A stretch of DNA of 64,000 bases from a candidate division TA06 bacterium SM23_40 (GTDB taxonomy: Bacteria > LJUI01 > SM1-40). Positions 1 through 64,000 of this stretch are shown piece after piece. The notes beneath the pieces are model-generated. The model had not been told where the DNA came from. It saw only the letters and a list, made by a program, of their open reading frames with translations, and made no database searches. The translations under genes were made by a program, and so were the position numbers. Each line of letters begins with the position of its first letter. Positions within the stretch are counted from its first letter, which is position 1. The DNA lies in contig LJUI01000004.1 in the NCBI GenBank assembly GCA_001303705.1, positions 14,495 to 78,494 on the forward strand. The letters run 5' to 3'.

Positions 1-155
1 AGAGAGGGGGCTCGAATCGGAGCCCTCGGTGATTCTCTGTCTCTGTTCTATTGTGCGGCTGCTGTGAGACAGGTTTCTTCTCTCCATTGCCGGGCCTTCA
101 CGGATCTCGATCCCCAACCATCCGGCCGCCGACCGCCACCGGCTCGAGTCGCTGC

Positions 156-2579
156 ATGATTGATGAGCACACCATCAAGGTTCTGGAGTTCAAGAAGATC
201 AGGGAGATGGTGGCGGACCGTGCTGTCTCTGAGTTGGGGCGCGAGGAGGCACGGCGCGTCCGCCCGGGGGCCAACCATGAGGCGGTCGCGCGATCGTTTG
301 AGGAGATCTCCGAACTCAAGGAGAGCATCCTCTCCGGCGACGATCTTCCTCTGACGGGTCTGCGCGACATACGCACCGAACTCGAGAAGGCCCGGATCTC
401 CGGATCAGCCCTCCGTCCGGAGGGACTGGCAGCCGTCGCCTCGATTCTGCGCGCGGCGAGGCTGGCGAAAAAACTGTTCCGGAACGGGGAGAGGTTCGCG
501 CGGCTGTTCGGTCTGACTGAGTCGATAGTAGTACTGCTCGAACTCGAATCGGAGATCGAGCGGTCGATCGACCCGCAGGGGGAGATACTCGATACCGCCA
601 GCAGACGTCTGGGCCGGATCCGGAGCGAGCTTGAGTCGTGTCGCCAGGAGGTCCACGACCGTCTCGCGAAACTGGCCGGCAGCAAGGTGGGCGATGCCCT
701 CCAGGAGAAGATCATCACCATCCGCGACGGCCGATATGTCGTGCCGGTGAAGGGTAGCGAACGCAGCCGCATCAAGGGAATCGTCCACGACGTCTCGGCC
801 AGTGGCGCTACAGTCTTCGTTGAGCCGCTCCCGGTGGTGGAGGGGAATAATCGGCTCCGCCAGCTGGCGTGCGAAGAGGAGGATGAGATCGCCCGCATCC
901 TCGTACAGCTGACATCGCATGTGGGCGAGGCAGCGGATGCGATCGAAGAAGATCTGCAGGTACTCAAGCACCTTGATCTCCGGTACGGCCAGGCGAGACT
1001 ATCGATCGATCTGGACTGCATTGCTCCGGAGATGAACGAAGAGGGGCAGATCGACATCCGCTCAGGGCGTCATCCGCTGCTCCTCGCAAGGCCTGGTGAC
1101 GGCTCAGAGGTTGTACCGCTTGATGTCAGACTCGGAGACGAGGATGCGCTCCTATTGCTTCTCACCGGACCCAACACCGGAGGGAAGACAGTTGCTCTCA
1201 AGACAGTCGGACTCCTCACCCTTATGGCGCAGGCCGGGCTCCATGTTCCCGCGAAGCCGGGTACCCGTCTCGCCCTGTTTCAGAGTATCTACGCAGATAT
1301 CGGAGACGAGCAATCGATCGAGGAGAGTCTCTCTACATTCTCCTCACATCTTCAGCAGATCGTGAAAATCCTCGATGAAGCCGATCAACGTTCGCTCGTG
1401 CTCCTGGACGAGGTCGGAGTCGGAACCGATCCCGTACAGGGGGCGGCGCTGGCGATGGCGGTGATGGAGGAGCTCGTTGAACGTTCGGCGCGGGTAGTCG
1501 CTACTACCCATTACGGATCGCTCAAGGCCTTCGCACACGACCGGCATGGTATGGAAAATGCCGCCATGGAGTTCGATCCGGAGACGCTGCGCCCGACATA
1601 CCGAGTACGCATGGGAGTGCCGGGCTCCTCGAATGCATTCATAATAGCGAGGCGGCTCGGGATGCCGCCGGAGGTCGCAGAGAAGGCTCAGCGGTTCGTC
1701 GATTCCGACGAATTGAGAGTAGATGATCTTCTCGTTCGGCTCGAGCATCGGGTGGCGGAGGCAGAGGAGAGAGAGCAGAGGCTCGGTGAGAAGGAGCGCG
1801 AGCTGGATGAGATGCTTGATCGCTACCGCAAGGAGCTCGGCACCATCGACGAGCGCAGGCGGAATGTCACTGAGCGCGCACGCGAGGAGGCGAGAGATCT
1901 CGTCAGGCAGACGAAGGCGCAGGTTGAGGAGCTGGTCAGGGAGATCAGAGAGTCGGGCGCAGCGAAGGAGGTCGTACAGCGTACGCACCGTGAGCTGAAT
2001 CAGCTCTCGAAGCACATCGAGCCCACGGTGCGCCGCGAGCGTCATCGTCCCCTCGACAAGGTCGCGGTGGGGCAGTCGGTGAGGGTCCGTCCGCTGGACT
2101 CGATTGGCATCGTGCGGACGCCTCCCGATGATCAGGGGAGGGTGGAGGTTGAACTCGGGGGGATGCGTCTCCACGTCTCCCTTGGCGATCTGGGGAGCGT
2201 CAGGCAGGACGAGGGGGCGGAGAGGGATCGCCCCAGGGGCGGCACGAGGGCCGTCCTCGACGCCTCGAAGAAGTATTCGGTCCGGCTCGACCTGCGCGGC
2301 CTCTACATTCATGACATCGCCGACAAGATCGACAAATTCATCGATGATGCCCAGGTTGCGGGGCTCGCTACCCTGCGCATAGTACACGGGAAGGGGACGG
2401 GTGCACTCCGCAAGGAGGTGGAGAGGGTCCTCCGTAACGATGTCCGCGTGAGAGAGTACCATCTCGCGGGCTGGAACGAGGGAGGTACCGGGGTCACAGT
2501 CGTGAGCCTGGCGCGCGACCATGAAGCAGGCGTAGATGAGGGCGGGGCTGATCGGGAACCGACGGCAGACGAGCGATAG
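156..2579 (+). CDS. mutS2: Endonuclease MutS2 (MutS ATPase domain + C-terminal Smr domain). The ORF track starts at 51; the more plausible start is ATG 156 (MIDEHTIKVLEF...).
   Basis: Walker A LLLTGPNTGGKTVALKTVGL. C-terminal Smr-like LDLRGLYIHDIADKIDKFIDDA...LRIVHGKGTGALRKEV. Size ~800 aa. Confidence 0.85.
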   Translation: MIDEHTIKVLEFKKIREMVADRAVSELGREEARRVRPGANHEAVARSFEEISELKESILSGDDLPLTGLRDIRTELEKARISGSALRPEGLAAVASILRAARLAKKLFRNGERFARLFGLTESIVVLLELESEIERSIDPQGEILDTASRRLGRIRSELESCRQEVHDRLAKLAGSKVGDALQEKIITIRDGRYVVPVKGSERSRIKGIVHDVSASGATVFVEPLPVVEGNNRLRQLACEEEDEIARILVQLTSHVGEAADAIEEDLQVLKHLDLRYGQARLSIDLDCIAPEMNEEGQIDIRSGRHPLLLARPGDGSEVVPLDVRLGDEDALLLLLTGPNTGGKTVALKTVGLLTLMAQAGLHVPAKPGTRLALFQSIYADIGDEQSIEESLSTFSSHLQQIVKILDEADQRSLVLLDEVGVGTDPVQGAALAMAVMEELVERSARVVATTHYGSLKAFAHDRHGMENAAMEFDPETLRPTYRVRMGVPGSSNAFIIARRLGMPPEVAEKAQRFVDSDELRVDDLLVRLEHRVAEAEEREQRLGEKERELDEMLDRYRKELGTIDERRRNVTERAREEARDLVRQTKAQVEELVREIRESGAAKEVVQRTHRELNQLSKHIEPTVRRERHRPLDKVAVGQSVRVRPLDSIGIVRTPPDDQGRVEVELGGMRLHVSLGDLGSVRQDEGAERDRPRGGTRAVLDASKKYSVRLDLRGLYIHDIADKIDKFIDDAQVAGLATLRIVHGKGTGALRKEVERVLRNDVRVREYHLAGWNEGGTGVTVVSLARDHEAGVDEGGADREPTADER

Positions 2580-2593
2580 AGGGAATATCCGCC

Positions 2594-4405
2594 ATGGCGA
2601 GGATTGCGGCAGAGATCATCGAGCAGGTGCGTGAGGCGACAGATATCGTCGCTCTCATCTCGGAGTATGTCCCGCTCAAGAAAGCCGGTCGCAGATACCG
2701 AGCACTCTGCCCGTTCCATACGGAGAAGACGCCCTCGTTCTTCGTCGATCCCGAGCGTCAGATGTATCATTGTTTCGGTTGCCGCGCAGGGGGCAACGCG
2801 TTCGGGTTCCTCATGGAACACGAGAAGATGGGCTTCGTTGAAGCGGTCAGGATGCTCGCTCAGCGAGCCGGCATTCCGATACCCGAACGGGGCCGGTCGG
2901 CGGCGAGCGAGCGGTTCGATCCACTCTATGAGGCCAACGCCCTGGCTGTACGGTTCTACCACCGCCTCCTGCTGCGAACCGAGGGAGATGTCGCGAGGCG
3001 CTATCTCTCTCAGCGGGGATTCGTCGACGAGATCCTCGAGACGTTCCAGCTCGGTTACGCGCCCGGGGGATGGGATGGTCTGTTGCGGGAGGCTCGACGC
3101 GCTGGTGTTGCGCCCGAGGTGCTGGAACGGGCGGGTCTCGTCATTGAGTCGGAGAAGGGCGGACACTACGATCGGTTTCGTCATCGCGTTGTCTTTCCTA
3201 TCTTCAGTCTTGCGGGTAGAGTTGTCGGATTCGGAGGACGAGCGCTCGGCGATGATGTGGTGAAGTATGTCAATTCTCCTGAGACACCAATCTATCACAA
3301 GGGGCGTGTGCTGTACGGTCTGTTCCAGGCTAAGGATGAGATACGACACACCGGCCGCGCGTTCGTCGTGGAGGGTTACACCGATCTCCTTCGTCTCGTG
3401 CAGCACGGGATCACTAATGTGGTTGCTACCTCGGGAACTGCACTGACTGCCGACCAGGGACGTCTGTTGGCACGATACGCGGGAGAGGCGGTACTCGTCT
3501 TCGATGGAGACGATGCAGGAGCTGCTGCCGCTCTGCGGGGGAGCGACGAGCTCCTGGCAGCAGGTCTCGAGGTGAGAATTGCCTCAGTGCCGCCAGGGTC
3601 GGATCCGGATGCGTGGGTCGGGGAGGTAGGGAAGGAGGTCTTCCTGAAGCACGTCGCCGGGGCGAGAAGCGCGTTCGATGTAAAGCTCGCGCATGCGGCA
3701 GCGGGACGTCCTCTGACGGATCCTGACACGAAGGTATCGGTGATTAAAGCGATGGCCCCGACGCTCGCGGGTACCGGGGACGAGGTTCAGCGGAAGGTAT
3801 ATGCACATGAGCTGGCGACACGGCTCCGCGTGGATGAATCGAGGATCTGGGAGGCTATGGCGCGTGCCGGTGTCCCGGAAGAGGAGAATCTGGCAGGTGA
3901 GCCGGGGCGGAGCGTCCAGGAGGAGGCCGAGATGCAGTTGCTTGGCCTGGCGCTGGCGGACAGAGATGTGATGGAACAGATCGCTGGTTCTCTCAGAGCG
4001 AGCGATCTCGTACCAGGCCTGCGGCGGAGATTGATCGAGATCCTGCTCGATGCCTGGGAGAAGGGCCAGTGGCTGGATGCGTCGAGACTGCTCGATCGTG
4101 CTGAAGACGAGGAATGGGGCCGAGTCATCAGCGACGCGGTCTTTGCAGCCGAGACGGTGAGCGAGCCGGGGGACGCAGCCTGCAAGTGTGTGGTGGCACT
4201 CAAGCGATTTCAGTTCGAGCGTATGATCAGGGAGGTGAAGAGAAAGATCGATGAGACGGAACAGGACGGAGATGAGCGGCTCCTTGCTGCTTTGCTTAAG
4301 GAGCTCCAGGAGCTGGTGAAACGGAGGAATGTGATCGTTACTGAGGGGGAGCGGGCACTACGTCCACCGAGCGGTGGTTCTCGAGGCAGTGTGAGAGGTG
4401 CTTGA
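2594..4405 (+). CDS. dnaG: DNA primase DnaG
   Basis: Zn-ribbon [49 protein letters not shown]...FDGDDAG. RBS GAGGGA before ATG. Directly upstream of rpoD. Confidence 0.9.
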
Positions 4406-6144
4406 TAGTGGAGAAGAGTTACATCGATCGGCAGACCGAGCGGATCGTCAAGGTGGCCAAAGCTCAGGGGCGAATTACGTACGAGAAGATCAACGAGCTC
4501 CTTCCCGATGACATTGTGAGCGCCGACGCGATCGACAGCCTCATCATCGCCCTGACGGAGATGGGGATCGAGGTGATCGATAAGGGGGAGCCGGAGACAG
4601 CGCGGAGACCTCGCGAGAGGAAACGGCCGACAAAATCGGAATTGGGGATGGTCAAGTTCGACGATCCCGTGCGGATGTACCTTCGCGAGATGGGCCGGGT
4701 ACCATTGTTGGACAGGGACATGGAGGTCGAGATCGCAAAGAGGATCGAGGCCGGCCAGAAGATGATTGCTGCGACTGTTTATCAATCGTCTTTGTCGATC
4801 AAGGAGTTAGCTGCTCTAGGGCAGAAGCTGCGGCGAGGCAAGTTGCCGATTGAGGACTTTGTGCGCATAGATACGAGTGGTTGGTCGAGTCGGTACTCGG
4901 GGTGGAAGGAACGTCAGACGGCCCTGAGGTCCCTCAAGCTCGTGGAGAAATACCGCAACGAGCTCGATGGCATCGAGAGGCGGCTGAAGGGGGAAAAGAA
5001 CGAGAAGCGGAGAGCTGAACTCGTGACGCGGCACCAGCGCGTCTCGCAGAAGATCGTCGAACGACTGGAACGGCTCGGCATCCACCCGAACCAGCTCGAT
5101 CGGCTCGTCGATCGGCTCAAGGCACTTGTCCGGAAAATCGGCGAGAGCGAACGTGAGATCGCTGCTGATGCGAAAAAGCTGAAGGTAGAACCAGCCGTCA
5201 TTCTCCGCACGGCACGGTGCGTGCAGAGGGGGGGGAAGGGGTCACGGCGAGCGCTCTCCGACACGGGCTGCAGCAAGGCGGAGATCCTGGAAGCTGCCAG
5301 GCGCATCCGGAACTGCCAGCGCAAGATCCGGCGCGTGGAGATGGATGCGAGAATGTCTCACCAGGAGATACAGGGGCTCGTGGATACCATCTGCCGCTGC
5401 GAGAGGGCGATCGAGCGGGCGAAGCGTGAGATGATCGAGGCCAACGTCCGTCTCGTCATCAGTATCGCAAAGCGCTACACTAACCGTGGTCTCGAGTTCA
5501 TCGATCTGATCCAGGAGGGAAACAGCGGCCTGATGAAGGCCGTGGAGAAGTTCGATTACCGGAAGGGCTACAAGTTCAGCACCTATGCCACATGGTGGAT
5601 CCGGCAGGCGATAACTCGAGCGATTGCCGATCAGGCGCGGACCATACGTGTCCCTGTTCACATGATCGAGGCGATCAACAAGGTAGTGAGGGCATCGAGG
5701 TCCCTGGTACAGGAGTATGGGCGTGAGCCGACGCCGGATGAGATTGCCGAGCGCCTCGATCTGCCCCTGGAGAAGGTCAAGAGCGTGTTCAAGGTGGCGC
5801 AGGAACCTATATCTCTCGATCGGCCGATAGGGGAGGATGAGGATAGTCACTTCGGCGATTTCATCGAGGACACCGGTATCGTCTCGCCGGCGCAGTCAGC
5901 CGCTCTCCTCATGCTCCAGGAGCGAATGGAGAAGGTGCTGACGACGCTGAGCCGGCGCGAAGAGAAGGTGATTCGGCTCAGGTTCGGGATCGGAGATGGG
6001 TGTCCGCGGACGCTCGAGGAGGTAGGGAGTATCTTCAATGTGACCCGTGAGCGAGTGCGTCAGATCGAGGCGAAGGCGCTGAGGAAGCTACGTCACCCAA
6101 CTCGCTCGAGGAGGCTTAAGGGCTATCTCGATATGTCGCCCTGA
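4402..6144 (+). CDS. rpoD: RNA polymerase sigma-70 factor RpoD (TTG/GTG start overlapping the dnaG stop)
   Basis: Region 2 [77 protein letters not shown]. Region 4 [14 protein letters not shown]...[17 protein letters not shown]. Confidence 0.92.
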
Positions 6145-6174
6145 CGAAGCGCCGGCGGTCGGGTGATGCAACTG

Positions 6175-6203
6175 TTGACATCGTCAGTATGGTCATCCAT
6201 AAT
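6175..6203 (+). promoter_or_regulatory. Sigma70-type promoter TTGACA-N17-CATAAT driving the downstream tRNA
   Basis: TTGACA at 6175-6180, 17-nt spacer, CATAAT at 6198-6203. tRNA 5' end lies 21 nt downstream of the -10 hexamer. Confidence 0.5.
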
Positions 6204-6223
6204 GGCGTCCAGTCGGATCGGGA

Positions 6224-6300
6224 GGGCCCATAGCTCAGTTGGTTAGAGCGGCTGACTCATAATCAGCTGGTCCCAGGTTCGAGTCCTGGTGGGCCCACCA
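6224..6300 (+). tRNA. tRNA with CAT anticodon (elongator Met or, more likely, tRNA-Ile2 lysidine type), 77 nt with encoded CCA
   Basis: Cloverleaf with acceptor GGGCCCA/TGGGCCC and anticodon loop CTCATAA. G1-C72 present, so not an initiator. C4-G69 and C5-G68 pairs resemble TilS determinants. Confidence 0.85.
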
Positions 6301-6347
6301 TTGAATAGAGCGGCTGACCGCCAGTCAGGGGCAGGACGGCCGGTGAT

Positions 6348-6368
6348 GCCCACCTTTCCGGGGTGGGC
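6348..6368 (+). terminator. GC-rich hairpin (GCCCACC-N7-GGTGGGC) 48 nt after the tRNA; possible intrinsic terminator without a clear T-tract
   Basis: Perfect 7-bp inverted repeat read directly. Confidence 0.25.
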
Positions 6369-6427
6369 TCCTCTCTTCCGGGACACCGCCTCACGTCCCG
6401 CACTCCTGTATGCGCCCCACAATTCGC

Positions 6428-6456
6428 TTGACGCGGCATCGGGCGCGGGGTATCCT
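6428..6456 (+). promoter_or_regulatory. Candidate sigma70 promoter TTGACG-N17-TATCCT upstream of the Yip1-like gene
   Basis: Hexamers at 6428-6433 and 6451-6456 with a 17-nt spacer. Confidence 0.3.
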
Positions 6457-6568
6457 GTCATGATTCTCTTTCCCGTGAATCTGTTTTCGTGGAACATTCT
6501 TGAGCGGAGGACGTAAGTTTCAGTAGAGCGGGTTTGTTGGCGCCACAAAGGAGAAGGAGGGTACGCAA

Positions 6569-7315
6569 GTGGCCAACGGACAGAATGAGCAAGCAGAGGC
6601 CGGCCCGTCTATGCCCTGGTACCGCCGTATCATCGCGGTCTTTGCGGCACCCGGCGAGCTCTTCGGACATCTCTCTGACAGGCCGGACTGGATCCTGCCG
6701 ACCATTGTGGGGGTGGTGATCATCCTGCTCATCATGGCTGTGCTGGCTCCCCGAGTTATTCTTCCCATGCAGGAAGAGGCGATGATGGAGCGGCTGAGTT
6801 CCCGGCCCGATGTCAGCCCGGATGAGATTGACGCTATGCGGCAGCGAGTGCGCGGGCCCATCGCGATGGTGTCCACCCTGGCGGGAACGGCGATCATGCA
6901 CCCTGTGGCACTTGTCATCCAGGCGGCTGTCTTCTACTGGGTATTCCTCATCCTGGGAGGAGAACTCACCTATCGCAAGGCACTTTCGGTAGCCGCCTAT
7001 GCTTCTCTCATTGCTGTGCTCGGCGTGGTGCTGAATGCTCCGCTCAGGATCTTGAAGGAGTCGCTTTTCGCAGGGACGAATCTCGGGATCCTCCTGCCGC
7101 CGGAATCCGAAGGGACGTTTTTCCACACGCTGCTCGTCCAGGTGGATCTCTTCACGATCTGGAGGCTGCTCGTCATAGCGGCGGGAATGGCGGCAATCGC
7201 AAAGGTCTCCCAGGCGAAGGCTCGTCTCACAGTGGGGATCCTCTGGGTTGTCTGGATCGTCATCTCTGCAGGGGGATCGATGCTTCCCAGGCTCATGTTT
7301 GGGGCAGCGGGATAG
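6569..7315 (+). CDS. Yip1-domain-like polytopic membrane protein (hypothetical)
   Basis: N-terminal soluble segment, then about 5 hydrophobic helices. Resembles bacterial Yip1/DUF1282 proteins. RBS AAGGAGAAGGAGGG upstream. Confidence 0.5.
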   Translation: MANGQNEQAEAGPSMPWYRRIIAVFAAPGELFGHLSDRPDWILPTIVGVVIILLIMAVLAPRVILPMQEEAMMERLSSRPDVSPDEIDAMRQRVRGPIAMVSTLAGTAIMHPVALVIQAAVFYWVFLILGGELTYRKALSVAAYASLIAVLGVVLNAPLRILKESLFAGTNLGILLPPESEGTFFHTLLVQVDLFTIWRLLVIAAGMAAIAKVSQAKARLTVGILWVVWIVISAGGSMLPRLMFGAAG

Positions 7316-7361
7316 CCGTGTTTGCTGGTTCGTCTGGCTCTCGCTACAGGAGGAGTGATAG

Positions 7362-8828
7362 GTGAGAGGGAAGAAGAAACTGATCATCATCCCGATCGTA
7401 GTTGTACTCGTGGTCGTCATCGTCATCCTCAATATCCGCCGCGAGAAGGGCGGGGTGCGCATTCAGACGGCGAAGGTCACGAATGCGGATATCGTCTCTG
7501 AAGTGAGCGCTCCCGGGAAGGTCGAACCGGTGACGAGGGTGCAGGTGAGCGCCTACGTGATGGGGCGAGTCGTCGAACTGCCCGTGCGTGAGGGCGACTG
7601 GGTGGACGAGGGCGATGTGCTCGTGGAGATCGATCCGGTCAACTACCAGGCTCTCGTAGCGCAGGCCAGGGCCTCGCTGGAGTTGTCTCAGGCCAGATTG
7701 AGGCAGACGGAGCAATCACTGCAGCGGACGCGTGAACTCTTCGCGCGTGATCTCATATCGAAGGAGGAACTGGAGCGAGTCGAAACCGACTGGTCGGTCC
7801 AGAGAGCGCAAGTCGCCCGGGATCAGGCCGCGCTCCACCAGGCGCTCGATCAGCTCAGCAAGACCACGATCCGGTCCCCACTGTCGGGAGTCGTGACTCA
7901 GCTCAACGTGGAACAGGGGGAGGTCGTCGTCACCGGCACGATGAATATGCCCGGCTCGGTGATCATGACAGTTGCCAATCTCTCGGAGATGAAAGTTGAA
8001 GTGGAGGTGGATGAGACTGAGGTTCGAGATATCATGCCCGGCCAGGAGGTGGAGATCGCCGTCGATGCGCTGGGGGATACGAGCCTGATCGGCATCGTCG
8101 AGACTGTCGGTGAGGCAGGTGTGGAGACGATGGTCGGTGGGGAGCCGCAGACGAATTTTGAAGTCTCGACGCTCCTGAATAAGGTGCCACCCAAACTCCG
8201 GCCCGGGATGTCGGCCGTGGCACGGATCAAGACCGCGTCGAGGAAGGATGTGCGCGCCGTTCCGATATCGGCAGTGATTCTGCGCGATTGGGAGCGCGAG
8301 ATTGAGCAGGCCGAGTCGCGGTCCCCGGGGCGGAGATCCGGGGGCAGGGAAGCGACAGAGCAGGAGGAGTCTCCGGGAGAGCAGCAGCGGGAGGAGGGGG
8401 CTCGTGAGCCAGAACAGGAGGGGATAGTCGAGGAGCCGGTACAGGAACAGAGCACCGAGCAGGCGGGAGAGGGAGATGCGCCGAGCGCGGAGGAGCTCGT
8501 GTCTGGGCAAGCAGGTGGTGAGAGCACGGCTGAGACAGCTGAAACAGAGGGGACGGCGGAGGAGACAGAGCCTGACAGCACTGCAGAGGAGAAGGTCGGC
8601 GAGGTTGAGGTCGTATACGTCGTGCAGGACGGCAAGGCCATTGTCAGGCGGGTGGAGACCGGAATCAGAGATGACAATAACATCGAGATCCTCTCCGGAC
8701 TGGAACTCGATGAAGAGGTGGTGACCGGACCATTCCGCGTTCTCAGGACCCTCAAGCACGAGACACGGGTCAAGGTCGACAACTCCCTCGTGAGAGAAAT
8801 GGGTGACAGGGGGGGCCGAAGACAATGA
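7362..8828 (+). CDS. Efflux transporter periplasmic adaptor (HlyD/MacA-type membrane fusion protein) carrying a ~120-aa acidic low-complexity insert
   Basis: N-terminal TM anchor, then GKVEP...V.....GRV.EL.V.EGD.V..GDVL..ID. Coiled-coil hairpin. C-terminal VYVV.DGKA..R.V..G..D...EI.SGL. ATGA overlap with the downstream permease. Confidence 0.8.
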   Translation: MRGKKKLIIIPIVVVLVVVIVILNIRREKGGVRIQTAKVTNADIVSEVSAPGKVEPVTRVQVSAYVMGRVVELPVREGDWVDEGDVLVEIDPVNYQALVAQARASLELSQARLRQTEQSLQRTRELFARDLISKEELERVETDWSVQRAQVARDQAALHQALDQLSKTTIRSPLSGVVTQLNVEQGEVVVTGTMNMPGSVIMTVANLSEMKVEVEVDETEVRDIMPGQEVEIAVDALGDTSLIGIVETVGEAGVETMVGGEPQTNFEVSTLLNKVPPKLRPGMSAVARIKTASRKDVRAVPISAVILRDWEREIEQAESRSPGRRSGGREATEQEESPGEQQREEGAREPEQEGIVEEPVQEQSTEQAGEGDAPSAEELVSGQAGGESTAETAETEGTAEETEPDSTAEEKVGEVEVVYVVQDGKAIVRRVETGIRDDNNIEILSGLELDEEVVTGPFRVLRTLKHETRVKVDNSLVREMGDRGGRRQ

Positions 8829-10066
8829 GATGGCTCGAGTTCATAACGTCCGCGCTCACCGCGCTGCGCACCAACAAGCTGCGCTCAACTCTGACCACGC
8901 TCGGCATCATTATTGGAGTCTTTGCTGTCATCGCAATCATCTCCCTCATCCAGGGGATGAATCGGTTCATCGCCGACCAGATTCAGTCGCTGGGTTCGAA
9001 CATCATCTCTGTCAGCAAGTACCCGTGGGTCAGCCTGGGTGAAGAAGACTGGCGGGAGATCCACAGGCGCAGGCCGCTCACCGTTGAGGATGCTGAGGCG
9101 ATCTCACGTCTTCCGAGCGTTGCCATCGTCGCCCCCAACATCTACAACTGGGGGGGGGAGCAGATCAAATACCGCGATGAGACGGTACGGGATATTCCCG
9201 TGATCGGCGTCACCTCTACGTATCAGGAGGTGAATCTTCACTTCGTCGAGTCCGGCCGGTACATTCAGGAGACCGACAACGAACACCGCCGCCATGTTGT
9301 CGTGCTGGCGCAGGATGTCGTCGATGCGCTTTTTCCGACCAGCGACCCGGTCGGCAAGCGCGTGCGGATTGGCGTACAGGAGTTCTCCGTTGTGGGAGTT
9401 CTGGAGAGGAAGGGTAACTTCCTCGGGCGCAGCCTCGATAACCATATCCTCATCCCGCTCTCCTCGTTCCAGAAGATGTACGGTGCGACAGGACGGAGGG
9501 GCCGGCTCAATTCGGTCACGATCGATGTCCAGCCGAAGAATGCGGCTACGCAGGAGATTGCGATCGATCAGATCACCGAACTCCTCAGGCGCCGCCGCAA
9601 CGTTCCGCTTGACGAGCCGGACGACTTCAGCGTCAATACCCAGAGCGCGCTGACAAGCGTATACCGGGCGATCACCGGCACCGCCTTCGCGGTCATGATC
9701 GGTGTCGCCTCGATCTCGCTGATGGTGGGAGGCATCGGCATCATGAATATCATGCTTGTCTCTGTCACCGAGCGGACTCGCGAGATCGGCATCAGGAAGG
9801 CGGTTGGCGCACGCCGCCACGAGATACTGTGGCAGTTTCTGATAGAGGCAGTCACCCTCAGCTGCTTCGGCGGAGGGATCGGCATCGCTCTTGGATTCAT
9901 TGTAGCGAAACTTGTCGCAACCTTCACATTCATGCACGCTGCGATCTCGCCGTGGGCCGTTCTTCTCGGATTCGGGTTCTCGGCCGCAGTAGGCATCTTC
10001 TTCGGTATCTTCCCCGCCACAAAGGCGGCCAGACTCGATCCGATCGTCGCCCTCCACTACGAGTAG
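8825..10066 (+). CDS. ABC transporter permease, MacB/FtsX family (4 TM helices with a large periplasmic domain); no ATPase is encoded here
   Basis: LRTNKLRSTLTTLGIIIGVFAVIAIISL at the N-terminus. C-terminal FtsX helices with GIMNIMLVSVTERTREIGIRKAVGA motif. Confidence 0.85.
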   Translation: MRWLEFITSALTALRTNKLRSTLTTLGIIIGVFAVIAIISLIQGMNRFIADQIQSLGSNIISVSKYPWVSLGEEDWREIHRRRPLTVEDAEAISRLPSVAIVAPNIYNWGGEQIKYRDETVRDIPVIGVTSTYQEVNLHFVESGRYIQETDNEHRRHVVVLAQDVVDALFPTSDPVGKRVRIGVQEFSVVGVLERKGNFLGRSLDNHILIPLSSFQKMYGATGRRGRLNSVTIDVQPKNAATQEIAIDQITELLRRRRNVPLDEPDDFSVNTQSALTSVYRAITGTAFAVMIGVASISLMVGGIGIMNIMLVSVTERTREIGIRKAVGARRHEILWQFLIEAVTLSCFGGGIGIALGFIVAKLVATFTFMHAAISPWAVLLGFGFSAAVGIFFGIFPATKAARLDPIVALHYE

Positions 10067-10216
10067 ACTTATCCCTCTACGTATCACTATCTCGCCTTTT
10101 CATTCCCCTGGTGTCGATTGACGTTGCAAAACATGTCGGCCTGTGATACGCTCACTCCGCTCCGGAAAGAGATACTGTCCCCTCATGTGGAGATTGAGAG
10201 TTCCGGGAGGAATGAG

Positions 10217-12079
10217 GTGACTCGACCCACAACACCATCGAGTTCATCCGCCTCTTCGGGCGGCTCGCGTGAGCAAGCGAGAGAGAGACTGGCGGCCTTC
10301 TCCGAGTTCGCGGGTACAGGGCTTGACTCTGTCGTGAGCGACCTCGCCCGACTGGAGAAGACGTGGAACAGGATCCGGTCACGACTCGTCGCCGGGGAGC
10401 GCGACTCGGCGAGCGCGGAGCTCGAGAGCGCGATCGAGCGGCTCGCGAACCGGGCTGTCCAGATGCGGCGGGAGTTCGATGTGGTGAGCGCCGGTCTGTC
10501 GTTGGCGGTGGACGACCTGACCGACGAGGCAAGGCAGAGCGAGCGGATGCGCCAGCGCCTGGAGACGCTGCATCGGGTCGGCAAACTCGTCCATTCGGAG
10601 ACAGATCTTGATCGGCTCATCGACCTGGCAATCGATGCGGTCCTTGAGGTGACGGGAGCAGAGCGAGGGTTTCTCGTCCTGGTGGAGAACGATCGCCTTG
10701 TCACGAAGGCAGTGCGCAACATCCAGACCGAGGCGCGGGGAGGCGAGGATACAGCTCTCAGTCAGACCGTGGTGCAGAGTGTTGTGGACGGCCGCGCTCC
10801 CCTGTTGATCCGCGATGCGGCAGAGGATGAACGGTTCAGGAAGATCGGCAGTGTTATCGACCTCCGCCTCCGTTCTGTGCTGTGCGTTCCTCTGCTGCTC
10901 GATGATGAGGTCACGGGCGCGATCTATATCGATAACCGGACCGCAGGCGGCATCTTCTCCGCAGATGACCTCGATCTCATGAAGAGGTTTGCTGAGTTCA
11001 TCGCCATCGCGATCCGGAATGCCTCGATGGTGCAGGGTCTCGAGCGCTCGCAGGAGGCGCTTCTGCGTGAGTTGCGAGCGACCCATCGATTCGAAGATGT
11101 GATCGGCACAAGCCGGGGCATAATCGAGGTCCTCGATCTCGTGAGCAAGGTGGCAGACAGCGATGTTTCGATCCTCCTCCTGGGTGAGAGCGGGACCGGC
11201 AAAGAGCTGATCGCCAGGGCGGTCCATGCGAACAGTGGGCGCAGCAGCCTGCCGTTTGTCTGCATCAACTGCGCGGCCATCCCCGAGCACCTTCTCGAGG
11301 CCGAGCTCTTCGGCCACGAAAGGGGGGCGTTCACGGGAGCTGTCAGGTCCCGGCGGGGCAAGTTCGAGACAGCCGATCGCGGAACGATCTTCCTCGATGA
11401 GATTGCGGATATGAGCCCTTCACTACAGGCGAAGTTGCTGCGTGTTCTCCAGGATGGCCGATTCGAGCCCCTGGGCAGCAATGAAGTTCGTGAGGTAGAC
11501 GTGAGGGTGATCGCGGCCACTAACCGGGATCTCGAACGTCTCGTCGCCGAGGGAACATTCCGGGAGGATCTGTACTACCGGCTCAACGTGGTCGAGGTAA
11601 GGCTGCCTCCGCTCCGCGAACGCAAGGAGGATGTTCCACTCCTGGTCGATCATCTATTGCACCAATTGAGAGCCAAAACAGGCAAATCTATAGAGTCTGT
11701 CGATGATGCAGCGCTCCGCGCACTTGTGGCCTACGACTATCCCGGCAACGTGCGCGAACTGGAGAACATCGTCAAGCGTGCCGCGGTACTGGCAAAGGGT
11801 CCGACGATCATTGTTGCAGATCTGCCCGAGAAGATGCGGAGCTCCGCCGGGGCGGGACCGGGCGCGCCTCCCGCCAACCGGAGTGAGCTGCGCCGGGCAA
11901 GGGAGGAGGCGCGGAAGGTTGCCGTCGCCGAGGTCGAACGGTCCTTCGCCATGGAGGCGATGCGGCGGAACAAGGGGAACGTGGCGCGGGCAGCGGCCGC
12001 GGTCGGGATGGATCGGAGACAGTTCTACCGTCTGCTGAATAAGCACGGCATCTCGAAGTCAATGTTCGGCGAGGGGTGA
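10217..12079 (+). CDS. Sigma54-dependent transcriptional activator (coiled-coil N-terminus, GAF domain, AAA+ sigma54-interaction domain, Fis-type HTH); no receiver domain. Probable start is GTG 10217 with RBS GGGAGG; the ORF track starts at 10118.
   Basis: GESGTGKELIARAVH Walker A. GAFTGA-like ERGAFTGA. FLDEIADM. C-terminal HTH NKGNVARAAAAVGMDRRQFYRLL. GAF-like region upstream. Confidence 0.85.
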   Translation: MTRPTTPSSSSASSGGSREQARERLAAFSEFAGTGLDSVVSDLARLEKTWNRIRSRLVAGERDSASAELESAIERLANRAVQMRREFDVVSAGLSLAVDDLTDEARQSERMRQRLETLHRVGKLVHSETDLDRLIDLAIDAVLEVTGAERGFLVLVENDRLVTKAVRNIQTEARGGEDTALSQTVVQSVVDGRAPLLIRDAAEDERFRKIGSVIDLRLRSVLCVPLLLDDEVTGAIYIDNRTAGGIFSADDLDLMKRFAEFIAIAIRNASMVQGLERSQEALLRELRATHRFEDVIGTSRGIIEVLDLVSKVADSDVSILLLGESGTGKELIARAVHANSGRSSLPFVCINCAAIPEHLLEAELFGHERGAFTGAVRSRRGKFETADRGTIFLDEIADMSPSLQAKLLRVLQDGRFEPLGSNEVREVDVRVIAATNRDLERLVAEGTFREDLYYRLNVVEVRLPPLRERKEDVPLLVDHLLHQLRAKTGKSIESVDDAALRALVAYDYPGNVRELENIVKRAAVLAKGPTIIVADLPEKMRSSAGAGPGAPPANRSELRRAREEARKVAVAEVERSFAMEAMRRNKGNVARAAAAVGMDRRQFYRLLNKHGISKSMFGEG

Positions 12080-12127
12080 CGAAGCCGGGATGCCGCGTTG
12101 GGTTCAGCACTCGTCGTGGGGTAGATC

Positions 12128-15100
12128 ATGCGTGAGGTGGCCGATAGTGAATGGCTGGGCGATCGGTATGAAGTCCTCGGGCGGATTGGTTCCGGCGGCA
12201 CGGGTGTGGTCTATCGGGCTCGGGACTGCCGGGAGGAGCGCGAGGTCGCCATCAAGGTCTTCTCCACCGCTTTGTCGCCCGCCAGAGCTACTGCGCTCCT
12301 GAGGGAAGAATTCGAGACGCTCTGTCGTCTTTCCCATCCGAACATCGTGCGGATGTTCGCTCTCGGCGAGGACAGGAGAGGTCCCTTCTTGGTGGTGGAG
12401 CTTGTCCCCGGAGATGATCTCTCGCAGCACATGAAGGCGGGGCTCAACTGGGCTTCCGCGCCGGAGAGGGTCGCGGAGATCGCCGGGCAGATCTGTGGGG
12501 CTCTGGACTACATACACTCCCGCGATGTCGCCCACCTTGACCTCAAACCCTCGAATGTCCTCCTCGATCGGTCTGGTACGGTGCGAGTCACTGACTTCGG
12601 GCTCGCAGTGAGAGTCAGCGAACTCGCCGGCGCAGGCCCCCGCGCGCAGGTATCAGGTACCCTTGAATATATAGCTCCGGAACAGCTCCTGGGCCGGCCG
12701 CCCGACTTCCGGAGCGATTTCTTCAGTCTCGGGCTTCTCCTGTACGAACTCGTGACAGGCCAGCTTCCCTTCGCTCCCGAGCCGGCCGGGGTGGTCATGG
12801 CCGAGAACCCCGGGGCACATCCGGCACGCCCTCATCGGCTCGTCTCCAACCTGCCTCCCGCGCTCGAAACAGTAATGCTCCGTCTGCTGAGACGGGAGCC
12901 GGAGGACCGTGTGCAGAGCGCGCTCGAGGTTCTCGACATACTCCGGAGGACAGCACCTATGAAGGCTCCGCCGGCCGGGGCGCCGGAGGCGCTGCAGGCG
13001 CGGGGGCTGGTTGCGGGAGCATTGGTCGGCCGGGAGGAGGAGGTACGGGTACTCGATCGATGTCTCGCCGATGCGGTGCGGGGAATGGGACAGGCAGTAC
13101 AGATCAGCGGCCTCCCCGGGGTCGGGAAGACGAGGCTTGTGAGGGAACTCGTTGGCCTTGCCGGAACAAGAGGGATGGGCAGGTTCGAGATCAGATGCCA
13201 TGAGGCGGGCTCTCCTCCCCTGGAGCCAGTCGCTGAACTCATCCGCCGGATGCTGGGCTGGCTTGAGCAGAGCTCCCGGGAGACTGTCTCCCGTCATCTC
13301 GGTGAACAGAAGGGATTATTGCTCTCTCTCGTTCCGGAATTCATCGATCGCGAGTACATGGCAGGCGAATCTGTCGCCGGGCGTCTGGCAGGCGCAGCGG
13401 AGCAGCAGGCACTGTTCGACGCAGTGATCGGATTCCTCGTCAGCACTTCTCAGGAGTGCCCTCTGCTCTTGGTCTTTGAAGACCTCCGGTGGGCGGATTC
13501 TGCCACGCGCCAGTTCCTGCGGCGTCTCGCTGATGCGATCTCCGACGCACATATCCTGGCTGTGGTGACTATCCGTTCGGGCGAGACTCCGGAGGCCGGC
13601 GAGGGACGGTTGCCCCCATCGATACTCCATCTGGAGCTGACTCCTCTCGCCCCGGAACAGTCGAAGGCGCTGGTGGGATCGCTCCTTGCGTCCGGTCAGG
13701 TCCCCCGAGTGCTTGGTGAATGGATTGATGAGAAGGAGCCGGGGAATCCTCTCTATCTCCAGGAGGTGGTGCGCTCCCTGGCCGAGGAGGGACGGCTCCA
13801 GCGTCGGCGGTCTCGATGGCTGTACGTCGGAGAACCGGCACATCTAGATGCGGTGCCTGATGGAGCGGCCGAGGTTATCGGACTCCGCTCGCTCCGTCTG
13901 AGAAGAGAGGCGAGGGAAGTGCTTGACTGGGCGGCAGTGGCGGGGGAGGAGTTCAGGCGCGAAATTATCGAAGGGGTCTGTTCGGGAGGCCGGGCCGGCC
14001 TCTCGGAGGCGCTCGAGGAGCTTGAGGATCGTCAATTGATTCAGGAGGAGTACGGATCCGGCGGGCGGCGGTACCTCTTTTCGCACAGCCTGGTGCGCGA
14101 AGTCACCTATGATCAGATCCCGGTGAGGCGGAGGCGTCGCCTCCACGTGGCGATGGGCGACGCGCTCGAGCGCCAGGCAGGCGGTGAGGTCGAGCCGGAG
14201 GCAGATAGACTGGCCTATCACTTCTACCTCGGCCAGAACTGGCACAAGGCTGCCACCTATGCCGAGGCCGCGGCCGCGCGTGCAACCTCTCTCTACTGTC
14301 TCGATGACGGCCTGCGATATCTCGACTGGTCTCTCGATGCCCTCGGCCGCCTGGGCGAGACGGACGAGACATTGGAAGGAAAAGCTCGAAACTGGCGGTT
14401 GAAGGGCGAACTGCTGCGGCGCTCAGGCGATTTCAGGGCGGCTGCCGGGGCACACGAGGAAGGCCTCAACTGGGCGCGCAGGGCTGAATCGGACGAGGAG
14501 ATCACCCGGAACCTTAACAATTTCGGCCTGTGCCAGTGGCACCTCGGTGCGTTCTCTGATGCCCTTGCTGCGTTTACGGAAGCGACTGTCGTTGCCGAGC
14601 GGCTCGGCGAACGAGAGTTGCAGGGGCAGTTGCTGAACAGCATCGGGCTCGTCCATTGGTCCCTCTCGGAGTTCGAGCAGGCGCTCGCGCACTTCCAGCG
14701 GGCGCTCGATCTCGCGCTCGCGATACAGGATTCAAGGGGCCAGGGGATCCTGTTGGCGAATATGGGCCTTGTTTGTGCAGCCCTCGGTCGATACGAGGAG
14801 GCCATCGACCTCACGCTCAAGGGGCTTGAGATATGGAAGGCGAGGGGCGACCGTCAGGAAGAGGCGATCGCGCTCGGGAATCTTGCGACGTTTTATGTGC
14901 GGCTCGCCCGATATGATGAGGCGAGAGAGGCGACACTCTCGGCACTCGAGACCAGGAGGGAGATCGGCGATCGGTGGGGCGAGGCAGTGAGCATAGCGAA
15001 CCTGGGACAGATTCTATATCATCTCGGCCGCCCCGAGGAGGCGGCGAGCCATCTGAGGAGGGCGGTCGCAGGCCTGCGCGATCTGGGCGATAAGAGGAGC

Positions 15101-15730
15101 GAGGCCGGCAATCTCATCAATCTTGCGAACGCCCTGATTGAGATGGGTGAGAGAGCGAAGGCGAAAGAGTGCGTTGACCAGGCCATGGCAGCTGCCGCCC
15201 AACTCGAGGACCGGTCGGCTCAGGCATTTGCGCACGCTACCGCGGGCCGATGGCACCGGCTCGCGGGGGAGATCGATAAGGCGGTCGCGGAACACCGCGC
15301 TCTCCTCGGGCTGGCGGGCGAGATCGGCGAGCCGTCGATCGAGGTCGAGGGCCGGCTGGAGCTGGCGAAGGATTTCGCTGCTCAGGGCGATCTCGAGGCG
15401 TCGAGGAAGGAGGCGGAGGCGGCCGCCCGCGCGGCGCGCTCCATGGGGATGGCTCATGAGCTGTGGCAGGCCCTGGCGCTGTTGGCGCGGGTGAGGCGGG
15501 AGACGCGTGAGGAGGTAGAGGCGGTTGACGTCTTTCTGGATGCGCTGATGGTGCTCGATCGAATCCTGGGCGGCCTGCACGAGGCGCGGGATCGGGCGAG
15601 CTACGCCGGATGGACCGGCGTCCGGGGGGTGCTCGACGAGGCAAAGGAGATCGGGACCACGGTCCGCTCCTCGCGCGCTCGGGAGCTCGTGCATGCTGCA
15701 GAGCGCCTGCTCTCGGTGATCCAGGCATGA
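12128..15730 (+). CDS. Multidomain Ser/Thr protein kinase fused to a STAND/AAA ATPase and TPR repeats (PknK-like architecture)
   Basis: Kinase motifs LGRIGSGGTGVVYRARD, AIK, HLDLKPSNVLL, DFGLA, APE. P-loop ISGLPGVGKTRLVREL. Multiple TPR-like repeats with NLG/NIG...A...A periodicity in the C-terminal half. Confidence 0.8.
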   Translation: MREVADSEWLGDRYEVLGRIGSGGTGVVYRARDCREEREVAIKVFSTALSPARATALLREEFETLCRLSHPNIVRMFALGEDRRGPFLVVELVPGDDLSQHMKAGLNWASAPERVAEIAGQICGALDYIHSRDVAHLDLKPSNVLLDRSGTVRVTDFGLAVRVSELAGAGPRAQVSGTLEYIAPEQLLGRPPDFRSDFFSLGLLLYELVTGQLPFAPEPAGVVMAENPGAHPARPHRLVSNLPPALETVMLRLLRREPEDRVQSALEVLDILRRTAPMKAPPAGAPEALQARGLVAGALVGREEEVRVLDRCLADAVRGMGQAVQISGLPGVGKTRLVRELVGLAGTRGMGRFEIRCHEAGSPPLEPVAELIRRMLGWLEQSSRETVSRHLGEQKGLLLSLVPEFIDREYMAGESVAGRLAGAAEQQALFDAVIGFLVSTSQECPLLLVFEDLRWADSATRQFLRRLADAISDAHILAVVTIRSGETPEAGEGRLPPSILHLELTPLAPEQSKALVGSLLASGQVPRVLGEWIDEKEPGNPLYLQEVVRSLAEEGRLQRRRSRWLYVGEPAHLDAVPDGAAEVIGLRSLRLRREAREVLDWAAVAGEEFRREIIEGVCSGGRAGLSEALEELEDRQLIQEEYGSGGRRYLFSHSLVREVTYDQIPVRRRRRLHVAMGDALERQAGGEVEPEADRLAYHFYLGQNWHKAATYAEAAAARATSLYCLDDGLRYLDWSLDALGRLGETDETLEGKARNWRLKGELLRRSGDFRAAAGAHEEGLNWARRAESDEEITRNLNNFGLCQWHLGAFSDALAAFTEATVVAERLGERELQGQLLNSIGLVHWSLSEFEQALAHFQRALDLALAIQDSRGQGILLANMGLVCAALGRYEEAIDLTLKGLEIWKARGDRQEEAIALGNLATFYVRLARYDEAREATLSALETRREIGDRWGEAVSIANLGQILYHLGRPEEAASHLRRAVAGLRDLGDKRSEAGNLINLANALIEMGERAKAKECVDQAMAAAAQLEDRSAQAFAHATAGRWHRLAGEIDKAVAEHRALLGLAGEIGEPSIEVEGRLELAKDFAAQGDLEASRKEAEAAARAARSMGMAHELWQALALLARVRRETREEVEAVDVFLDALMVLDRILGGLHEARDRASYAGWTGVRGVLDEAKEIGTTVRSSRARELVHAAERLLSVIQA

Positions 15731-15817
15731 GGCCGCCTCATCACGAGTTATCGTTCTGATAGTACAACATGATGTGATGAAACGGGCAGAAGGAGCGGCG
15801 TAAAGGGAGGGTTTTGC

Positions 15818-15846
15818 TTGACTTTTCCGGGCACCTGTAATAGGTT
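15818..15846 (+). promoter_or_regulatory. Promoter-like motif TTGACT-N17-TAGGTT (copy 1) ~110 nt upstream of the first gene of the glycosylation cluster
   Basis: Exact hexamers and spacing read from the sequence, followed by GCAAGGG. The same architecture recurs at 21227-21255. Confidence 0.35.
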
Positions 15847-15954
15847 TTGCAAGGGAACGCCTCAAGAGTTCCGGGAGCCCCGTGGGCTTCCTTTTCACTA
15901 TCTGCTGTGGCAGATCTTGTGTTGAGTCGAGGCGGGAGTAACGAGGAGGCGTCT

Positions 15955-16908
15955 ATGCGAGTCCTGGTCACGGGAATCACCGGTTTTGCCGGCAGCCACC
16001 TGGTGGATTATCTATTGACTCTGCCCGATGTACAGGTCTTCGGGATCAAGCGCTGGCGCAGTCGCACAGAAAATATCAAGCACTTCGAGCAGAAAATCGC
16101 AATCTACGAATGTGATCTGAGGGATGCATCTTCGGTGCGCGATATGATCGAGGTGGTGCTGCCGGATCGCATCTTCCATCTCGCGGCACAGAGCTTCGTG
16201 CCGACCTCGTGGAGCGCTCCCACAGAGTCGCTTGTGACCAACGTGATCGGCCAGCTCAACATTTTCGAGGCTGTGCGCCGCATCGGACTGGAGCCCCGCA
16301 TCCAGCTAGCGTGTTCCAGCGAGGAGTATGGGCTTGTCAGTGAGGATGAGATACCTATCAAGGAGACGAACGCGCTGCGTCCCCTCAGCCCCTACGGGGT
16401 AAGCAAGATCGGCCAGGACATGCTGGGGTACCAGTATGCGAGGAGCTACGGGATGTTCATCGTGAGGACGAGAGGGTTCAATCATACTGGGTGTCGGCGT
16501 GGTCCTGTCTTTGTCTGCTCGGATTTCGCCAAACAGGTCGCTGAGATCGAGAAAGGCAGACGGGATCCCGTGATATGGGTCGGGAATCTCGATGCGATCC
16601 GTGACTTTACGGATGTCCGGGACATAGTGCGGGGCTACTGGCTCGCACTCGAGCATTGCGATCCTGGAGATGTGTACAACATCTGTTCCGGTGTGGGACG
16701 CAAGATCCGCGATGTGCTCGACATGCTGATCGGGATGACGTCGAAGTCAGTGGAAGTGAAGGTTGACGAGTGCAGGCTTCGGCCCTCAGATGTGCCCGTT
16801 CTGATCGGAGATAACACCAAATTCAGAGAGAAGACTGGCTGGGAGTTGACGATACCGTTCGAGATCACGCTGAAGGAGATTTACGAGTACTGGCTCGAGC
16901 GTGTGTGA
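15955..16908 (+). CDS. NAD-dependent sugar epimerase/dehydratase, SDR family (GDP-/UDP-sugar 4,6-dehydratase or 4-reductase-like). Start ATG 15955 with RBS AGGAGG.
   Basis: Rossmann motif VLVTGITGFAGSHLVDYL. Catalytic YxxxK PYGVSKIGQD. Confidence 0.8.
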   Translation: MRVLVTGITGFAGSHLVDYLLTLPDVQVFGIKRWRSRTENIKHFEQKIAIYECDLRDASSVRDMIEVVLPDRIFHLAAQSFVPTSWSAPTESLVTNVIGQLNIFEAVRRIGLEPRIQLACSSEEYGLVSEDEIPIKETNALRPLSPYGVSKIGQDMLGYQYARSYGMFIVRTRGFNHTGCRRGPVFVCSDFAKQVAEIEKGRRDPVIWVGNLDAIRDFTDVRDIVRGYWLALEHCDPGDVYNICSGVGRKIRDVLDMLIGMTSKSVEVKVDECRLRPSDVPVLIGDNTKFREKTGWELTIPFEITLKEIYEYWLERV

Positions 16909-16966
16909 TGAAAGACCGCGCCGTCTGGACGCTGTGATGACGTGGGGCGGCTGCCGAGCGAGGACA

Positions 16967-17926
16967 ATGGTTCAAGTACTGGTCACAGGAGCCGAGGGAT
17001 TCGTCGGCGGACATCTTGTACCTCTGCTGCTAGCGCGTGAGAGGCGAGTGAGCGGCACCGCGCTGGACGAGAGGGATGTGGAGAGGATCGAGCGTTTCGA
17101 TGGGGCTCGGGGCGTGGCCTGCGATATCACCGAGAGGGAGGGGATCGCCGGCCTCGTAGAGCGCCTCCTTCCCCGGGAGATCTACCATCTGGCGGCGCAG
17201 AGTTCGTCGGCGTTCTCTTTCTCCGACCCGTATGGCACGATTGCGGACAATGTGATCGGATGTCTGAACGTGCTCGATGCCGCCAGGCAGGCTGCCCAGA
17301 CTGCGCGCGTCCTTATCGTCAGTACGGGAGAGATCTACGGCGTCGGGTCAGAGAACCCGCTTACTGAAGAGGCGCCTGTCGGCCCGATGACTCCTTACGC
17401 GGCGTCGAAGGTGTCGATGGAGCTCGTTGCTCGTCAGTACTGGAAAAGCCTGGGGCTTCCGGTGGTGATCGTCCGCCCCTTTAACCATACAGGGCCTGGT
17501 CAAAGTCCTCGGTTCGCCCTCTCGAGCTTTGCCAAACAGGTCGCCGAGGCGGAACTAGGGCTGAGCTCACCACTGATAGAGGTAGGGAATCTGGACGTAC
17601 GTCGTGACTTCCTCGATGTGAGAGATGTCGTGCGGGGTTACTTGCTCGCTCTCACCGAGGGTGCTCCTGGCGAGATCTACAACATCTCCTCTGGCATTGC
17701 GTCATCGCTTCGCGATGTTCTCGATCTGCTCCTGGAATCGGCGAATGTCTCGATCAAGGTCGAGATCGGCAACGATCGTCTGAGAAAGGTCGACATACCC
17801 GTGCTGTGCGGCGACAGCTCGAAATTCAGAGCTCGCACGGGTTGGAGTCCTCGCTACGAACTCAGGCAGACGCTGCACGATCTTCTGGACTACTGGCGTC
17901 ATGAGCTTCAAGATTCTGGTCGTTAA
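16967..17926 (+). CDS. Second NAD-dependent sugar epimerase/dehydratase, SDR family (Rmd/GDP-4-keto-6-deoxyhexose reductase-like)
   Basis: VLVTGAEGFVGGHLVPLL. YxxxK PYAASKVSMEL. Paralogous to the preceding gene. Confidence 0.8.
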   Translation: MVQVLVTGAEGFVGGHLVPLLLARERRVSGTALDERDVERIERFDGARGVACDITEREGIAGLVERLLPREIYHLAAQSSSAFSFSDPYGTIADNVIGCLNVLDAARQAAQTARVLIVSTGEIYGVGSENPLTEEAPVGPMTPYAASKVSMELVARQYWKSLGLPVVIVRPFNHTGPGQSPRFALSSFAKQVAEAELGLSSPLIEVGNLDVRRDFLDVRDVVRGYLLALTEGAPGEIYNISSGIASSLRDVLDLLLESANVSIKVEIGNDRLRKVDIPVLCGDSSKFRARTGWSPRYELRQTLHDLLDYWRHELQDSGR

Positions 17927-19064
17927 CTGGCAGGACAGAACGAACCCGCTGGCAGGTGGGGCGGAAATACATCTGCACGAGATCTTCGGGCGCCTGGCGA
18001 TGCAGGGTGATGAGGTCTGGCTTCTCTGTTCCTCCTATCCCGGCGCAGCTCCGGTCGAGTATGTCGACGGTATTCGTGTGGTGAGAAGGGGAGGACGGTT
18101 CACGTTCAATATCAGCGCCTTTCTCGCATATTATCGGGAGTTGGCGCACGAACAATTCGACGTTGTCGTCGAAGATATGAACAAGATTCCGTTCTACACT
18201 CCTCTCTATGTGCATGGTCCGGTCCTCGCGATGGTACCGCATCTATTCGGAACGACAGTCTTCCAGGAGGCGATCGTTCCTCTGGCGGTCTATGTCTATC
18301 TCTGGGAGCTGCCGATTCCGCTGATCTATCGCCGCGTGAGGTTTGAGGTCATTTCCGAGAGCACCAAGGAGGATCTCGTTGCCCGCGGGATTCGGTCCGA
18401 TCTGATCCATGTCGTTCACTGCGGGATCGATCGCATGGTTTATCATCCCGGGGGTTCAAGAGACGAAGATCCGCTTATCGTCTATCTGGGCAGGTTCAAG
18501 AAGTACAAGCGCGTAGACCTCCTGCTCAGCGCCATGGTGAAGGTGAAGGAGCGAGTGCCACGCGTGAAGCTTCTCCTGGTCGGCGGTGGAGACCATCTGG
18601 GTGCGCTGAGGGAGCTTGTGGAGCGGCTCGGACTCTCTGACACTGCGTCGTTCACCGGGCACGTGGACGAACAGGAAAAGGTGGGCCATCTCCGTCGCGC
18701 ACACCTCGTGGTCAACACCTCTCCGAAGGAGGGCTGGGGGCTTACCGGCGTCGAGGCGAATGCCTGCGGTACACCTGTGGTTGCATCCGACTCGCCCGGT
18801 CTGCGCGACTCGATCGCCGATGGCAAGAGCGGCCTCCTCGTGCCTCACGGCGACGTGGGTGCGCTCGTCGAGGCCATAGTCCGCATGCTCACAGATGAAG
18901 AACTCAACTGGAGACTGTCGCGGGGAGCGGTCGATTGGGCAGCCAGGTTCAGCTGGGATGCTGCAGCGGAGAGGACCAGACAGCTAATCGAAGAGGTCGT
19001 AGGTAGCGAGAGAGGTTCGGGTCCTCGGGGCCCGGCCGGCAAAACGCCAGGAGCGAGTGTGTGA
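17901..19064 (+). CDS. Glycosyltransferase family 4 (GT-B, retaining)
   Basis: GT4 fold signatures. C-terminal EGWGLTGVEANACGTPVVASDSPGLRD (E-x7-E-like motif). Confidence 0.8.
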   Translation: MSFKILVVNWQDRTNPLAGGAEIHLHEIFGRLAMQGDEVWLLCSSYPGAAPVEYVDGIRVVRRGGRFTFNISAFLAYYRELAHEQFDVVVEDMNKIPFYTPLYVHGPVLAMVPHLFGTTVFQEAIVPLAVYVYLWELPIPLIYRRVRFEVISESTKEDLVARGIRSDLIHVVHCGIDRMVYHPGGSRDEDPLIVYLGRFKKYKRVDLLLSAMVKVKERVPRVKLLLVGGGDHLGALRELVERLGLSDTASFTGHVDEQEKVGHLRRAHLVVNTSPKEGWGLTGVEANACGTPVVASDSPGLRDSIADGKSGLLVPHGDVGALVEAIVRMLTDEELNWRLSRGAVDWAARFSWDAAAERTRQLIEEVVGSERGSGPRGPAGKTPGASV

Positions 19065-20038
19065 GAAAATGGCTCTGGCTCTTCGTCAGGCTCATCGTCA
19101 GTGCGGGTCTGCTCGCCTTTCTGCTGAGCCGTATTGATCTCGCTCGGCTCGTCGAGCTCGTGCGCGGGGCCGATGTCCGCTTTCTTGCCTTACCGTTTAT
19201 ATCGCTCGTTGGGTTCATCATCATCGCTGCTTTTCGCTGGCGGATACTCCTCCGCTCCCTGGAGAAGCGTGTCGTGATGAGGCGGCTCGTCGCGTACTAT
19301 TTTGTCGGCCTCTTCTTCAACAATTTCTTCCCCACCACAGTGGGAGGAGACGCACTGCGGGGGTACTATCTCTCTCGCGAGGGTTCGGCCAAATCCGAGG
19401 CGTTCGCGTCAGTCTTTGTGGAGCGGCTTTCCGGCATTGCCGCGCTGCTGATTCTTGCTCTGGTCGCCTCGGCTCTGATCTATGCGAGCATGGGAGATAG
19501 AACGATCATCCTCTGGGTTTCCCTGGGGTTCGCCATCGCTGGAACGCTGACGCTCCTTCTCTTCAGCGTGTCTGTGGGGGCGGCTATTGAGCGCGGTCTA
19601 GCCCGGGTCACTATTTTCGGATCGGGAGCCAAGCTGACGAGGTTTCTCCGGGCATTGCGGTTCTATCGCGGCCAGAAGAGGGCGGTCGTTGCTGCAGTCG
19701 TCATCTCCTGCATCATTCAGTCGATCCACATCTACGCCAACTATCTCGTGGGGAGGGCCCTGGGTCTGGAGGTCCCACCACAGTACTACTTCCTATTCGT
19801 GCCCATCATCACCGTAGCGGCCATGTTGCCGCTAACGATAAATGGGGTGGGTATCAGAGAAAACGCGTTTGTCTTGCTCTTCGGCCGCGTCGGGATGGGG
19901 GCGGCCGAGGCGACGTCAGTGTCGTTGCTCATATTCGGAACGTGGGTCGTCGTGAGCCTCATTGGCGGCGTGATCTTCCTTTTCGGCCCAGCGACCTGGA
20001 GGGTTGCTCCCGAACCCGGGACACCCCAGCGGCCGTAG
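19061..20038 (+). CDS. Flippase-like polytopic membrane protein of the lysyl-PG-synthase-TM / UPF0104 family (paralog 1). GTGA overlap with the upstream GT4.
   Basis: About 8 predicted TM helices. Motif FFNNFFPTTVGGDALRGYYL typical of the LPG_synthase_TM (MprF flippase domain-like) family. Confidence 0.6.
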   Translation: MRKWLWLFVRLIVSAGLLAFLLSRIDLARLVELVRGADVRFLALPFISLVGFIIIAAFRWRILLRSLEKRVVMRRLVAYYFVGLFFNNFFPTTVGGDALRGYYLSREGSAKSEAFASVFVERLSGIAALLILALVASALIYASMGDRTIILWVSLGFAIAGTLTLLLFSVSVGAAIERGLARVTIFGSGAKLTRFLRALRFYRGQKRAVVAAVVISCIIQSIHIYANYLVGRALGLEVPPQYYFLFVPIITVAAMLPLTINGVGIRENAFVLLFGRVGMGAAEATSVSLLIFGTWVVVSLIGGVIFLFGPATWRVAPEPGTPQRP

Positions 20039-20059
20039 GAGCGATCGGAGAGGGCAGTC

Positions 20060-21016
20060 GTGTCCGCAAGGGGAAATCGGGCGATGGAACAGAATGTCGA
20101 TCGGGTATCGATAATAGTGCCGGCGCTCAATGAAGAGGAGAATGTGCCGGTCGTGGTACAGCGGATCTCCGAGATGATCGAGGAGAGTGGCCTCGACTGT
20201 GAGGCGATTTTGGTCGATGACGGCAGCACCGATGGCACGTATCAGGCTGGATTGCAGGCGCGGGAGCGTTATCCCTTCCTCAAGGTGGTCCGTCATCGGC
20301 GGAACCGCGGTAAGACTGCCGCCCTTCTCACCGGGGCGGAGGAGGGTACAGGCGGGGTGCTCGTGCTGCTTGACGCCGATATGCAGTTCGATCCGGCAGA
20401 GGTGCCGAAGCTCGTAGCAGGGATCGAACAGGGCGCGGATCTCGTCTCCGGCCGGAAGGTGGGCAAGTACGAGAAACGTTTCGTATCGTGGATATACAAT
20501 TTCCTATGTCGACGGCTGTTTCACGTGACGGTGCACGATCTGAACGCGGTCAAGGCATTCAGGCGAGAGGTTCTTGAGGCCCTCGATCTCAGAAAGGACT
20601 GGCATCGGTACCTGGTGGTACTCGCTGCAGAGAAAGGATTCACGATCGCCGAGGAGGAGGTGCAGCTCTATCCTCGTCTGCACGGCGAGACCAAGTACGG
20701 CGGCGTCGGGCGCATCGCAGTCGGTGTGCTCGATCTGATTGCAGTCAAGTTTCAGCTCTCCTTTATGCGCAAGCCGATGCTTCTGTTCGGCGGAACAGGA
20801 GCGTTCCTGCTCTTCTGCGGGATGATCGTCGGCTTCATCTCGCTGTACCTCCGTTTTGTGATGGAGATGGGCTTCCGGCCTCTGTTGTATCTCGTTATTT
20901 TGCTCGTCACCTCCGGGCTCCTGCTCTTCGCGCTGGGATTTCTGGCTGAGGCGATCGCGAACGTCCAGGAGAGGCTGGAGGGAGTTGAGCGGGCGGCGAA
21001 GAAGAGACACCTCTAG
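20060..21016 (+). CDS. GT2 glycosyltransferase, polyprenol-phosphate sugar synthase-like (DPM1/GtrB/ArnC-like) with a C-terminal TM anchor
   Basis: VSIIVPALNEEENV...ILVDDGSTDGT...DADMQ (DxD). Two C-terminal TM helices as in GtrB/ArnC. Alternative start ATG 20084. Confidence 0.8.
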   Translation: MSARGNRAMEQNVDRVSIIVPALNEEENVPVVVQRISEMIEESGLDCEAILVDDGSTDGTYQAGLQARERYPFLKVVRHRRNRGKTAALLTGAEEGTGGVLVLLDADMQFDPAEVPKLVAGIEQGADLVSGRKVGKYEKRFVSWIYNFLCRRLFHVTVHDLNAVKAFRREVLEALDLRKDWHRYLVVLAAEKGFTIAEEEVQLYPRLHGETKYGGVGRIAVGVLDLIAVKFQLSFMRKPMLLFGGTGAFLLFCGMIVGFISLYLRFVMEMGFRPLLYLVILLVTSGLLLFALGFLAEAIANVQERLEGVERAAKKRHL

Positions 21017-21226
21017 CCGCCCGGAGCCGCCAGAGACAGTAATCGTGCTCGGAGCGGGCTCCCGCCCCACAGTCTTCCCTAGAGTATGAATCCCCCTTCA
21101 CAGGCGGACCGATGCCCGATTCACCAGGGCTGCCCCCTGGCGATGCCCCGATCGACCCGTGGTACGGCCGAGGTCTGGGGAGGAATGAACGACGCCCTAT
21201 CTACCCCAGCGGAATGGGTTTTTCCC

Positions 21227-21255
21227 TTGACTTCCCTAGAGATATGGCATAGGTT
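21227..21255 (+). promoter_or_regulatory. Promoter-like motif TTGACT-N17-TAGGTT (copy 2) ~150 nt upstream of ugd
   Basis: Identical hexamers and spacer length to 15818-15846, followed by GGCAAG. Confidence 0.35.
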
Positions 21256-21406
21256 GAGGGGCAAGTGTGAGGGTTCAGCGGTCGGTCTCCGTCCGGATTC
21301 GGGGTGGCCCACCCAGAACGGGTGTGTCGAAGGGGGGGTGGTCTATTCAGAGTCCTCTCCGCATCCTGGTCGAGACGACCGTACCGGCTATTTGACGAGG
21401 TGATCC

Positions 21407-22705
21407 ATGAAGGTCGGAATCATCGGTTCAGGATATGTCGGATTGGTGACCGGCGCGTGTTTCGCTGAAATGGGAAACGATGTCATCTGCGTCGACAATG
21501 ACGAGGCGAAGATCGACATGCTGAAGCGCGGCGAGATGCCGATCTATGAGCCTGGACTCGGCGATCTGGTAGCCCGCAACACAGCAGACGGCAGGCTCGC
21601 GTTCACAACGTCGATAGAGGAGGCAGTTGACGCGTGCATGGTGCTCTTCATCGCCGTTGGCACACCATCAAAGGATGATGGCGAGGCAGATCTTTCTGCC
21701 GTCGAGGCAGTGTCCCGCAAGATCGCGGAGTGCATGAAGGAGTACCGTCTGGTCGTTGAGAAGAGTACGGTGCCGGTGCAGACCGGCGCCTGGATCAGGC
21801 GAACGCTCGAACGGTACAACCCGGACGGGGCTGAGTTCGACGTGGCGTCGAACCCGGAGTTCCTCCGAGAAGGATCGGCGATCGGAGACTTCATGCATCC
21901 GGACCGTGTTGTCATCGGGGTAGAATCGGAACAGGCTCGTACGATATTGCTCGATCTCTATGCGCCCCTCGAGTGTCTCATCGTGGTCACAGATATCGAG
22001 AGCGCCGAGATGATCAAGCACGCGAGTAATTCGTTTCTTGCCATGAAAATATCATTCGTGAATGCAGTGGCTAATATCTGTGAGAGGGCAGGGGCAGATG
22101 TCACTCAGGTTGCCGCTGGGATGGGATATGACCATCGCATCGGCAAGGAATTTCTGCGCGCCGGTGTTGGCTTCGGCGGTATCTGTTTTCCCAAGGACCT
22201 CCAGGCGTTTCGCAAGATAGCTGAGAGTTTCGGATATGATTTCGGGCTGCTCAAAGAGGTTGAGAAGATCAACGAAGAGATGAAGCGGCTGGCGGTGGAG
22301 AAGGTGCGAGAGGCGCTCTGGGTATTGAAGGGAAAGACGGTGGGGGTGCTGTGGCTGTCGTTCAAGCCGAATACCGATGACATGAGGCGGGCGCCTGCCG
22401 TCGACATCATCAATTATCTCCTGGAGGAGGAGGCCACTGTACGGGTGTATGATCCCGTGGCGATGGATAGGGCGAAGACGATACTCAGTGATGTTACGTT
22501 CTGCAAAGATCCGTATGAGGTCTGCGCCGGCAGCGACGCGCTTCTCATTGTGACGGAGTGGGAGGAGTTTGCGAACCTCGATTACGCTCACGTGGCGAAG
22601 CTCATGCTTACCCCGATCCTGATAGACGGCAGGAATATGCTCGACCCCGACAACATGCGGGAACTCGGCTTCGTCTATCGGGGGATTGGCCGTGCGACTC
22701 GATGA
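21407..22705 (+). CDS. ugd: UDP-glucose 6-dehydrogenase
   Basis: MKVGIIGSGYVGLVTGACFAEMGNDVICVD at the N-terminus. Catalytic Cys region GFGGICFPKD. Length 432 aa. Confidence 0.9.
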   Translation: MKVGIIGSGYVGLVTGACFAEMGNDVICVDNDEAKIDMLKRGEMPIYEPGLGDLVARNTADGRLAFTTSIEEAVDACMVLFIAVGTPSKDDGEADLSAVEAVSRKIAECMKEYRLVVEKSTVPVQTGAWIRRTLERYNPDGAEFDVASNPEFLREGSAIGDFMHPDRVVIGVESEQARTILLDLYAPLECLIVVTDIESAEMIKHASNSFLAMKISFVNAVANICERAGADVTQVAAGMGYDHRIGKEFLRAGVGFGGICFPKDLQAFRKIAESFGYDFGLLKEVEKINEEMKRLAVEKVREALWVLKGKTVGVLWLSFKPNTDDMRRAPAVDIINYLLEEEATVRVYDPVAMDRAKTILSDVTFCKDPYEVCAGSDALLIVTEWEEFANLDYAHVAKLMLTPILIDGRNMLDPDNMRELGFVYRGIGRATR

Positions 22706-22780
22706 CTGCCTCACAGGCTCTCTTGCCGCGCGAGGCGACATCATGGGGCTCAATGAACGTGAGGAGGTATTGGAGATCGG

Positions 22781-24655
22781 ATGGGCCGGCGCAGGAAACG
22801 TGCAGCAGAAGAATCGAAGACGAAAGGCAACAGTAGATCCAGGAAGAAGCAGCGCCCTGCGGTCGGGGCCGCCCCTCAGCGAAGGGCTACCGATGCGGGA
22901 GGGAAGGTGCAGGGTGATACTGCTTCCGAGACGGCTGCTGCCAGAGTCGCTCCGGAAGAAGGGCATCGGGACGAACGCGAAGAGAGAGCGGTCTCTCTCG
23001 ATGAGAGGGCCGAATCTGGGTACGAGAGCAGGCTGTGGCTCACGTCGGCGGCCAGGAAGGCACCTCTCATCACACTCGTGGTGATCCTGCTCCTTGCAGG
23101 CCTCTTCGGCGCTCTCCTCTTCGATCCGAAGCCGAGTGTCGGCGGCGACAATGCCCATTATCTTCTCCTGGCGAAAGCCCTGGCTACCGGTAGAGGCTAT
23201 CGATCGATCGAATCGCCGGGAGACCCACCTCATACCCATTTCCCATTCGGCTACCCCATGCTGTTGACCCCGCTCGTTCGTCTCATTCCGGGGAGCATTC
23301 TCCCGCCGAAGATGTTGTCCCTGGTGCTGTTCGTAGGGTCGCTTCTTCTCCTGTACCCACTCCTGACGCCGCGGATCGGATATGGCCTCACTCTGAGCGT
23401 ACTTGCCTTGCTCGCCATCAGCCCCATTATGCTCGAATTCTCGCACTGGGCCCTGTCGGAAATCCCCTTTCTCTTCTTCACGATTCTGTCGATGATACTC
23501 TTCAGCGCTGCAGAGAGGGGGGGGAGAAGGTCGTGGTGGTGGTTTGCCTTGGGATCACTGTGTCTGGTGTGGACATTCTACATCAGAACAGTCGGCATTG
23601 CTCTGGTGATCGCGGTGCTAGTCCGTCTCGCGTGGAGACGGTCGTTCAAGAGGGCTGCGCTGCTTCTGATCATAGTGGTCTTGCTGGCAGCACCCTGGAT
23701 GATCCGCAACGCGATACTGCCATCGGATGTAGGTGATCCGGCGACCGCGAGCTACATCTCTCAGGCGATGATGGTGAGCGCGTTCGATCCGGAGGCGGGA
23801 ACACTTACGGCACGTGAGTACCTGGTGCGGGTGTTCCGCATCGTCAGCGCCTACTGCAATCGTGTACTGCCCAAAGTCATCCTGCCGCCTCTCTGGGCGA
23901 GCGAATCGCTCTTTGAGCTCCCTCAGATCGCAAAAGCATTCGTATGGCCCCTCATCCTGGGCCTCACACTGTTGGGACTGTTCCTGCAGCTGAGGAGAAG
24001 GCCCGCTCTGTTCGACATCTATGTCATTGCTTACCTCCTGGTTCTCTGGGGGTGGGCGAACAAGAATATAGCCGCGGGGCCACGGTATCTGTTGCCCGTG
24101 CTCCCGTTCCTCTTTGTCTACTTTCTCGAGGGATGTGACCGGGTACTCAAATGGTCGGTTCCTCAGCGAAGCACACTGCTTCCCCTCGTCCTCGTTTGTG
24201 TTCTTCTAGTAACAGGTACTTGGGTTCTTCTTCCTCCCGTGTCATCGAACCTTGCCGACCTATCGGCGTATATAGCCGGTGATCCCTTTGCCGGATATTC
24301 CGACTCATGGGCCAATTTCTTCTCAGTAGCGCTCTTTGCCTACGACAAGATACCTCGTGATGCCATCATCATGACGCGCAAGCCCGCACTCTTCTATCTC
24401 TACTCGCATCGGAAATCGGTGATCTATCCCTATACTCGGGATGAAGAGAAACTATATGAGGCGTTAGCCGAAAACAACGTTGACTTCGTCCTGGTGGATG
24501 CGTTCCGCTGGACGAAGACGACACAGAGGTACCTCATCCCTGCCATACTGGCAAGGGTCGATCGGTTCAGAGTCATCTGCGTTACGATCCCGCCGAAGAC
24601 CTATCTGCTCCAGGTACTTGGTGATCCACGAGAGTGGTCAGGAGGAGAAGAGTGA
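22781..24655 (+). CDS. GT-C fold membrane glycosyltransferase (PMT/ArnT/GT39-83-like) with an unusual ~100-aa Lys/Arg-rich N-terminal extension
   Basis: Multi-TM N-terminal half, GDNAHYLLLAKALATGRGY loop motif, large C-terminal soluble domain. Basic N-terminus MGRRRKRAAEESKTKGNSRSRKKQRP. Confidence 0.6.
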   Translation: MGRRRKRAAEESKTKGNSRSRKKQRPAVGAAPQRRATDAGGKVQGDTASETAAARVAPEEGHRDEREERAVSLDERAESGYESRLWLTSAARKAPLITLVVILLLAGLFGALLFDPKPSVGGDNAHYLLLAKALATGRGYRSIESPGDPPHTHFPFGYPMLLTPLVRLIPGSILPPKMLSLVLFVGSLLLLYPLLTPRIGYGLTLSVLALLAISPIMLEFSHWALSEIPFLFFTILSMILFSAAERGGRRSWWWFALGSLCLVWTFYIRTVGIALVIAVLVRLAWRRSFKRAALLLIIVVLLAAPWMIRNAILPSDVGDPATASYISQAMMVSAFDPEAGTLTAREYLVRVFRIVSAYCNRVLPKVILPPLWASESLFELPQIAKAFVWPLILGLTLLGLFLQLRRRPALFDIYVIAYLLVLWGWANKNIAAGPRYLLPVLPFLFVYFLEGCDRVLKWSVPQRSTLLPLVLVCVLLVTGTWVLLPPVSSNLADLSAYIAGDPFAGYSDSWANFFSVALFAYDKIPRDAIIMTRKPALFYLYSHRKSVIYPYTRDEEKLYEALAENNVDFVLVDAFRWTKTTQRYLIPAILARVDRFRVICVTIPPKTYLLQVLGDPREWSGGEE

Positions 24656-25548
24656 GAGAGTCCACTGGGACTAGTGGAGAGAGAAAGCCACTCGTGAGCG
24701 TCGTCATCCCGGCGTTCAACGAGGAAGAAGCCATCGCCGATGAACTGAGAGAGATTACGACGGTGATGGACCGATCGGAATATCAGTATGAATTGATCGT
24801 GATCGATGATGGTTCGACAGACCGCACCGGCGAGATCGCGAAGGCCTCCGGCGCTACGGTGATCCGGCATCCGGTTAATAAGGGCAGCGGTGCATCTCGC
24901 CGTACGGGGATTCATAACTCGCAGGGAGAGATTATCGTGATGGCCGATGCTGACGGCACGTACCCCTGCTATCAGATTCCCGAACTTCTCAAGTGGCTCC
25001 CGGAGTACGACCAGGTGGTGGGGGCGAGACACACGGAAGAGGGCACGTTGAAGCTATTGCGAATGCCGACCAAGTGGTTCATTCGCCACCTGGCCTGCTT
25101 TTTGAGCGGGAAAGAGATACCCGACCTCAATTCGGGGTTGCGAGCTTTCAAGCGTGATGTGATGCTCAAGTTCGTCGACTTCATACCGGACGGATTCTCC
25201 TGCGTTACGACTATGACCCTTTCTTTCTTGACAAACGGGTATACCATCAAGTACGTGCCGATCGAATACTTTCGACGGGTGGGAAAGTCGAAGTTCCATC
25301 CCGTTCGAGATACCTACAATTATATGCTGCTCGTAGTGCGCATGATCATGTACTACAATCCGCTTAAAATCTTTGTTCCCGTCGGGATGGCGATCTTGGT
25401 TGCCGGTCTCGCCAAGGCAGTGCGCGATATGATTGTCTACTACTTCAAGGTGACAGGGTCTGCGATCGTGGCGATCAGTGTTGGCGTCCAGATCATCGTG
25501 GTCGGCCTTCTGGCCGATCTGATTGTGAAGCGGGTCGGGAAGACGTAA
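24652..25548 (+). CDS. GT2 polyprenol-phosphate glycosyltransferase-like (GtrB/ArnC/CsbB-like) with C-terminal TM helices. GTG start with RBS AGGAGG, GTGA overlap.
   Basis: VSVVIPAFNEEEAI...LIVIDDGSTDRT...DADGT (DxD). Two C-terminal TM helices. Confidence 0.8.
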   Translation: MRESTGTSGERKPLVSVVIPAFNEEEAIADELREITTVMDRSEYQYELIVIDDGSTDRTGEIAKASGATVIRHPVNKGSGASRRTGIHNSQGEIIVMADADGTYPCYQIPELLKWLPEYDQVVGARHTEEGTLKLLRMPTKWFIRHLACFLSGKEIPDLNSGLRAFKRDVMLKFVDFIPDGFSCVTTMTLSFLTNGYTIKYVPIEYFRRVGKSKFHPVRDTYNYMLLVVRMIMYYNPLKIFVPVGMAILVAGLAKAVRDMIVYYFKVTGSAIVAISVGVQIIVVGLLADLIVKRVGKT

Positions 25549-25599
25549 TTGCTCCGAGCGGAAACCGGATTTCGAGCGGCTCTGTCTACCTGAGAGCGG

Positions 25600-26625
25600 A
25601 TGACAACCGGAGAGCTTGTGGTGGAGGCCGATATAGTACCAACGAAGGGGTATCGCGGGCTTCGGCATCGTCTAGTGATCTTCGCCTCGGCCCTGGTTGG
25701 TGTCGGCCTGATTGTTGTGCTGTTGTCCTTCATCGATCCGAGAACGATCATAATGCTCTGCTCGCAGCTCGACCCACGCTGGGGGCTCGCGGGCGCGCTA
25801 TGCTACGGTGCGACCTATCTCTTCCGTGCTGCTCGTTTTCAGGTTCTGCTTGCGGAACGTCGCACCGCGATCGGGCGTATGTATTCGGTAGCCTGCGTCC
25901 ACGGGATGCTCAATCACCTCTTGCCGATGCGGTTCGGGGAGGTCTCGTATCTCTATCTCGTGAGGAGAGCCTTCGGCGTGAGTCTAGGAGAGGCGGCTGT
26001 TTCCCTCCTGGTGGCACGGCTGTTCGATTACATGGTCGTATCGACCATCTTCATGATCGCCGCCGTGCGGGTTCTCCCCGAACTTCCCGGTGGCGTGGGC
26101 TGGTACCTGGTAGGTGCCGCAGCACTCGCGGCTCTCGCAGTGCTGGGGCTGATCCTGGCCGTGCGCTTGAGCCACCGGCTACAGACGTGGGGAGCGAGAA
26201 TCAGGCAGGAGAGGCGTCGTGGCGTTCTGAGCTGGGTCGGTCAGAAGCTCGACGAGGTCGCGAGGGCATTTGACTCCGCCTCGCGTGCCCGGGTCTACAT
26301 GCGGGTGCTAGGACTGTCAGTACTCGTCTGGGGCGGCGTCTTTGGCACGTTCTACTGCCTGTTGCGTGGGTTGGGATTTGGTGTGAGCCCGTGGCTCGCG
26401 ATCGTCGGAGGAACCTTTGCCGTCCTTACAAGCGTGCTTCCGTTGAGTGGTGTCGGGAGCTTCGGCACACTGGAGGCCGGCTGGACCGCTGGTTTTCTGT
26501 TGATCGGATTTGAGAGAGAGCAGGCGATCGCGAGCGGGTTTGCGGTGCATCTCCTCTTGTTCGCAATGGTTATTCTTCTCGGCCTTGTTGGTGCGGCTGC
26601 GATTGCCGTGGGTCGAAAACGATGA
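25600..26625 (+). CDS. Flippase-like membrane protein, LPG-synthase-TM/UPF0104 family (paralog 2)
   Basis: Polytopic membrane protein with the family-typical N-terminal IDP...G..Y..R..R segment. Confidence 0.6.
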   Translation: MTTGELVVEADIVPTKGYRGLRHRLVIFASALVGVGLIVVLLSFIDPRTIIMLCSQLDPRWGLAGALCYGATYLFRAARFQVLLAERRTAIGRMYSVACVHGMLNHLLPMRFGEVSYLYLVRRAFGVSLGEAAVSLLVARLFDYMVVSTIFMIAAVRVLPELPGGVGWYLVGAAALAALAVLGLILAVRLSHRLQTWGARIRQERRRGVLSWVGQKLDEVARAFDSASRARVYMRVLGLSVLVWGGVFGTFYCLLRGLGFGVSPWLAIVGGTFAVLTSVLPLSGVGSFGTLEAGWTAGFLLIGFEREQAIASGFAVHLLLFAMVILLGLVGAAAIAVGRKR

Positions 26626-27827
26626 AGGTGTTGTTTATCGTCACCGCTTTTCAGCGCCATGAAAAAGACGTCATCACTCCCTGGCTTCTCGAGACGATCA
26701 AGAGTCTCGGCGATCTCGGTATCGAGGTCACGGTGTTTGCTCCCTCATACCGTGGGCTCGCCGATCACACCATTAAAGGTATCCCTGTCAAGCGGTTCCG
26801 CTACTTCTTCCGTCGATGGGAGAACCTGACCCACGAAGAGACGACGCCCGACCGCCTGAAACGCGGTCTCTTTTACAAGGGACTGGTGGCATTCTATGTC
26901 CTGGGCGGTATGATTGGCATTATGCGACTCTGCGCCCGCGAACGGTACGACATTATTCATGTCCACTGGCCCTTCCCTCATGCGCTCTTCGGCTATCTGG
27001 GGCGTTGGATGTGCGGAGGACGACTTGTCTGCACGTTCTACGGGGTAGAGCTCCAGTGGGTGCTCAACAAGATGCCGGCGTTTCGCCCATTTCTCAAATG
27101 GGCGGCACGGGTTTCGGATGAGGTTGTCGCTATCTCGAGCTACACGGCAGCGATGCTCCGCAACGTGGAAGATGTTCCGATTCGCGTCATTCCGTACGGC
27201 ATCTCAGTCCGGGAGTTATCACCGCCTGTCAGACGGTCTTCCGGACCGGCGACGATCCTGTTTGTGGGGAGACTGGTAGAGCGGAAGGGTGTGGCCTTTC
27301 TGATAGATGCGTTCCAGAACCTGTGCAGGTCGTCCGATGTTCGGTTGGTGATAGTGGGAGATGGGCCGGAGAGACGGGCTCTTGAACAGAGAGCTCGTTC
27401 GAGGGGCATAGAAGGGGAGGTCCGGTTTGTCGGCCAGGTGGAAGCGGATCGACTCAAAGAGTGGTACAGGGCCTCTGATATCTTTGTGCTCCCCGCAGTC
27501 TTCGATTCGAAGGGAGATACCGAAGGGTTGGGAGTGGTGCTTCTTGAGGCGTTGAGCCACGGGAAGGCGGTAATCGCCAGTCGCGTCGGCGGTATCGTAG
27601 ACATAGTAGAAGACGGCAAGACGGGTCTTCTCGTCGAGGAGAAGGACGCGACGGCACTTGCGCGTGCGATTGAGCGCCTTCTCTCCGATCATGAGCTGTA
27701 TCGCCATATCGTCGAGGAGGGACAGAAGAGAGTCCGAGAGAGATTTCTCATCGGAGCTGTTGCCGGGCGGCTGGCGGAGACCTACGGGGCGCGAACGACA
27801 GCCCGTACTCCGGAATCGACGGATTAG
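26622..27827 (+). CDS. Glycosyltransferase family 4 (ATGA overlap with the upstream gene)
   Basis: GT-B C-terminal domain with EGLGVVLLEALSHGKAVIASRVGGI. Confidence 0.8.
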   Translation: MKVLFIVTAFQRHEKDVITPWLLETIKSLGDLGIEVTVFAPSYRGLADHTIKGIPVKRFRYFFRRWENLTHEETTPDRLKRGLFYKGLVAFYVLGGMIGIMRLCARERYDIIHVHWPFPHALFGYLGRWMCGGRLVCTFYGVELQWVLNKMPAFRPFLKWAARVSDEVVAISSYTAAMLRNVEDVPIRVIPYGISVRELSPPVRRSSGPATILFVGRLVERKGVAFLIDAFQNLCRSSDVRLVIVGDGPERRALEQRARSRGIEGEVRFVGQVEADRLKEWYRASDIFVLPAVFDSKGDTEGLGVVLLEALSHGKAVIASRVGGIVDIVEDGKTGLLVEEKDATALARAIERLLSDHELYRHIVEEGQKRVRERFLIGAVAGRLAETYGARTTARTPESTD

Positions 27828-27831
27828 AATA

Positions 27832-28584
27832 ATGCGTGACTACTATCGTCAGGTTTCCGCATCAACGAGGTACCGCGATTCGCGCCGAAAGAAGGCGAAA
27901 CTGATAGCGGACGTAATCGGGGAATTACTTGACGACGCGCAGATGATTATCGATCTGGGGTCGGGAACAGGCCTCATCAAGCAGTACCTCAGTCAGAAGA
28001 TCAAGAAGCCGATTCTGGGCATAGAGGTGGACCCGGATTTCATAGTGCAGAAGGAAGATACCGCTATTGGAACGGTGACCGAACTTCCCGTGAAGGACAA
28101 TTCCGTAGATCTTGTCCTCTGCAACCATCTCTATGAGCACGTGCAGGACCGGTCGGCGCTGTTCTCAGAGATGCGGAGGGTACTCGCCCCGTCGGGAAGG
28201 ATCTATTTGACGGTCGGGAACAGGTTCCAGCTCATGGAGCCACACTACCGCCTGCCGTTTCTCAGTTGGTGTCCTGTATGGCTTGCGAACACCTATCTGC
28301 GGGTAACCAGACGGGGGAGTGACTACCGTGATATACACTTTCCCACGTATGGCGAGCTGGTTCGTGCCGTGCGTGCTCAGTGTCTTGAGGCCGACGATAT
28401 TACGTTCGATGTGCTCTTCCGTCGCAGGCGTCTGATGAGCACACCGCTGAGGAGAGTCCTGTTGTGGGTGCTGCTCCGCCTTCCTGACAGGCTGCGGCGC
28501 GTGCTCCTGAGATGGCTGACACCTCAGTGGTTCTTGCTGCTCCATCATCAGCAGGCTGGCCGAACCATGTGGCACGGATCGTGA
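27832..28584 (+). CDS. Class I SAM-dependent methyltransferase. The ORF track starts at 27658, overlapping the GT4; ATG 27832 is more likely.
   Basis: Motif I IIDLGSGTG. Post-I acidic residue. DLVLCNHLYEHV. Confidence 0.65.
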   Translation: MRDYYRQVSASTRYRDSRRKKAKLIADVIGELLDDAQMIIDLGSGTGLIKQYLSQKIKKPILGIEVDPDFIVQKEDTAIGTVTELPVKDNSVDLVLCNHLYEHVQDRSALFSEMRRVLAPSGRIYLTVGNRFQLMEPHYRLPFLSWCPVWLANTYLRVTRRGSDYRDIHFPTYGELVRAVRAQCLEADDITFDVLFRRRRLMSTPLRRVLLWVLLRLPDRLRRVLLRWLTPQWFLLLHHQQAGRTMWHGS

Positions 28585-28586
28585 GG

Positions 28587-29522
28587 ATGTTCTCTACCGG
28601 ATCATCTGCGCGCTTGCGCGAAAGAGCTGAACGTCGTGTGTCGTGGAGGAGGATCGCCCAGGTACTCCTCGTTTCAGCTGCGGTTATCTATATCGTTCAG
28701 CGCATCATCGCGGACGCGTCGAAGCTGCTGGAATTCGACTGGCGACTGAAGCTGGGATCTCTGGCAGTCTCCTATCTGCTGCTCTTTGCCGCGTTCTCAG
28801 GCTATCCCGTTGTCTGGTGGCTACTATTGAGGGGGATGGGAGAGAGGCTCCCGCTCGGTAAGGCTTTTCGGATCTGGTATGTGTCCAATCTCGGGAGATA
28901 CGTACCCGGTAAGATCTGGCAGATAGTGGGCCGTGTGGAGTTGGCGAAGGATCTGGGTGTGGCTCGATCTACCAGTGCGGCCAGTGTCGTCTACGAGACA
29001 GGATTGATCATTACGAGCGGCATCATTGTGTTTGGAGTTGCCACGGTAGCCTCCAGAGATGCTACACCCTTCTCGTCGGTCTGGCCGATCTTTCTCGTAT
29101 TGCCCTTTGGCATAGTCCTGGCCCATCCGCGAGTCCTCTCCGCCGTGACGAATGTAGTTTTGAGGAAGGTGCGCAAGCCGGAGATAACGTTAGACGTGGG
29201 CCTGCGATGGGCGGCCTCTGTCTTGGCGCTGTACGGGATATTGTGGATCATCCAGGGAGCGGGCTTTTTCTTTCTTGTCCGGTCGTTGACGGCGGTGTCT
29301 TTTCGCTGGTTGCCACAGCTCGTGGGCGTATTTGCTGCAGCATGGATTGCCGGGTTTCTCAGTTTCATCACGCCCGGTGGTCTGGGGGTGAGGGAAGGTG
29401 TCATGACTTTTCTTCTCAGCCTGTACCTACCGCCATCGATCAGTGCTGTCGTTTCCATACTGTCGCGCATCTGGATTACTGTAGGCGAGGTTGTCTGCGC
29501 TCTTGTGTCGTCGAAAGCGTAG
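28587..29522 (+). CDS. Flippase-like membrane protein, LPG-synthase-TM/UPF0104 family (paralog 3)
   Basis: Polytopic. GKIWQIVGRVELAKDLGV and other family-typical segments. ATG 28587 lies just after the MTase stop. Confidence 0.6.
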   Translation: MFSTGSSARLRERAERRVSWRRIAQVLLVSAAVIYIVQRIIADASKLLEFDWRLKLGSLAVSYLLLFAAFSGYPVVWWLLLRGMGERLPLGKAFRIWYVSNLGRYVPGKIWQIVGRVELAKDLGVARSTSAASVVYETGLIITSGIIVFGVATVASRDATPFSSVWPIFLVLPFGIVLAHPRVLSAVTNVVLRKVRKPEITLDVGLRWAASVLALYGILWIIQGAGFFFLVRSLTAVSFRWLPQLVGVFAAAWIAGFLSFITPGGLGVREGVMTFLLSLYLPPSISAVVSILSRIWITVGEVVCALVSSKA

Positions 29523-29641
29523 AGAGGATGACCGTCGAGTGGGACGGGCGTCCTTGGGGCGGATCCTGGGATAAATGAGCGCTCTGTGCGGTAGGAGTGT
29601 ACAGTGGAAGAATCGTTCAGAATGGCCGGAGGGTCTGGGGA

Positions 29642-32062
29642 GTGAGCAAACGGAAGAAAAAGAATGAGCCGCAACGGCGAGCGAGCGGCGCTGGTCGCTC
29701 GGTTGCCTCCGGGGAGCAAGCGACGGATCGGTTGGTCGTCCCTCTGCTCCTTGCGGGCATGGTTGTTGCGATCGTCATTCTATTCCGGGACTTCATCTTC
29801 TCAGATCGCATGCTTCACGGTTCCGATGTCCTCACCTCGGCATACTATTTTCGCGTCTTCGGGAGCGAATATCTTCTCGAGCACCTCCGCTGGCCATCGT
29901 GGAATCCGTACATTTTTGGAGGGCTCCCCTTCGTTGACGCGATGCATAGCGACATATTCTATCCGACGTGGATTCTGCGGCTCCTGGTCCCGGTAGCGAG
30001 GGCGAACGGATACGTTTTCTGTATTCACATATTCCTCTCTGGTGTCGCGACCTTCTGCTTTGTTCGTTCGCTTGGAGTGGGGCGCACAGGTGCAGCCATC
30101 TCCGCGTTGGCGTACATGTTCTCGGCGGGGATAGTCTCGTTCATATTCGAGGGTCACGACGGGAGGCTCATTGTGACCTCAATGTTGCCGGTGGCGCTCC
30201 TATTCCTCCACCGTGGAATGGCCGGCAACGGGGCTTGGAACTACATCGTGGCAGGAGGGGGGGTTGGGCTCGCACTCCTGTCTCCCCAGGTGCAGATGTC
30301 GTACTATCTCGGGATAGCAGTCTCCCTCTTCTTCCTGGTGGAATTGTGGTATCGATGGCAGCGATCGCGTGATCCGAGAAAGGCGGTATCTGCGATTCTG
30401 CTTTTCGTTGCCATGGTGGGGGTCGGGTTGAGCCTCGCGGCGGTTCAGTTCCTCCCGGCGTATTCGTATCTCGAGTACTCTCCCCGGGGTGGTGGAGGGA
30501 GGGGGTACGAGTTCGCCACGTCCTGGTCGATGCCTCCGGAAGAGACGATCAATCTGGTGGCGCCTTCCTTCTCCGGGCTGCTCGAGAGCTATTGGGGGCG
30601 CAATTACTTCAAGCACCACTCGGAATATCTCGGTATCATCACGCTCGTGTTGGCCGGCACAGGAGTGGCACTCAGCCGGCGGAGGCCGTACGCCCGATTC
30701 TTTATCGGTCTGGCGGTCTTCAGTCTGATTATGGCCTGGGGTGGACACACTCCGTTGTATAGAATCGCATACTATATCATACCGAGGATCAAGCAGTTCC
30801 GCGCTCCTTCGCTGATCTTCTACCTTTTCTCGTTCTCGGTGGCTGTGCTCGCGGGATTCGGCCTTGACTCTTTGCACAGTGAAACCGGTGCGAGGGCGAA
30901 GCGGCTCATACGGGGGCTGGCAATCGTTCTCGGTGTCCTGGCAGTCTGCCTGATCGTCTGTGTGGTCGCACGCGAAGGTGTGACCCGATCGATTGCAGAC
31001 GGGGTTATTCCCTATCTCAGGGCTCACTATGCGCCGGAGATGGTTCAGATGAAGGTACGCAGCCTGGGGGCCAACTATTCCGCATTCCTTCTCTCCTTCT
31101 TCAGATCGCTGGTCGTGGCCGGTATCTCGATCGTGATCATCTGGATGCTTGTTGAGAGAAAGATACTTCCCGCGACCGGTCTGTATCTGCTGGGTCCGTT
31201 ACTTCTTTTCGATCTGCTCCTGGTGGATGCGAAGTTCGTCCGGACGGTGCAGCCAGCTGACGAGTTCTTTGCCGAGGACGAAGTGGTGAGATATCTAAAG
31301 CAGGATGACAGCGTATTCAGAGTATTCCCGTACGACCACCGACCTAACGATGACTACCTGATGCTGTTTGGCCTCCAGAGTGTAGGTGGGCACCATGGGA
31401 ATCAGCTCCAACGGTATCAGCGGTTCATCGGGGGTGCAGAGACAGTGATGTTCTACGCCCCCAATCTTCAGTACCGCAACTTCCTCGATCTGCTGAACGT
31501 CAAGTACATCGTAGCATCGAAACGGGTGCCCGCGTCGGGCCTTCCGGTGGCCCACTCTGGTGCTGCATTCAACATCCTCACAAACGAGACTGTGCTCCCA
31601 CGGGTCTTTATCGTGCCGGACTACCGTGTGGTGACAGATGATGATGCGTTGGATCTTCTGAAGCGGTCCGACTTCGATCCCAGTGCTACCGTGCTGCTGA
31701 GCGAGGATCCTGGCTTCACTCCTGTATCGAGTGATACGTCTGTGGGCGAGGCGCTGCTCATCTCGTATGAGCCCGATCGGGTGGTGGTCGAGGCTACCAC
31801 TTCGAGCACGGCTCTGCTTGTCCTGAGCGACAATTACTACCCGATGTGGAGAGCGGTGATCGATGGTCGGCCGACGAAGATCTACAGGGCCTATTACACT
31901 CTCCGGGCCGTGGTGGTGGAGCCGGGCTCGCACGCGGTAGAATTCGTGTACGATTCGATCTATCTCAAGGTCGGTTTCGTATTGAGTCTGGTTGCATCGC
32001 TGATGGTGCTGGCGGCAGGTTGCGTGGTCATTGTACAGTGGCAAAGGAGGCGCAGAGCGTGA
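29642..32062 (+). CDS. YfhO-family large polytopic membrane glycosyltransferase (GT-C-like). Start GTG 29642 with RBS GGAGGG; the ORF track starts at 29597.
   Basis: About 800 aa with 13+ TM helices and a C-terminal extracytoplasmic domain. N-terminal WPSWNPYIFGGLPFVDAMHSDIFYP resembles the YfhO family. Confidence 0.6.
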   Translation: MSKRKKKNEPQRRASGAGRSVASGEQATDRLVVPLLLAGMVVAIVILFRDFIFSDRMLHGSDVLTSAYYFRVFGSEYLLEHLRWPSWNPYIFGGLPFVDAMHSDIFYPTWILRLLVPVARANGYVFCIHIFLSGVATFCFVRSLGVGRTGAAISALAYMFSAGIVSFIFEGHDGRLIVTSMLPVALLFLHRGMAGNGAWNYIVAGGGVGLALLSPQVQMSYYLGIAVSLFFLVELWYRWQRSRDPRKAVSAILLFVAMVGVGLSLAAVQFLPAYSYLEYSPRGGGGRGYEFATSWSMPPEETINLVAPSFSGLLESYWGRNYFKHHSEYLGIITLVLAGTGVALSRRRPYARFFIGLAVFSLIMAWGGHTPLYRIAYYIIPRIKQFRAPSLIFYLFSFSVAVLAGFGLDSLHSETGARAKRLIRGLAIVLGVLAVCLIVCVVAREGVTRSIADGVIPYLRAHYAPEMVQMKVRSLGANYSAFLLSFFRSLVVAGISIVIIWMLVERKILPATGLYLLGPLLLFDLLLVDAKFVRTVQPADEFFAEDEVVRYLKQDDSVFRVFPYDHRPNDDYLMLFGLQSVGGHHGNQLQRYQRFIGGAETVMFYAPNLQYRNFLDLLNVKYIVASKRVPASGLPVAHSGAAFNILTNETVLPRVFIVPDYRVVTDDDALDLLKRSDFDPSATVLLSEDPGFTPVSSDTSVGEALLISYEPDRVVVEATTSSTALLVLSDNYYPMWRAVIDGRPTKIYRAYYTLRAVVVEPGSHAVEFVYDSIYLKVGFVLSLVASLMVLAAGCVVIVQWQRRRRA

Positions 32063-32775
32063 GGACCCTGGTGGTCGTTCCGACATACAACGAAAAGGAA
32101 AACATCGAGCGGATCATCGAGGAGGTGCTGGCCACCAATCCTGAGGTAGAGATATTGGTCGTGGACGATAACTCGCCGGACGGTACAGGGGAGATTATCG
32201 ACCGCCGTTCAGAACAGGAGCCCAGAGTGCACGTCCTCCACCGGGAAGGAAAGCTCGGTCTGGGATCGGCCTATGTTGCGGGCTTCAAGTATGCAATTCG
32301 GGAGGGGTATGACGCCGTATTCGAAATGGATGCCGATTTCTCTCACGATCCGAAGGTGATTCCGGAGTTCCTCAAGAAGCTTGTTGACTACGATCTGGTC
32401 CTCGGGTCGAGGTACCTCGACGGCGTGAGCGTCATCAACTGGCCGATGTCAAGGCTGCTGCTGAGCTATTTCGCCAATATCTACGCTCGAGTTGTCACCG
32501 GCGCTCCGATCCGTGATCTCACGGGTGGATACAAGTGTTTCCGGAGGGAAGTGCTCGAGGCTATCGACCTGGATAAAATCCATTCAGACGGATATGCGTT
32601 CCAGATCGAGATGGACGTCAAGACCTGGAGGAAAGGGTTCAGGGTGCTGGAGATCCCCATCATTTTCGTTGAGCGGGGAGTAGGTACGTCCAAAATGTCG
32701 CGGCGCATCATATGGGAAGCGCTGTGGCTGGTGTGGCGTCTGCGTTTCGCCTCCTTGCTCGGGAGATTGAAGTGA
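32059..32775 (+). CDS. Polyprenol-phosphate mannose/hexose synthase, DPM1/Ppm1-like GT2 (GTG start, GTGA overlap with yfhO-like stop)
   Basis: LVVVPTYNEKENIERIIEEVL...ILVVDDNSPDGTGEII...KLGLGSAYVAGFKYA...MDADFSHDP. Classic DPM1 signature. Confidence 0.85.
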   Translation: MRTLVVVPTYNEKENIERIIEEVLATNPEVEILVVDDNSPDGTGEIIDRRSEQEPRVHVLHREGKLGLGSAYVAGFKYAIREGYDAVFEMDADFSHDPKVIPEFLKKLVDYDLVLGSRYLDGVSVINWPMSRLLLSYFANIYARVVTGAPIRDLTGGYKCFRREVLEAIDLDKIHSDGYAFQIEMDVKTWRKGFRVLEIPIIFVERGVGTSKMSRRIIWEALWLVWRLRFASLLGRLK

Positions 32776-33557
32776 GGGAGTTGGATTTATCGATAGTGAT
32801 CATACACTATCGCATGGTTGATGATCTTCTCAGGTGTCTCGCCTCGATCTATGATCGGAAATGGGACGTCGCGTTCGAAGTACTCATCATCCACAAGCCC
32901 TCCGGTGATCGCTCCCGACAGACGATCGTCGAATCGTATCCAGCTGTGAGAATAGTCGAGACCTGTCGATTCGGCATCGCCTCGATGCGCAACCTGGGGA
33001 TCGCCGGTGCTTCAGGTCGCATTCTGTGTACGCTCGATGCGGACGTCGAAGTTCTTCCCGGCGCGTTCGATCGATTGGTGGAGTTCATGGATACGCACGC
33101 CGGCGCAGCAGGTGCCGGACCGAAGACACTGCGGCCCGATGGTAGCCTCGAGCCGAGCTGTCGGAGGTTCTATACGGTGCGGACGTTATTGGCGCGGCGG
33201 ACACCGCTGCGCCCCCTGATCGGAGGTGACCGGCTCGAACGAGTCCATCTGATGGAAGACTGGGATCACGGCAGCGTGCGTGAGGTCGACTGGGTCGCCG
33301 GAGCATGCATTGTGATGAGCAGGGACGCTGTCGGTGCCATCGGGATGTTCGATGAGTCGTTTGTGTACGGATTTGAGGACGTCGATTGGTGCTATCGAGC
33401 TCGCCTTAGCGGGCGGACGGTCTACTACGTGCCGGATGCGAGTATCATACACCACGTGCAGCGGAGGAGCGCGAGAGGTCTTAACTGGATGACCCTCCAA
33501 CATCTGAAGAGCGCGTTCCACTTCTACCATAAACACCGTCGGCAACGTCGATGGTGA
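32772..33557 (+). CDS. GT2 glycosyltransferase (rhamnosyl/hexosyl transferase-like), GTG start with GTGA overlap
   Basis: LSIVIIHYRMVDDLLRCLASI. DADVEVLPG (DxD). GFEDVDWCYRA motif typical of GT2. Confidence 0.75.
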   Translation: MRELDLSIVIIHYRMVDDLLRCLASIYDRKWDVAFEVLIIHKPSGDRSRQTIVESYPAVRIVETCRFGIASMRNLGIAGASGRILCTLDADVEVLPGAFDRLVEFMDTHAGAAGAGPKTLRPDGSLEPSCRRFYTVRTLLARRTPLRPLIGGDRLERVHLMEDWDHGSVREVDWVAGACIVMSRDAVGAIGMFDESFVYGFEDVDWCYRARLSGRTVYYVPDASIIHHVQRRSARGLNWMTLQHLKSAFHFYHKHRRQRRW

Positions 33558-33574
33558 ACAGAGGCCCTGATTCG

Positions 33575-35023
33575 ATGACTGCGACCTTTCTCGTCCCTCC
33601 GCCGCTGGAGGGGACCCGCGTGCCGGAGCGCGTCTTCGGGTGCAACTACGGGCTGTACCCCATACCCAATATCTTCATGCTTATCGCGGCAGCATTGCTG
33701 GAGAGGAATGGATACCAGGTCTCCGTGGTGGACGCCGCCATCGCCCGCTGGACACGGGAGCGGTTTGCCCGATTCCTCGCCTCCGACAGCAGTTCGGTCT
33801 ACGTCATCTATTCCGTCGAGTTGGCGAAGAAGACGGATCGTCTCGCCTGGAACATGATCCGGGAGGCACGCGGCTCGATACCGGTCATCTTTGCCGGACC
33901 GGCTCCCACGTATGATCCTGATGGGTATCTCCTCGACGAGGAGACGATCATCGTAAGGGGGGAGGTGGAGATGACGATCGATGGGATCGTGGGGGCGATC
34001 GCCCGTGGTTCTTCGTGGGGAGGAATCGCCGGCATCTCCTACATGCATGGATCGCGCGCGATCCATGCACCAAGTCGAGCGCTGATCGAGGACCTGGATT
34101 CGCTGCCCTTCCCTGCCCGGCACCTGGTCGATCGGACGAAGTACTATAACCCGAAACTGGGATTGACGCCCAATACTGCTGTCCTCACGAGCAGGGGCTG
34201 CGGTTACTCATGCATCTACTGCGTACCCTGTTCGCTCAGTTTCGCCAGAGAGCTTGAGTATAAGGCCGCTCACGGCCGGAAACCGCCGGTCCGGCTCCGT
34301 TCGGTCGACAATGTGCTCGCCGAGCTCTCGCAGCTGGCACAGGCTGGTTATCGCAGCGTCAGCTTCCTCGATGACCAGTTCGTCTGGGGGGAGCGGCGCA
34401 CCGTTGCCCTATGTGAGGGAATCGCCAAACTCGGGCTCACGTGGGGATGTCTCGCGCGGGCAGATGTCTTGACAGAACCCATCGTACGGGCGATGGCTGT
34501 GAGTGGCTGCCGGTATGTCGATGTCGGCGTCGAGTCATTCGACCAGCGTGTGCTCGACTTCGTGCGCAAAGACATGACGGTAGGGGAGGCCGAACGCGGT
34601 ATATGCCTGCTCACCGAGCATGGGATCATGGCCAAGTTGAATATTCTGATTGGCGCCGCACCGTTCGAGACGAAGGAGACGTTCCGCAACAACTTCGCGG
34701 CGATCGACCGGCTGAGGCCCAATGCGGTAATGTTCAGTATCTGCACGCCGTTTCCCGGTACGGATCTGTACGAGCTAGCTGTCGAGAATGGGTGGCTTGC
34801 CCGTGACGGGTATCGGGCAGTCGATGTCCAGAAAGAGGCGTTGCTCGATCTGCCCTTCTTGAGCGCCAGTGAACTGGAGAGACTCGCGCATCGGGCCAAC
34901 ATACGCTTTTATCTCAATCCGGCGGTGGTGTGGCGTAACATCCGATCCGCACAGAGTTCGGAGTCGCTCGTCCAGATGTTCTCAGTTCTCCGGGGGAAGC
35001 TTCGTCATTCGGGCGGAACCTAG
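33575..35023 (+). CDS. B12-binding-domain radical SAM enzyme (class B rSAM; alternative start ATG 33551)
   Basis: N-terminal Rossmann-like B12-binding region. rSAM cluster motif RGCGYSCIYCVP (Cx3Cx2C). C-terminal TIM-barrel remainder. Confidence 0.8.
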   Translation: MTATFLVPPPLEGTRVPERVFGCNYGLYPIPNIFMLIAAALLERNGYQVSVVDAAIARWTRERFARFLASDSSSVYVIYSVELAKKTDRLAWNMIREARGSIPVIFAGPAPTYDPDGYLLDEETIIVRGEVEMTIDGIVGAIARGSSWGGIAGISYMHGSRAIHAPSRALIEDLDSLPFPARHLVDRTKYYNPKLGLTPNTAVLTSRGCGYSCIYCVPCSLSFARELEYKAAHGRKPPVRLRSVDNVLAELSQLAQAGYRSVSFLDDQFVWGERRTVALCEGIAKLGLTWGCLARADVLTEPIVRAMAVSGCRYVDVGVESFDQRVLDFVRKDMTVGEAERGICLLTEHGIMAKLNILIGAAPFETKETFRNNFAAIDRLRPNAVMFSICTPFPGTDLYELAVENGWLARDGYRAVDVQKEALLDLPFLSASELERLAHRANIRFYLNPAVVWRNIRSAQSSESLVQMFSVLRGKLRHSGGT

Positions 35024-35037
35024 ACAAGGAAAGCAGC

Positions 35038-36240
35038 ATGGCCACAAGGGTCGACGTGCTCGCCTACCTCATAGCAGCCCTGCTCGCCGCTGTTCTCGTT
35101 ATGATGTTGACGCCAGCGGTGAGACGGCTTGTGATTCGCTTCGGATTGCTTGACAGACCCGCAGACCGCAAAGTGCACACGTCTGCGATCCCCCAACTCG
35201 GCGGGATCGCGATCTACGTGTCGTTTGTCGTCGCCGCGAGCTTGGGCGTTCTCGTTTTGGGCGCCAGAGATCTGATCCCTGGCCTTGGAGCACTGCTCGC
35301 CGCCGGTCTGATTGTTGTGGGCCTTGGCATATATGATGATCTGATGACGGCTTCAGCACGTGTGAAACTGCCGGTTCAGATCATCGCGGCGCTCCTCATC
35401 GTGGGGTTCGGATTCCGGATCCACTCGATAACGAACCCGGTGGGCGGCGTGATCAGGCTGACGTGGATCTCAGTGCCGGTGAGTGTCGTCTGGCTCGTGG
35501 CGTTTATGAACGCGCTCAACCTCGTCGATGGGCTGGACGGTCTGGCGGCCGGTCTCGCAGCCATTGCGGCGGCGACGCTCTTCGTGGGTGGATTGATGTT
35601 CGGGAATCAGTTCTCGAGTGTATTGATGGCTGCCCTGTTTGGTGTCTGTGTAGCCTTCCTCTACTTCAACTTCCACCCCGCGTCGATCTTCATGGGAGAC
35701 ACCGGCAGCCTGTTCCTCGGGCTCGTGTTCGGCACAGTTGGGCTGGCGGAAGGTGGGAAGAGTGTGGCGTTGATCGTCCTCCTCGTTCCGCTCACTGCAC
35801 TGGGTGTGCCCCTCATTGACACCGTGATGGCCGTCTGTCGGCGGACGGCGAGACGTCGCTACATCTTCGCCGGTGACAAGGAGCACATACATCATCGCCT
35901 GCTCGGTCTCGGGTTCTCTCATCGGCAGGTCGTCCTCATACTCTACGGTCTGGCAGCGCTCTTGGGTATGGTGGCATTAGCACTTGCCACGGCAAACCGA
36001 GCAATCATCCTCTTCTTTTCGGCGACGGCAGCCGGGTTCGCTGGATGGGGTGCAGTCCGCCTCAGGATAATCGGTCCGGAGCGGAGGAATCGGATCAGCT
36101 CACAGGCCGGATCTCCTGGCGAGAGCGGGTCGGAACAGGTATCTACACTGCCGGGCAATTCCTCCCGGTCGCCGATGGATGGGGTATTGGCGCGCGGCGA
36201 TCGCCATCCGGGCAGGGGTGAACTGAGGGGAGATGATTGA
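35038..36240 (+). CDS. WecA/TagO/MraY-family polyprenol-phosphate HexNAc-1-phosphate transferase (priming glycosyltransferase)
   Basis: About 10 TM helices. DDLMT. NALNLVDGLDGLAAG. Resembles VF.GD.GS..LG. Confidence 0.85.
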   Translation: MATRVDVLAYLIAALLAAVLVMMLTPAVRRLVIRFGLLDRPADRKVHTSAIPQLGGIAIYVSFVVAASLGVLVLGARDLIPGLGALLAAGLIVVGLGIYDDLMTASARVKLPVQIIAALLIVGFGFRIHSITNPVGGVIRLTWISVPVSVVWLVAFMNALNLVDGLDGLAAGLAAIAAATLFVGGLMFGNQFSSVLMAALFGVCVAFLYFNFHPASIFMGDTGSLFLGLVFGTVGLAEGGKSVALIVLLVPLTALGVPLIDTVMAVCRRTARRRYIFAGDKEHIHHRLLGLGFSHRQVVLILYGLAALLGMVALALATANRAIILFFSATAAGFAGWGAVRLRIIGPERRNRISSQAGSPGESGSEQVSTLPGNSSRSPMDGVLARGDRHPGRGELRGDD

Positions 36241-36256
36241 TGCCGGAGGAACCTGA

Positions 36257-38498
36257 ATGATGCAGCGAGTTTCGGTCCGCCTGGCATACATGATGTCCCT
36301 GGCCGCAGGGCTCATCTTCGCCTCAGGCTGGATGATGCAGGTTGCGGCGAGGTCATGTCAGGGCGAGAGCTGGACCACGTATACGAATGCCAACTTCGTC
36401 GAGGACATAGTAGACGTCGATGATCGCCTATGGTGCGCTACCGGTGGCGGAGTCGCCCGCTGACACCACTGAACTCGATTTCACGGTCTTCACGAATGTC
36501 GATGGGCTTCCTGTGCTGGAGGTACGCGCGGTAGAGGTAGATGAATGGGGCAACATCTGGGTGGGCACAGAGGGAGGGGGGCTCGCCGTCGGGCAGGGCG
36601 AGGGTGCCACCTGGGCTACCTATCCCTCCTTTCAGCTCGAGCCAGAGAATATCCGTTCGCTCCTGGGCCGCGCTGATACGTTGTGGGTCTGCACAGACGA
36701 AGGACTGGCGCTCATCACGACTCGGATGACGGCCGACTGGAGCGACGACGAGATCGATCTCTTCACTGAGTCGGACGGACTCGCCAACGCGGACGTGAAT
36801 GTGGCTCTTGTGGCCGACAGCATCCTGTGGGTGGGGACTGTGGACGGCCTCAACAGGGTGCGGCTCGACGGGTTGGGAGATCCGGCTCAGTGGCAGGTGA
36901 TACGGATGGAGGATGGGCTGGCGAGCGACGTCGTTCTCAGCCTCGCCGTGCAGCCCGGTCTCGTATGGGCCGGAACGGATGAGGGGATCTCTCGCTGGGA
37001 TGGGAGCCAATGGGTATCGCAGCTGGCCGGCCTCGAGGTACGCCAGGTGGCAGTTGGGGGTGACAGCGTCTGGGCAACTACCGACGACGGGGTCTGGCGT
37101 TACCATGTCGACGGAGGGTGGTCAGACGTCACCGGCGAGCTGCCATTGCGAGATGCGGTAGCGGTCCACGTCGACAGCGGAGGTCACGTCTGGATTGGCT
37201 TGGGAAGCGGGCGAACAAGCAGCCGGCGTCTCTATGGCGAGGGGTTGGCCAGAAGAGGAGGGGACGGCTGGGAGCGGTATCTGTCAAACGGACTGGCATC
37301 GAATGCAGTGGCGGACGCAGTACTCGACCTCGACGGGACACTCTGGTGCACCCACTTCCCCGGCGGAGTGAGCCACCTTACTGCCGAGGGGTGGGAGACA
37401 TTTACCAGGGCTACGACCGAGGGCATGTTGGGAAGCGACTTCGTACTCTGGTGCGCGGTCGATAGCAGGGGCGACAAGTGGTTCGGGACCTGGGGCGGGG
37501 GAGTCTCCCGGCTGACTGCCGATGGTCAGTGGCTGCTCTATGACCAAGACAACAGTCCGCTCCAGACCGAGCTCGTCGGCGCCCTGACGGTCGACAGGCA
37601 TGACAATGTCTGGATCTTCGACTATCAGAATGCTCTGTACGTCCGCTCCGGAGATGACTCGACCTGGACCCGACTCGATCTTGCAGGGGAAGATGCCATC
37701 TTCGACATCGCGGTCGATGAGCAGGACATCGTATGGACAGGATCGTACGATCGGGGGATCAGGCGGCTCGACTACGCAGGTACGCTGAACGATCCTTCGG
37801 ATGATGCGGTGACTGCTTACTCGGTGGAGCACGGCCTTGCCAGTCCAGGTGTGAGGGCGGTAGCGAACGGCGCAGGGGCGACAATGTGGTTCGGGACCAC
37901 GGGCGGTGCGAGTCAGTTCGATGGGACAGATTTCACAACTTACCGAAGGGCGACGTCAGGCCTTCTGTCGGACTTCGTGAGCGATGTCGTCGTCGACGGG
38001 TGGGGATGCGTCTGGTTCCTTACCGATGGCGGCGTCTCCGTGCTCGAGCCGGGCGGGATCTGGCGCTCGTACACGAGCCAGAATAGCGGGCTCGTCTCCG
38101 GGACGATAGGTGATTGGAGCAATGCCCTCCTCATTGATGAGTCACAGGAGCGCGCCTGGATCGGAACAGTGTGGGGGCTCTCTTGCCTCAGTTTCATCCC
38201 CCCGTTTCCGCGTCCGGACGGCCTCGCCTCGGTTCGGGCCTATCCGAATCCCTTCGTGCCGTCGCTGGGACATCGTATAGTGCACTTCGCCTCCTTGCCC
38301 GAAGATGCCGAGGTATGCATCTTTGGGTTGGGCGGGGAGCTCGTCTGGGAGTCGGGCAGGGGTGCGGTCTCGAATGGGGAGATCAGCTGGTCGGTTGTGA
38401 ATTCCCGTGGGAAGGAGGTTGCAGGCGGCATCTATATCTATCTTGTGCGCGTTGCCGGGGGCGAAGTGCGAACAGGACGAGTGGCCGTGGTCCGGTAG
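36257..38498 (+). pseudogene. Secreted two-component-regulator-propeller-type beta-propeller repeat protein with C-terminal FlgD-Ig/T9SS-like sorting domain, apparently interrupted by a +1 frameshift near 36455-36465. The signal peptide sits in ORF 36257-36463 and the rest in ORF 36420-38498.
   Basis: ORF 36257 encodes a signal peptide plus the first repeat (DRLWCATGGGVAR). ORF 36420 continues the same repeat series (DEWGNIWVGTEGGGLAV...). C-terminus AYPNPFVP...IYIYLVRVAGGEVRTGRVAVVR. Confidence 0.6.
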
Positions 38499-38539
38499 AG
38501 GATGCCGGCCCTGAGCCCGTCAGACGTTCGGAGCTTCTG

Positions 38540-39142
38540 ATGAACGAGACCTACATACATCCAACAGCTGATGTCTCCGATAAGGCGATCGTCGGCGCGG
38601 GCACGAAAGTCTGGCACCAGGCCCAGGTACGTGAGAATGCAGTGATCGGGCCCGACTGCATCATCGGCAAGGGTGTCTATGTCGACCACGACGTCGTGAT
38701 AGGGTCCAACGTGAAGATCCAGAACAACGTCTCGCTATACAATGGCGTCACGCTGGCTGACGACGTCTTCATCGGTCCACATGTCACATTCACGAACGAC
38801 CTGTACCCTCGTTCCTTCGATCCGGAGTGGCATGTCTTGCCCACGCTCGTCGGTCGGGGAGCATCGATCGGCGCCAATGCCACGATCATCTGTGGAGTGA
38901 CGATAGGTGCATTCGCCATGATCGGGGCAGGGGCAGTGATTGCCGCAGATGTGCCGGACCACGGACTGGTGTATGGGAATCCCGCGCGGCTCAGGGGGTT
39001 CGCCTGTCAGTGCGGCAGGCCCGTGACGTACGAATCGAGGAAGCACGACACGGTTGTGCTCTTATGCCAGTCGTGTGGGGAAAGACTTGAGGTGAGCCGA
39101 GAGCTGTACGAACTCTCGACAAGGCCTGAGCATATTCCATAG
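38540..39142 (+). CDS. Left-handed beta-helix (hexapeptide) sugar N-acetyl/acyltransferase (WbbJ/PglD/WlbB-like)
   Basis: Hexapeptide repeats IGPDCIIGKGVYVDHDVVIGSNVKIQNNVSLYNGVTLADDVFIGPHV...IGANATIICGVTIGAFAMIGAGAVI. Confidence 0.75.
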   Translation: MNETYIHPTADVSDKAIVGAGTKVWHQAQVRENAVIGPDCIIGKGVYVDHDVVIGSNVKIQNNVSLYNGVTLADDVFIGPHVTFTNDLYPRSFDPEWHVLPTLVGRGASIGANATIICGVTIGAFAMIGAGAVIAADVPDHGLVYGNPARLRGFACQCGRPVTYESRKHDTVVLLCQSCGERLEVSRELYELSTRPEHIP

Positions 39143-39188
39143 CACCGTCGACAAATTCCATCGATAAGCTGCATCACATGGAGGGAGC

Positions 39189-40331
39189 ATGGACGTACCG
39201 GTTGCCAAGCCGTTCTTCTCCAACGAGGAGGTGGAGGCAGTTCGCCAGGTCATCGCCAGCGGATGGGTCTCCCAGGGGCCCAAGGTGCGGGAGTTCGAGC
39301 AGGCATTTGCTGCCTTTGTCGGCACGCGGGAGGCGGTGGCAGTCTCTTCCTGCACCGCAGCCCTTCATCTCTCCCTCGCCGCCTTGGGCATCAGGGAGGG
39401 GGATGAAGTGATCCTTCCCGCATTCACGTTCGTGGCGAGCGCTAATGTCGTGCTCTATCAGCGCGCCGTGCCCGTTCTCGCCGACATCGACCTCGACTCG
39501 TATACCATCGATCCAGACGATGTGGAGCGATGCCTCTCGCCGCGGACCAAGGCGATCATGCCCGTCCATCTCTTTGGACTTGCCGCTGACATGGATCCGC
39601 TGCTCGAGACTGCCGCCCGCCATGGGGTATCGGTTGTGGAGGACGCCGCCTGCGCTCACGCCGCGACTCATCGTGGGCGAAACGTGGGCACCTTCGGCAC
39701 AGTAGCCTGTTTCAGTTTTCACCCCCGCAAGCTTTTGAGCACCGGGGAGGGTGGTATGATAACGACCGATGACGCGGATCTCGCACGAAGGCTGAGGTCC
39801 CTCCGCTCGCACGGGGGGTCGGTCGAGGCCTACGAGAGACATGCGGCACGGTCGGTAGCGGAACCGAAGTTTGTGGAGCTCGGCTACAACTATCGGTTGA
39901 CGGACATACAGGCCGCCATTGGATTGGTGCAGCTCTCGAGGGCAGGTCAGATGCTCGAGCAGCGGCGGAAACTGGCGGATAGGTATGGAGAATCGCTCAA
40001 GGGGCTCAGGTGTCTGAGACTGCCGATGGAACCAGCCAGGGCTCTGCACACGTTTCAATCATATGTCGTGCGCGTGACGGAGGAATGTCAGGTCACGAGA
40101 GATGAGGTGATGGAGCAGCTTCAGTTGCGCGGGATCAGCACCCGGCGGGGGACTAACGCCATTCATCATGAACCGCTGTACCGTGGTCTGGTCCCTGCGG
40201 AGCCGGCGAAACTGAAGAGAAGTACTCATGCCGAGCAGAGCACGCTTGCCCTCCCGCTCTATCCGTCGATGACCGATGACGAGCAGGATGCGGTGATAGA
40301 GGCTCTGAGGGAGGTTCTTGCAAAGGAGTAG
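39189..40331 (+). CDS. DegT/DnrJ/EryC1/StrS-family PLP-dependent sugar aminotransferase
   Basis: N-terminal VAKPFFSNEEVEAV..VIASGW.SQGP.V.EFE. PLP-lysine region FSFHPRKLLSTGEGGMI. Confidence 0.85.
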   Translation: MDVPVAKPFFSNEEVEAVRQVIASGWVSQGPKVREFEQAFAAFVGTREAVAVSSCTAALHLSLAALGIREGDEVILPAFTFVASANVVLYQRAVPVLADIDLDSYTIDPDDVERCLSPRTKAIMPVHLFGLAADMDPLLETAARHGVSVVEDAACAHAATHRGRNVGTFGTVACFSFHPRKLLSTGEGGMITTDDADLARRLRSLRSHGGSVEAYERHAARSVAEPKFVELGYNYRLTDIQAAIGLVQLSRAGQMLEQRRKLADRYGESLKGLRCLRLPMEPARALHTFQSYVVRVTEECQVTRDEVMEQLQLRGISTRRGTNAIHHEPLYRGLVPAEPAKLKRSTHAEQSTLALPLYPSMTDDEQDAVIEALREVLAKE

Positions 40332-40340
40332 GGTAAGCGC

Positions 40341-42857
40341 GTGAGCACGAGAAATCGAATTGCTGGTTCCCTGATCGTATCCCTGTCTTTGCTCGTCTCG
40401 ATTTCATTGGCAGAGAGCGAGTCTGTCGCACAGGACGATGACCGCAAGGTCACGTCGGCCGCAACGGTCCAGACGCTTGATGCAAAGGCCAACGTTCAGC
40501 TGGACACGGGGGAGTTCCCCTCTGCTCGGCGAACCTACCGTTCGATTCTGAAATCACTTGAAGGTGAACCAGTCGAGGCGCGTGTGGCGCCGTATCTGGG
40601 ACTGGCGAGGTCGCTCATCGGGCTCCGTGAGTATGAGGAGGCGAGGGGAATCGTCGCTGCGGTACTCGACTCAGTGCCTTACGATGAGTGGACGGCCCAG
40701 GTGAAGCGTCGTGCTGGCGATATCGCGCTCCTTACCGGTGACTTCGCGAAGGCGGAGACGTTCCTTAGAGATGCGCTCGCCGATTCAGTCGATCGCGCTG
40801 CCCGCGACACTCTTCTCATCCAGCTCGCCGAGTGCGCATTCCGCCAGGAGCGATGGCGCGAGGCAGCGAGCCTGTTTGCATCGCCAGTGATCGGGGACTC
40901 ACTGCTCATTCCGTTCGCGCGGTATCGGATCGCGGCAAGTCTGGCACGTGACGGAGCAGTCGATGAGGCTCTGGCCGTACTCTCGGAGCTGGCCGACCGG
41001 CATGAGGATCGCTGGCTGGCGGTGCGGGCGCTGCAGCAGGCATTTGAGATTCAGTGTGAACATGAGATGTGGGATGAGGCGCTCCGCTCGGGCGCAGCTC
41101 TGCTGGCTCGGCATCGGGATCGGGTCGATGCAGGGCTGGTCCTCTATCGGATGGGCAGGTGTGAGGAGGAGCGGGGGAGGAGGGGGAGCGCGACGAAGTT
41201 CTACGCCCAGATTCTCCGAGACCATTGGGAGAGCGAGGGATCGATGTCCGCACGGGATCGGCTCGAGGAACTGGGCCAGCTGAGCATCAAGGATCGGTAC
41301 TACGCAGGCAGGATCTCTTATGCCGCCGGGCGGCATAGGACGGCGATCTCCGACTTCTCGCGGTATCTTCGGCGCTACCCAAACGGACCGCATGCGGCAG
41401 AGGCACGCTACTGGGAGGGGAGGGCACAATTCGATCGCCGGAGGTACAGAGATGCAGAGGCAGCATTCAGGAGCCTCATATCTTCCTCGTCGGGGCCTGA
41501 TTACGGAGCTCGCGGGCTCTATTTCCTCGGCCGCACCTATGTGCGGGCGGGCAAGGATGAGGATGCGATAGCGTCGTACCGGCGGCTCGCCTCCAGGTAC
41601 CCAACAGATCGTCTTGCTGACGATGGGCTCTATTGGGTGGGACGGATCTACGAGGATGCCGGGGACTTTGCTGATGCCTACGAAGCATACGCCCAGGTGA
41701 GCGAGCAGTTCCCCCATGGCGACATGGCCCCTTCGGCGCTGTACCGACGTGCGCTCATCGCTATCCGGGATTCAGAATGGGATGACGCCATACGGGTGCT
41801 GAGTGGGTACGTGAGGCGGTATCCAGAGGACGGGGACCTCCCGGCAGCGACCTACTGGTTGGGGAGATCCCACCAAACGAAGGGCGATACGGATCAGGCC
41901 GCGGCCGCGTATGAGCGAGTTGTCCAGGATTGGCCGCGTCACTACTACGCGTGGCTGGCGGCAGGTCGGCTGGACGAGATCGAGCGGTCGGGCAGCAGCA
42001 ATCCCGTGAACGAGACCGGCCATGCCGGGCGGGACAGAGTGCGGTTCTTCTCGATCATCTCTCCACCGCCGATCGACCCAGCACGGTGGCTCTCATCGTG
42101 GGTAGATCGAGGTGCGAAACGGGAATCGAACCGTTCGCTCCCTCCGGCAGGCCAGCGCGCCATGGCGCTTGCTGCTCTCGGGCTCATCGAAGCTGCCCAG
42201 GAGGAGTTCGAGGGCTTGGATCAAGCCGCGAATCCACATCAAGCGCTCCTCGCTGCGGAAGCAGCAAGTGGGGCCGGGCTCGACCTCGAGGCGATCTCCT
42301 TCGCGCGGGACGTATTGCAGCAGGCCCAGCGGGGCGGCCGGCACGATATTCCAAAGCGCCTCCTCGAACTCCTCTATCCGGCAAGCTTCGCAGAACTGAT
42401 CGATGACGCTGCGCTCGAGAATGGTCTCGACCCGTGCCTATTGCTCGCAGTGATCAGAGAGGAGAGCAGATTTGACCCGGAGGCCCTCTCCCGGGCTCGG
42501 GCGATGGGCCTGATGCAGATCATCGCGCCCACCGCGAAGAAGCTGGCGAAAGAGCTGGACGTACCGAGTTTCGTGATCGATGATCTGTATCGCCCTGCGG
42601 TGAGCATCAGGTTCGGTGCTTGGTACCTTCGCGGATTGCTCGAAGAATTCGGCCGTCCGGAGCTCGCCCTCGCTGCCTACAACGCGGGCGAGAGTAGGGT
42701 GAGGGAATGGCTCGAGAAGAGTGGTACTGATGAGCTCGATCTATTCGTGGAGAGCATCCCGTTCCAGGAAACGCGGCAATACGTGAAGCGGGTAATGGGC
42801 TCGTACCATGTCTATCAGGCCCTGTGGGGCAGTCGTTTCGCCCCGCAGGCGAAGTGA
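40341..42857 (+). CDS. Soluble lytic murein transglycosylase-like protein (signal peptide, TPR/superhelical N-terminal domain, C-terminal SLT domain)
   Basis: SLT motifs ES.FDP.A.S.A.A.GLMQI and AAYNAGESRV. Long TPR-like N-terminal region. Confidence 0.8.
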   Translation: MSTRNRIAGSLIVSLSLLVSISLAESESVAQDDDRKVTSAATVQTLDAKANVQLDTGEFPSARRTYRSILKSLEGEPVEARVAPYLGLARSLIGLREYEEARGIVAAVLDSVPYDEWTAQVKRRAGDIALLTGDFAKAETFLRDALADSVDRAARDTLLIQLAECAFRQERWREAASLFASPVIGDSLLIPFARYRIAASLARDGAVDEALAVLSELADRHEDRWLAVRALQQAFEIQCEHEMWDEALRSGAALLARHRDRVDAGLVLYRMGRCEEERGRRGSATKFYAQILRDHWESEGSMSARDRLEELGQLSIKDRYYAGRISYAAGRHRTAISDFSRYLRRYPNGPHAAEARYWEGRAQFDRRRYRDAEAAFRSLISSSSGPDYGARGLYFLGRTYVRAGKDEDAIASYRRLASRYPTDRLADDGLYWVGRIYEDAGDFADAYEAYAQVSEQFPHGDMAPSALYRRALIAIRDSEWDDAIRVLSGYVRRYPEDGDLPAATYWLGRSHQTKGDTDQAAAAYERVVQDWPRHYYAWLAAGRLDEIERSGSSNPVNETGHAGRDRVRFFSIISPPPIDPARWLSSWVDRGAKRESNRSLPPAGQRAMALAALGLIEAAQEEFEGLDQAANPHQALLAAEAASGAGLDLEAISFARDVLQQAQRGGRHDIPKRLLELLYPASFAELIDDAALENGLDPCLLLAVIREESRFDPEALSRARAMGLMQIIAPTAKKLAKELDVPSFVIDDLYRPAVSIRFGAWYLRGLLEEFGRPELALAAYNAGESRVREWLEKSGTDELDLFVESIPFQETRQYVKRVMGSYHVYQALWGSRFAPQAK

Positions 42858-42860
42858 ACG

Positions 42861-44252
42861 ATGCGGTCTACGCTACTGCTGGTACAGACGATTATCGTTA
42901 CCATCTTGGTACTGGCGGCGACGGGTCTGGGAGACGGATACGATCCGACGACCCTGGTCTTTCCACCCTATGGTCACACTATGGGGTATCACAAGGCCAC
43001 GTCGTTCCATCTCCGCCTTCTGTTGGGCTCGACGGTTCGATTCCGAAACCCGCAGGGTGTTGCGGTGGTGCGGTTGCGATCGACGGACGACCCTGTCGAT
43101 CATCATGATGATGACGAAGTCTCCGTGTACGCTGTGAATTCGGATGCCCATCAGATCGTTCACAATCGGTCATTGACGGACGTCGATATCTTCGGGCGTT
43201 TCGGTAGGGGGGAAGGTGAGTTCTGGAGCCCGCGGGGCATCGCCGCCAACGCCGATGGTGATGTCTACGTGGCCGATACGGAGAACCATCGCATCGTGCA
43301 TCTGCACGATGACGGTGAGGGGCTCTCGTTCGCGAAGACGATCGGGAAGTTCGGTGCCGCTCCAGGGGAGTTCGACCGCCCGAGAGGGGTGGCGCTCGAC
43401 GCACGAGGGACCATATACGTGACCGATACCGGGAATCATCGTGTACAGGTCTTCTCGTCGGAGGGCGATTTCGTGCGCTCGATCGGAGACCCGCGAGGGG
43501 GCCGGGGGCGGGTCGAACATCCTGATGGGATCGCGGTCTACGATGGACGTGACCAGTGGTCATTCTATGAGGATCGGTCTCTCTATGTCGTCGATCAGCA
43601 CGGGGAGCGTATTCAGCAGTTCTCTCTCGACGGTAGACTCATTGCCGCGGTGAAGATGTCTGACATCGGGGTGACAGACGCCGACATCGCATATCTGGCT
43701 GTCGACTACTACGGAAACCTCTATGCCACCGACATGAGTAATCATCGAATTCATAAGTTCGATCGGTCGCTCCGCTACATCATCTCTTATGGACGGTACG
43801 GCACAGGCGACAAGGAATTCGATTCGCCGCGAGGCATCGGTATCTGGAAGCGATTTGGACAGGTGTTCATAGTGGAGAGAGAGGGTGCACAGTACTACTG
43901 GGTTGGGGTCGACGCATCGATCCGGGGGATCTTTCCCAGGACATTCGGGATCGAGCACAGCGGGACGACGCTGTCGCTCTATCTCACAGAAGCATGCGAA
44001 GTGAACGTGAGCATCTCGGATGAGAACAAGAATGTGGTGCGGCGGCTCGTGCCGGAGTTATGGCGTGAACTGGGTGAGCACGAGATCGTCTGGGATGGCC
44101 TCGATGATGCACGTCGGCCGGTCCCTCCGGGCGTCTATCGCCTCAATGTCACCGTCGAGCCGACCTACTCGTCCAAAGGGTATTTCAAGAAAGAGCTGAC
44201 AGCGACAGTCGTCAAGGTCGAGGAGACGGAGGATCTATCCTCGCGCGGATAG
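42861..44252 (+). CDS. Secreted NHL-repeat beta-propeller protein with C-terminal FlgD-Ig-like domain
   Basis: Signal peptide. Repeated P.GIA....G..YV.DT.NHR...F units (NHL). C-terminal VSISDENKNVVRRLV...HEIVWDGLDDARRPVPPGVYRLNV. Confidence 0.7.
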   Translation: MRSTLLLVQTIIVTILVLAATGLGDGYDPTTLVFPPYGHTMGYHKATSFHLRLLLGSTVRFRNPQGVAVVRLRSTDDPVDHHDDDEVSVYAVNSDAHQIVHNRSLTDVDIFGRFGRGEGEFWSPRGIAANADGDVYVADTENHRIVHLHDDGEGLSFAKTIGKFGAAPGEFDRPRGVALDARGTIYVTDTGNHRVQVFSSEGDFVRSIGDPRGGRGRVEHPDGIAVYDGRDQWSFYEDRSLYVVDQHGERIQQFSLDGRLIAAVKMSDIGVTDADIAYLAVDYYGNLYATDMSNHRIHKFDRSLRYIISYGRYGTGDKEFDSPRGIGIWKRFGQVFIVEREGAQYYWVGVDASIRGIFPRTFGIEHSGTTLSLYLTEACEVNVSISDENKNVVRRLVPELWRELGEHEIVWDGLDDARRPVPPGVYRLNVTVEPTYSSKGYFKKELTATVVKVEETEDLSSRG

Positions 44253-44302
44253 GCGACTGGCCCACTCACCTGTGTCAGAGCTCGTGAGCTGAGGAGCGAA
44301 TA

Positions 44303-45349
44303 TTGCGGGGGAATCGAATTCTCTGGGGCATTGTGGGCACCGTCACTTTCGCGTTCTGGTGTGCGGAGATGGCAGAGGGAACGAAGTATGCAGGTGAGTA
44401 CCTCACGCTAGGTGTCGGCGGTCGTGCACTCGGACTCGGAGGCGCCTATGTCTCCATGGCAGATGATGTCACTGCCTCCTATTGGAATCCGGCCGGTCTG
44501 GCACTGCTCGACAGGCGTGAGATGTCATTCATGCACGCGGAGAACTTCGCTGGTATCGTTCAGTACGACTTCCTGGCATATGGTCAGGCATGGGGCGACT
44601 CTACGAGGCCGTCCGGCGTCGGGATAGGTCTGGTGCGTCTCGGCGTCGATGAAATTCCGGTAACGAGCACTCTTGAGTTGCTCGATTACGGGCTGGATGG
44701 AGAGCCCAACACGGGTGACGAGGGAGAGGGAAACGGTCGCCTGGACGTAAACGAGCGGATCGTATATGACGAGGACAAGATATCATGGACAAGCGACAAT
44801 GAGATAGCGGTCTACCTTAGCTACGGCCGTGGCATGTCATCGTCTCTCTATCTCGGGGGAAGCGTGAAAATCCTCGGAAAATTCCTCTACGAGAATAGTG
44901 CGGTCGGGATCGGCGCCGACGTTGGGGCACTATACAGACCTCGGTCCTGGCTCACAGTAGGAGCTGTGCTGCAGGATATGACGACAAGTCCGCTGGTGTG
45001 GAATACTGGTACACGCGAGACGATAACGCCGACTCTGAGGGCCGGCCTCAGTTCCCGCCACCTTGTGGAGAGGTTCGAAGGCGACCTGACGCTGGCGGCA
45101 GGAACTGATGTGCGGTTCGAGGAACAGAGTCTCGGCAGCACTCTATCTTCTGGCGGAGTAAGTCTTGACCTCCATGTTGGCGCCGAGTACCGATATCGTG
45201 ACATGGTTGGAGTCCGCCTGGGTGCTGATCGTGGCCGACTCACTGCCGGGGCGGGGTTCTCGGTGCGGATGTTCCTGGCGGATTATGCGTTTCTCGCCCA
45301 CGAAGATCTGGGAAATAGCCACCGCGTCTCTCTTGGTGTTCAGTTCTGA
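44303..45349 (+). CDS. Outer-membrane beta-barrel protein of the FadL/PorV/PorQ-like (UPF0164) type
   Basis: Signal peptide. GVGGRALGLGGAYVSMADDVTASYWNPAGLA motif near the N-terminus. Alternating amphipathic strands. C-terminal aromatic residue (..GVQF). Confidence 0.5.
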   Translation: MRGNRILWGIVGTVTFAFWCAEMAEGTKYAGEYLTLGVGGRALGLGGAYVSMADDVTASYWNPAGLALLDRREMSFMHAENFAGIVQYDFLAYGQAWGDSTRPSGVGIGLVRLGVDEIPVTSTLELLDYGLDGEPNTGDEGEGNGRLDVNERIVYDEDKISWTSDNEIAVYLSYGRGMSSSLYLGGSVKILGKFLYENSAVGIGADVGALYRPRSWLTVGAVLQDMTTSPLVWNTGTRETITPTLRAGLSSRHLVERFEGDLTLAAGTDVRFEEQSLGSTLSSGGVSLDLHVGAEYRYRDMVGVRLGADRGRLTAGAGFSVRMFLADYAFLAHEDLGNSHRVSLGVQF

Positions 45350-45530
45350 GGTTTTCCCTGATAGGGGCTGACCCGTAACCGCTACCAGGCCGGTACAGGG
45401 GTCGGCATGACAATCTGGGCCCGGTCGTGCAACTGCCCGGAGAAAAGGGCGACTTCGGCTCGACCGCATCTCAGTGCCGAGGTCGACCAATCGTCGAGCG
45501 GGTGAGTGCCGCTGGCGGGAGGGGTGATCG

Positions 45531-46097
45531 GTGCGCGAGTTTGAATGGAAACGAAAAGGCGTGCACCTGGGAGCGATAGTCCTGCCCATACTGTACTACC
45601 TGCTCCCAGTGCCGGTCGGTCGGGCGTGTTTGCTCGCCCTGACCGGCATCGTGATCATCTTGGATGTCGTGCGGCTCCGACACTCCACGGCCCACTCAAT
45701 ATTCGTCCTCGTCTTTGGCCCGGTGATCCGGCGCCACGAGGTCTGGAGTCTTACCGGTGCTACGTATCTGCTCTTCTCTTCTCTGATCTGTGTGTTTGTG
45801 TATGATAAGCCGGTGGCCGTTGCGGCTATCTCCTTTCTTGTCCTTGGCGATTTGATGGCCGCCATCGTCGGGACGCGCTGGGGGCGTGTCCGTGTGTGGG
45901 GAAAGACGATCGAGGGAGCAGTCGCATGCTTCGTCACATGCCTGATCGTCGTCTGGGTCATCCCGGAATTATCGCTGCGAGTGGGGTTGGCTGGAGCCTT
46001 GGTCGCGGCTGTCGTCGAGATTGTCCCCGTGCCGCTCGATGACAACCTGAGCATCCCGCTCATGAGCGGTCTGGCAATGCAGCTCCTCACGTTGTGA
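45531..46097 (+). CDS. Small polytopic membrane protein resembling CTP-dependent polyprenol/diacylglycerol kinases (SEC59/DGK1/CdsA superfamily); assignment tentative
   Basis: LVLGDLMAAIVGTRWGR...KTIEGAVACF resembles the C-terminal catalytic segment of dolichol-kinase-like proteins. 6 predicted TM helices. Confidence 0.35.
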   Translation: MREFEWKRKGVHLGAIVLPILYYLLPVPVGRACLLALTGIVIILDVVRLRHSTAHSIFVLVFGPVIRRHEVWSLTGATYLLFSSLICVFVYDKPVAVAAISFLVLGDLMAAIVGTRWGRVRVWGKTIEGAVACFVTCLIVVWVIPELSLRVGLAGALVAAVVEIVPVPLDDNLSIPLMSGLAMQLLTL

Positions 46098-46267
46098 CCT
46101 TAGCGATCGAGACTGTCGGCAGACGTAGCGATCACCGACGGTACTTGCCGAAGGGCGATCAAAAAAGTCGAAAAATATGGTTGACATGCTATTGACGCTG
46201 TGGTACCTTAATCAACTGAAGGCACCGCGTGTTAAGAGCTTCCAGCAGTAAGGAGGGTCAGAGGGTC

Positions 46268-46468
46268 ATGCCTAGGGGAAGAGTCAAGTGGTTCAATGAA
46301 AACAAAGGTTATGGGTTCATTGAACGCGAGGACGGTGAGGATGTCTTTGTTCACTTCTCGGCGATACAGGAAGAGGGATTCAAGACACTCACTGAAGGGC
46401 AGGAAGTCGAATTCGAGATAGTGGAGGGTGATAAGGGACTTCAAGCGTCGAATGTTACCAAAGTATAG
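46268..46468 (+). CDS. cspA: Cold-shock protein (CspA family)
   Basis: [28 protein letters not shown] (RNP1/RNP2 motifs). RBS AGGAGGG. ATG at 46268. Confidence 0.92.
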
Positions 46469-46765
46469 AGGGTCGATGTGAGGCGATAATTGAGGTGGCG
46501 AGGACTCCCCGAGGCTATTCAGATGCCAGGAGAGCCTCGCGTCTTGAGATGAGGCTGGAAGTGAGAGCTGGCCCCGGAGCGCAGATCTGCTGATAGAGCA
46601 TACTGATGGGGCGGGGCGATCTTTCGGCTGTGTCCCGCCGGAAGATCGGTAAGCCCCATATCCATAATCGTCCGGTGGCGCCAAGATAGAGCTGACGTGT
46701 ACAGCGATCGTGCGTTGCGAAAGCAGGCGGGTGAGCCGGCTTTCCGGATGGAAGGACCAGTGCGA

Positions 46766-46840
46766 GCGGGAATAGCTCAGTGGTAGAGCGCCACCTTGCC
46801 AAGGTGGATGTCGCGGGTTCAAGTCCCGTTTCCCGCTCCA
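46766..46840 (+). tRNA. tRNA-Gly (anticodon GCC), 75 nt with encoded CCA
   Basis: Near-identical to canonical bacterial tRNA-Gly: GCGGGAATAGCTCAG...CCTTGCCAAGG...TTCCCGCTCCA. Confidence 0.9.
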
Positions 46841-46913
46841 TCTGTTTGGGTGGCATCGTCGTTCTGTGCGATAGGCGCATTCTACACGAAGTTCTTCCAC
46901 AGAACGGAGTCGG

Positions 46914-46989
46914 GGCGGCATAGCCAAGTGGTTAAGGCGACGGTCTGCAAAACCGTTATGCTCCGGTTCGAATCCGGATGCCGCCTCCA
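46914..46989 (+). tRNA. tRNA-Cys (anticodon GCA), 76 nt with encoded CCA
   Basis: GGCGGCATAGCCAAGTGG... Anticodon stem-loop ACGGTCTGCAAAACCGT. T-arm CCGGTTCGAATCCGG. 3' end GCCGCCTCCA. Confidence 0.85.
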
Positions 46990-47136
46990 GTGGGGGTAGC
47001 CGGATCAGAGTGCATGCTGCCCTTCCGACAACCGATAGGTCGGGAAGACAGAGGTACACAGGGCACCGCATAGCCTTGCGGCCTCGGTACCCGATCTGCC
47101 TGTCGAGGGTGAGGAGAGGGGGAACTGGGAGGAAGG

Positions 47137-47169
47137 CCCACTTGCGTCGCCCGGCACGAGTGGGTTTTT
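47137..47169 (+). terminator. Intrinsic-terminator-like hairpin (CCCACT-N16-AGTGGG) followed by TTTTT, 150 nt after tRNA-Cys and 20 nt before the next gene's RBS
   Basis: 6-bp perfect stem plus a U-tract, which is rare in this GC-rich sequence. Confidence 0.45.
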
Positions 47170-47189
47170 GCTTTGAGAGGAGGAGGAAG

Positions 47190-48674
47190 ATGAGATACCG
47201 TACACAAATACTGCTGTGCCTTGCGGTCCTGACTCTGGCGTACATTGCGGGCACGGACCTTGCTGAAGGCACTCCCTATTGGTCGCTGGAAGACATGTCG
47301 AAGGCGGAGCTGCAAGGGGCGATCGACGGTGGGACCTCATACGCGGGCCCATTCTTACAGGACAGGTCTTCTCGGTTCCTATCGCCCGGTCTCGAGACGC
47401 CCGATTACCTGGAGCACTATACACTCCTTGCCGGCTTTCTCCGCGGCCTTCAGGTCTGGAATCCAGGGGGACCGGATCATGGGGGAATGCGCGAGGGAGA
47501 GCATCTACCGGATATCATAGAGACGGACAACACGGCGGAGGCGATCTGGGTCTGGTCGCACTATTACGAACTGACAGGAGACGATTCGTACTACCCGAAC
47601 GTCGAGGCGGCTTGGGAGTACTGTATGGCCCATCCGGCTTATAATGAGGAAGGGCCACCGCCGGGACCCCTTGCCTACTATAAGGTGTACAACTGTGCCT
47701 GGGCCCTGGCTGCGGAGGTCAAGTATCGGAATGTCTATGCAGACACCACCTACCTCTGGTACTCCGATACCTGCGCAACTTTCATCATCGCCTACCCTCT
47801 GGACGTCCACGCAGGTGCTCCATACTTCTCGCTCAACGCTCCGGTCCTGGGTTGGGCAGTGGGGAACCTGTATTCCTATGGAATGGACGTGGGGAGTACG
47901 GCATACCAGGAAGGCGCCGTGGAGTTGGGTGATAGTGTCCGCACGTGGATCGAGGAGGCACCCGTGAGATTGGCGATCAAGTACTGGGCGATGTCCGGCG
48001 GGGCGCCATTCTGGGGCGTGCTGAATTCATGCTTCCGGATGTACCCCGATGGAGAGCGAGCCTGGGCCACTGAATATGGTCCCTATCTTGATACTGAGGT
48101 GTACAGCGGACAGTTCCAGAATGCATATCGCGGCTGGTATGCGCTGGGACACGATGCCTGCTGGGAGGCGACTGCAGACACGACCTACAAGCGGGCGCAT
48201 GTCCACCTCGCGGATACGCTCGTGCTCAACGATGGGGATGTCGACGGCGGCATTCCTGCATCTGACCCCGAACCCGACAATCAGGATCAGTCATGGGTAT
48301 CGAACTACCTCGGCTATATGGGCCTCGACATCCTGATTCCCGTGGTGGATGTGGCAATCGCGCCCGATACGACCGTCGTGCCGCGCGGAGGTACGCTCGG
48401 CTTCCTCGTCTCGCTGGCGAACAACACCGATGCGGCGCAGGCCTTCTACGGCCAGACAGAGGCCTACTTGCCGAACGGCCAGCCGTATGCCGGCAATCCT
48501 CTCATCGGGCCGCTTCCCGTGGCCCTGCAGCCGCTTCAGGTGAGGACCGTCCACTTCTCTCATTCGATCCCATTGAACGCTCCGCTCGGCACGTACCACT
48601 ACCGTGTGAAGATCGGGACGCCGCCGAACACGCTGATCGATGAAGAAGAGTTCGCCTTCACCGTAACCGAATGA
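47190..48674 (+). CDS. Secreted hypothetical protein (signal peptide; function unknown, possibly a glycan-active enzyme fold)
   Basis: RBS GAGAGGAGGAGG. Signal peptide MRYRTQILLCLAVLTLAYIAGTDLAEG. No motif I could assign confidently. Confidence 0.5.
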   Translation: MRYRTQILLCLAVLTLAYIAGTDLAEGTPYWSLEDMSKAELQGAIDGGTSYAGPFLQDRSSRFLSPGLETPDYLEHYTLLAGFLRGLQVWNPGGPDHGGMREGEHLPDIIETDNTAEAIWVWSHYYELTGDDSYYPNVEAAWEYCMAHPAYNEEGPPPGPLAYYKVYNCAWALAAEVKYRNVYADTTYLWYSDTCATFIIAYPLDVHAGAPYFSLNAPVLGWAVGNLYSYGMDVGSTAYQEGAVELGDSVRTWIEEAPVRLAIKYWAMSGGAPFWGVLNSCFRMYPDGERAWATEYGPYLDTEVYSGQFQNAYRGWYALGHDACWEATADTTYKRAHVHLADTLVLNDGDVDGGIPASDPEPDNQDQSWVSNYLGYMGLDILIPVVDVAIAPDTTVVPRGGTLGFLVSLANNTDAAQAFYGQTEAYLPNGQPYAGNPLIGPLPVALQPLQVRTVHFSHSIPLNAPLGTYHYRVKIGTPPNTLIDEEEFAFTVTE

Positions 48675-48700
48675 TGAACTGAGACGGTCACTCTACTGAG

Positions 48701-48730
48701 AGCCCGGGCCGCACGGTCCGGGCTTCTTTA
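48701..48730 (+). terminator. Hairpin AGCCCGG-N10-CCGGGCT followed by TCTTTAT, between convergent genes; candidate bidirectional intrinsic terminator
   Basis: 7-bp perfect inverted repeat followed by a T-rich tract. Confidence 0.4.
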
Positions 48731-48829
48731 TCGACTCGCATGGTATCGATGAAGACGTGGGTGAGAGGGCGCACGTCTCTCAGGGGTTGCCGAGTGTGGA
48801 AGGCGGGGAGATCCGCCGGCGCTGATGGT

Positions 48830-49330
48830 CTAGTAAAGCCTCGCACGCGCAAAGAAAGTCTGAGCAAGCAGACCGGCGATCGGAGGGAAGAAGAATGTGC
48901 ACGCAGTTCGAATGAGCCAGAATCGCCAGCCCACGATTCCTATCTCCATCGGCAGCCGGTTCACTCCCCACACCGCCCAGCCCGTGAGAAAGGCGACCAT
49001 GGTCCCCACGCCGGCCCCGGAACGCAGGAGCCCGGCAGCGATGGGAAAACTGAGATACGGCCCTCCCGGCGCCAGACCACCCGCAACTGCCCCGATGAAA
49101 ATCCCCCGCAACCCCGACTCGGCCCCTACCCACCTCGACAAGAACTCGTGAGGAAGGAGGACTCTAACCATACCTGCCACGACGAAGGCGAGGATCAGCA
49201 GCGGGAGGATCTCGATCGTCATTCTAAGTCCCTGGCTTATGCCGGCGATGTGCTGTCCCTCACCACTGCGGTATCCCAGTATGATCAGGATGACTGCGAG
49301 CACTCCCATGATGAGCGTAGGGATCAACAT
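48830..49330 (-). CDS. Small polytopic membrane protein (hypothetical; start chosen at the internal ATG with RBS AGGAGG, not at ORF-track coordinate 49585)
   Basis: About 5 hydrophobic helices. The upstream 85 codons of the long ORF are Arg-rich and look like wrong-frame sequence. Confidence 0.45.
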   Translation of the reverse strand: MLIPTLIMGVLAVILIILGYRSGEGQHIAGISQGLRMTIEILPLLILAFVVAGMVRVLLPHEFLSRWVGAESGLRGIFIGAVAGGLAPGGPYLSFPIAAGLLRSGAGVGTMVAFLTGWAVWGVNRLPMEIGIVGWRFWLIRTACTFFFPPIAGLLAQTFFARARLY

Positions 49331-49425
49331 GGTCGACCTCCTCCTGCCTTGTGCCGTACTACTGCTCCGCTGTGCCATCGGTCCGGTTCTCGCGTCTTGA
49401 GGATGAAAAAGTCTGACGTGCCGCT

Positions 49426-49893
49426 CTAGAAGAGCTCGGATACCATTCTGCAGACCTCCTCGAGAAACCGAACGTCTTCCTCGGTGAACGGCGAGATGGT
49501 GTGTGAGTCGATGTCTAGCTCGCCCACGAACCGTTCGTGCTTGAGAATTGGGACCGCAATCTCGGACTGCACTCGCGGACTGCATGACAGGTAGTTATCT
49601 TCATCAGTTACGTCCTGAGCGACGACTGTCTTGCTTGCTGCCGCCGCCTGGCCGCATATCCCTCTCCCGAACGGTATGCGAACATGCTCAGTGGGTTCTC
49701 CTGCGAATGGTCCTAGAACGAGTTCCTCCTTATCCGCATCGGCCACGTAGAACCCCACCCAATCGTAATGCTCAACGCCGTCTCGCAGCATCGTGCAGAT
49801 GATCTTGAGCTTCTCATCTCTGTCCAGGGAACCGTTGACAGTGTCTCTCACGCAGCCCTGTAGGCGATTGAAAAGATCCGCTCTGTCAGTCAT
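49426..49893 (-). CDS. GAF-domain protein of the free methionine-R-sulfoxide reductase (fRMsr/YebR) type
   Basis: 155 aa. HYDWVGFY...GICG core typical of the fRMsr GAF family. Confidence 0.7.
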   Translation of the reverse strand: MTDRADLFNRLQGCVRDTVNGSLDRDEKLKIICTMLRDGVEHYDWVGFYVADADKEELVLGPFAGEPTEHVRIPFGRGICGQAAAASKTVVAQDVTDEDNYLSCSPRVQSEIAVPILKHERFVGELDIDSHTISPFTEEDVRFLEEVCRMVSELF

Positions 49894-50171
49894 CTACTTC
49901 CTCCGACGTATCTCTGTAATCTACGGGGACCCGACTCCTTTGGCTGGTCCGACGCACGAAGAGCTCTCCTGAGATGCGGGATCATAATCGATCCCCCCAC
50001 GATGAGGATAATGGCGAGCGTCTCGTCGACCTCTTCGTCGTTCATGCTCTGCGTGCGACAGTGGAATCGCTTGACGTCCCCGGCCACCGTATTTCATCAC
50101 GATCTCACTGGGTTTCTCTCTCTCTTCCATGAATTTCAGGATCGGGGAATCGGACATACTCAGAGTCTCCT

Positions 50172-50729
50172 CTAGAACCTATACCCACGCACCTCTTCAG
50201 GCGTGAGTTCCACACCGAGACCGAGTGCAACTCGGTTGACAAAACAGAAATAGCTGGTGATCAGATTAATGTTGAGAATGTCCTCATCTGAGAATCCGGA
50301 GCTACGCAGGGCCTGGATGTCTGAGCTGTCGATCTTCTCAGGGCTGAGACTGAGTGTGAGGGCATAGTCGACCAGGAGGCGCGACCTGTCAGGAAGATTT
50401 ACGGATCGAGGGTCGTTGATGAGCTTCCGGAGCTTCTCGTCGTCATGCCAGTAGTGACGCAGCGCCTCAGCGTGATGGCGCACGCAGTACTCACAACGGT
50501 TTGCTGCCGATACGATTACGGCGATCAGTTCACGTTCCTCTCGGGACAGCCCGGAGGTTCCGAACATGAGCGTCAAATACAGATCAATATGTGCGTGAAG
50601 AGCGGAGGGGTTCAGACTGTGCACCCTCATGATGTTTGAGATCTTGCCCCGTTCTCGCTTCAGGCGTTCGTACAGCTCCTTGAGCTGTCCCGTCGCCTCT
50701 CTGTCATCTATCGTAGAGATCCAGGGCAT
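50172..50729 (-). CDS. Carboxymuconolactone decarboxylase / AhpD-like peroxidase-related protein
   Basis: CxxHH-like motif ANRCEYCVRHH. Size ~185 aa. Start chosen at MPWISTIDD. Confidence 0.7.
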   Translation of the reverse strand: MPWISTIDDREATGQLKELYERLKRERGKISNIMRVHSLNPSALHAHIDLYLTLMFGTSGLSREERELIAVIVSAANRCEYCVRHHAEALRHYWHDDEKLRKLINDPRSVNLPDRSRLLVDYALTLSLSPEKIDSSDIQALRSSGFSDEDILNINLITSYFCFVNRVALGLGVELTPEEVRGYRF

Positions 50730-50910
50730 AACCTGGTACCTCCGGCTATCGTGAGTTCTGAGTCCAGGTCGGCAGGGGTGGTGGAACTCCGGTCTGACTG
50801 CTCCGGCCCCGCGGAGGGGGGGGTGTGACAATGGTGTGAAGCATACCAGATGAGACATATGCGAAGTCCCAATCCCGGCACAACGGACTCATCAGTTGCC
50901 TGGCTGGTGT

Positions 50911-53115
50911 TCACTTGAGCAATTCGAGCATCGTGTCGATATCGGTAGTCGGGAGTCTGCAGGCGTGGTCGATGCAGACATAGGCGGTTGCTTTGCCGTC
51001 GATGCTCGTCTGATGACTCACGTACCCGGCGAGTTGGTCCATGTGAGATGACTCAGGCCCGAGCGGGCGAAGCAGTACCACCTTGTTCGGCATGAACTGC
51101 CCGTTGAGTGCGCTCAGCATCTCTTTTGTGTCGCTGGCGTGTGGATCTCCGACGATGACCACTTCGTATGTTGGCCCGACTGCGAAGTCGACGGCGACCA
51201 TGAGCTGAGTGTGAGCAGTGACCGATCGGCTGACGATTCCGGAGAAGGCACTCCCGATCTGTGCCGCCCTCTCCTCGAAGTCAGGATTGGCGGTCAGGTG
51301 TGCGAGGCGGAGAAGGTTGAGCATCGATATTGAATTACCGGACGGTCGCGCACCGTCGTACGACTCCTTCCTGCGAACGAGCAGTGACTCGGCCTCGTCC
51401 GCCGTGAAGTAGAATCCGCCGTTGCTCTCGTCCCAGAAGTGCTCAATCGTGTAGGCGTTCAGGTCGAGCGCGGACCGGAGGTAGGAGACCTCGAACGTGG
51501 TTTCGTACAGCTCGAGCAGACCCCAAATGAGAAAGGCGTAGTCATCGAGGTGGCCAGCTATGGCGGCCTCGCCGTCTCGGTACCGGTGTCGGAGTCCACC
51601 ATCCTTGGTAAGCATCTGTTCGAGGATGAAGTCGGCGGCACGACGCGCAGCCGCAGCATATGCAGGATCGCGGAGTACGCGGGATCCTCTCGCCAGCGCA
51701 GCGATCATCAGACCATTCCAGTCGACGAGGATCTTGTCGTCTTTGCCCGGGCGGATGCGTTCCTCGCGGTGCGCCAGGAGCTTCTGCCGCACCGTCTCCA
51801 GGCGCTCCCGGAACTCCTCCTCGGAGGCTCCATATTGAGCGGAAAGTGCCCTGGTGGATTCTGTCAGGTGCAGGATGTTACTGTTCGTCCTCGTTCCAGT
51901 GGCCTCGTCAGAGAAGTTACCGCCCTCCTCTATGTTGAAGGTCGCCTCGACGAAGTCTGCCTCCTTCGGGGACAGTGATCCCCGTATCTCATCCAGGGTC
52001 CATACATAGAACTTTCCCTCCTCGCCCTCGCTGTCGGCATCCTCTGCGGAGTAGAATCCCCCCTCCGGAGATGTCATGTCGCGCAGCACATAGGCGAAGA
52101 TCTCCCGCGCGGTCGTGGCATACTCCTCGGCCGCGCTTGCCTGATACGTTTCCAGATACGCCAATGCCAGGAGGGCCTGGTCATACAGCATCTTCTCGAA
52201 GTGGGGGACGAGCCACCGGGAATCGGTGGAGTAGCGGTGAAAGCCGAATCCGAGGTGGTCGTACATGCCCCCCCGGCGCATCGCCTGGAGAGTCTTCTCG
52301 ACCATCTCCAGGGCGTGTTCCTCGGCAGTTCGTTTCCAGTAGCGGAGCAGAAAGAGGAGGTTATGCGGTGTCGGGAACTTGGGAGCGCCGCCGAACCCGC
52401 CGTCGTGCTCGTCAAACCTGCCGGCGAGCTGTTCGTATGTGAGCTGCAACGTCGCTGCGTCGAGCGCTCGGCCCGGTACGGGACGGGCTGTCTCTCTAAG
52501 CGCCGCACTGATGCGATCTGACTGCGTTAGCAGCTCGTCGCGCCTTGTGGCCCACAGCTCCCGGACGCGCGGGATCAGTTCCAGCATTCCGATGCGTCCC
52601 AGTCGAGCTACCTTCGGGATGTACGTGGCCGCGATGAACGGTCGCTTATCAGGTGTCATGATGATGGTTAGTGGCCATCCTCCGCTCCCTGTCATTAGCT
52701 GACAGACAGTCATGTACACCCCGTCTATGTCCGGCCGCTCTTCGCGATCGACCTTGATGCATACGAAGGCGTCGTTCATCAGTGCTGCCACGTCTGGATC
52801 TTCAAACGACTCATGTTCCATCACGTGGCACCAGTGGCATGTCGAATACCCGATGGAGAGAAAGATCGGCCTATCTTCTTTTACAGCTCTCTCAAAGGCT
52901 TCCTCGCACCATGGATACCAGTCCACCGGGTTATCCGCGTGCTGCACGAGATAGGGACTTTTCTCCGACGCGAGTCTATTCTGTTTTGCCGGGCGCTCGC
53001 CAGCTCTGTGCCTTTCTGACATCGTTCGTTCCTTCAGTAGAATGGCTGTGACCGCCAGCACGATGGCGAGCGCGAGCAATGAGCCAGCAAACCAGATACT
53101 ACGCCTGAGGGCCAA
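50911..53115 (-). CDS. Thioredoxin-domain protein YyaL/DUF255 family (thioredoxin-like N-terminus plus (alpha/alpha)6 N-acylglucosamine-2-epimerase-like domain)
   Basis: [62 protein letters not shown]. About 730 aa. Confidence 0.85.
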
Positions 53116-53207
53116 ACCTTGTTCTCACTCTCCAGCCACACTCCCGTTCGCCATGATCGGGGGCCCCGGGAGCCTGGGACCTGCTGCCCGACGGAGCAGC
53201 TTGTCGG

Positions 53208-53954
53208 TCAATCCTTCCGCATCACGAAGATAAACTGATAGGCGAAGTGCATGGGGAGAAACGCCCACAGTATTCTTCTCAGGGCTTGCTTCGTGACCGC
53301 AGCCGGGTTCGGCGACACTAGCAGGGGGGTCTGCTCGGCAAACCACCTATCCTGGTACACTCCAGATATTCGGAGGCGCTCGTTTGTGAAGATCCTCCTC
53401 CACTCCTTCAGGGACAGCAGGCGTTCCAGGATATCCTGTTGGGGGGTGCCTTTCGTCCCGATCCAGAAGAAAAGGTGGTTGCTGTTGGGTACTACGATGC
53501 AGAAACGGGCGCCACTCTTCGCGACCCGCACCATCTCTCTGATACCTTTCTCCATGTCGAGGAAGTGTTCGAGCGCCCCGATGCAGACGATGTAATCGAA
53601 GAAGCTGTCAGGGTATTCGAGATATTCTCCTCTTCCCACACGTATGTGGGAGTGAGGCGAGATCCTTTTCGCGATTACCACGCCCTCTTCTGAGATGTCC
53701 ACTCCGTACGTGTCCAGGCCTCGTTCGTCTGCTATCTTCAGTAAGTGTCCAGTCCCGCAACCGATATCCAGCAGTTTCCTGCCAGGTACTACGCCCAGGT
53801 GATTCAGGAAGACAGCGTATGCGTACGGAGGGCGCCATGCCTTCTCGCCGAGTCGCCGGTGCCGTTGGTCGTACCAACTCTTGATCTCTTCTTCTAGCAC
53901 CATGCGTGTTGCCCCGTCCGTCGGACAGTACGTATCTGAAGAGTTAATGCTCAA
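53208..53954 (-). CDS. Class I SAM-dependent methyltransferase
   Basis: Motif I LLDIGCGTGHL. Motif II-like FDYIVCIGALEH. Confidence 0.7.
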   Translation of the reverse strand: MSINSSDTYCPTDGATRMVLEEEIKSWYDQRHRRLGEKAWRPPYAYAVFLNHLGVVPGRKLLDIGCGTGHLLKIADERGLDTYGVDISEEGVVIAKRISPHSHIRVGRGEYLEYPDSFFDYIVCIGALEHFLDMEKGIREMVRVAKSGARFCIVVPNSNHLFFWIGTKGTPQQDILERLLSLKEWRRIFTNERLRISGVYQDRWFAEQTPLLVSPNPAAVTKQALRRILWAFLPMHFAYQFIFVMRKD

Positions 53955-53957
53955 GAG

Positions 53958-54698
53958 CTACCGTGTGAATAGATATGGCAGTTCACACCCGGTTATAAAT
54001 CTACCGGCCTCGGAGCAGAGAAAGGCTATGCCCTCAGCGATGTCCTGAGGCGAGGCACTGCTGCGCTTCTGCCATGCAGGTCCATGGCCGCACTGCTCGA
54101 TAGCCTCTTCCAGCGTCTCGATCGCCGGGACGGGTCCGGGTGCGATCACATTGACGGTAACGTCATGAGACCACGCCTGGTCTTGCGCCAGCAGCAGCGC
54201 TCGAGCTCGTGCCGCCTTGGCTGTATTGTAGGCATAGGCAGGGGGGAGGTTCGTGGGGTGCACGGCGATGCCGATGATCCTTCCGTGTCTTCGGTCGTAC
54301 ATGCCGGGGAGCAGGAGGCGCATCAGGTAATAGAGCGGCGCGATCTCCTGGTGCAGATCCTGGAGGGCGGCCTTCGTGTCGAGCGCATCGATCGGCTCCG
54401 GATGCCAGCCCGCACCGGGGCTCACGACACAGATATCGACCTGGCCGAACTGCTCGATCGCTGCATCGACGAGTTCCCTGCACCCTTCCTGGTCGAAGAC
54501 ATCGGCGCGGATGGCGACAGCGTTGCTGCCCCGGCGCTTGATGTGCGCCACGATCGCATCCGCACTCTCACCGCTTGTGCGGTAGTTGACCACCACCTTC
54601 GCACCCTCGCGAGCGAGCGTCAGCGCCGTGCTCCGTCCAATGCCCTTGCCCGTCGCTCCCGTGACGATCGCGACGTCGTCGCTACACGTCATGCCCAT
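53958..54698 (-). CDS. Short-chain dehydrogenase/reductase (SDR) family oxidoreductase
   Basis: VAIVTGATGKGIGRSTAL (TGxxxGxG). YAYNTAKAA (YxxxK). Confidence 0.8.
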   Translation of the reverse strand: MGMTCSDDVAIVTGATGKGIGRSTALTLAREGAKVVVNYRTSGESADAIVAHIKRRGSNAVAIRADVFDQEGCRELVDAAIEQFGQVDICVVSPGAGWHPEPIDALDTKAALQDLHQEIAPLYYLMRLLLPGMYDRRHGRIIGIAVHPTNLPPAYAYNTAKAARARALLLAQDQAWSHDVTVNVIAPGPVPAIETLEEAIEQCGHGPAWQKRSSASPQDIAEGIAFLCSEAGRFITGCELPYLFTR

Positions 54699-54986
54699 CT
54701 GACCTCCGAAGCTATTCGGTGTTAGCGTGTCTATCTGATCTGAGGCCCCCGGGATCCGTTTTCAGCACGAGATGAAGCGCGGATCGGTACGAAGGGTCGA
54801 TTTCTCTTCTGCATCACGCAGTCTTCTGCATCACGCAGGAAGAATACCGTCTGTCGTGTCCACTGTCAACACCGATTGCGATTGACCGGGTTCCGGGGGA
54901 AGGAACGAAGATCGAGCCCGGACCTGATGGCCCGGGCTCTTGTGCATCTATGCCCGCCTTGAGGCTGGAGTTCGTGTACAGAGTGG

Positions 54987-56051
54987 CTAGTCGAGCAACA
55001 TGAAGCACTCGTTAGTGTGCCACTTGTACACCCCTGCATCCCACACATTGCCTCCGAACGTGAGTATACCTTTGATCCCGCACTTGGCAAAGAAGACCAC
55101 ACTCTGATTTCTCGCCGGCATCGGCAACTGACCGGCACCCGGAATCTGGGACCATGTCAATGTGGCGAGATCGAGCGCCCACACGTCTCTAAAGAACTGG
55201 AACCAAGGATAGTTCCAGCCTCCGTGCACCAGCATTCGATGGGCGACCCAGTCATAGGTCACATCGTGACCTCTTCTCACTGCGGGAGGCCCACCGCTTG
55301 GAGTGAGTTCGACCCAAGACATAGCGCTGCCAGGTCCCTCGAGGTTCAGGGCCCATGTATCGTTGAGGAATTGCTCCGGGTCATTGTACCCACCGAACAC
55401 TATCATACGGTGTCCTTCGGGGTCGTAGATCGCTGCAGCCTCGCGCCTGCCAGACGGAGGAGTTCCACTCGGGTAGACCTGTGTCCAGTCGGACGTCGCC
55501 AAGTCGAACGCCCATACGTCGTTGAAGAACGTCGCGTACTCGCTCACACCACCGAAAATCACCACTCTGTGGGTAATTGGATCATACACAGCGACTGGCC
55601 CGAGCCTCGGCTCAGGGGCCTGCCCGGGTGGCGATAGGTCGGTCCAAGTCTCGGACCCTGGTGTGAGAGTTAGCTTCCACACGTCATTCAGGAGGGTTCC
55701 GCCGGCGTTGCCTCCGAACATGATCAGAGCATGATCCCCCGTATCCAGCACAAGTGCGTACTGCATTCTCCCTGGCGGAGCTGGACCCGCGGGCATGATA
55801 TGGCGCCAGTAGAGTCCTCTCTCGCAGTGGAGCCCCCAGACGTCATTCATATATCCCGATTCCCCCCAGCCTGCAGCAAGTACCATTTGCCCATTGACAG
55901 TGTCGACAACAGCCTGATGCCCGCATCGCGCCTCGGGGGCGAAGCGCTTCCACTCGTACGCCGCACTTGCTTGTGCGAGTACGAGCACCAGGCTCAGGCA
56001 GACAACACACAGACTTCCCCGGAGACGAAGGGGTGTCAGTGTCGCTCTCAC
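54987..56051 (-). CDS. Secreted Kelch-repeat beta-propeller protein (start chosen at GTG 56051 to give a signal peptide; the ORF track extends to 56282)
   Basis: Repeated Kelch units: MVLAAGWG...NDVWGL; HALIMFGGN...NDVWKL; RVVIFGG...NDVWAFDL; RMIVFGGYN...NDTWAL; RMLVHGGWN...RDVWALDL. Confidence 0.65.
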   Translation of the reverse strand: MRATLTPLRLRGSLCVVCLSLVLVLAQASAAYEWKRFAPEARCGHQAVVDTVNGQMVLAAGWGESGYMNDVWGLHCERGLYWRHIMPAGPAPPGRMQYALVLDTGDHALIMFGGNAGGTLLNDVWKLTLTPGSETWTDLSPPGQAPEPRLGPVAVYDPITHRVVIFGGVSEYATFFNDVWAFDLATSDWTQVYPSGTPPSGRREAAAIYDPEGHRMIVFGGYNDPEQFLNDTWALNLEGPGSAMSWVELTPSGGPPAVRRGHDVTYDWVAHRMLVHGGWNYPWFQFFRDVWALDLATLTWSQIPGAGQLPMPARNQSVVFFAKCGIKGILTFGGNVWDAGVYKWHTNECFMLLD

Positions 56052-56381
56052 GAGACAACTCCCGTAGTGTGCGGTTCGTCCCTCGCGGCCGGCGCAGTTG
56101 TCCGGCCGATTGCCCTTCTCGGATACGCGGGGGATCTGTCGGGAAGTGCGATCGGACGCTTGGTGCCAGGGAACAGAGCGCCTACTGCGGAATAGGAATT
56201 CGGAGAATGCTCGGCCTGATCTAGACCAGACGAGGTGGCAAAGGCCAGCCCTTGCCCTTGTATCCCTGCGTTCTTCCACCAATATACCCTATCACACGGC
56301 CGATACGGGGTCAATGAGAAAATGCCGACCTGATCAGATCCGTCCACGACTGGTCACAAGCCAGGGGAACCGCGAAAGTGA

Positions 56382-56410
56382 TTGACAGTGACTGGCGCGT
56401 GTGGTACAAG
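56382..56410 (+). promoter_or_regulatory. Candidate sigma70 promoter for purN: TTGACA-N17-TACAAG with upstream TG (extended -10-like)
   Basis: Hexamers at 56382-56387 and 56405-56410 with a 17-nt spacer. TGG immediately precedes the -10. Confidence 0.35.
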
Positions 56411-56439
56411 GAGCTATGATTTCATAGGAGGAGCAGCGC

Positions 56440-57078
56440 ATGATCACGAGGAGGTTGCCCGTAGGGGTGCTGGCATCGGGGAGAGGCTCAAACCTCCAGG
56501 CGCTCATCGACCATATAGAGGCCGGGCGGCTCGATGCAGAGATACGGGTGGTGGTGAGCGACGTGAAGGATGCCCAGGCGCTCGAGCGTGCCCGGCGGCA
56601 CGGTATCGACGCCTGCTATATCGACCCCGGGCCGCGCCGAACGATCCTGACAGCAGAAGCAGAGGAGCGCTACGTGCAATGCATGCGCGATCACGGTGTG
56701 GAACTCATTGCGCTGGCCGGTTTCATGCGCATACTGAAGGAACGGTTCCTCGCCGCCCATGCCGGGAGGATTCTGAACATCCATCCAGCTCTGCTCCCCT
56801 CTTTCCCCGGCCTCCAGGCTCAGCGTCAGGCGTTCGAGTACGGGGTGAAGGTATCGGGATGCACGGTCCACTTCGTCGACGCGGGCATCGATACCGGTCC
56901 GATCATTATCCAGGCGAGCGTGCCTGTCCGCGATGACGATACCGTGGCTTCTCTCAGCGAGAGGATCCTCGAGGAGGAACACCGTATCTACGCCGAGGCG
57001 ATTCAGCTCTTTGCCGAGGGCCGCCTGCGCGTGGAAGGGCGCCGTGTGATCATAGAGGGCCCTCGTGTTGAAGGGTAA
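56440..57078 (+). CDS. purN: Phosphoribosylglycinamide formyltransferase
   Basis: VLASGRGSNLQALID...ALAGFMRIL...NIHPALLPSFPG...GCTVHFVD. RBS GGAGGAG. Confidence 0.9.
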   Translation: MITRRLPVGVLASGRGSNLQALIDHIEAGRLDAEIRVVVSDVKDAQALERARRHGIDACYIDPGPRRTILTAEAEERYVQCMRDHGVELIALAGFMRILKERFLAAHAGRILNIHPALLPSFPGLQAQRQAFEYGVKVSGCTVHFVDAGIDTGPIIIQASVPVRDDDTVASLSERILEEEHRIYAEAIQLFAEGRLRVEGRRVIIEGPRVEG

Positions 57079-57285
57079 GCATACGCCTTCAGAGCGGCCG
57101 CGATGTGTGTGCACTCGCACGCCGTCGGGCCGATTCCATTTCAGATCAGGTCAGACACCCTGATCGGCGAACCGCCTGCAGAGCGGTCTCGGGTTCAGGT
57201 CGTGGGACGATGTTGTGGAGGAGGTGTCGCGGGAGTTGACCGAGGGGGAGCGCGGCGCAGGCACGGACTGAGTCGAGGTTCCTGA

Positions 57286-58839
57286 GTGTTTGCACATAAC
57301 ACAGCGAGGATCGTGTCGGCGGTCCTCTCAGGGGTTCTCCTGGTTGCTGCCTTTCCCCCCTTCTCCTTCAGCGCGCTGGCGTTCGTGGCGCTCGTGCCGC
57401 TTCTCGCTGCCATCGACGGAGTGCGTCCGGCCGCCGGCTTTCGTCTTGGTCTGCTCGCCGGCTTCGTGCTGTCGTTCGGATTGCTGTACTGGGTGAGCTT
57501 CGTGGAGGTGCGTGGGACCGTCTTCCCGCTGCTGCTCACCGGCGTGGTAGTGCTCTGCCTCTACCTCGGGTGCTGGTGGGGGCTCTTCGCCTGGCTGGTG
57601 AGCATCTGTCGCAAGGGAGGATCTGACCTCGGCCTCGTGCTCGCCCCACCTCTCTGGACGACATTCGAGTTCCTCCGAACGCTCACGCGTCTCGGCTTTC
57701 CCTGGGGATCACTCGCCTACACTCAGACCGATGCCGTTCCGTTCGTCCAGTTCGCCTCTTTCACCGGTATCGCGGGGGTGACGCTCTGGATCGTGATCCA
57801 GAATGTACTCGTCTATCGTCTGCTGTTCCGCGACACCGGCGCCCGGCGAGTCTGGACTGGATGCATCATCGCAGCGCTCTTTCTCCTTCCCTGCGTTCAC
57901 GGGCGTACCGTGTTGGGGAGAGTCCAGCCGCCGCGGGAACGCACGGTCATCCTCGTCCAGGCGAACATCGATCCCAACATGAAGTGGGAGGAGGGGTACC
58001 GAGATACGTCGTTCGCTGCGTACGATGCCTTGACACGCGACGCCGTCCGCAGATGGCAGGAGGCGGGTGGGGAGGAGGGCGGGGAGTATCCTCCGCTCGT
58101 AATCTGGGCGGAGACAGCCGTCCCATCGGCGGTGAGGTTCGACGCGAGCGCCCGGTACTTTGTCACAGGGCTCGCGCGCGAGCTCGGGGTCCCGATCCTC
58201 ACGGGAGCGCCGGATTTCCAGTCCGAGAGAGGGAAAGTATCACACTACAATGCAGCCTTCCTCGCTCTTCCGAGCGGGGAGATGGACGGCGAGTACCGGA
58301 AATTGCACCTCCTTCCCTTCGGGGAGATGATCCCATATGACGAGGTCATCCCGATCCTCCGGAGAGTGGACCTGGGGGAAGGCGACTTCTCGCCCGGAGA
58401 TGAGGCGACAGTATTCGAGGAGCCGGGTGGGACATCGTTCGGCGTTCTCATCTGTTTCGAGTCGGTCTTCCCTCGTCTGGTGAGGCGATTCGTGCTCTCG
58501 GGAGCGGAGTTTGTGGTCAACATCACGAACGATGGCTGGTTTGGCAGGAGCGCGGGTCCCTATCAGCATGCATCGATGGCTATCTTCCGCGCCATTGAGT
58601 ACCGTATGGGGCTCGCGCGGTGTGCCAACACCGGGGTATCGATGATCGTCGATCCCTATGGGAGGATCGTGTCGAAGACCCGGATCTTCGAGCGGGCAAT
58701 CGTCATCGATGAGGTCGCACTGAGACAGGGTATGACCTTCTATGCCCGGCATGGGGATCTCCTCGTGCTGGCGGCAGGGGCCGCCAGTCTCCTGCTGTTG
58801 CTCGTGCGGGTCGCGCGGACGAGGTTCACTCGCTCGTGA
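57286..58839 (+). CDS. lnt: Apolipoprotein N-acyltransferase
   Basis: N-terminal multi-TM region. CN-hydrolase domain with E...K...C triad region VLICFESVFP. C-terminal TM helix. GTG start. Confidence 0.85.
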   Translation: MFAHNTARIVSAVLSGVLLVAAFPPFSFSALAFVALVPLLAAIDGVRPAAGFRLGLLAGFVLSFGLLYWVSFVEVRGTVFPLLLTGVVVLCLYLGCWWGLFAWLVSICRKGGSDLGLVLAPPLWTTFEFLRTLTRLGFPWGSLAYTQTDAVPFVQFASFTGIAGVTLWIVIQNVLVYRLLFRDTGARRVWTGCIIAALFLLPCVHGRTVLGRVQPPRERTVILVQANIDPNMKWEEGYRDTSFAAYDALTRDAVRRWQEAGGEEGGEYPPLVIWAETAVPSAVRFDASARYFVTGLARELGVPILTGAPDFQSERGKVSHYNAAFLALPSGEMDGEYRKLHLLPFGEMIPYDEVIPILRRVDLGEGDFSPGDEATVFEEPGGTSFGVLICFESVFPRLVRRFVLSGAEFVVNITNDGWFGRSAGPYQHASMAIFRAIEYRMGLARCANTGVSMIVDPYGRIVSKTRIFERAIVIDEVALRQGMTFYARHGDLLVLAAGAASLLLLLVRVARTRFTRS

Positions 58840-58907
58840 GATGGCGACTCTCGGGGGCGGTCGAAGCTGCTCCCAAAGACCAGTCATCAGGCGGCAGAAG
58901 GTGTACC

Positions 58908-59873
58908 ATGACCATGCTGAGGGTCGTTCCCTACGACAGATCGCGCGACCGCGCCTGGCGGCGATTCCTGGATGAATCGACCAACGGGACGATATTCCAC
59001 GATCTCCGGTTTCTCGCCTATCACCGAGAGCGGGAGTGGTCAGATCACCATCTGCTGTTCTACGATGGGGAAGAGGTTGTTGCTCTCCTCCCCGGTGGCC
59101 TGGTCCCCGGGGAACCGCCGCGTTATGTGTCTCCGTGCGGGGCATCATTCGGTGGATTCGTCGTCCGCGGGCAGCCTCCGGCGCGCCTGGCGACTGCTCT
59201 CGTTCGCACGTTGATCGAGCATGTACGTGGAGAGGGTGCAGGGGCGATCGAGATCAGTCCCTCTCCGCCGGTGTACCAGGCATCGCCGGGGCATGCTATC
59301 GAGTTCGCCCTGTCTGCCGCCGGGTTCCGTAGACAGGTACGGGCCCTTACCCATGTCGTGACTCTTGGCGGCGTAAACAACCTTGGAGAGACGTTCGTGA
59401 GCAGTGCGCGGCGCGCGGCGCGCAGGGCGGGCCGGCTCGGTGTCAAAGTAGAATCGTCAGAGGACTATCGGAAATTCTATGATCTGTTGTGGGCCGATCG
59501 ACAGGCACTCGGTGCGGAGCCGACGCATAGTCTCGAAGATCTCATGCGCTTGCGGGAGCTTGTTCCGGAGGCGCTCCACCTGTTTCTGGCGAAGGCGAAG
59601 CGCGAACTCGTGGGAGGCACCCTGCTGTTCGTCTGCAACAGGCGGGTCGTGCTCAATTTCTATCTCTGCCGCAAGCGTGAACGTCAGGACCTGAGGATGT
59701 CTAACCTGCTCGCCTCCCAGACCATCGACTGGGCGAGCCGGGAAGGTTTTCTCTACTACGACTTCGGCACGTCGACGATCGACATGGAGCCGAACTGGGG
59801 ACTCGTGCGCTTCAAAGAGGGGTTCGGAGCGACCCCCTATCTCAGAGAGCACTGGAAACTCGAGTTGGGGTGA
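58908..59873 (+). CDS. FemAB-like / BioF2-like GNAT-fold acyltransferase (family often linked to exopolysaccharide or peptide-bridge biosynthesis)
   Basis: About 320 aa. Two GNAT-like halves. Motif resemblance to FemAB-related proteins; family-level call only. Confidence 0.5.
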   Translation: MTMLRVVPYDRSRDRAWRRFLDESTNGTIFHDLRFLAYHREREWSDHHLLFYDGEEVVALLPGGLVPGEPPRYVSPCGASFGGFVVRGQPPARLATALVRTLIEHVRGEGAGAIEISPSPPVYQASPGHAIEFALSAAGFRRQVRALTHVVTLGGVNNLGETFVSSARRAARRAGRLGVKVESSEDYRKFYDLLWADRQALGAEPTHSLEDLMRLRELVPEALHLFLAKAKRELVGGTLLFVCNRRVVLNFYLCRKRERQDLRMSNLLASQTIDWASREGFLYYDFGTSTIDMEPNWGLVRFKEGFGATPYLREHWKLELG

Positions 59874-59876
59874 TCT

Positions 59877-60650
59877 GTGAACATCGACGGACATGTCCAC
59901 CTCGGCAGGTGGTCTGATGAACGCTTCTTCGGAGTCGAAGCATCGATCGATGATGTCGAGCGGGCGCTAATCGGAGCCGGGCTCGATGGCGCGGCCGTGA
60001 CCGCTACCGATCTGAGGAGAAATGACTCGGTCCTCTCCTCCCTGGATCGTGCACGCGAGCGGGGATCTGCCTCCGAGGTTCGTGTGCGGTACTGGTTCTT
60101 CCCCTGGGTCGATGTCAATGATGTGGGAATGATGGACTTCGTCGGCCATCACATCGATCGCATCGACGGCCTCAAGTTCCACCCTTCATTCGATCGGACT
60201 CCCGCCACAGACCGGCGCTATCTGCCGTATGTGGAGCTCGCTGCCGAGCACGCTCTCCCCGTTCTGCTGCACTGCGGCCGCTGGCAGGAGATGGCGAGCT
60301 ACAAATTCGGCATAGAGCTCGCTTCCGCCCACCCGGGGGTCGACTTCATCCTCGCCCACATGGGAGGAGACGACCCGCGGTTGCGTATCGCCTGTGTTGA
60401 GGACGTGGCCGCAGGGGATCTGCCGAACGTCTATCTCGACCTTGCAGGGGTGCGCGAGTACTGGTGTCTGGAGCGGGCTCTCGACAGGGTTGGGAGCGAG
60501 CGGCTCATCTTCGGGAGTGACTTCCCGTTGGGACATCCCCGCGTCTACCGTGCGCTCATCGACGTGCTCGATCTCCCTGATGAAGTTGAGGCCGCGGTCA
60601 TGGGCAGGAACCTTCTGGGATTGCTGTCGAAACGCCGCATGAGCGAGTGA
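59877..60650 (+). CDS. Amidohydrolase-2 family TIM-barrel metal-dependent hydrolase
   Basis: N-terminal IDGHVHLG. Later HCG...H.GG...D motif positions consistent with the amidohydrolase fold. GTG start. Confidence 0.65.
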   Translation: MNIDGHVHLGRWSDERFFGVEASIDDVERALIGAGLDGAAVTATDLRRNDSVLSSLDRARERGSASEVRVRYWFFPWVDVNDVGMMDFVGHHIDRIDGLKFHPSFDRTPATDRRYLPYVELAAEHALPVLLHCGRWQEMASYKFGIELASAHPGVDFILAHMGGDDPRLRIACVEDVAAGDLPNVYLDLAGVREYWCLERALDRVGSERLIFGSDFPLGHPRVYRALIDVLDLPDEVEAAVMGRNLLGLLSKRRMSE

Positions 60651-60665
60651 GGGGAGGGCTGTTCT

Positions 60666-62221
60666 ATGAATGTCCTTCCCGTGCGAGCGGGGGGAGGAGC
60701 GGCCGGTTCTCCCGAGGGCCGGCCCCTCTGGCTGAGGATAGTACCTCTCGCCGCCCTTCTCGTCGGTCTGGCGCTCTTGAGGAGCATCTTCCTCACGCAC
60801 GATCCCCCGGCCGAGCTCGTCGAGTGGGGGCTCAACGTCGGCGGATTCCTGTATGATGAGGGATGGTGGACCGCCAATGCGCGCGACCACGCAGTCTTCG
60901 GCGAGTGGCTGAGCGGAGAGTTCGATCCGATCATCATCTCTCCCGTATCTTCGCTCCTGTTCAGAGCGAGCTTTCTCGTGCTCGGGCAGGGGCTGGTTCA
61001 GGCGCGCGTGGTCTCGGTCGTGCTCGGCATGGCGGGCCTCGTGTTGCTCTTCTCGATCCTCAGGCGGACGTCAGGAGAGAAGGCGGCGTTCTGGGGCGTT
61101 CTCCTCGTCGGCCTGTATGTGCCCCTTCTCATCGTTCACCGCACAGCTCTGCTCGAGTCCTCAGCTCTGTTCTTTGGCATCCTCAGCGTCTGGCTCTGGA
61201 TGCGGGGTTCGCCCACCGCCCATGTCGGATCCGGTCTGGCCATGGCCGCTGCCATGTTGACGAAGCCCACGGTGATCGTCGTTGCCATACCGCTCTGTAT
61301 TGCCGCCCTGTGGGTGCCGGCACGCTCGCGACGCAGAGAAGTGCTGAGTATTGTGGGGGGGCTCGTCGCAGGGGGCCTCATCTGGTGGCTTGTATGGGGA
61401 CTGGTGCAGCCGGGAGGTATGGTCCGGATGCTGTCATTCTATACTGGGCCACGTTGGCGGCCGATGAACGGAGGCTCCGCATCCTGGCTCTTCTCTGGCA
61501 GATTGGAGGCGGGTCCCTCCTCTCGCTCTCGGCATACCAGCCGATGCGCTACTTCGTCAAGCTCTCGCCCTCCATTGCTGTGCTGGCAGCGTCCGTCGTC
61601 CTGCCGGCGCGGCGGGATGGGAGGCTGTCCAGGGGTGAATCGTTACTCGCACTGGTCCTGGTAACGGCGGTGGCGAGCCAGGTGGCATACTCGCTTACGT
61701 TCGGCATCGTTCGCCGCTGGCTCGCTCGTCTCGACCTCCCCCAGCGGTCGATCGTCGACCCCGAGCCGTTCAGCCTTACGTCGGCGCTCCTCTCGCTCCC
61801 CGGAAACGGGATCCGTGCCGCGTTTCGGGGGCTGTACGCACAGGACGGTCTGCTGCTCGGGGCAGGGCTAGCCGCTCTCGCTGCCTTGGCGATCGGCCTG
61901 CCCGTCGCGCTCCTCGTCTGGCGGGTGTGGCTCCGGAGGCGCGCGACAGGAAATTCTGGTTGGATCGAGGCCGGCGGCCGACTCTTCCTCGTCCTCGCCC
62001 TTGTGAGCGTGGGCACCGACCTCATGAGATTCGGTTCGTGGGCCTCCTCCAGCAGGGCGACGGTCCGAGCGCTGGGACAGAGTCTCTCCCGGATGCTCCC
62101 TGAAGACGCCGTCATCAGCCCGGGGGCACGTACGCCCTGGGAACAGAACTCCGTTTCGATAACTCGTGCCTGCTCCGTCGTCGCATGTGGTCTCTTGAGC
62201 CTCCGGCGACTCACGTCTTAG
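60666..62221 (+). pseudogene. GT-C-type (PMT/ArnT-like) polytopic membrane glycosyltransferase apparently split by a -1 frameshift near 61430-61480 (ORFs 60666-61664 and 60863-62221 joined)
   Basis: The first ORF is membrane-protein-like up to ~61440 (FLYDEGWWTANARDHAVFGEW loop-1 acidic motif). Its tail is Ser/Arg-rich wrong-frame sequence. The second ORF is wrong-frame-like up to ~61437, then membrane-protein-like to its stop. Combined ~518 aa. Confidence 0.5.
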
Positions 62222-62430
62222 TATTGCTCGTACATCCTCTCGTCGGGAGCCGGACGGCGCAGGAGTTCGTTGCTCGCCATCCGGAAGTACGATTCGTACA
62301 GCGATTTGAGACCTTTGCTGGGCGTGCCGAGCTCGGTCTGTTCGCGATAAGCCGGGACGTGCCCCAATCGGCCGGGAATCGACCCGAACGGGGAACGATT
62401 CCTCTTCGCACGGGAGTTGGAGAAGCAGCG

Positions 62431-63543
62431 ATGAAGATCGTGACGGTCCTCGGGACAGTGTATGAACTCCAGGAGTATGCGTTGTTGGCGGAGGTGCTGG
62501 GCGTTCGTCACGAACTCGTTGTAGTGCTGGCAGGAGACCCGCACGAGCAGGTGGGCGCCCTCGGCACGTTGCCGATCGTGACCCCCGACTATCGGCTCGA
62601 TCCGGGGCGCGGGAGCCCTTCGGATCGGACCGCGAGGGTGCTCGTGGAGATCGAACGGCTCTTCGTAAGGGAGGAGCCCGATCTCGTCATCGTGCCAGGA
62701 GAGACGAGCGCCGCCCTCGCGGGAGCCCTGGCCGCCGCGAAGCTCGTCATACCTGCAGCACACATCGGGGCAGGTGTCCGTTCCTTTGACCGGGCCGCGC
62801 ACGACGAGATCAGCAGAGTGCTCGTCGATCGCATGTGCACCGTCCTCTTCTCGCCGACGGCGCGGGCGGCCTCGAATCTGGGCGGAGAGGGGATCCTCGA
62901 TCACGTCCACCAGGTTGGCGATCTAACCTTCGATCTATTCATCCGTCATCGCACTACGGTCCTCGGGGGCTCATGCTGCGGCGTGCCGAGGGTGGCATCG
63001 CGGTTCGATCTTGTGCCCGGGAACTTCCTCCTCCTCTCGCTCCGGCGCATGCCGGAGATGGGCAGGACGGCACTCAAGGGGATCATAGACGCGGTGCTGT
63101 CGGTCGACGAGAGGATAGTTCTTCCGGTGGGCCGTGAAGAGCGTCAGGTTCTTGCCGAGATCGATCTCCTCGATCGGCTCGAAAGCGCTGCGCATGTGAT
63201 GCTCGTTGACCCTCTCGCGTACGAAGATGTCGTCGCTCTGCAATATGGAGCCCGCATGGTTCTGGCCGACTCCGGGCGGGTGCAGAAGGAGAGCTACTTC
63301 GCCTGCACACCGTGTCTCACGCTCAGCGCGGCGAGCGAGTGGCCGGAGACGATAGAGGACGGCTGGAATCTGATAGTGGGATCCGATACTGGCCGAATCG
63401 TCGATGCCATAGGCAGGTTCAGGCCGGGAGAAGAGCGCGGAAGTCTCTTCGGGGACGGCCGCGCGATCGAGCGTATCGCCGAGCATCTGGAGGAGTGGGG
63501 TAGGTCCCGCCGGGCTCGAGGGTCCTCTGCGAAACGGTCTTGA
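62431..63543 (+). CDS. wecB: UDP-N-acetylglucosamine 2-epimerase (non-hydrolysing)
   Basis: MKIVTVLGT...ADSGRVQKESYF...VGSD family pattern. 370 aa. The ORF-track start 62185 lacks support; ATG 62431 chosen. Confidence 0.8.
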   Translation: MKIVTVLGTVYELQEYALLAEVLGVRHELVVVLAGDPHEQVGALGTLPIVTPDYRLDPGRGSPSDRTARVLVEIERLFVREEPDLVIVPGETSAALAGALAAAKLVIPAAHIGAGVRSFDRAAHDEISRVLVDRMCTVLFSPTARAASNLGGEGILDHVHQVGDLTFDLFIRHRTTVLGGSCCGVPRVASRFDLVPGNFLLLSLRRMPEMGRTALKGIIDAVLSVDERIVLPVGREERQVLAEIDLLDRLESAAHVMLVDPLAYEDVVALQYGARMVLADSGRVQKESYFACTPCLTLSAASEWPETIEDGWNLIVGSDTGRIVDAIGRFRPGEERGSLFGDGRAIERIAEHLEEWGRSRRARGSSAKRS

Positions 63544-63729
63544 CGTCCGGGAGAGCCTCGGCTATCCTGCCGCTGCGGCGAGCGTACACGATGAGAGGCC
63601 GCAACGACCTGTATAGATCGTGGGGTGCGCATCACGGGTGGAAGCGACGGCGGTCCGCATCGTGGTCGGAGTTTCATCTGAGCGCCTGAATGAGCGGCGC
63701 GGATCTGCTCTATTGCAGGTGACCGAACT

Positions 63730-64000
63730 ATGTGGAACGGAAAACGCTTGTTGAAGATCATTATTGCCGTCGCGGTTGTGGCCACGGCGGGCTCGGCACG
63801 TGAGGGTGAGGAGATCTATCGGCTTGCGGAGCGCCTGGCGGGGGAAGGGCGGTACGCGGTGGCCGCAGAGCAGTACCGGGCATTCCTTGCGGCTCACCCC
63901 GAGAGCCCCCGGGCAAAGGATGCGTACTGGGGGATGGCGGTCGCACTCGATTCGCTTGCGAGCCACGCTGAGGCAGCGCAGGCGTACGAAGACTTCGCGA
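63730..64000 (+). CDS. Secreted TPR-repeat protein, 5' partial (runs off the window end)
   Basis: Signal peptide MWNGKRLLKIIIAVAVVATAGSA, then TPR-like helices (YRLAERLAGEGRYAVAAEQYRAFLAAHPESPRA...). Confidence 0.4.
   Translation, partial: MWNGKRLLKIIIAVAVVATAGSAREGEEIYRLAERLAGEGRYAVAAEQYRAFLAAHPESPRAKDAYWGMAVALDSLASHAEAAQAYEDFA

Follow-up and report, generated by a model that had tools for sequence, protein, structure and literature searches.

A TA06 envelope glycan cluster with three PF03706 proteins as candidate translocators of lipid-linked sugars

A 64,000-nucleotide stretch of DNA from a candidate division TA06 sediment bacterium (the window) carries a single co-directional glycan gene cluster at 15.8-36.2 kb, as identified by profile searches against Pfam and NCBIfam. 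Three of its genes encode stand-alone PF03706 (MprF flippase-domain) proteins. We propose, with a probability of roughly 55%, that these proteins are translocators of lipid-linked sugars serving GT-C enzymes in an envelope glycan or glycolipid cluster. Protein families, folds, gene order and neighbourhood conservation form the basis of this proposal; from them we infer which lipids are the substrates, that PF03706 translocates them, how partners pair and what the acceptor is. The cluster hints at who performs the poorly understood flipping step of lipid-linked sugars.

The cluster contains three GT2 enzymes of the polyprenyl-phosphate-sugar-synthase type, the three PF03706 proteins, an ArnT/PMT_2-like GT-C and a YfhO GT-C, together with two GT4s, a fourth GT2, Ugd, two SDR enzymes, a methyltransferase, a B12-radical-SAM enzyme and WecA. 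It reaches on to about 40331 with genes for a PorZ-like protein, a sugar acetyltransferase and a sugar aminotransferase:

15955-16908, + strand: SDR1, NDP-sugar dehydratase/reductase (Pfam GDP_Man_Dehyd 6.6e-80; closest PDB relative GDP-6-deoxy-D-lyxo-4-hexulose reductase 2pk3, 9e-88; ORF open from 15847, start from public gene calls)
16967-17926, + strand: SDR2, second NDP-sugar SDR (Pfam GDP_Man_Dehyd 4.3e-65; PDB 2pk3 3.4e-68)
17901-19064, + strand: GT4a glycosyltransferase (Pfam Glycos_transf_1 4.3e-39)
19061-20038, + strand: PF03706a, stand-alone MprF-flippase-domain protein (Pfam LPG_synthase_TM 9.2e-50; TIGR00374 4.9e-28)
20084-21016, + strand: GT2a, polyprenyl-phosphate sugar synthase-like, ArnC/GtrB architecture (PDB ArnC 9hwj 1.3e-24)
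21407-22705, + strand: Ugd, UDP-glucose 6-dehydrogenase (NCBIfam TuaD 3.1e-168)
22781-24655, + strand: GT-C transferase, ArnT/PMT_2-like (Pfam PMT 1.7e-4, sub-threshold; PMT_2/RgtA-like homologues)
24652-25548, + strand: GT2b, polyprenyl-phosphate sugar synthase-like, AglJ/ArnC type (NCBIfam AglJ 1.4e-41)
25600-26625, + strand: PF03706b, second MprF-flippase-domain protein (Pfam 3.3e-36)
26622-27827, + strand: GT4b glycosyltransferase (Pfam Glycos_transf_1 4.7e-47)
27832-28584, + strand: class I SAM methyltransferase (Pfam Methyltransf_11 2.5e-17)
28587-29522, + strand: PF03706c, third MprF-flippase-domain protein, the most divergent of the set (Pfam 2.2e-12)
29642-32062, + strand: YfhO-family GT-C transferase (Pfam YfhO 9.3e-10, C-terminus only)
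32059-32775, + strand: GT2c, DPM1-like polyprenyl-P-sugar synthase catalytic domain (PDB 5mlz 5.3e-34)
32712-33557, + strand: GT2d, ordinary soluble GT2 (Pfam Glycos_transf_2 9.7e-15; start uncertain)
33551-35023, + strand: B12-binding radical SAM enzyme (Pfam Radical_SAM and B12-binding; NCBIfam HpnJ 3.9e-52, far under cut-off, and AprD4 5.4e-37)
35038-36240, + strand: WecA/MraY-family polyprenyl-phosphate HexNAc-1-P transferase (Pfam Glycos_transf_4 2.4e-37; TIGR02380 wecA 1.8e-36)
36420-38498, + strand: PorZ-like beta-propeller protein, type IX secretion (NCBIfam T9SS_PorZ 1e-32, under cut-off)
38540-39142, + strand: NeuD/PglD-type hexapeptide sugar acetyltransferase (Pfam Hexapep; TIGR03570 4.4e-31)
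39189-40331, + strand: DegT-family sugar aminotransferase (Pfam DegT 4.2e-122; top NCBIfam matches ArnB 2.3e-102 and PseC 6.7e-96, each under its own cut-off)

The family assignments made in an earlier note on this DNA all hold, and profiles confirmed its two GT4s, further GT2, two SDRs, Ugd, SAM methyltransferase, B12-radical SAM enzyme and WecA. In agreement with its remark that the small GtrA/ArnEF-type flippase appears to be replaced, the window ORFs scanned yielded no GtrA, ArnE/F, MATE, Wzx, Wzy or ABC glycan exporter; a GtrA-like or different flippase could be encoded beyond the 64-kb window. Synteny with a sister genome (L151) spans the entire cluster, at about 65% identity, which counts for the translocator reading, and the PorZ-like gene lies at the equivalent position there.

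The closest solved relatives of GT2a, GT2b and GT2c are all polyprenyl-phosphate glycosyltransferases (ArnC, GtrB and the Pyrococcus furiosus dolichol-P-mannose synthase), which speaks for the translocator reading. GT2a aligned end to end with ArnC 9hwj and GtrB 5ekp, and GT2b matched ArnC (4.2e-17) and DPMS (1.6e-13). Both have a membrane hairpin of two helices at the C-terminus. The DPM1-like character claimed for GT2c was borne out by its match to the P. furiosus enzyme, and transmembrane prediction returned no segment in this protein. GT2b and GT2c each overlap the stop codon of a GT-C gene by 4 nt, that of the ArnT/PMT_2-like enzyme and that of YfhO respectively.

Both proposed GT-C assignments stood. 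The Pfam PMT score of the first (21.7 bits) falls narrowly under the cut-off of 22.7, and its homologues are PMT_2/ArnT/RgtA-like. Its model (pLDDT 86) confirmed a GT-C fold, with the top 36 PDB matches all GT-C enzymes (STT3, AglB, PglB, ArnT, ALG12). It has an invariant GGDNAxY loop after TM1, whose Asp (D123) is invariant in 32 sequences. Sequence comparison confirmed that the second belongs to the YfhO family, though the Pfam match covers its C-terminus only: it has 450 full-length homologues, and among the ones listed most carry PF09586.

The three PF03706 proteins scored 170, 126 and 47.5 bits against a gathering cut-off of 33.4. PF03706a has 7 hydrophobic helices, and its AlphaFold model (pLDDT 89) matched only six MprF structures in the PDB at E < 0.01; as modelled, its fold is that of the MprF transport domain and resembles nothing else in the PDB. 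The earlier note had called the three proteins paralogous. They do share a family, but their pairwise identity is only 18-24% (PF03706a shares 24% with PF03706b and 18% with PF03706c), and they are old paralogues rather than recent duplicates. All three genes lie inside 10.5 kb, whereas most prokaryotes having the domain are reported to encode a single such protein (PplT preprint).

The same families recur along the cluster, as the earlier description of a repeating module implied, but gene order differs each time (GT4-PF03706a-GT2a-Ugd-GT-C; GT-C-GT2b-PF03706b-GT4b; MTase-PF03706c-YfhO-GT2c) and there are two GT-C enzymes for three supposed triads. The earlier interpretation as a whole is only partly supported, because the modules are not clean repeats, GT4 and methyltransferase coupling is equally tight, and a comparable archaeal neighbourhood had already been published.

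The association of the three families extends beyond this locus. The earlier note had named two outcomes that would refute it, placement of the UPF0104-like ORFs in unrelated families and a lack of co-occurrence elsewhere; neither was observed. The comparison set comprised the best 80 of at least 523 loci, which are phylogenetically non-independent, and both the gene calls and the GT-C counts made on it are rough. Among 38 species-level loci in which PF03706 is flanked on either side by 5 kb or more, a GT-C candidate lay within 5 kb in 30, a polyprenyl-P-sugar-synthase-like GT2 in 27, and both in 21. About 37-38 of 40 large membrane neighbours matched TMEM260-like or PMT_2/PMT families. Density fell with distance from PF03706 by 18-28 fold across many phyla, from 0.21 GT2 per kb within 1 kb to 0.007 at 5-8 kb, and from 0.20 to 0.011 for GT-C.

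All four distant PF03706a homologues examined abut a GT2, and an NC10 locus has the order PMT-GT2-PF03706-PAP2. In three WOR-3-type loci (L008, L037, L048) the GT2a and PF03706a orthologues are followed by Ugd, then in two cases by a UDP-xylose synthase; neither a GT4 nor a GT-C candidate lies within three genes. GT2c orthologues (300-356 bits) lie 2-4 kb away from PF03706 in Calditrichota loci. The conserved order MTase-PF03706-YfhO, which counts for the translocator reading, is found in L092 and L093 and in variant form in L091; two of these three PF03706c-type loci (L092, L093) showed no GT2 nearby. Relatives of PF03706b occur in mixed contexts, beside an amine oxidase and ABC-2 genes or beside NlpC/P60. 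The lack of a GT2 near PF03706c in those two loci and the mixed contexts of PF03706b relatives count against the translocator reading.

We propose that this operon-like cluster makes an envelope glycan or glycolipid and decorates it. The synthases GT2a, GT2b and GT2c would work at the cytoplasmic face, each putting single sugars from nucleotide sugars, one probably UDP-glucuronate via Ugd, onto polyprenyl phosphate, while WecA, GT4a, GT4b and GT2d would make a lipid-linked acceptor. The PF03706 proteins would work as MprF-type scramblases, translocators that need no energy input, bringing lipid-linked sugars to the outer leaflet in the slot held by GtrA, ArnE/F or a MATE protein in known three-component systems. 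There, the two GT-C enzymes would pass the sugars to the acceptor, for which the WecA-primed glycan, a lipid-A-like molecule and cargo of the adjoining type IX secretion system are candidates. Specificity would probably come from the coupled enzyme rather than from a binding site of PF03706 itself; purified Pseudomonas aeruginosa MprF is described as a promiscuous scramblase whose physiological role is set by its fused enzyme (PMC11980842). Experimental support for translocation by this domain concerns glycerolipids only, and is direct just for MprF with aminoacyl-PG (PplT preprint; PMC11980842); for the GlcN-PG and Clostridioides difficile glycolipid systems the flippase role is itself a prediction (PMC12713373).

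A tentative alternative is that PF03706 flips the products of the adjacent GT4s, glycerolipid- or polyprenyl-diphosphate-anchored acceptor glycolipids, and that GT2-made polyprenyl-P-sugars cross by another route or spontaneously. The 4-nt overlaps of GT4a with PF03706a and of PF03706b with GT4b speak for it and against translocation of GT2 products. So do GT4a orthologues (300-430 bits, phmmer), which immediately precede PF03706a orthologues in many of 78 loci, including Eisenbacteria, Krumholzibacteria, Latescibacteria and Omnitrophota; some GT4 is immediately beside PF03706 in 19 of the 78. PF03706 is coupled to GT4 and methyltransferase genes as tightly as to GT2, and since GT4a orthologues and MTase/YfhO are conserved neighbours, GT2 is not its sole candidate partner. 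The PplT preprint lists fusions of GT-B enzymes to the domain, and GpgS/GpgF (GlcN-PG, Pseudomonas), HexS/HexF (C. difficile) and the mycobacterial PIM flipping step offer parallels; GpgSDF and HexSDF each pair the synthase of a glycolipid with a PF03706-type protein predicted to be the flippase. However, many loci have overlapping GT2-PF03706 genes and no adjacent GT4, and the archaeal AglD fusion partner of the domain is a GT2. In the sister genome PF03706a overlaps GT2a by 20 nt and stands apart from GT4a. The deacetylase is absent here, and neither GT4 is a GpgS equivalog (about 50 bits against a cut-off of 480).

It is unlikely that the PF03706 proteins serve phospholipid homeostasis in general as translocators, or act as structural partners of the membrane enzymes, and owe their place in the cluster to co-regulation rather than to a step in glycan assembly. 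A homeostasis role was proposed for Escherichia coli YbhN, which is tied to cardiolipin synthesis rather than glycosylation (PplT preprint; PMC11980842), and the unrelated contexts of PF03706b relatives would suit it. Three diverged copies in one glycan operon, their translational coupling and the density fall across many phyla are, however, difficult to account for if no direct functional link exists. Export of a WecA-primed polyprenyl-diphosphate oligosaccharide by at least one PF03706 protein in place of Wzx or an ABC exporter is more doubtful still: the cluster has WecA, two GT4s and a soluble GT2, the ORFs scanned yielded neither Wzx nor Wzy nor an ABC glycan exporter, and O-antigen-ligase fusions to the domain are listed (PplT preprint), but the activity has no known precedent, the conserved partners elsewhere are monosaccharide-carrier synthases and GT-C enzymes rather than WecA, and an exporter may sit beyond the window.

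Our preferred reading, translocation of lipid-linked sugars for GT-C enzymes, can be set against known systems. MprF shares the membrane domain by profile and fold, and both couple a lipid-modifying enzyme to a translocator; the TA06 proteins lack the aminoacyl-PG synthase domain, and their substrates are likely sugar-carrying lipids. In GpgSDF and HexSDF a GT4-type synthase likewise adjoins a predicted UPF0104/MprF-like flippase, whereas the TA06 cluster has no deacetylase or GpgS equivalog and adds polyprenyl-P-sugar synthases and GT-C enzymes. In the mycobacterial PIM/LM/LAM pathway, a glycolipid made by cytoplasmic GT4s is extended by periplasmic GT-C enzymes, and polyprenyl-P-mannose comes from a DPM1-like GT2; the flippases of the pathway have, to our knowledge, not been identified. 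The likeness to the TA06 cluster is one of pathway logic only.

The three-component systems (GtrB/GtrA/GtrV, ArnC/ArnE-F/ArnT, CsbB/GtcA/YfhO, PgfS/PgfM1 and the pentofuranose system with MATE) also encode a hairpin GT2 and a GT-C together, and use unrelated flippase families, GtrA, SMR and MATE (PMC11127046). YfhO and ArnT-like enzymes are both found in the TA06 cluster, which differs in having PF03706 in the flippase position, three synthases and three PF03706 proteins for only two GT-C enzymes, and interleaved GT4, methyltransferase and radical-SAM genes. The arrangement was earlier said not to be a characterised system. Experimentally this is true, but the idea of PF03706 as a glycosylation flippase is not new: Makarova, Galperin and Koonin proposed such activity in 2015 from an archaeal neighbourhood linking PF03706, a PMT/STT3-like GT-C and an AglD-like GT2, and from the AglD fusion (PMC5898192). 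COG0392 bears the name 'Predicted membrane flippase AglD2/YbhN', as quoted in PMC12713373. The TA06 cluster resembles this AglD/arCOG00899 neighbourhood in its linked families; in archaea GT2 and PF03706 are often fused, whereas here the genes are bacterial, separate and present in three copies in one cluster, with GT-C partners of other types, YfhO in TA06 and TMEM260-like in related phyla.

All genes between 15.8 and 40.3 kb of the window lie on the plus strand, spaced by short gaps or 4-nt overlaps, and profile searches against Pfam and NCBIfam confirmed every family that the earlier note had named by eye in this cluster. Gene starts in the cluster follow the public gene calls.

Features of the glycan cluster and the type IX secretion genes beside it (window coordinates; a single number is a start)
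15955, plus strand: SDR1, SDR enzyme
16967, plus strand: SDR2, SDR enzyme
17901, plus strand: GT4a, GT4 glycosyltransferase
19061, plus strand: PF03706a, stand-alone MprF-flippase-domain protein
20084, plus strand: GT2a, candidate polyprenyl-phosphate-sugar synthase
21017-21406: gap of 390 nt, the sole sizeable gap in the cluster
21407, plus strand: Ugd
22781, plus strand: GT-C, ArnT/PMT_2-like transferase
24652, plus strand: GT2b, candidate polyprenyl-phosphate-sugar synthase
25600, plus strand: PF03706b, second MprF-flippase-domain protein
26622, plus strand: GT4b, GT4 glycosyltransferase
27832, plus strand: class I SAM methyltransferase
28587, plus strand: PF03706c, third MprF-flippase-domain protein
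29642, plus strand: YfhO, second GT-C-type transferase
32059, plus strand: GT2c, candidate polyprenyl-phosphate-sugar synthase
32712, plus strand: GT2d, ordinary soluble GT2
33551, plus strand: B12-radical SAM enzyme
35038, plus strand: WecA
36420-38498, plus strand: PorZ-like double-propeller protein
38540-39142, plus strand: NeuD/PglD-type acetyltransferase
39189-40331, plus strand: DegT aminotransferase
40341-42857: TPR+SLT protein
42861-44252: NHL-repeat protein with a FlgD_ig C-terminal domain
44303-45349: PorV/PorQ-family protein (NCBIfam cut-off passed)

Overlaps of 4 nt join GT-C to GT2b and YfhO to GT2c; overlaps of the same length with a GT4 gene are seen for both PF03706a and PF03706b. 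GT2a starts 45 nt 3' of PF03706a and GT2b ends 51 nt 5' of PF03706b. The whole order is kept in a sister genome at ~65% identity, including the PorZ-like gene, the acetyltransferase and the aminotransferase; there, PF03706a and GT2a share a 20-nt overlap, and GT4a is set apart from PF03706a. The 390-nt gap could house an internal promoter. No public copy of the contig has a gene called in it, it has no Rfam match, and the region as a whole gave nothing relevant when scanned with Rfam or for promoters and terminators. A 105-aa ORF within the gap (21086-21403) was considered as a small flippase and rejected, having neither a TM segment nor a family match. The gene directly 5' of the cluster (12128-15730) encodes a Ser/Thr kinase of 1200 aa that carries AAA_16 and TPR domains, and it is found at the same position in the sister genome. 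Before it lies the gene of a GAF-domain sigma-54 activator. The nearest resemblance of SDR1 and SDR2 (15955-17926) is to GDP-6-deoxy-D-lyxo-4-hexulose reductase and GDP-mannose 4,6-dehydratases; their product is probably a GDP-6-deoxyhexose, and they are unlikely to process the UDP-glucuronate of Ugd.

PF03706a, b and c scored 170.2, 125.7 and 47.5 bits, all above the Pfam gathering score of 33.4, and the NCBIfam TIGR00374 cut-off was passed by a and b, not by c. Hydropathy peaks in each paralogue are consistent with about 7-8 TM helices. PDB sequence searches with the PF03706, GT-C and YfhO proteins gave no match, so that fold searches were needed. The AlphaFold model of PF03706a (pLDDT 89), the one on which the MprF-fold test rests, matched six MprF structures with a probability of 1.0 (TM 0.55-0.64); the best match outside MprF reached a TM of only 0.22, and nothing else was convincing. 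Residues P91, G264 and E267 (PF03706a numbering) were invariant in a 24-sequence alignment; the functional residues described in S. aureus MprF are D71, R112 and E206 (PMC4324311). Since the three proteins are only 18-24% identical to each other, they are old paralogues that were brought together in one cluster; a preprint on the domain (PplT) describes a single copy in most prokaryotes carrying it. The PF03706a protein is also present verbatim on assembly GCA_001304185.1 (SM1_40) and on several metagenome contigs.

The best solved relatives of GT2a, GT2b and GT2c are ArnC, dolichol-phosphate-mannose synthase (DPMS) and GtrB. GT2a and GT2b align to ArnC and GtrB over their full length and keep the C-terminal two-helix TM hairpin; GT2c is a bare DPM1-like catalytic domain, matching the catalytic part of DPMS only. 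The GT-C protein had a sub-threshold Pfam PMT match only, and its homologues are PMT_2/ArnT/RgtA-like, with a GGDNAxY loop right after the first membrane helix that was invariant in a 32-sequence alignment. Its AlphaFold model (pLDDT 86) gave GT-C enzymes for all of the top 36 PDB matches, including STT3, AglB, PglB, ArnT, ALG9/12, DPY19, AftA/B and Pmt4. YfhO matched its Pfam model at the C-terminus only; it has 450 full-length homologues, and PF09586 was found on most of those among the matches listed.

In line with the earlier note, no small classical flippase was seen: among the ORFs scanned in the 64-kb window, the portion of the TA06 genome covered here, we found no GtrA, SMR (ArnE/F) or MATE protein, nor any Wzx, Wzy or ABC-type exporter of glycans. 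The three-component systems known so far fill this slot with flippases from unrelated families (GtrA, SMR and MATE; PMC11127046), which makes a fourth family plausible. Direct evidence for polyprenyl-phosphate-sugar crossing is lacking even for these proposed flippases (PMC11127046).

A genome scan with an 11-sequence query alignment, taking one genome per species, found at least 523 related loci; most of the loci obtained here stem from metagenome-assembled genomes. The best 80 were analysed, with ORFs called by a simple method of our own and classed by phmmer against the window's proteins. In these top-scoring, phylogenetically clustered loci, 38 had at least 5 kb on each side of the PF03706 gene, and all 38 carried at least one of GT2, GT-C and GT4 nearby. 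Within 5 kb, a GT-C candidate (by size and hydropathy, plus family counts) was present in 30/38, a carrier-sugar-synthase-like GT2 in 27/38 and both in 21/38; the co-occurrence that the earlier note had put up for testing extends beyond this locus. Densities per kb fell from 0.21 (<1 kb) to 0.007 (5-8 kb) for GT2, from 0.20 to 0.011 for GT-C and from 0.14 to 0.022 for GT4. When 40 large polytopic neighbours from loci L010-L089 were compared with Pfam, 24 were TMEM260-like (DUF2723, mostly with TPR repeats) and 13-14 were PMT_2/PMT, and on that basis ~37-38 of the 40 are GT-C enzymes. Human TMEM260 is a protein O-mannosyltransferase. The linkage of PF03706, GT2 and GT-C is not universal: none of the genes around one GT-C homologue (P0075) is related to those of the cluster.

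Three layouts recurred. The first, PAP2-PMT_2-GT2-PF03706, occurs in Desulfobacterota and NC10. This four-gene cassette, with an ArnT-like GT-C, was found at L010 4759-8957, at L006 4477-8608 and at roughly twelve further loci of this kind, and is reminiscent, by analogy, of lipid A dephosphorylation followed by glycosylation. The NC10 locus, PMT-GT2-PF03706-PAP2, is surrounded by unrelated housekeeping genes. Four distant homologues of PF03706a, among them those of NC10 and WOR-3, were inspected, and all four have a GT2 of ~300 aa directly beside them. The second layout, (methyltransferase)-GT4a orthologue-PF03706-TMEM260-like GT-C-(SDR)-GT2a-like, belongs to Eisenbacteria, Krumholzibacteria and relatives, and the third, TMEM260-like GT-C-PF03706-...-GT2c orthologue, to Calditrichota. 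TMEM260-like genes lie directly beside PF03706 in Calditrichota, Eisenbacteria and Krumholzibacteria (for example L036 5319-7994 and L029 9061-11643).

Other contexts are more compact or more mixed. A WOR-3-type cassette unites a GT2a orthologue, PF03706 and Ugd (L048 7079-11144, L037 3853-7918, L008 6136-9281); in L048 and L037 Ugd is followed by a UDP-xylose synthase (UDP-glucuronate decarboxylase; 2e-105 to human UXS1 in L048), and this gene content suggests a polyprenyl-phosphate-xylose or polyprenyl-phosphate-glucuronate carrier pathway. The order methyltransferase-PF03706-YfhO recurs at L092 4431-8460 and L093 4158-8487, with a close variant at L091 8717-12842; this trio is found in WOR-3 and other uncultured lineages, sometimes without a GT2 nearby. 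Metagenomic relatives of PF03706b occur in mixed contexts on mostly short contigs. A distant PF03706b-like subfamily adjoins a flavin amine-oxidase/desaturase-like gene (L127, L129, L131, L133-L136, L139, L143), several of these loci also carry an ABC-2-type permease, and this context may concern another lipid class. In a KSB1 bacterium (L087 7872-9722), PF03706 carries a C-terminal fusion that by its repeat motif is a putative hexapeptide-repeat (LbH) acyltransferase.

The simplest and most likely reading, drawn from families, folds and neighbourhoods, has three stages: the GT2 enzymes would attach single sugars to polyprenyl phosphate on the cytoplasmic side, the PF03706 proteins would carry lipid-linked sugars across the membrane, and the two GT-C enzymes would use them outside. 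It fits because no other flippase gene was found among the ORFs scanned and the linkage crosses phyla, and it agrees with the published view that the MprF transport domain scrambles lipids promiscuously and takes its role from the attached enzyme (PMC11980842).

A serious rival is that the PF03706 translocators may carry GT4-made glycolipid acceptors instead of GT2-made donors. It draws on the GT4 overlaps of PF03706a and PF03706b, on a clear GT4a orthologue (300-430 bits) immediately 5' of the PF03706a orthologues in the phyla closest to TA06, on the constant partners of PF03706c, which are the methyltransferase and YfhO and not a GT2, and on published partners of the family. The latter include the GT4-type glycolipid synthases of GpgSDF and HexSDF, and the PplT preprint lists fusions of the domain to GT-A, GT-B, methyltransferase and O-antigen-ligase domains. 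The switch of PF03706a to GT2a in the sister genome would suit a promiscuous translocator serving whichever enzyme lies nearby. By analogy, the translocators may instead carry both GT4-made acceptors and GT2-made donors; in the mycobacterial PIM/LAM pathway, the same logic would call for translocation of acceptor and donor lipids alike. The partner assignment of the PF03706 proteins is ambiguous. The repeating GT2/PF03706/GT-C triads of the earlier note, with an MprF-like protein in place of the GtrA or ArnE/F flippase, stand as families and as linkage and are too tidy as a scheme, given the GT4 overlaps, the GT4a orthologue partners and the pairing of PF03706c with methyltransferase and YfhO; the cluster itself was confirmed and its interpretation supported in part only.

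Genes for type IX secretion parts lie both beside and inside the glycan cluster (36420-45349), and their order from the PorZ-like gene to the TPR+SLT gene is kept in the sister genome. This placement suggests that the cluster glycan may be a cargo anchor for type IX secretion, the part played in Porphyromonas by A-LPS. Just 3' of the PorV-family gene lies a 188-aa ORF (45531-46097); six membrane helices are predicted for it, and it matched no family. A second envelope-related group near the window end (57286-63543) comprises an apolipoprotein N-acyltransferase, a FemAB-like acetyltransferase, an amidohydrolase, a 452-aa ORF and a WecB-type UDP-GlcNAc 2-epimerase.

Tentatively, with a joint probability of about 0.3, we propose that PF03706 proteins of the stand-alone type are the translocators, long sought, that supply GT-C enzymes with polyprenyl-phosphate sugars and glycolipid acceptors in many bacterial phyla, that distinct subfamilies are wired to ArnT/PMT_2-like, TMEM260-like and YfhO enzymes, and that in TA06 three of them feed a multi-sugar outer-face line making a glycolipid anchor or glycan for the adjacent type IX parts. 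Membrane crossing of polyprenyl-phosphate sugars is among the least documented steps of envelope glycosylation, and a widespread, tightly coupled PF03706 partner offers concrete bacterial candidates for tests, including cassettes of two to four genes. If true, the proposal would add sugar carriers to the phospholipids handled by the MprF transport domain and provide an annotation for thousands of 'flippase-like domain-containing' genes; for this locus by itself, what is gained is a reliable annotation of one large glycan cluster from an uncultured phylum.

Membership of the Arn, GpgSDF and hopanoid hpn systems was rejected, as scores fell short of the curated cut-offs and key genes are absent. 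For a true Arn (L-Ara4N lipid A) pathway, the ArnC model reached 99 bits against 529 and the ArnB model 342 against 631, and the ArnA formyltransferase/decarboxylase, ArnD and ArnE/F are missing. Both GT4s scored ~50 bits with GlcN_PG_synth against a cut-off of 480 and are therefore not equivalogs of the GpgSDF/HexSDF synthases, whose deacetylase has no counterpart in the cluster. The hopanoid gene hpnL encodes a PF03706 protein and adjoins a GT2 and a B12-radical SAM enzyme; here, the radical SAM enzyme scored 177.7 bits against the HpnJ cut-off of 577.6 for the hpnI-J-K-L cassette, and among the relevant NCBIfam models the three PF03706 proteins match only the generic TIGR00374. The closest functional kind is the three-component system (Gtr, Arn, CsbB-YfhO): the synthase feature is present in the GT2a and GT2b hairpins, as is a GT-C encoded with a synthase, whereas its flippase types are absent from the ORFs scanned. 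Our literature search found no description of bacterial triads, of YfhO or TMEM260-like pairings, or of experimental tests. The core idea is already a decade old: in archaea, PF03706 (arCOG00899) was linked to PMT/STT3-like GT-C and AglD-like GT2 enzymes, AglD was noted to be a GT2-PF03706 fusion, and flippase activity was proposed for PF03706 (Makarova, Galperin, Koonin 2015, PMC5898192); the COG0392 entry now reads 'Predicted membrane flippase AglD2/YbhN' (PMC12713373). Unlike in AglD, GT2 and PF03706 are separate genes here, and the cluster is best described as a bacterial, multi-copy, unfused variant of this previously predicted arrangement, with good comparative support and a putative function.

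Follow-up and report, generated by a model that had tools for sequence, protein, structure and literature searches.

Identical promoter-like elements in a glycosylation cluster of a TA06 bacterium probably belong to the general promoter type of their host

The closest described counterparts of the promoters discussed here are those of E. coli sigma70 and B. subtilis SigA, which take the form TTGACA-N17-TATAAT. The elements in the window, i.e., the whole 64-kb stretch of DNA that was analysed (GC content ~60%), resemble them in the -35 (5/6 positions), in the 17-nt spacer, and in the T-12, A-11, and T-7 of the -10. They are likewise intergenic with leaders of 50–160 nt, and the helices with which the window's own sigma factor would read DNA are the same as well. 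The Gram-positive-style extended -10 (TRTGn) is also represented, namely as TGTGn in the promoters of a cold-shock (csp) gene and a Kelch-repeat gene. What sets the promoters of the window apart is the middle of the -10, which is G/C-rich (TAGGTT matches TATAAT at only 3/6 positions), as well as a spacer that seems unusually strict, with 17 nt in 7/7 promoters.

Other systems share less with these elements. ECF sigma promoters, which can serve the dedicated control of envelope or polysaccharide genes, carry a -35 with a GGAAC/AAC core and a -10 with a CGT core, and they usually come with an adjacent sigma/anti-sigma pair. They are alike in fronting envelope-glycosylation genes, but TTGACT is devoid of the GGAAC/AAC core and TAGGTT of the CGT core, and the window proteins that were scanned included no Sigma70_r2/r4-only (ECF-type) protein and no anti-sigma factor. 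With sigma54 (-24/-12) promoters only the neighborhood is shared, in the form of an activator gene, as neither intergenic region holds GG-N10-GC at the right spacing.

A parallel for the -10 is offered by actinobacteria. The mapped -10 of the Mycobacterium smegmatis housekeeping sigma factor is TANNNT (PMC6448022), and in Streptomyces avermitilis a TANNNT -10 is combined with a BTGACN -35 (PMC8780764). The promoters of Mycobacterium SigA and Streptomyces HrdB are like ours, with a -10 set by the T, the A, and the final T and an nTGACn -35 (PMC6448022; PMC8780764). However, the -35 of actinobacteria is variable or weak and many of their transcripts are leaderless, whereas TTGAC is invariant here (7/7) and the leaders are long. 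Furthermore, the host belongs to candidate phylum TA06, which is unrelated to actinobacteria. An earlier, sequence-only reading of the locus had called TAGGTT a poor sigma70 -10. That judgment needs correcting, as the hexamer retains T-12, A-11, and T-7, the three -10 positions that matter, and TANNNT is usual in GC-rich bacteria; in a GC-rich genome, a G/C-rich -10 such as TAGGTT is no evidence for a special sigma factor.

The two elements and the genes behind them

The window contains exactly two copies of TTGACT-N17-TAGGTT, as had been noticed before, versus 0.01 expected from dinucleotide shuffles (at least two copies in 0/100 shuffles). Promoter P1 spans positions 15818-15846 of the forward strand, with the -35 TTGACT at 15818-15823, a 17-nt spacer, and the -10 TAGGTT at 15841-15846. 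Promoter P2 spans 21227-21255, also on the forward strand, with TTGACT at 21227-21232, a 17-nt spacer, and TAGGTT at 21250-21255. Both match the pattern exactly, and both are intergenic and oriented toward a gene at 5'-UTR distance. Their -35 corresponds to 5/6 of TTGACA, and a TG at -15/-14 is absent from both. Assuming that transcription starts ~7 nt past the -10, the leaders would measure ~102 nt from P1 to the SDR gene and ~145 nt from P2 to ugd, in line with the 100–150 nt given previously. The start codons downstream of P1 and P2 carry GGAGG/GAGGTG ribosome-binding sites.

The gene identities on the 3' side are both borne out by Pfam. The first gene after P1 (15955-16908, forward strand) encodes an NAD-dependent epimerase/dehydratase, i.e., a GDP-mannose-dehydratase-like SDR (PF16363, E = 4e-80), and the first gene after P2 (21407-22705, forward strand) encodes a member of the UDP-glucose/GDP-mannose dehydrogenase family (ugd; PF03721, PF00984, and PF03720). 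P1 heads a unit of five genes at 15955-21016, in the order SDR1, SDR2, GT4, LPG_synthase_TM, and GT2. P2 sits ~210 nt past the last gene of that unit and heads ugd (from 21407) followed by contiguous glycosyltransferase genes up to ~36240; the cluster contains paralogous GT4, LPG_synthase_TM, and GT2 modules. Upstream of P1 lie a sigma54 activator with GAF-AAA+-HTH_8 architecture (10118-12079, ~4 kb off) and a Ser/Thr kinase-AAA16-TPR protein (12128-15730).

The proposal that the elements head two sections of the glycosylation cluster has gained in strength. Considering their intergenic position, their orientation, and the fact that a relative keeps them in place with the same spacing and key bases (see below), P1 and P2 are very probably genuine, evolutionarily conserved promoters. 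The cluster would then consist of two transcription units, one at 15955-21016 and one from 21407 to ~36240, a division that helps its annotation and heterologous expression.

A promoter class across the window and its probable reader

P1 and P2 are not isolated. Relaxing the degenerate bases to TTGACn-N17-TAnnnT yields seven matches in the 64-kb window versus 0.45 expected. TTGACn and TAnnnT with a 16- or 18-nt spacer do not occur in the window, and the other spacers of 13–21 nt occur zero to one time each. Six of the seven members lie wholly within the intergenic ~9% of the window and the remaining one overlaps a stop codon by 4 nt. When intergenic DNA alone is shuffled, 0.04 members are expected, which corresponds to a ~150-fold enrichment there. 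All seven face a gene 50–160 nt downstream, and the functions of these genes are unrelated.

Besides P1 and P2, the class comprises five members. TTGACG-N17-TATCCT at 6428-6456 (forward strand) precedes a Yip1-family gene (6569) and HlyD/MacB genes, and the same hexamers recur at 63540-63568 (forward strand), upstream of a gene starting at ~63730. TTGACA-N17-TACCTT at 46181-46209 (forward strand), which has A-tracts on its 5' side and a TGTGn preceding the -10, fronts the cold-shock (CSD) gene at 46268-46468. Two members lie on the reverse strand, namely TTGACA-N17-TATTCT at 54841-54869, upstream of a short-chain dehydrogenase gene (53958-54698), and TTGACC-N17-TAGGGT at 56286-56314, which follows a T-tract, carries TGTGa ahead of the -10, and precedes the Kelch-repeat gene (ORF end 54987). 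Variants with one mismatch are found at chance level (20 in the window versus 16 expected), and only the two intergenic ones were retained, as candidates. The sequence was also extended 2 kb past one window end in search of further promoters.

The window also encodes a suitable reader. Following dnaG (2594-4405), rpoD (4402-6144, forward strand) codes for a primary (group 1) sigma factor with Pfam sigma70 regions 1.1, 1.2, 2, 3, and 4. Over regions 2–4 it can be aligned gap-free to its counterparts in B. subtilis (SigA) and E. coli (sigma70). Compared with SigA, the helix of region 2.4 shows no difference and that of region 4.2 a single conservative exchange (I to V); the E. coli helices are nearly the same as well. 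P1 and P2 are most likely read by this RpoD. The earlier idea of a dedicated sigma factor or regulator finds no support here, as the same class fronts unrelated genes and the RpoD of the window has canonical recognition helices.

Owing to the window-wide class, the 17-nt spacer, the canonical RpoD, and the conservation in a relative, we consider it likely that P1 and P2 are two independent, ordinary housekeeping promoters read by the group-1 RpoD holoenzyme. Region 4.2 of the sigma factor would read TTGAC(n), and the optimal 17-nt spacer would set region 2 onto TAnnnT, with A-11 and T-7 as the bases captured upon melting and little weight on the middle GGT. P1 would then initiate the five-gene unit (two SDRs, GT4, an LPG_synthase_TM-type membrane protein, and GT2), and P2 would act as a second promoter, initiating ugd and the long glycosyltransferase run up to ~36240. 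The transcription start sites, the sigma factor used, and the promoter strength at P1 and P2 are what we infer from the DNA. Judged from sequence, both elements appear to belong to the general housekeeping promoter type of the host and not to a dedicated regulatory system. They open no new biological question. They do offer a small, clean view of how promoters are built in a candidate phylum without a cultured member, consisting of TTGAC, a strict 17-nt spacer, and TAnnnT, at times with TGTGn or A/T tracts.

The hexamer identity of P1 and P2 would, on the RpoD reading, amount to agreement at just four weakly constrained positions within a tightly constrained class and not to a special shared motif. 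Among the seven promoters there are two identical pairs, P1 with P2 and 6428 with 63540. If the four positions were free, ~0.09 such pairs would be expected (P ~0.004, our own estimate), suggesting some unexplained preference at these degenerate positions.

Comparison with a relative and the rival readings

Protein searches with the kinase and SDR1 returned one true relative (L090), the only one found, in which nine genes are syntenic at 63–89% amino acid identity. At homologous places, P1 corresponds to TTGACT-N17-TAGCTT (4276-4304 of the relative's locus) and P2 to TTGACA-N17-TAGGTT (9652-9680), and these two are the only exact class matches in its 14-kb locus. Each promoter keeps 11/12 hexamer bases and the 17-nt spacing. 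The bases that changed are the sixth of the -35 and the fourth of the -10, both of which the sigma70 consensus leaves degenerate. Retained are TTGAC, the 17-nt spacing, and TA...T, amid intergenic DNA around P1 and P2 that fails to align between the two species. The exact repeat had been taken to suggest a shared site for a dedicated sigma factor or regulator, a view that finds no support here: the counterparts in the relative differ from each other, which means that exact identity is not selected, and the class is window-wide. The GCAAG described a few bases behind each -10 is indeed there, 2 nt after it at P1 (15849-15853) and 4 nt after it at P2 (21260-21264), but it is not conserved in the relative and is therefore rejected as a functional box.

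Other sequences added little to this comparison. A second contig carrying the relative's SDR1 has identical intergenic regions, and six near-identical contigs of the host's own population differ by one SNP in the leader, which makes them uninformative. A contig search with the GT4 protein matched only Ignavibacteria (49% identity), and a metagenome search with SDR1 gave 80 loci of unrelated organisms (GC 30–65%) that show neither the synteny nor the motif.

With an activator and a kinase gene directly upstream, in a layout that is the same in the relative, and with GGCAC and TTGCA strings occurring in P1, the elements might be read as sigma54-dependent promoters or as targets of the activator and kinase pair, a link also drawn in the sequence-only reading. 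The pair does lie upstream, but the link to the elements is unsupported for want of a -24/-12 element. TTGAC and TAnnnT set 17 nt apart make up a layout of the sigma70 and not of the sigma54 type, GG and GC in P1 are separated by 19 nt where 12 are required (i.e., 7 nt too far), and GGCAC is missing from the P1 of the relative. A scan for TGGCACG-N4-TTGCW with at most three mismatches, which gave 64 matches in the window versus 77 expected and none in either intergenic region, rules out a sigma54 promoter, so that we give this reading as a whole next to no credence. The identical hexamers and spacer length, in a cluster that holds paralogous modules, could also point to a promoter segment that was duplicated and relocated inside the cluster, with P1 and P2 as its copies. 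Anchored on the hexamers, however, P1 and P2 agree at 18/62 positions outside the 12 hexamer bases, which is the level of unrelated promoter pairs from the window (12–25/66) and falls short of orthologous pairs (32–37/66). The leaders are unrelated, and SDR and Ugd, encoded behind them, do not form a paralogous pair; on the agreement of the flanks, we reject a duplication as very improbable. There is just as little room for chance matches without promoter function. Consensus scans do give many false positives, and a strict sigma70 consensus scan of the 12–30 kb section found nothing above background, although it requires at least 4/6 in the -10 and passes over promoters of the P1/P2 type by design. 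Against chance stand the expectation of the exact pattern, the intergenic enrichment of the class, and the conservation of place and sequence in the ortholog amid non-aligning intergenic DNA.

A further reading, which we deem unlikely, holds that P1, P2, and perhaps the Kelch promoter (56286-56314) form a co-regulated sub-class with a dedicated sigma70-family factor or a flank-binding regulator, recognizable by shared bases in and around the hexamers (GGnTTTT upstream of the -35, T-17/G-16, and TAGGkT). The P1 and P2 hexamers agree at all four degenerate positions. A GG followed by a T-tract lies just upstream of the -35 in P1, P2, the Kelch promoter, and both promoters of the relative and in 0/4 TAyyyT promoters, the third -10 position is a G in all five, and the synteny of sigma54 activator, kinase, and cluster shared with the relative may be counted in its favor as well. 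Nonetheless, the core architecture is the same before the cold-shock, Yip1, and dehydrogenase genes, the counterparts of P1 and P2 in the relative are unlike each other, and the flanks of P1 and P2 beyond the hexamers resemble each other no more than those of unrelated promoters. Of the window proteins that were scanned, none was an additional sigma or anti-sigma factor, and the sample consists of only 7 to 9 promoters. A T- or A-tract upstream of the -35, moreover, has the look of an ordinary UP-like element. The T-tract together with a TAGGkT -10 is a weak residual pattern beside the preferred reading of ordinary RpoD promoters and may hint at a sub-class. Taken further, TA06 would possess two flavors of TTGACn-N17 promoters, one with GGnTTTT and a purine-rich TAGGkT (P1, P2, and the Kelch gene) for a cell-envelope glycosylation regulon, read by a second, RpoD-like (group 2) sigma factor or boosted by a factor that binds the T-tract, and one with a pyrimidine-rich TAyyyT, a scheme that strikes us as rather improbable.

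The hairpin in the P1 leader

Beyond the promoter itself, the leader of P1 contains a terminator-like hairpin with a U-tract (15873-15895, forward strand; GGGAGCCC-CGT-GGGCTTCC followed by TTTT), ~20 nt past the predicted start. The idea that the leaders contain an RNA of a described family was dropped, given that an Rfam search gave no match even at E <= 5 and the folds are not significantly stable (whole-leader z-scores of -0.85 and -1.05 in the two species). No alternative pairing conserved between the P1 leaders of both species was found, and the two near-identical stems preclude covariation. The hairpin itself has an 8-bp stem with six G-C pairs, runs into TTTTCA, and is the best terminator-like match in the 12–30 kb section. 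It occurs as a single copy in the window and is not part of P2. Folding predicts it in both species, and its sequence is kept in the relative except for a change in the loop. We suggest that it may serve as an attenuator or operator. If the sub-class discussed above were true, then together with this conserved hairpin it would place the glycosylation cluster under control at two levels.

Two promoter-like elements and their conservation

The pattern TTGACT-N17-TAGGTT matches the window exactly twice, on the + strand in both cases, at 15818-15846 (P1) and 21227-21255 (P2), and nowhere else, whereas only 0.01 matches are expected from shuffles; the sequence description in the sequence-only reading is thus borne out. 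P1 precedes a GDP-mannose-dehydratase-like SDR gene (SDR1, 15955-16908) and P2 a UDP-glucose dehydrogenase-family gene (ugd, 21407-22705). Upstream of this glycosylation cluster lie the genes for a GAF-AAA+-HTH_8 sigma54 activator (10118-12079) and a Ser/Thr kinase-AAA16-TPR protein of 1200 aa (12128-15730), the latter being 100% identical to an NCBI protein of 'candidate division TA06 bacterium SM1_40'. The G+C content of the window is ~60%. Contigs identical to it stem from estuary-sediment metagenomes, and the organism is therefore uncultured.

The searched collections contained only one real relative, a 15.6-kb Logan contig (L090), in which the gene order is the same (activator, kinase, SDR1, SDR2, GT4, LPG_TM, GT2, Ugd, PMT-like, GT2, and LPG_TM) at protein identities of 63-89%. 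Its locus holds only two exact matches to the relaxed pattern TTGACn-N17-TAnnnT, one per long intergenic region and at homologous positions, namely TTGACT-N17-TAGCTT before SDR1 and TTGACA-N17-TAGGTT before ugd. When these intergenic regions are aligned with those of the window, the promoter blocks and ribosome-binding sites are conserved, as are the first ~55 nt of the P1 leader, and the remaining DNA does not align. Judged from this comparison, both elements appear to be under selection and hence to be real promoters, which supports the promoter reading given to them earlier. The two promoters of L090 differ from each other, with changes at the degenerate sixth base of the -35 and the fourth base of the -10, and the selected features would be TTGAC, the 17-nt spacing, and TA...T. 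GCAAG, which begins 2 nt (P1) and 4 nt (P2) past the -10 hexamer, is not a conserved box, since L090 has GCCATG and GCCAAAAG in its place.

A probable housekeeping promoter class across the window

The window encodes its own primary sigma factor, as rpoD (4402-6144; regions 1.1, 1.2, 2, 3, and 4) follows dnaG (2594-4405). Regions 2-4 align without gaps with both Bacillus subtilis SigA (E = 1e-111) and Escherichia coli sigma70 (E = 3e-105). Of the two DNA-reading helices, the one for the -10 is identical, and the one for the -35 departs from both references by a single conservative I-to-V change. RpoD-type recognition helices read TTGACA and the -10 positions T-12, A-11, and T-7, exactly the three that TAGGTT keeps. 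In mapped start sites of GC-rich bacteria the housekeeping -10 is TANNNT, both in Mycobacterium smegmatis (PMC6448022) and in Streptomyces avermitilis, where the -35 is BTGACN (PMC8780764). In a GC-rich genome of this kind, calling TAGGTT a poor sigma70 -10 is therefore unjustified.

With the pattern relaxed to the positions of greatest specificity for a sigma70-type holoenzyme (TTGACn-N17-TAnnnT), the window holds seven matches against 0.45 expected. No match has a 16- or 18-nt spacer, and over spacers of 13-21 nt the only other one is a coding match at 15 nt. Six of the seven lie fully inside the 5.6 kb of intergenic DNA (0.04 expected in an intergenic-only shuffle), the seventh overlaps the preceding stop codon by 4 nt, and all face a gene 50-160 nt downstream. 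Besides P1 and P2, these are TTGACG/TATCCT at 6428-6456 (+), before a Yip1-family gene followed by HlyD/MacB; TTGACA/TACCTT at 46181 (+), before a cold-shock CSD gene (46268-46468); TTGACA/TATTCT at 54869 (-), before a short-chain dehydrogenase gene; TTGACC/TAGGGT at 56286-56314 (-), before a Kelch-repeat gene; and TTGACG/TATCCT at 63540-63568 (+), before a gene starting near 63730. Since it is common to cold-shock, efflux, and dehydrogenase genes, this class is most likely of the housekeeping type and not dedicated to glycosylation, and the dedicated sigma factor or regulator proposed earlier finds no support. P1 and P2 add two members to a kind of element that is very well known, from a phylum that is not.

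Two intergenic candidates of the same layout have one mismatch: TTGACA-N17-CATAAT at 6175-6203 (+), directly after rpoD and ~20 nt before tRNA-Met (6224-6300), and TTGACA-N17-TACAAG at 56382-56410 (+), before a formyltransferase gene at 56440. The latter would stand back-to-back with the divergent Kelch promoter in the 157-nt intergenic region 56283-56439, and both carry TGTGn before the -10. The true Kelch start is probably farther downstream than that of the longest ORF, as its first 60 codons look non-coding. The small CSD gene was overlooked by the longest-ORF pass; its promoter is textbook strong (upstream A-tracts, TTGACA, 17 nt ending in TGTGg, and TACCTT), and tRNA-Gly (46766) and tRNA-Cys (46914) follow the gene.

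Duplication, sigma54, and a possible sub-class

We reject the reading of P1 and P2 as mutual copies. With the two anchored on the hexamers, only 18/62 of the remaining positions match, compared with 12-25/66 for unrelated pairs of promoters in the window and 32-37/66 for orthologous pairs. The suggested tie to the activator/kinase pair fares no better at the sequence level. The pair sits immediately before the glycosylation genes in L090 as well, the one relative identified (the kinase homologs next in rank reach only ~30% identity). Allowing up to three mismatches, TGGCACG-N4-TTGCW matched 64 times against 77 expected, never in either intergenic region, and the window yielded no sigma54 promoter. 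GGCAC and TTGCA strings do occur in P1, 7 nt too far apart for a sigma54 element, and GGCAC is absent from the L090 ortholog. Nothing in the sequence elements of P1 and P2 connects them to the pair.

The hexamers of 6428-6456 and 63540-63568 are likewise identical to each other, before unrelated genes. With the four degenerate positions unconstrained, we estimate ~0.09 identical pairs among seven promoters; the two seen (P roughly 0.004) exceed what free variation predicts. Two types of -10 hexamer can be told apart, TAGGkT (P1, P2, and Kelch) and TAyyyT (the other four), the L090 orthologs having TAGCTT and TAGGTT. A GG plus T-tract (GGnTTTT..C) abuts the -35 upstream in P1 (15805-15817), P2 (21213-21226), the Kelch promoter (56315-56327, -), and both orthologs (upstream of L090 4276 and 9652), and is absent from the four TAyyyT promoters. 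In this sample of 7-9 promoters, the pattern could reflect composition preferences combined with an ordinary UP-like element; a sub-class served by a separate factor is less likely. The GG plus T-tract itself may be UP-like or may be bound by a factor.

Leader hairpin and transcription units

Specific regulation of the cluster is hinted at by a single feature, at P1 only. About 20 nt into the predicted P1 transcript, in the leader of the first glycosylation unit, an 8-bp G+C-rich hairpin is followed by UUUUCA (15873-15895, +; GGGAGCCC-CGT-GGGCTTCC then TTTTCA). It occurs once in the window, has no Rfam match, and recurs in L090 (4331-4353) with one loop base changed. It may be a promoter-proximal terminator/attenuator or, at the DNA level, a palindromic operator.

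With no terminator-like site between the GT2 stop (21016) and P2, transcription from P2 probably supplements read-through from P1. The seeming gap of 649 nt (32063-32711) is occupied by a Dpm1-like GT2 gene read in a different frame (VVVPTYNE...VDDNSPDGT; ~32059-32775, +). This gene overlaps the YfhO-like stop at its start and the ORF called at 32712 at its end, and the P2 unit thus continues unbroken to ~36240.

Downstream of SDR1 and ugd the cluster holds GT2, GT4, GT-C-like (PMT-like and YfhO-like), LPG_synthase_TM-type, methyltransferase, radical-SAM, and WecA-like genes. Modules of GT4, an LPG_synthase_TM-type membrane protein, and GT2 are repeated in opposite orders (17901-21016 and 24634-29522), alongside a third LPG_synthase_TM gene and the PMT-like and YfhO-like GT-C genes. 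With this content, lipid-linked glycosylation of some component of the envelope is a better fit than a classic Wzx/Wzy polysaccharide locus. Between the genes for a Reg_prop-repeat protein and a DegT-type aminotransferase, ~690 nt (38499-39188) hold just short overlapping ORFs on both strands, without a convincing gene, and a weak class-like site, ATGTCA-N17-TACCCT, lies inside this stretch at 38781.

Follow-up and report, generated by a model that had tools for sequence, protein, structure and literature searches.

The best-described relatives of the proteins considered here belong to the MprF family. In MprF, a scrambling groove has been proposed between the transmembrane subdomains TMD1 and TMD2, and full-length PaMprF behaves in vitro as an energy-independent, promiscuous scramblase of many lipids, even those with very large head groups (PMC11980842). 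Stand-alone relatives for which genetics is available, HexF and GpgF, lie beside makers of glycerolipid-based glycolipids and are dispensable for lipid synthesis (PMC10128005, PMC12713373). A flippase role for the family was predicted from archaeal neighborhoods by Makarova, Galperin and Koonin in 2015 (PMC5898192); the family is named "Predicted membrane flippase AglD2/YbhN" in COG0392 and "flippase-like domain" in NCBIfam, and analogous proposals exist for PplT (bioRxiv 10.1101/2022.03.11.483950), HexF (PMC10128005) and GpgF (PMC12713373). The translocase idea for the PF03706 family is thus not new, and the archaeal prediction is prior independent support for it. An earlier note on this DNA had called a lipid-linked-sugar flippase role not established for the family, which is true of experiment but overlooks these predictions; to our knowledge, movement of a polyprenol-linked sugar has been shown for no PF03706 family member.

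An uncultured TA06 bacterium carries three stand-alone MprF lipid-flippase-domain genes (Flp1, Flp2 and Flp3), all within one 20-kb sugar-attachment cluster of the 64-kb window, that is, the whole stretch of DNA analyzed. Each shares a module with a GT2 gene, and in two of the three modules a large membrane transferase of the GT-C type is present as well, one YfhO-like and one weakly PMT-like. The arrangement can be read as module A (SDR-SDR-GT4a-Flp1-GT2a-orf-Ugd, with GT2a ArnC-like), module B (GTC1-GT2b-Flp2, with GT2b AglJ-like) and module C (GT4b-MTase-Flp3-YfhO-like GT-C-GT2c-GT2d-rSAM-WecA, with GT2c DPMS-like). The genes are as follows; the coordinates that the earlier note gave for the three Flp ORFs were confirmed.

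15955–16908, + strand: SDR-family nucleotide-sugar dehydratase/epimerase 1 (Pfam GDP_Man_Dehyd, E = 6.6e-80; Epimerase, E = 4.7e-53; no NCBIfam equivalog attained; start as called on L001, the longest ORF beginning at 15847)
16967–17926, + strand: SDR-family nucleotide-sugar dehydratase/epimerase 2 (Pfam GDP_Man_Dehyd, E = 4.3e-65)
17901–19064, + strand: GT4a, GT4 (GT-B) glycosyltransferase (Pfam Glycos_transf_1, E = 4.3e-39)
19061–20038, + strand: Flp1, stand-alone MprF-flippase-domain protein, subfamily 1, 325 aa (PF03706, TIGR00374)
20084–21016, + strand: GT2a, ArnC-like polyprenol-phosphate-sugar synthase candidate (Pfam Glycos_transf_2, E = 4.8e-28)
21407–22705, + strand: UDP-glucose 6-dehydrogenase, Ugd (Pfam UDPG_MGDP_dh_N, central and C domains; NCBIfam TuaD, E = 3.1e-168; AglM, E = 5.5e-118)
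22781–24655, + strand: GTC1, 624-aa polytopic membrane protein (about 9 hydrophobic segments; Pfam PMT)
24652–25548, + strand: GT2b, AglJ/ArnC-like polyprenol-phosphate-sugar synthase candidate (Pfam Glycos_transf_2, E = 6.8e-27)
25600–26625, + strand: Flp2, stand-alone MprF-flippase-domain protein, subfamily 2, 341 aa (PF03706, TIGR00374)
26622–27827, + strand: GT4b, GT4 (GT-B) glycosyltransferase coupled to Flp2 (Pfam Glycos_transf_1, E = 4.7e-47)
27832–28584, + strand: SAM-dependent methyltransferase (Pfam Methyltransf_11, E = 2.5e-17; start from the gene call)
28587–29522, + strand: Flp3, stand-alone MprF-flippase-domain protein, subfamily 3, 311 aa (PF03706)
29642–32062, + strand: YfhO-like GT-C glycosyltransferase (Pfam YfhO, 38 bits versus a 28.5-bit cut-off; about 10 hydrophobic segments)
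32059–32775, + strand: GT2c, soluble Dol-P-Man-synthase-like GT2 without a TM segment (PDB DPMS 5mlz, E = 1.2e-33, residues 26–246)
32712–33557, + strand: GT2d, second GT2, without a TM segment, start uncertain (Pfam Glycos_transf_2, E = 9.7e-15)
33551–35023, + strand: B12-binding radical SAM enzyme, HpnJ-like (Pfam Radical_SAM and B12-binding; NCBIfam HpnJ, E = 3.9e-52, 177.7 bits versus a cut-off of 577.6 bits)
35038–36240, + strand: WecA/MraY-family polyprenol-phosphate HexNAc-1-phosphate transferase (Pfam Glycos_transf_4, E = 2.4e-37; NCBIfam WecA, E = 1.8e-36)

All three Flp proteins passed the PF03706 (LPG_synthase_TM; profile length, 302) gathering cut-off of 33.4 bits: Flp1 at 170.2 bits (E = 9.2e-50, profile positions 2 to 302), Flp2 at 125.7 bits (E = 3.3e-36) and Flp3 (28512/28587–29522) at 47.5 bits (E = 2.2e-12). 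Against the 43.2-bit cut-off of TIGR00374, Flp1 (98.5 bits) and Flp2 (49.8 bits) scored above and Flp3 (23.4 bits) below. A hydropathy scan gave at least 6 to 7 hydrophobic segments in each. AF2 models of Flp1 (pLDDT, 88.6) and Flp3 (pLDDT, 86.6) gave Foldseek matches to MprF chains alone among solved structures (9j8s, 9goe, 7duw and 7f47; probability, 1.0), with TMq of 0.53 to 0.62 for Flp1 and 0.58 to 0.64 for Flp3, versus at most 0.31 for the next matches, so that neither model has a better match to an unrelated transporter family. The Flp proteins therefore correspond to the first transmembrane subdomain of MprF occurring on its own (PF03706/COG0392/"PplT"), as the earlier note had recognized. 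Residues invariant within the subfamilies are P91, G95, G96, D97, R122, P257, G264, R266 and E267 in Flp1; R79, P109, G113, D143, P281, G289, T290 and E292 in Flp2; and Y105, P107, G108, P263, G265, G267, R269, E270, R294 and E301 in Flp3. In Flp1, invariant Pro/Gly and charged residues mark the turns of two helical hairpins, both predicted (P91-G95-G96-D97 and P257-G264-R266-E267); the corresponding residues in Flp3 are P107-G108-(K109) and P263-G265-G267-R269-E270, and its final helix adds R294 and E301. These charged residues at the hairpin tips echo the Glu280-Arg304 pair of RtMprF, located between TM7b and TM8 (PMC8131360).

The three genes had been described as paralogous products of a triplication. 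Kinship holds at the superfamily level, where hhalign joined the family profiles 1-2 (E = 1.8e-23, 305 columns), 1-3 (E = 8.2e-18) and 2-3 (E = 2.6e-4). BLASTP, however, found only 28% identity over 125 aa between Flp1 and Flp2 (E = 1e-4) and no significant match of Flp3 to either. The segment FFNNFFPTTVGGDALRGYYL, thought to be shared by all three, occurs only in Flp1, with MLNHLLPMRFGEVSYLYL as its equivalent in Flp2 and SNLGRYVPGKIWQIVGRV in Flp3, and the N-terminal "IDP" is confined to Flp2. Local triplication is not supported by subfamily HMM scores (own, at least 253 bits; cross, at most 82 bits), by orthologues in other phyla that are nearer (36 to 39% identity) than the other two Flp proteins, or by the separate modules. 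Sequence comparison thus identifies three old, anciently diverged subfamilies, each with its own conserved gene neighborhood in other phyla; because every Flp comes with a syntenic module of its own, the locus was put together from separate units.

The immediate neighbors of the Flp genes fall into two glycosyltransferase classes. Overlaps consistent with translational coupling were confirmed at GT4a-Flp1 (GTGA, 19061–19064) and Flp2-GT4b (ATGA, 26622–26625), but both partners are GT4 (GT-B) enzymes, not the GT2 polyprenol-phosphate-sugar synthases. Further 4-nt GTGA overlaps join GTC1 to GT2b (24652) and the YfhO-like gene to GT2c (32059), the latter recurring in two other loci. The GT2 genes are separated from the Flp genes by 21 to 74 nt or by one gene. 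In line with the earlier note, three of the GT2 genes are candidate polyprenol-P-sugar synthases, the best solved relatives being ArnC (9hwj), Dol-P-Man synthase (5mlz) and GtrB (5ekp). The top matches of GT2a were ArnC in both NCBIfam (E = 2.2e-28, under cut-off) and the PDB (9hwj, E = 1.3e-24, then DPMS and GtrB); GT2b matched NCBIfam AglJ (E = 1.4e-41, under cut-off) and, in the PDB, ArnC (E = 4.4e-17), DPMS and GtrB. Both have a C-terminal TM hairpin (hydrophobic segments at 249–296 and 245–294, respectively). GTC1 is probably a GT-C glycosyltransferase: it scored 21.7 bits against Pfam PMT (E = 1.7e-4), below the 22.7-bit cut-off, had no match in a PDB sequence search, and carries an invariant GGDNA motif immediately past the hydrophobic segment predicted at residues 96–114. 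The two SDR enzymes are assigned to sugar supply in module A, and Ugd to the provision of hexuronate/pentose precursors. In module C, the Flp3 start at 28587, 2 nt past the methyltransferase stop, is also the start in independent gene calls made on public contigs, and the HpnJ-like radical SAM enzyme, with relatives in four other loci, is a putative sugar-modifying enzyme.

Across 157 related loci, GT2 and GT-C genes were recurrent neighbors. Flp1-type genes were surveyed in 80 GTDB genomes, giving 44 loci with full flanks. Within 4 kb, a GT2 gene was present in 37 of these and a GT4 gene in only 5, and GT2 density was 1.30 per 10 kb inside this distance versus 0.10 outside. A large polytopic neighbor occurred in 24 of the 44; large neighbors of Flp1-type genes were GT-C in 34/37 cases (27 TMEM260-like, 7 PMT_2), although neither these nor the other context counts are phylogenetically independent and most TMEM260-like cases come from Calditrichota. 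GT2a-type genes adjoin Flp1-type genes in many genomes, the GT2a-Flp1-Ugd-SDR block was found again in 12 loci, and WOR-3 and Stahlbacteria loci have SDR and Ugd genes downstream. In four of five loci, Flp2-type genes accompany a GT2 and have large membrane proteins, DUF2142, PTPS_related or PMT_2 in the vicinity; in three they directly adjoin the GT2. Flp3-type genes lie in a conserved block, (GT2a)-GT4b-Flp3-(MT)-YfhO-GT2c-GT2d-WecA: their commonest upstream neighbor is a GT4b homologue, directly upstream in many metagenome loci; methyltransferase genes adjoin Flp3- or Flp2-type genes in four loci; GT2d follows GT2c in six; and WecA ends the block downstream of GT2d in four. Their large neighbors are YfhO (20/35) or PMT_2 (11/35), with further PTPS_related and DUF2079 matches. 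Two loci contain overlapping GT2-Flp-PMT_2 triads, and a 1,225-aa fusion in Chloroflexota (L073) combines PF03706 (residues 36–318) with PMT_2 (495–635). With every polytopic ORF of the 64-kb window accounted for, GtrA, Wzx and SMR were not found, and no GtrA, SMR or EamA match came from the 75 small hydrophobic ORFs located up to 5 kb from the 157 related Flp genes. Such local absence of a rival flippase is weak evidence because flippase genes can be unlinked, as is reportedly the case for Listeria gtcA.

On balance, we consider it likely, with some reservation, that Flp1, Flp2 and Flp3 are each the lipid-translocating component of their own three-component extracytoplasmic glycosylation module. 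The proposal of lipid-linked-sugar flippases is thereby retained on the GT2/GT-C linkage of each subfamily in other genomes, without its premise of triplication; its "substrate-specific" element is in tension with the scrambling of many lipids by PaMprF (PMC11980842). Several observations count against this reading: the Flp proteins correspond to TMD1 only, one side of the groove proposed for MprF (PMC11980842); two of the three Flp genes are coupled to GT4; WecA is present in the cluster without Wzx or an ABC exporter, such that the cargo could be a polyprenol-diphosphate oligosaccharide; and GTC1 falls under the PMT threshold.

The GT4 coupling suggests an alternative that we regard as unlikely, in which GT4s glycosylate an inner-leaflet glycerolipid (diacylglycerol, phosphatidylglycerol or similar) and the PF03706 proteins move the glycolipid outward, as GpgF/HexF-type flippases. 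GT4-Flp pairs occur in five other loci, in 28 of 77 Flp3-type loci a GT4 is no farther than 4 kb away, gpgSDF (GT4 GpgS plus COG0392 GpgF; PMC12713373) and hexSDF (PMC10128005) are precedents, and GT-B-PF03706 fusions are known in Actinobacteria, Nitrospirae and Chloroflexi (bioRxiv 10.1101/2022.03.11.483950). However, the GpgS model scores GT4a and GT4b at only some 50 bits (cut-off, 480 bits), a deacetylase gene was looked for in the cluster and not found, GT2 far outnumbers GT4 near Flp1-type genes, and the L073 fusion partner is a GT-C, a type of enzyme that uses polyprenol-phosphate sugars as donors. The Flp2-GT4b overlap, moreover, looks like a seam where two modules meet, since in other genomes GT4b homologues accompany Flp3-type genes.

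WecA raises the quite unlikely alternative that at least one Flp, Flp3 especially, substitutes for Wzx, flipping a WecA-started, GT4/GT2d-extended polyprenol-diphosphate oligosaccharide with the GT-C as polymerase or ligase. WecA closes the conserved Flp3 block, the polytopic ORFs of the window include no Wzx/MOP, MurJ-like or ABC glycan exporter, and full-length PaMprF accepts in vitro even lipids whose head groups are very large (PMC11980842). Yet polyprenol-monophosphate sugars are the characteristic donors of YfhO, PMT_2 and TMEM260-like GT-C enzymes, the YfhO-like gene is coupled to DPMS-like GT2c, many loci of the Flp1 and Flp2 types lack a neighboring WecA, and an exporter could lie beyond the window; Wzx and Flp genes coexist in a Zixibacteria locus, and Flp is therefore not a general Wzx replacement. 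That the Flps are PplT/YbhN-like housekeeping phospholipid scramblases, or non-transporting scaffolds stabilizing GT2/GT-C, is very unlikely: links of E. coli YbhN/PplT to the clsB operon and to enzymes of phospholipid synthesis are reported (bioRxiv 10.1101/2022.03.11.483950), PaMprF is promiscuous (PMC11980842) and lipid synthesis does not need HexF or GpgF (PMC10128005, PMC12713373), but tight, often overlapping GT2/GT-C linkage of three subfamilies across phyla and the GT-C fusion are unlike a housekeeping scramblase, and the strictly conserved charged hairpin residues argue against a mere passive scaffold.

Under the favored three-component reading, in which we infer what lipid is carried and in which direction, any specificity and the acceptor, each Flp is probably the membrane transporter of a lipid-linked sugar. 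At the cytoplasmic face, a GT2 would charge polyprenol phosphate with a sugar taken from a nucleotide sugar; the PF03706 protein would let the polyprenol-phosphate-sugar across, probably scrambling it without energy input, through or next to a hairpin-lined polar cavity; and the GT-C would attach the sugar to an acceptor beyond the membrane. PF03706 proteins would thereby fill the slot held in characterized systems by GtrA/GtcA, ArnE/F, Wzx-like or MATE proteins.

Three polytopic ORFs (by hydropathy) lie in one locus on the + strand of the window, and the earlier note had described them as paralogous flippase-domain proteins. The family assignment was borne out, with paralogy holding at superfamily level: all three proteins, here called Flp1, Flp2, and Flp3, passed the gathering threshold of 33.4 bits for Pfam PF03706, a family also known as UPF0104, COG0392, or PplT (Flp1, 170.2; Flp2, 125.7; Flp3, 47.5 bits). 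Flp1 (98.5 bits) and Flp2 (49.8 bits) also passed the 43.2-bit cutoff of the NCBIfam "flippase-like domain" model TIGR00374, and Flp3 fell under it (23.4 bits). The segments that had been listed as common to the three proteins are present but not shared, FFNNFFPTTVGGDALRGYYL being confined to Flp1 and "IDP" to Flp2. BLASTP among the three aligned Flp1 with Flp2 at 28% identity over 125 residues and returned nothing significant for Flp3. Profile-profile comparison recovered full-length homology of Flp1 with Flp2 (E 1.8e-23) and with Flp3 (E 8.2e-18), the Flp2-Flp3 pair being weaker (E 2.6e-4). Subfamily HMMs, built from the homologues of each protein, gave every member of their own family at least 253 bits and other families at most 82 bits, and orthologues in other phyla (NC10, Latescibacterota, WOR-3) were 36 to 39% identical to each Flp; the three proteins therefore represent old subfamilies that were brought together. 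The low BLASTP identity and the split HMM scores speak against the "triplication" proposed earlier, and a recent local duplication of the flp genes was rejected on the same two comparisons.

AlphaFold2 models of Flp1 and Flp3 were confident (pLDDT 88.6 and 86.6, respectively). The proposed likeness to the MprF flippase domain held up when these models were searched with Foldseek against the PDB: MprF chains alone were matched with probability 1.0 (Pseudomonas aeruginosa 9j8s, 9j8q, and 9goe; R. tropici 7duw; R. etli 7f47), with TM-scores of 0.53 to 0.64 over about 300 to 338 columns of the first TM subdomain, and no other transporter family gave a better match, all other scores being at most 0.31. 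For Flp2, support for the fold comes from a full-length sequence-profile alignment to the Flp1 family (E 1.8e-23). The subfamily alignments also contain the conserved intramembrane charges expected of a lipid head-group translocase. Invariant residues were P91, G95, G96, D97, R122, P257, G264, R266, and E267 in Flp1; R79, P109, G113, D143, P281, G289, T290, and E292 in Flp2; and Y105, P107, G108, P263, G265, G267, R269, E270, R294, and E301 in Flp3. In the Flp1 and Flp3 models, the residues of these two proteins mark the breaks of two helix-turn-helix hairpins (Flp1, ~90 to 93 and 256 to 264; Flp3, ~106 to 108 and 259 to 267) and, in Flp3, additionally the last helix.

The Flps thus have in common with MprF (TMD1/subdomain 1; RtMprF 7DUW, PaMprF 9GOE and 9J8S) their Pfam family (PF03706), their fold, and a pair of helical hairpins in which Pro/Gly and charged residues are conserved. 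The invariant residues would correspond in position to the TM7a-7b loop, Glu280, and Arg304 of RtMprF, with Flp3 E270, which follows the second hairpin, and R294 of the final helix resembling the RtMprF E280-R304 pair (PMC8131360); because the subfamily profiles A1 and A3 did not reach MprF among PDB sequences, this mapping is a positional analogy only. At 311 to 341 amino acids (aa), compared with about 800 to 870 aa for MprF, the Flps lack both the aminoacyl-PG synthase domain and the second TM subdomain. PF03706 was their sole Pfam match, and no aminoacyl-PG synthase (GNAT-like, DUF2156) domain was found in neighbouring genes. The genomic partners of the Flps are glycosyltransferases, whereas MprF acts in tRNA-dependent lipid aminoacylation.

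These partners lie in a single unbroken co-directional array at ~15.9 to 36.2 kb on the + strand, with gaps of at most 75 nt. Synteny divides the array into three putative modules, listed after the genes.

Genes of the array (all + strand; window coordinates)
Genes 1 to 3: two SDR nucleotide-sugar enzymes, then the glycosyltransferase GT4a (17901-19064)
Gene 4: Flp1 (19061-20038)
Genes 5 to 7: GT2a (20084-21016), a 105-aa ORF lacking a gene call (21086-21403), UDP-glucose dehydrogenase, Ugd (21407-22705)
Genes 8 and 9: GTC1, a 624-aa polytopic protein (22781-24655), and GT2b (24652-25548)
Gene 10: Flp2 (25600-26625)
Genes 11 and 12: GT4b (26622-27827), a methyltransferase (MTase)
Gene 13: Flp3 (28587-29522)
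Genes 14 to 16: YfhO-like GT-C (29642-32062), GT2c (32059-32775), GT2d (32712-33557)
Genes 17 and 18: a B12-radical SAM enzyme (rSAM; 33551-35023), a WecA-family transferase
Putative module A: SDR-SDR-GT4a-Flp1-GT2a-orf-Ugd
Putative module B: GTC1-GT2b-Flp2
Putative module C: GT4b-MTase-Flp3-YfhO-GT2c-GT2d-rSAM-WecA

Start and stop codons overlap by 4 nt at GT4a/Flp1, GTC1/GT2b, Flp2/GT4b, and YfhO-like/GT2c. The translational coupling of flp genes to glycosyltransferases noted earlier is therefore real, but the coupled enzymes are of the GT4 type, not GT2. Since GT4b homologues accompany Flp3-type genes elsewhere, the Flp2/GT4b ATGA overlap is best read as a module junction. The window, from candidate division TA06 bacterium SM1_40, encodes an Flp1 identical in sequence to a protein of assembly GCA_001304185.1, and the gene order of the cluster is also present on several metagenome contigs. 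A scan of 15.6 to 35.5 kb found promoter-like sites at chance level, and none of the terminator-like matches checked was intergenic. A 464-aa ORF at 22052-23446 (- strand), antisense to Ugd and GTC1, has an Arg/Pro/Ser-rich translation and no gene call on public contigs, and in all likelihood it is a spurious product of high GC content. Directly upstream of the cluster is a gene for a 1,200-aa Ser/Thr kinase with AAA_16 and TPR domains (12128-15730), preceded by a GAF-sigma54-activator gene (10118-12079; annotation from comparison locus L001), and the two are possible regulators of the cluster.

By homology, GT2a, GT2b, and GT2c are candidate polyprenol-phosphate-sugar synthases. The best solved relative of GT2a was ArnC (9hwj, E 1.3e-24), followed by DPMS (5mlz) and GtrB (5ekp); those of GT2b and GT2c were ArnC (E 4.4e-17) and DPMS (E 1.2e-33). 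None of the three reached an NCBIfam equivalog cutoff. GT2a and GT2b each carry two C-terminal hydrophobic helices (a TM hairpin), and GT2c carries none. As for GT-C enzymes, the YfhO-like protein (806 to 821 aa) scored 38 bits on Pfam YfhO (cutoff, 28.5), and GTC1 scored 21.7 bits on PMT, just under the cutoff of 22.7. GTC1 has an invariant GGDNA motif directly after predicted hydrophobic segment 96-114, and its homologue profile found no solved relative in the PDB; from sequence, it is probably a GT-C glycosyltransferase. A third GT-C of the window, a PMT_2 protein (E 2.1e-10) at about 60.7 to 62.2 kb, lies downstream of genes for apolipoprotein N-acyltransferase (57286-58839), a GNAT/FemAB-like protein, and an amidohydrolase. 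It appears to be divided between ORFs 60666-61664 and 60863-62221, which overlap but are in different frames, and a frameshift or assembly error may be the cause.

The logic of module A resembles that of Arn systems (Ugd, SDR enzymes, and an ArnC-like GT2); its SDRs reached no NCBIfam equivalog match. The top match of the B12-binding radical SAM enzyme was HpnJ, the hopanoid ring-contraction enzyme (177.7 bits against a 577.6-bit cutoff), and similar genes adjoin Flp3-type genes in four comparison loci (L012, L111, L131, and L144), a setting suggestive of some unusual modification of the sugar. A hopanoid HpnI/J/K/L reading, in which HpnL is the PF03706 protein, was rejected on this HpnJ score and the lack of an HpnL match. 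At the 3' end (35038-40331), the WecA-family transferase is followed by genes for a sugar N-acetyltransferase of the NeuD/PglB type (38171-39142) and for an aminotransferase resembling ArnB/PseC (39189-40331), whose ArnB score of 342.5 bits is under the 631-bit cutoff; the set points to an amino- or acetamido-sugar.

We collected 80 Flp1-type loci from GTDB genomes and 80 Flp3-type loci from metagenomes, labelling ORFs by phmmer against the window proteins and by hydropathy. The genome scan used a narrower alignment; one of 35 sequences proved too diverse. A GT2 lay within 4 kb of the Flp1-type gene in 58/80 loci, and in 37/44 of those whose flanks reached 4 kb or more on each side. Per 10 kb, GT2 genes numbered 1.30 inside these 4-kb flanks and 0.10 beyond them. 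A large polytopic neighbour was present in 24/44 loci and a GT4 in only 5/44. By Pfam, the large neighbours of Flp1-type genes (n = 37) comprised 27 TMEM260-like O-mannosyltransferase-type GT-C proteins, 7 PMT_2 proteins, and 3 unrelated transporters. Recurrent forms were GT2a-Flp1-Ugd-SDR (WOR-3, Stahlbacteria), PMT_2-GT2a-Flp1 (NC10, Thermodesulfobacteriota, Patescibacteria), and GT2d-GT-C-Flp1 ... GT2c (Calditrichota). Flp3-type genes recurred in the block (GT2a)-GT4b-Flp3-(MTase)-YfhO-GT2c-GT2d-WecA (e.g., L095, L114, L123, L138, L152, L156, and L173), and their large neighbours (n = 35) included YfhO (20), PMT_2 (11), PTPS_related (3 matches), and DUF2079 (1 match). Among five non-TA06 contexts of Flp2-type genes, GT2-Flp2 adjacency was found in three and GT-C-like proteins in four (uncharacterised ~565-aa proteins, DUF2142, PTPS_related, and PMT_2).

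Nine contigs sampled beforehand had shown the same pattern, in the arrangements PMT-GT2-Flp-PAP2 (NC10), Flp-GT2-Flp, and Flp-PMT; a 568-aa membrane protein-GT2-Flp together with GT4-Flp-GT4-PMT_2 on one contig; STT3 ... GT2-GT4-Flp-GT2; and GT2-Flp-PMT_2, the last with 4-nt overlaps. In an Ardenticatenales MAG (Chloroflexota; CAZDTE010000029.1, L073:7902-11579), PF03706 (residues 36 to 318) and PMT_2 (495 to 635) are fused in a single 1,225-aa ORF that has a GT2 and a GT4 immediately upstream. Counts from these comparisons lack phylogenetic independence, but the pattern is seen in several phyla.

Two further arrangements were observed in these loci. In Calditrichota (L024, L031, L034-L038, L043, L047, L059-L063, L067-L072, L076, L079-L080, L084, L086, and L091), the Flp1-type gene directly follows one for a ~880-aa TMEM260-like GT-C of the protein O-mannosyltransferase type that carries TPR repeats at its C terminus, and a DPMS-like GT2 gene lies 2 to 4 kb downstream; this arrangement suggests a bacterial protein O-mannosylation-like system. 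Zixibacteria SM23_81 (L029, LJUY01000019.1, 2139-10783) has a multi-Flp array, Flp-GTC1 homologue-Flp-GT2a-GT4a-Wzx-GT4b, in which Wzx and PF03706 genes coexist within one cluster.

We screened the window for other flippases among ORFs with at least three hydrophobic segments: Yip1, FtsX, the three Flps, GTC1, the YfhO-like protein, WecA, Lnt, the PMT_2 protein, and a 188-aa ORF. No GtrA, Wzx/MOP, SMR, or EamA match and no MATE-class flippase was present in this set, and the window yielded neither a Wzx nor a glycan exporter of the ABC type. The 188-aa ORF (45531-46097; ~6 hydrophobic segments, no Pfam match) is the sole unassigned polytopic ORF. The 105-aa ORF at 21086-21403, missing from gene calls on public contigs, was rejected as a GtrA-like protein, having neither a TM segment nor a Pfam match. 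The 5-kb surroundings of 157 related flp genes contained 75 small hydrophobic ORFs, none of which matched a GtrA/SMR-type family. Flippase genes can be unlinked, so absence from the neighbourhood is weak evidence; it fits PF03706 proteins taking the flippase slot.

Archaeal arCOG00899, to which the C-terminal domain of Haloferax volcanii AglD belongs, is of the same family as the Flps; a GT2 that forms Dol-P-hexose is its fusion partner or neighbour, and PMT/STT3-like enzymes are encoded nearby (PMC5898192). Makarova et al. (2015) predicted arCOG00899 to be the glycosylation-pathway flippase, pointed to its PMT/STT3-like and AglD-like neighbours in archaea, remarked that "many archaea have multiple paralogs," and put forward a flippase role for every COG0392 member (PMC5898192); the COG and NCBIfam names reflect this prediction. 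The TA06 locus differs in being bacterial, in having separate rather than fused GT2 genes, and in combining three subfamilies in one array. The job proposed for the Flps is also that proposed for GtrA/GtcA, ArnE/ArnF (SMR-like), GacK (Wzx-like), and the MATE protein ORF14 in three-component glycosylation systems, examples of which are GtrABV, ArnC/EF/T, and CsbB/GtcA/YfhO. The genomic position is likewise the same, next to a GT2 polyprenol-phosphate-sugar synthase and a GT-C or flanked by the two (PMC8035078, PMC11127046). The Flps, however, have 8 TM segments in about 320 aa, compared with 3 to 4 in about 120 to 140 aa for GtrA/SMR proteins, and the folds are unrelated. Two accounts of bacterial three-component systems list flippases of the GtrA, Wzx, SMR, and MATE types and mention neither MprF nor PF03706 (PMC8035078, PMC11127046). 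Together, these results suggest that Flp1, Flp2, and Flp3 probably each serve as the translocase of a GT2/GT-C glycosylation module of their own; we infer their cargo, direction, specificity, and acceptor.

A role as flippases for GT4-made glycolipids is unlikely by comparison. GT4-Flp coupling recalls the P. aeruginosa gpgSDF and Clostridioides difficile hexSDF operons, in which the stand-alone PF03706/COG0392 proteins GpgF and HexF likewise accompany a glycosyltransferase and were proposed, though not shown, to flip glycolipids (PMC12713373, PMC10128005). The gpgSDF and hexSDF operons encode a deacetylase and yield glycerolipid-based glycolipids, whereas the TA06 cluster has no deacetylase and is dominated by GT2 and GT-C partners. 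GT4a and GT4b scored about 50 bits on the GpgS model NF053787 (cutoff, 480 bits) and are not GpgS equivalogs. Membership in a GpgSDF-like operon was rejected on both grounds, and glycolipid flipping is retained as a mechanistic rival. Substitution of the Flps for Wzx in exporting a WecA-primed oligosaccharide is distinctly unlikely: a WecA-family gene closes the array and no Wzx was found in the window, but a Wzx gene coexists with flp genes in L029. A housekeeping scramblase or scaffold is very improbable; full-length PaMprF does scramble lipids in vitro, promiscuously and with no need for energy (PMC11980842), and Escherichia coli YbhN (PplT) is, like the Flps, a stand-alone PF03706 protein and proposed lipid translocator, but it sits in the clsB (cardiolipin synthase) operon with phospholipid enzymes and, unlike the Flps, lacks glycosyltransferase context (bioRxiv 10.1101/2022.03.11.483950). 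The same authors, Hauser et al., who named the domain PplT, list fusions to GT-A and GT-B domains.

For a translocase role in GT2/GT-C modules, the TA06 locus offers a clean bacterial example, of unusual density, of the existing 2015 prediction, and its chief use lies in testable constructs. Membrane crossing of polyprenol-phosphate-sugars is the least understood step in extracytoplasmic glycosylation, and direct biochemical proof exists for none of the flippase types proposed (GtrA, ArnE/F, Wzx-like, MATE) (PMC11127046). PF03706 candidates are unusually tractable because the domain has already been solved by cryo-EM and can be assayed for scrambling in vitro (PMC8131360, PMC11980842). Concrete constructs for testing the prediction, and any cargo differences between subfamilies, can be drawn from the conserved GT2-Flp-GT-C triads and the Flp-PMT_2 fusion as well as from the TA06 locus. 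For annotation, the result speaks against labelling such genes "lysylphosphatidylglycerol synthase." It is conceivable, at somewhat less than even chance, that stand-alone PF03706 proteins constitute a widespread fifth translocase class replacing GtrA, SMR, Wzx, and MATE proteins in GT-C glycosylation across phyla (FCB group, Methylomirabilota [NC10], Nitrospirota, Chloroflexota, and Archaea), with subfamilies that coevolved with, and sometimes fused to, their GT-C partners. If so, the three adjacent TA06 modules would be a natural experiment in cargo specificity.
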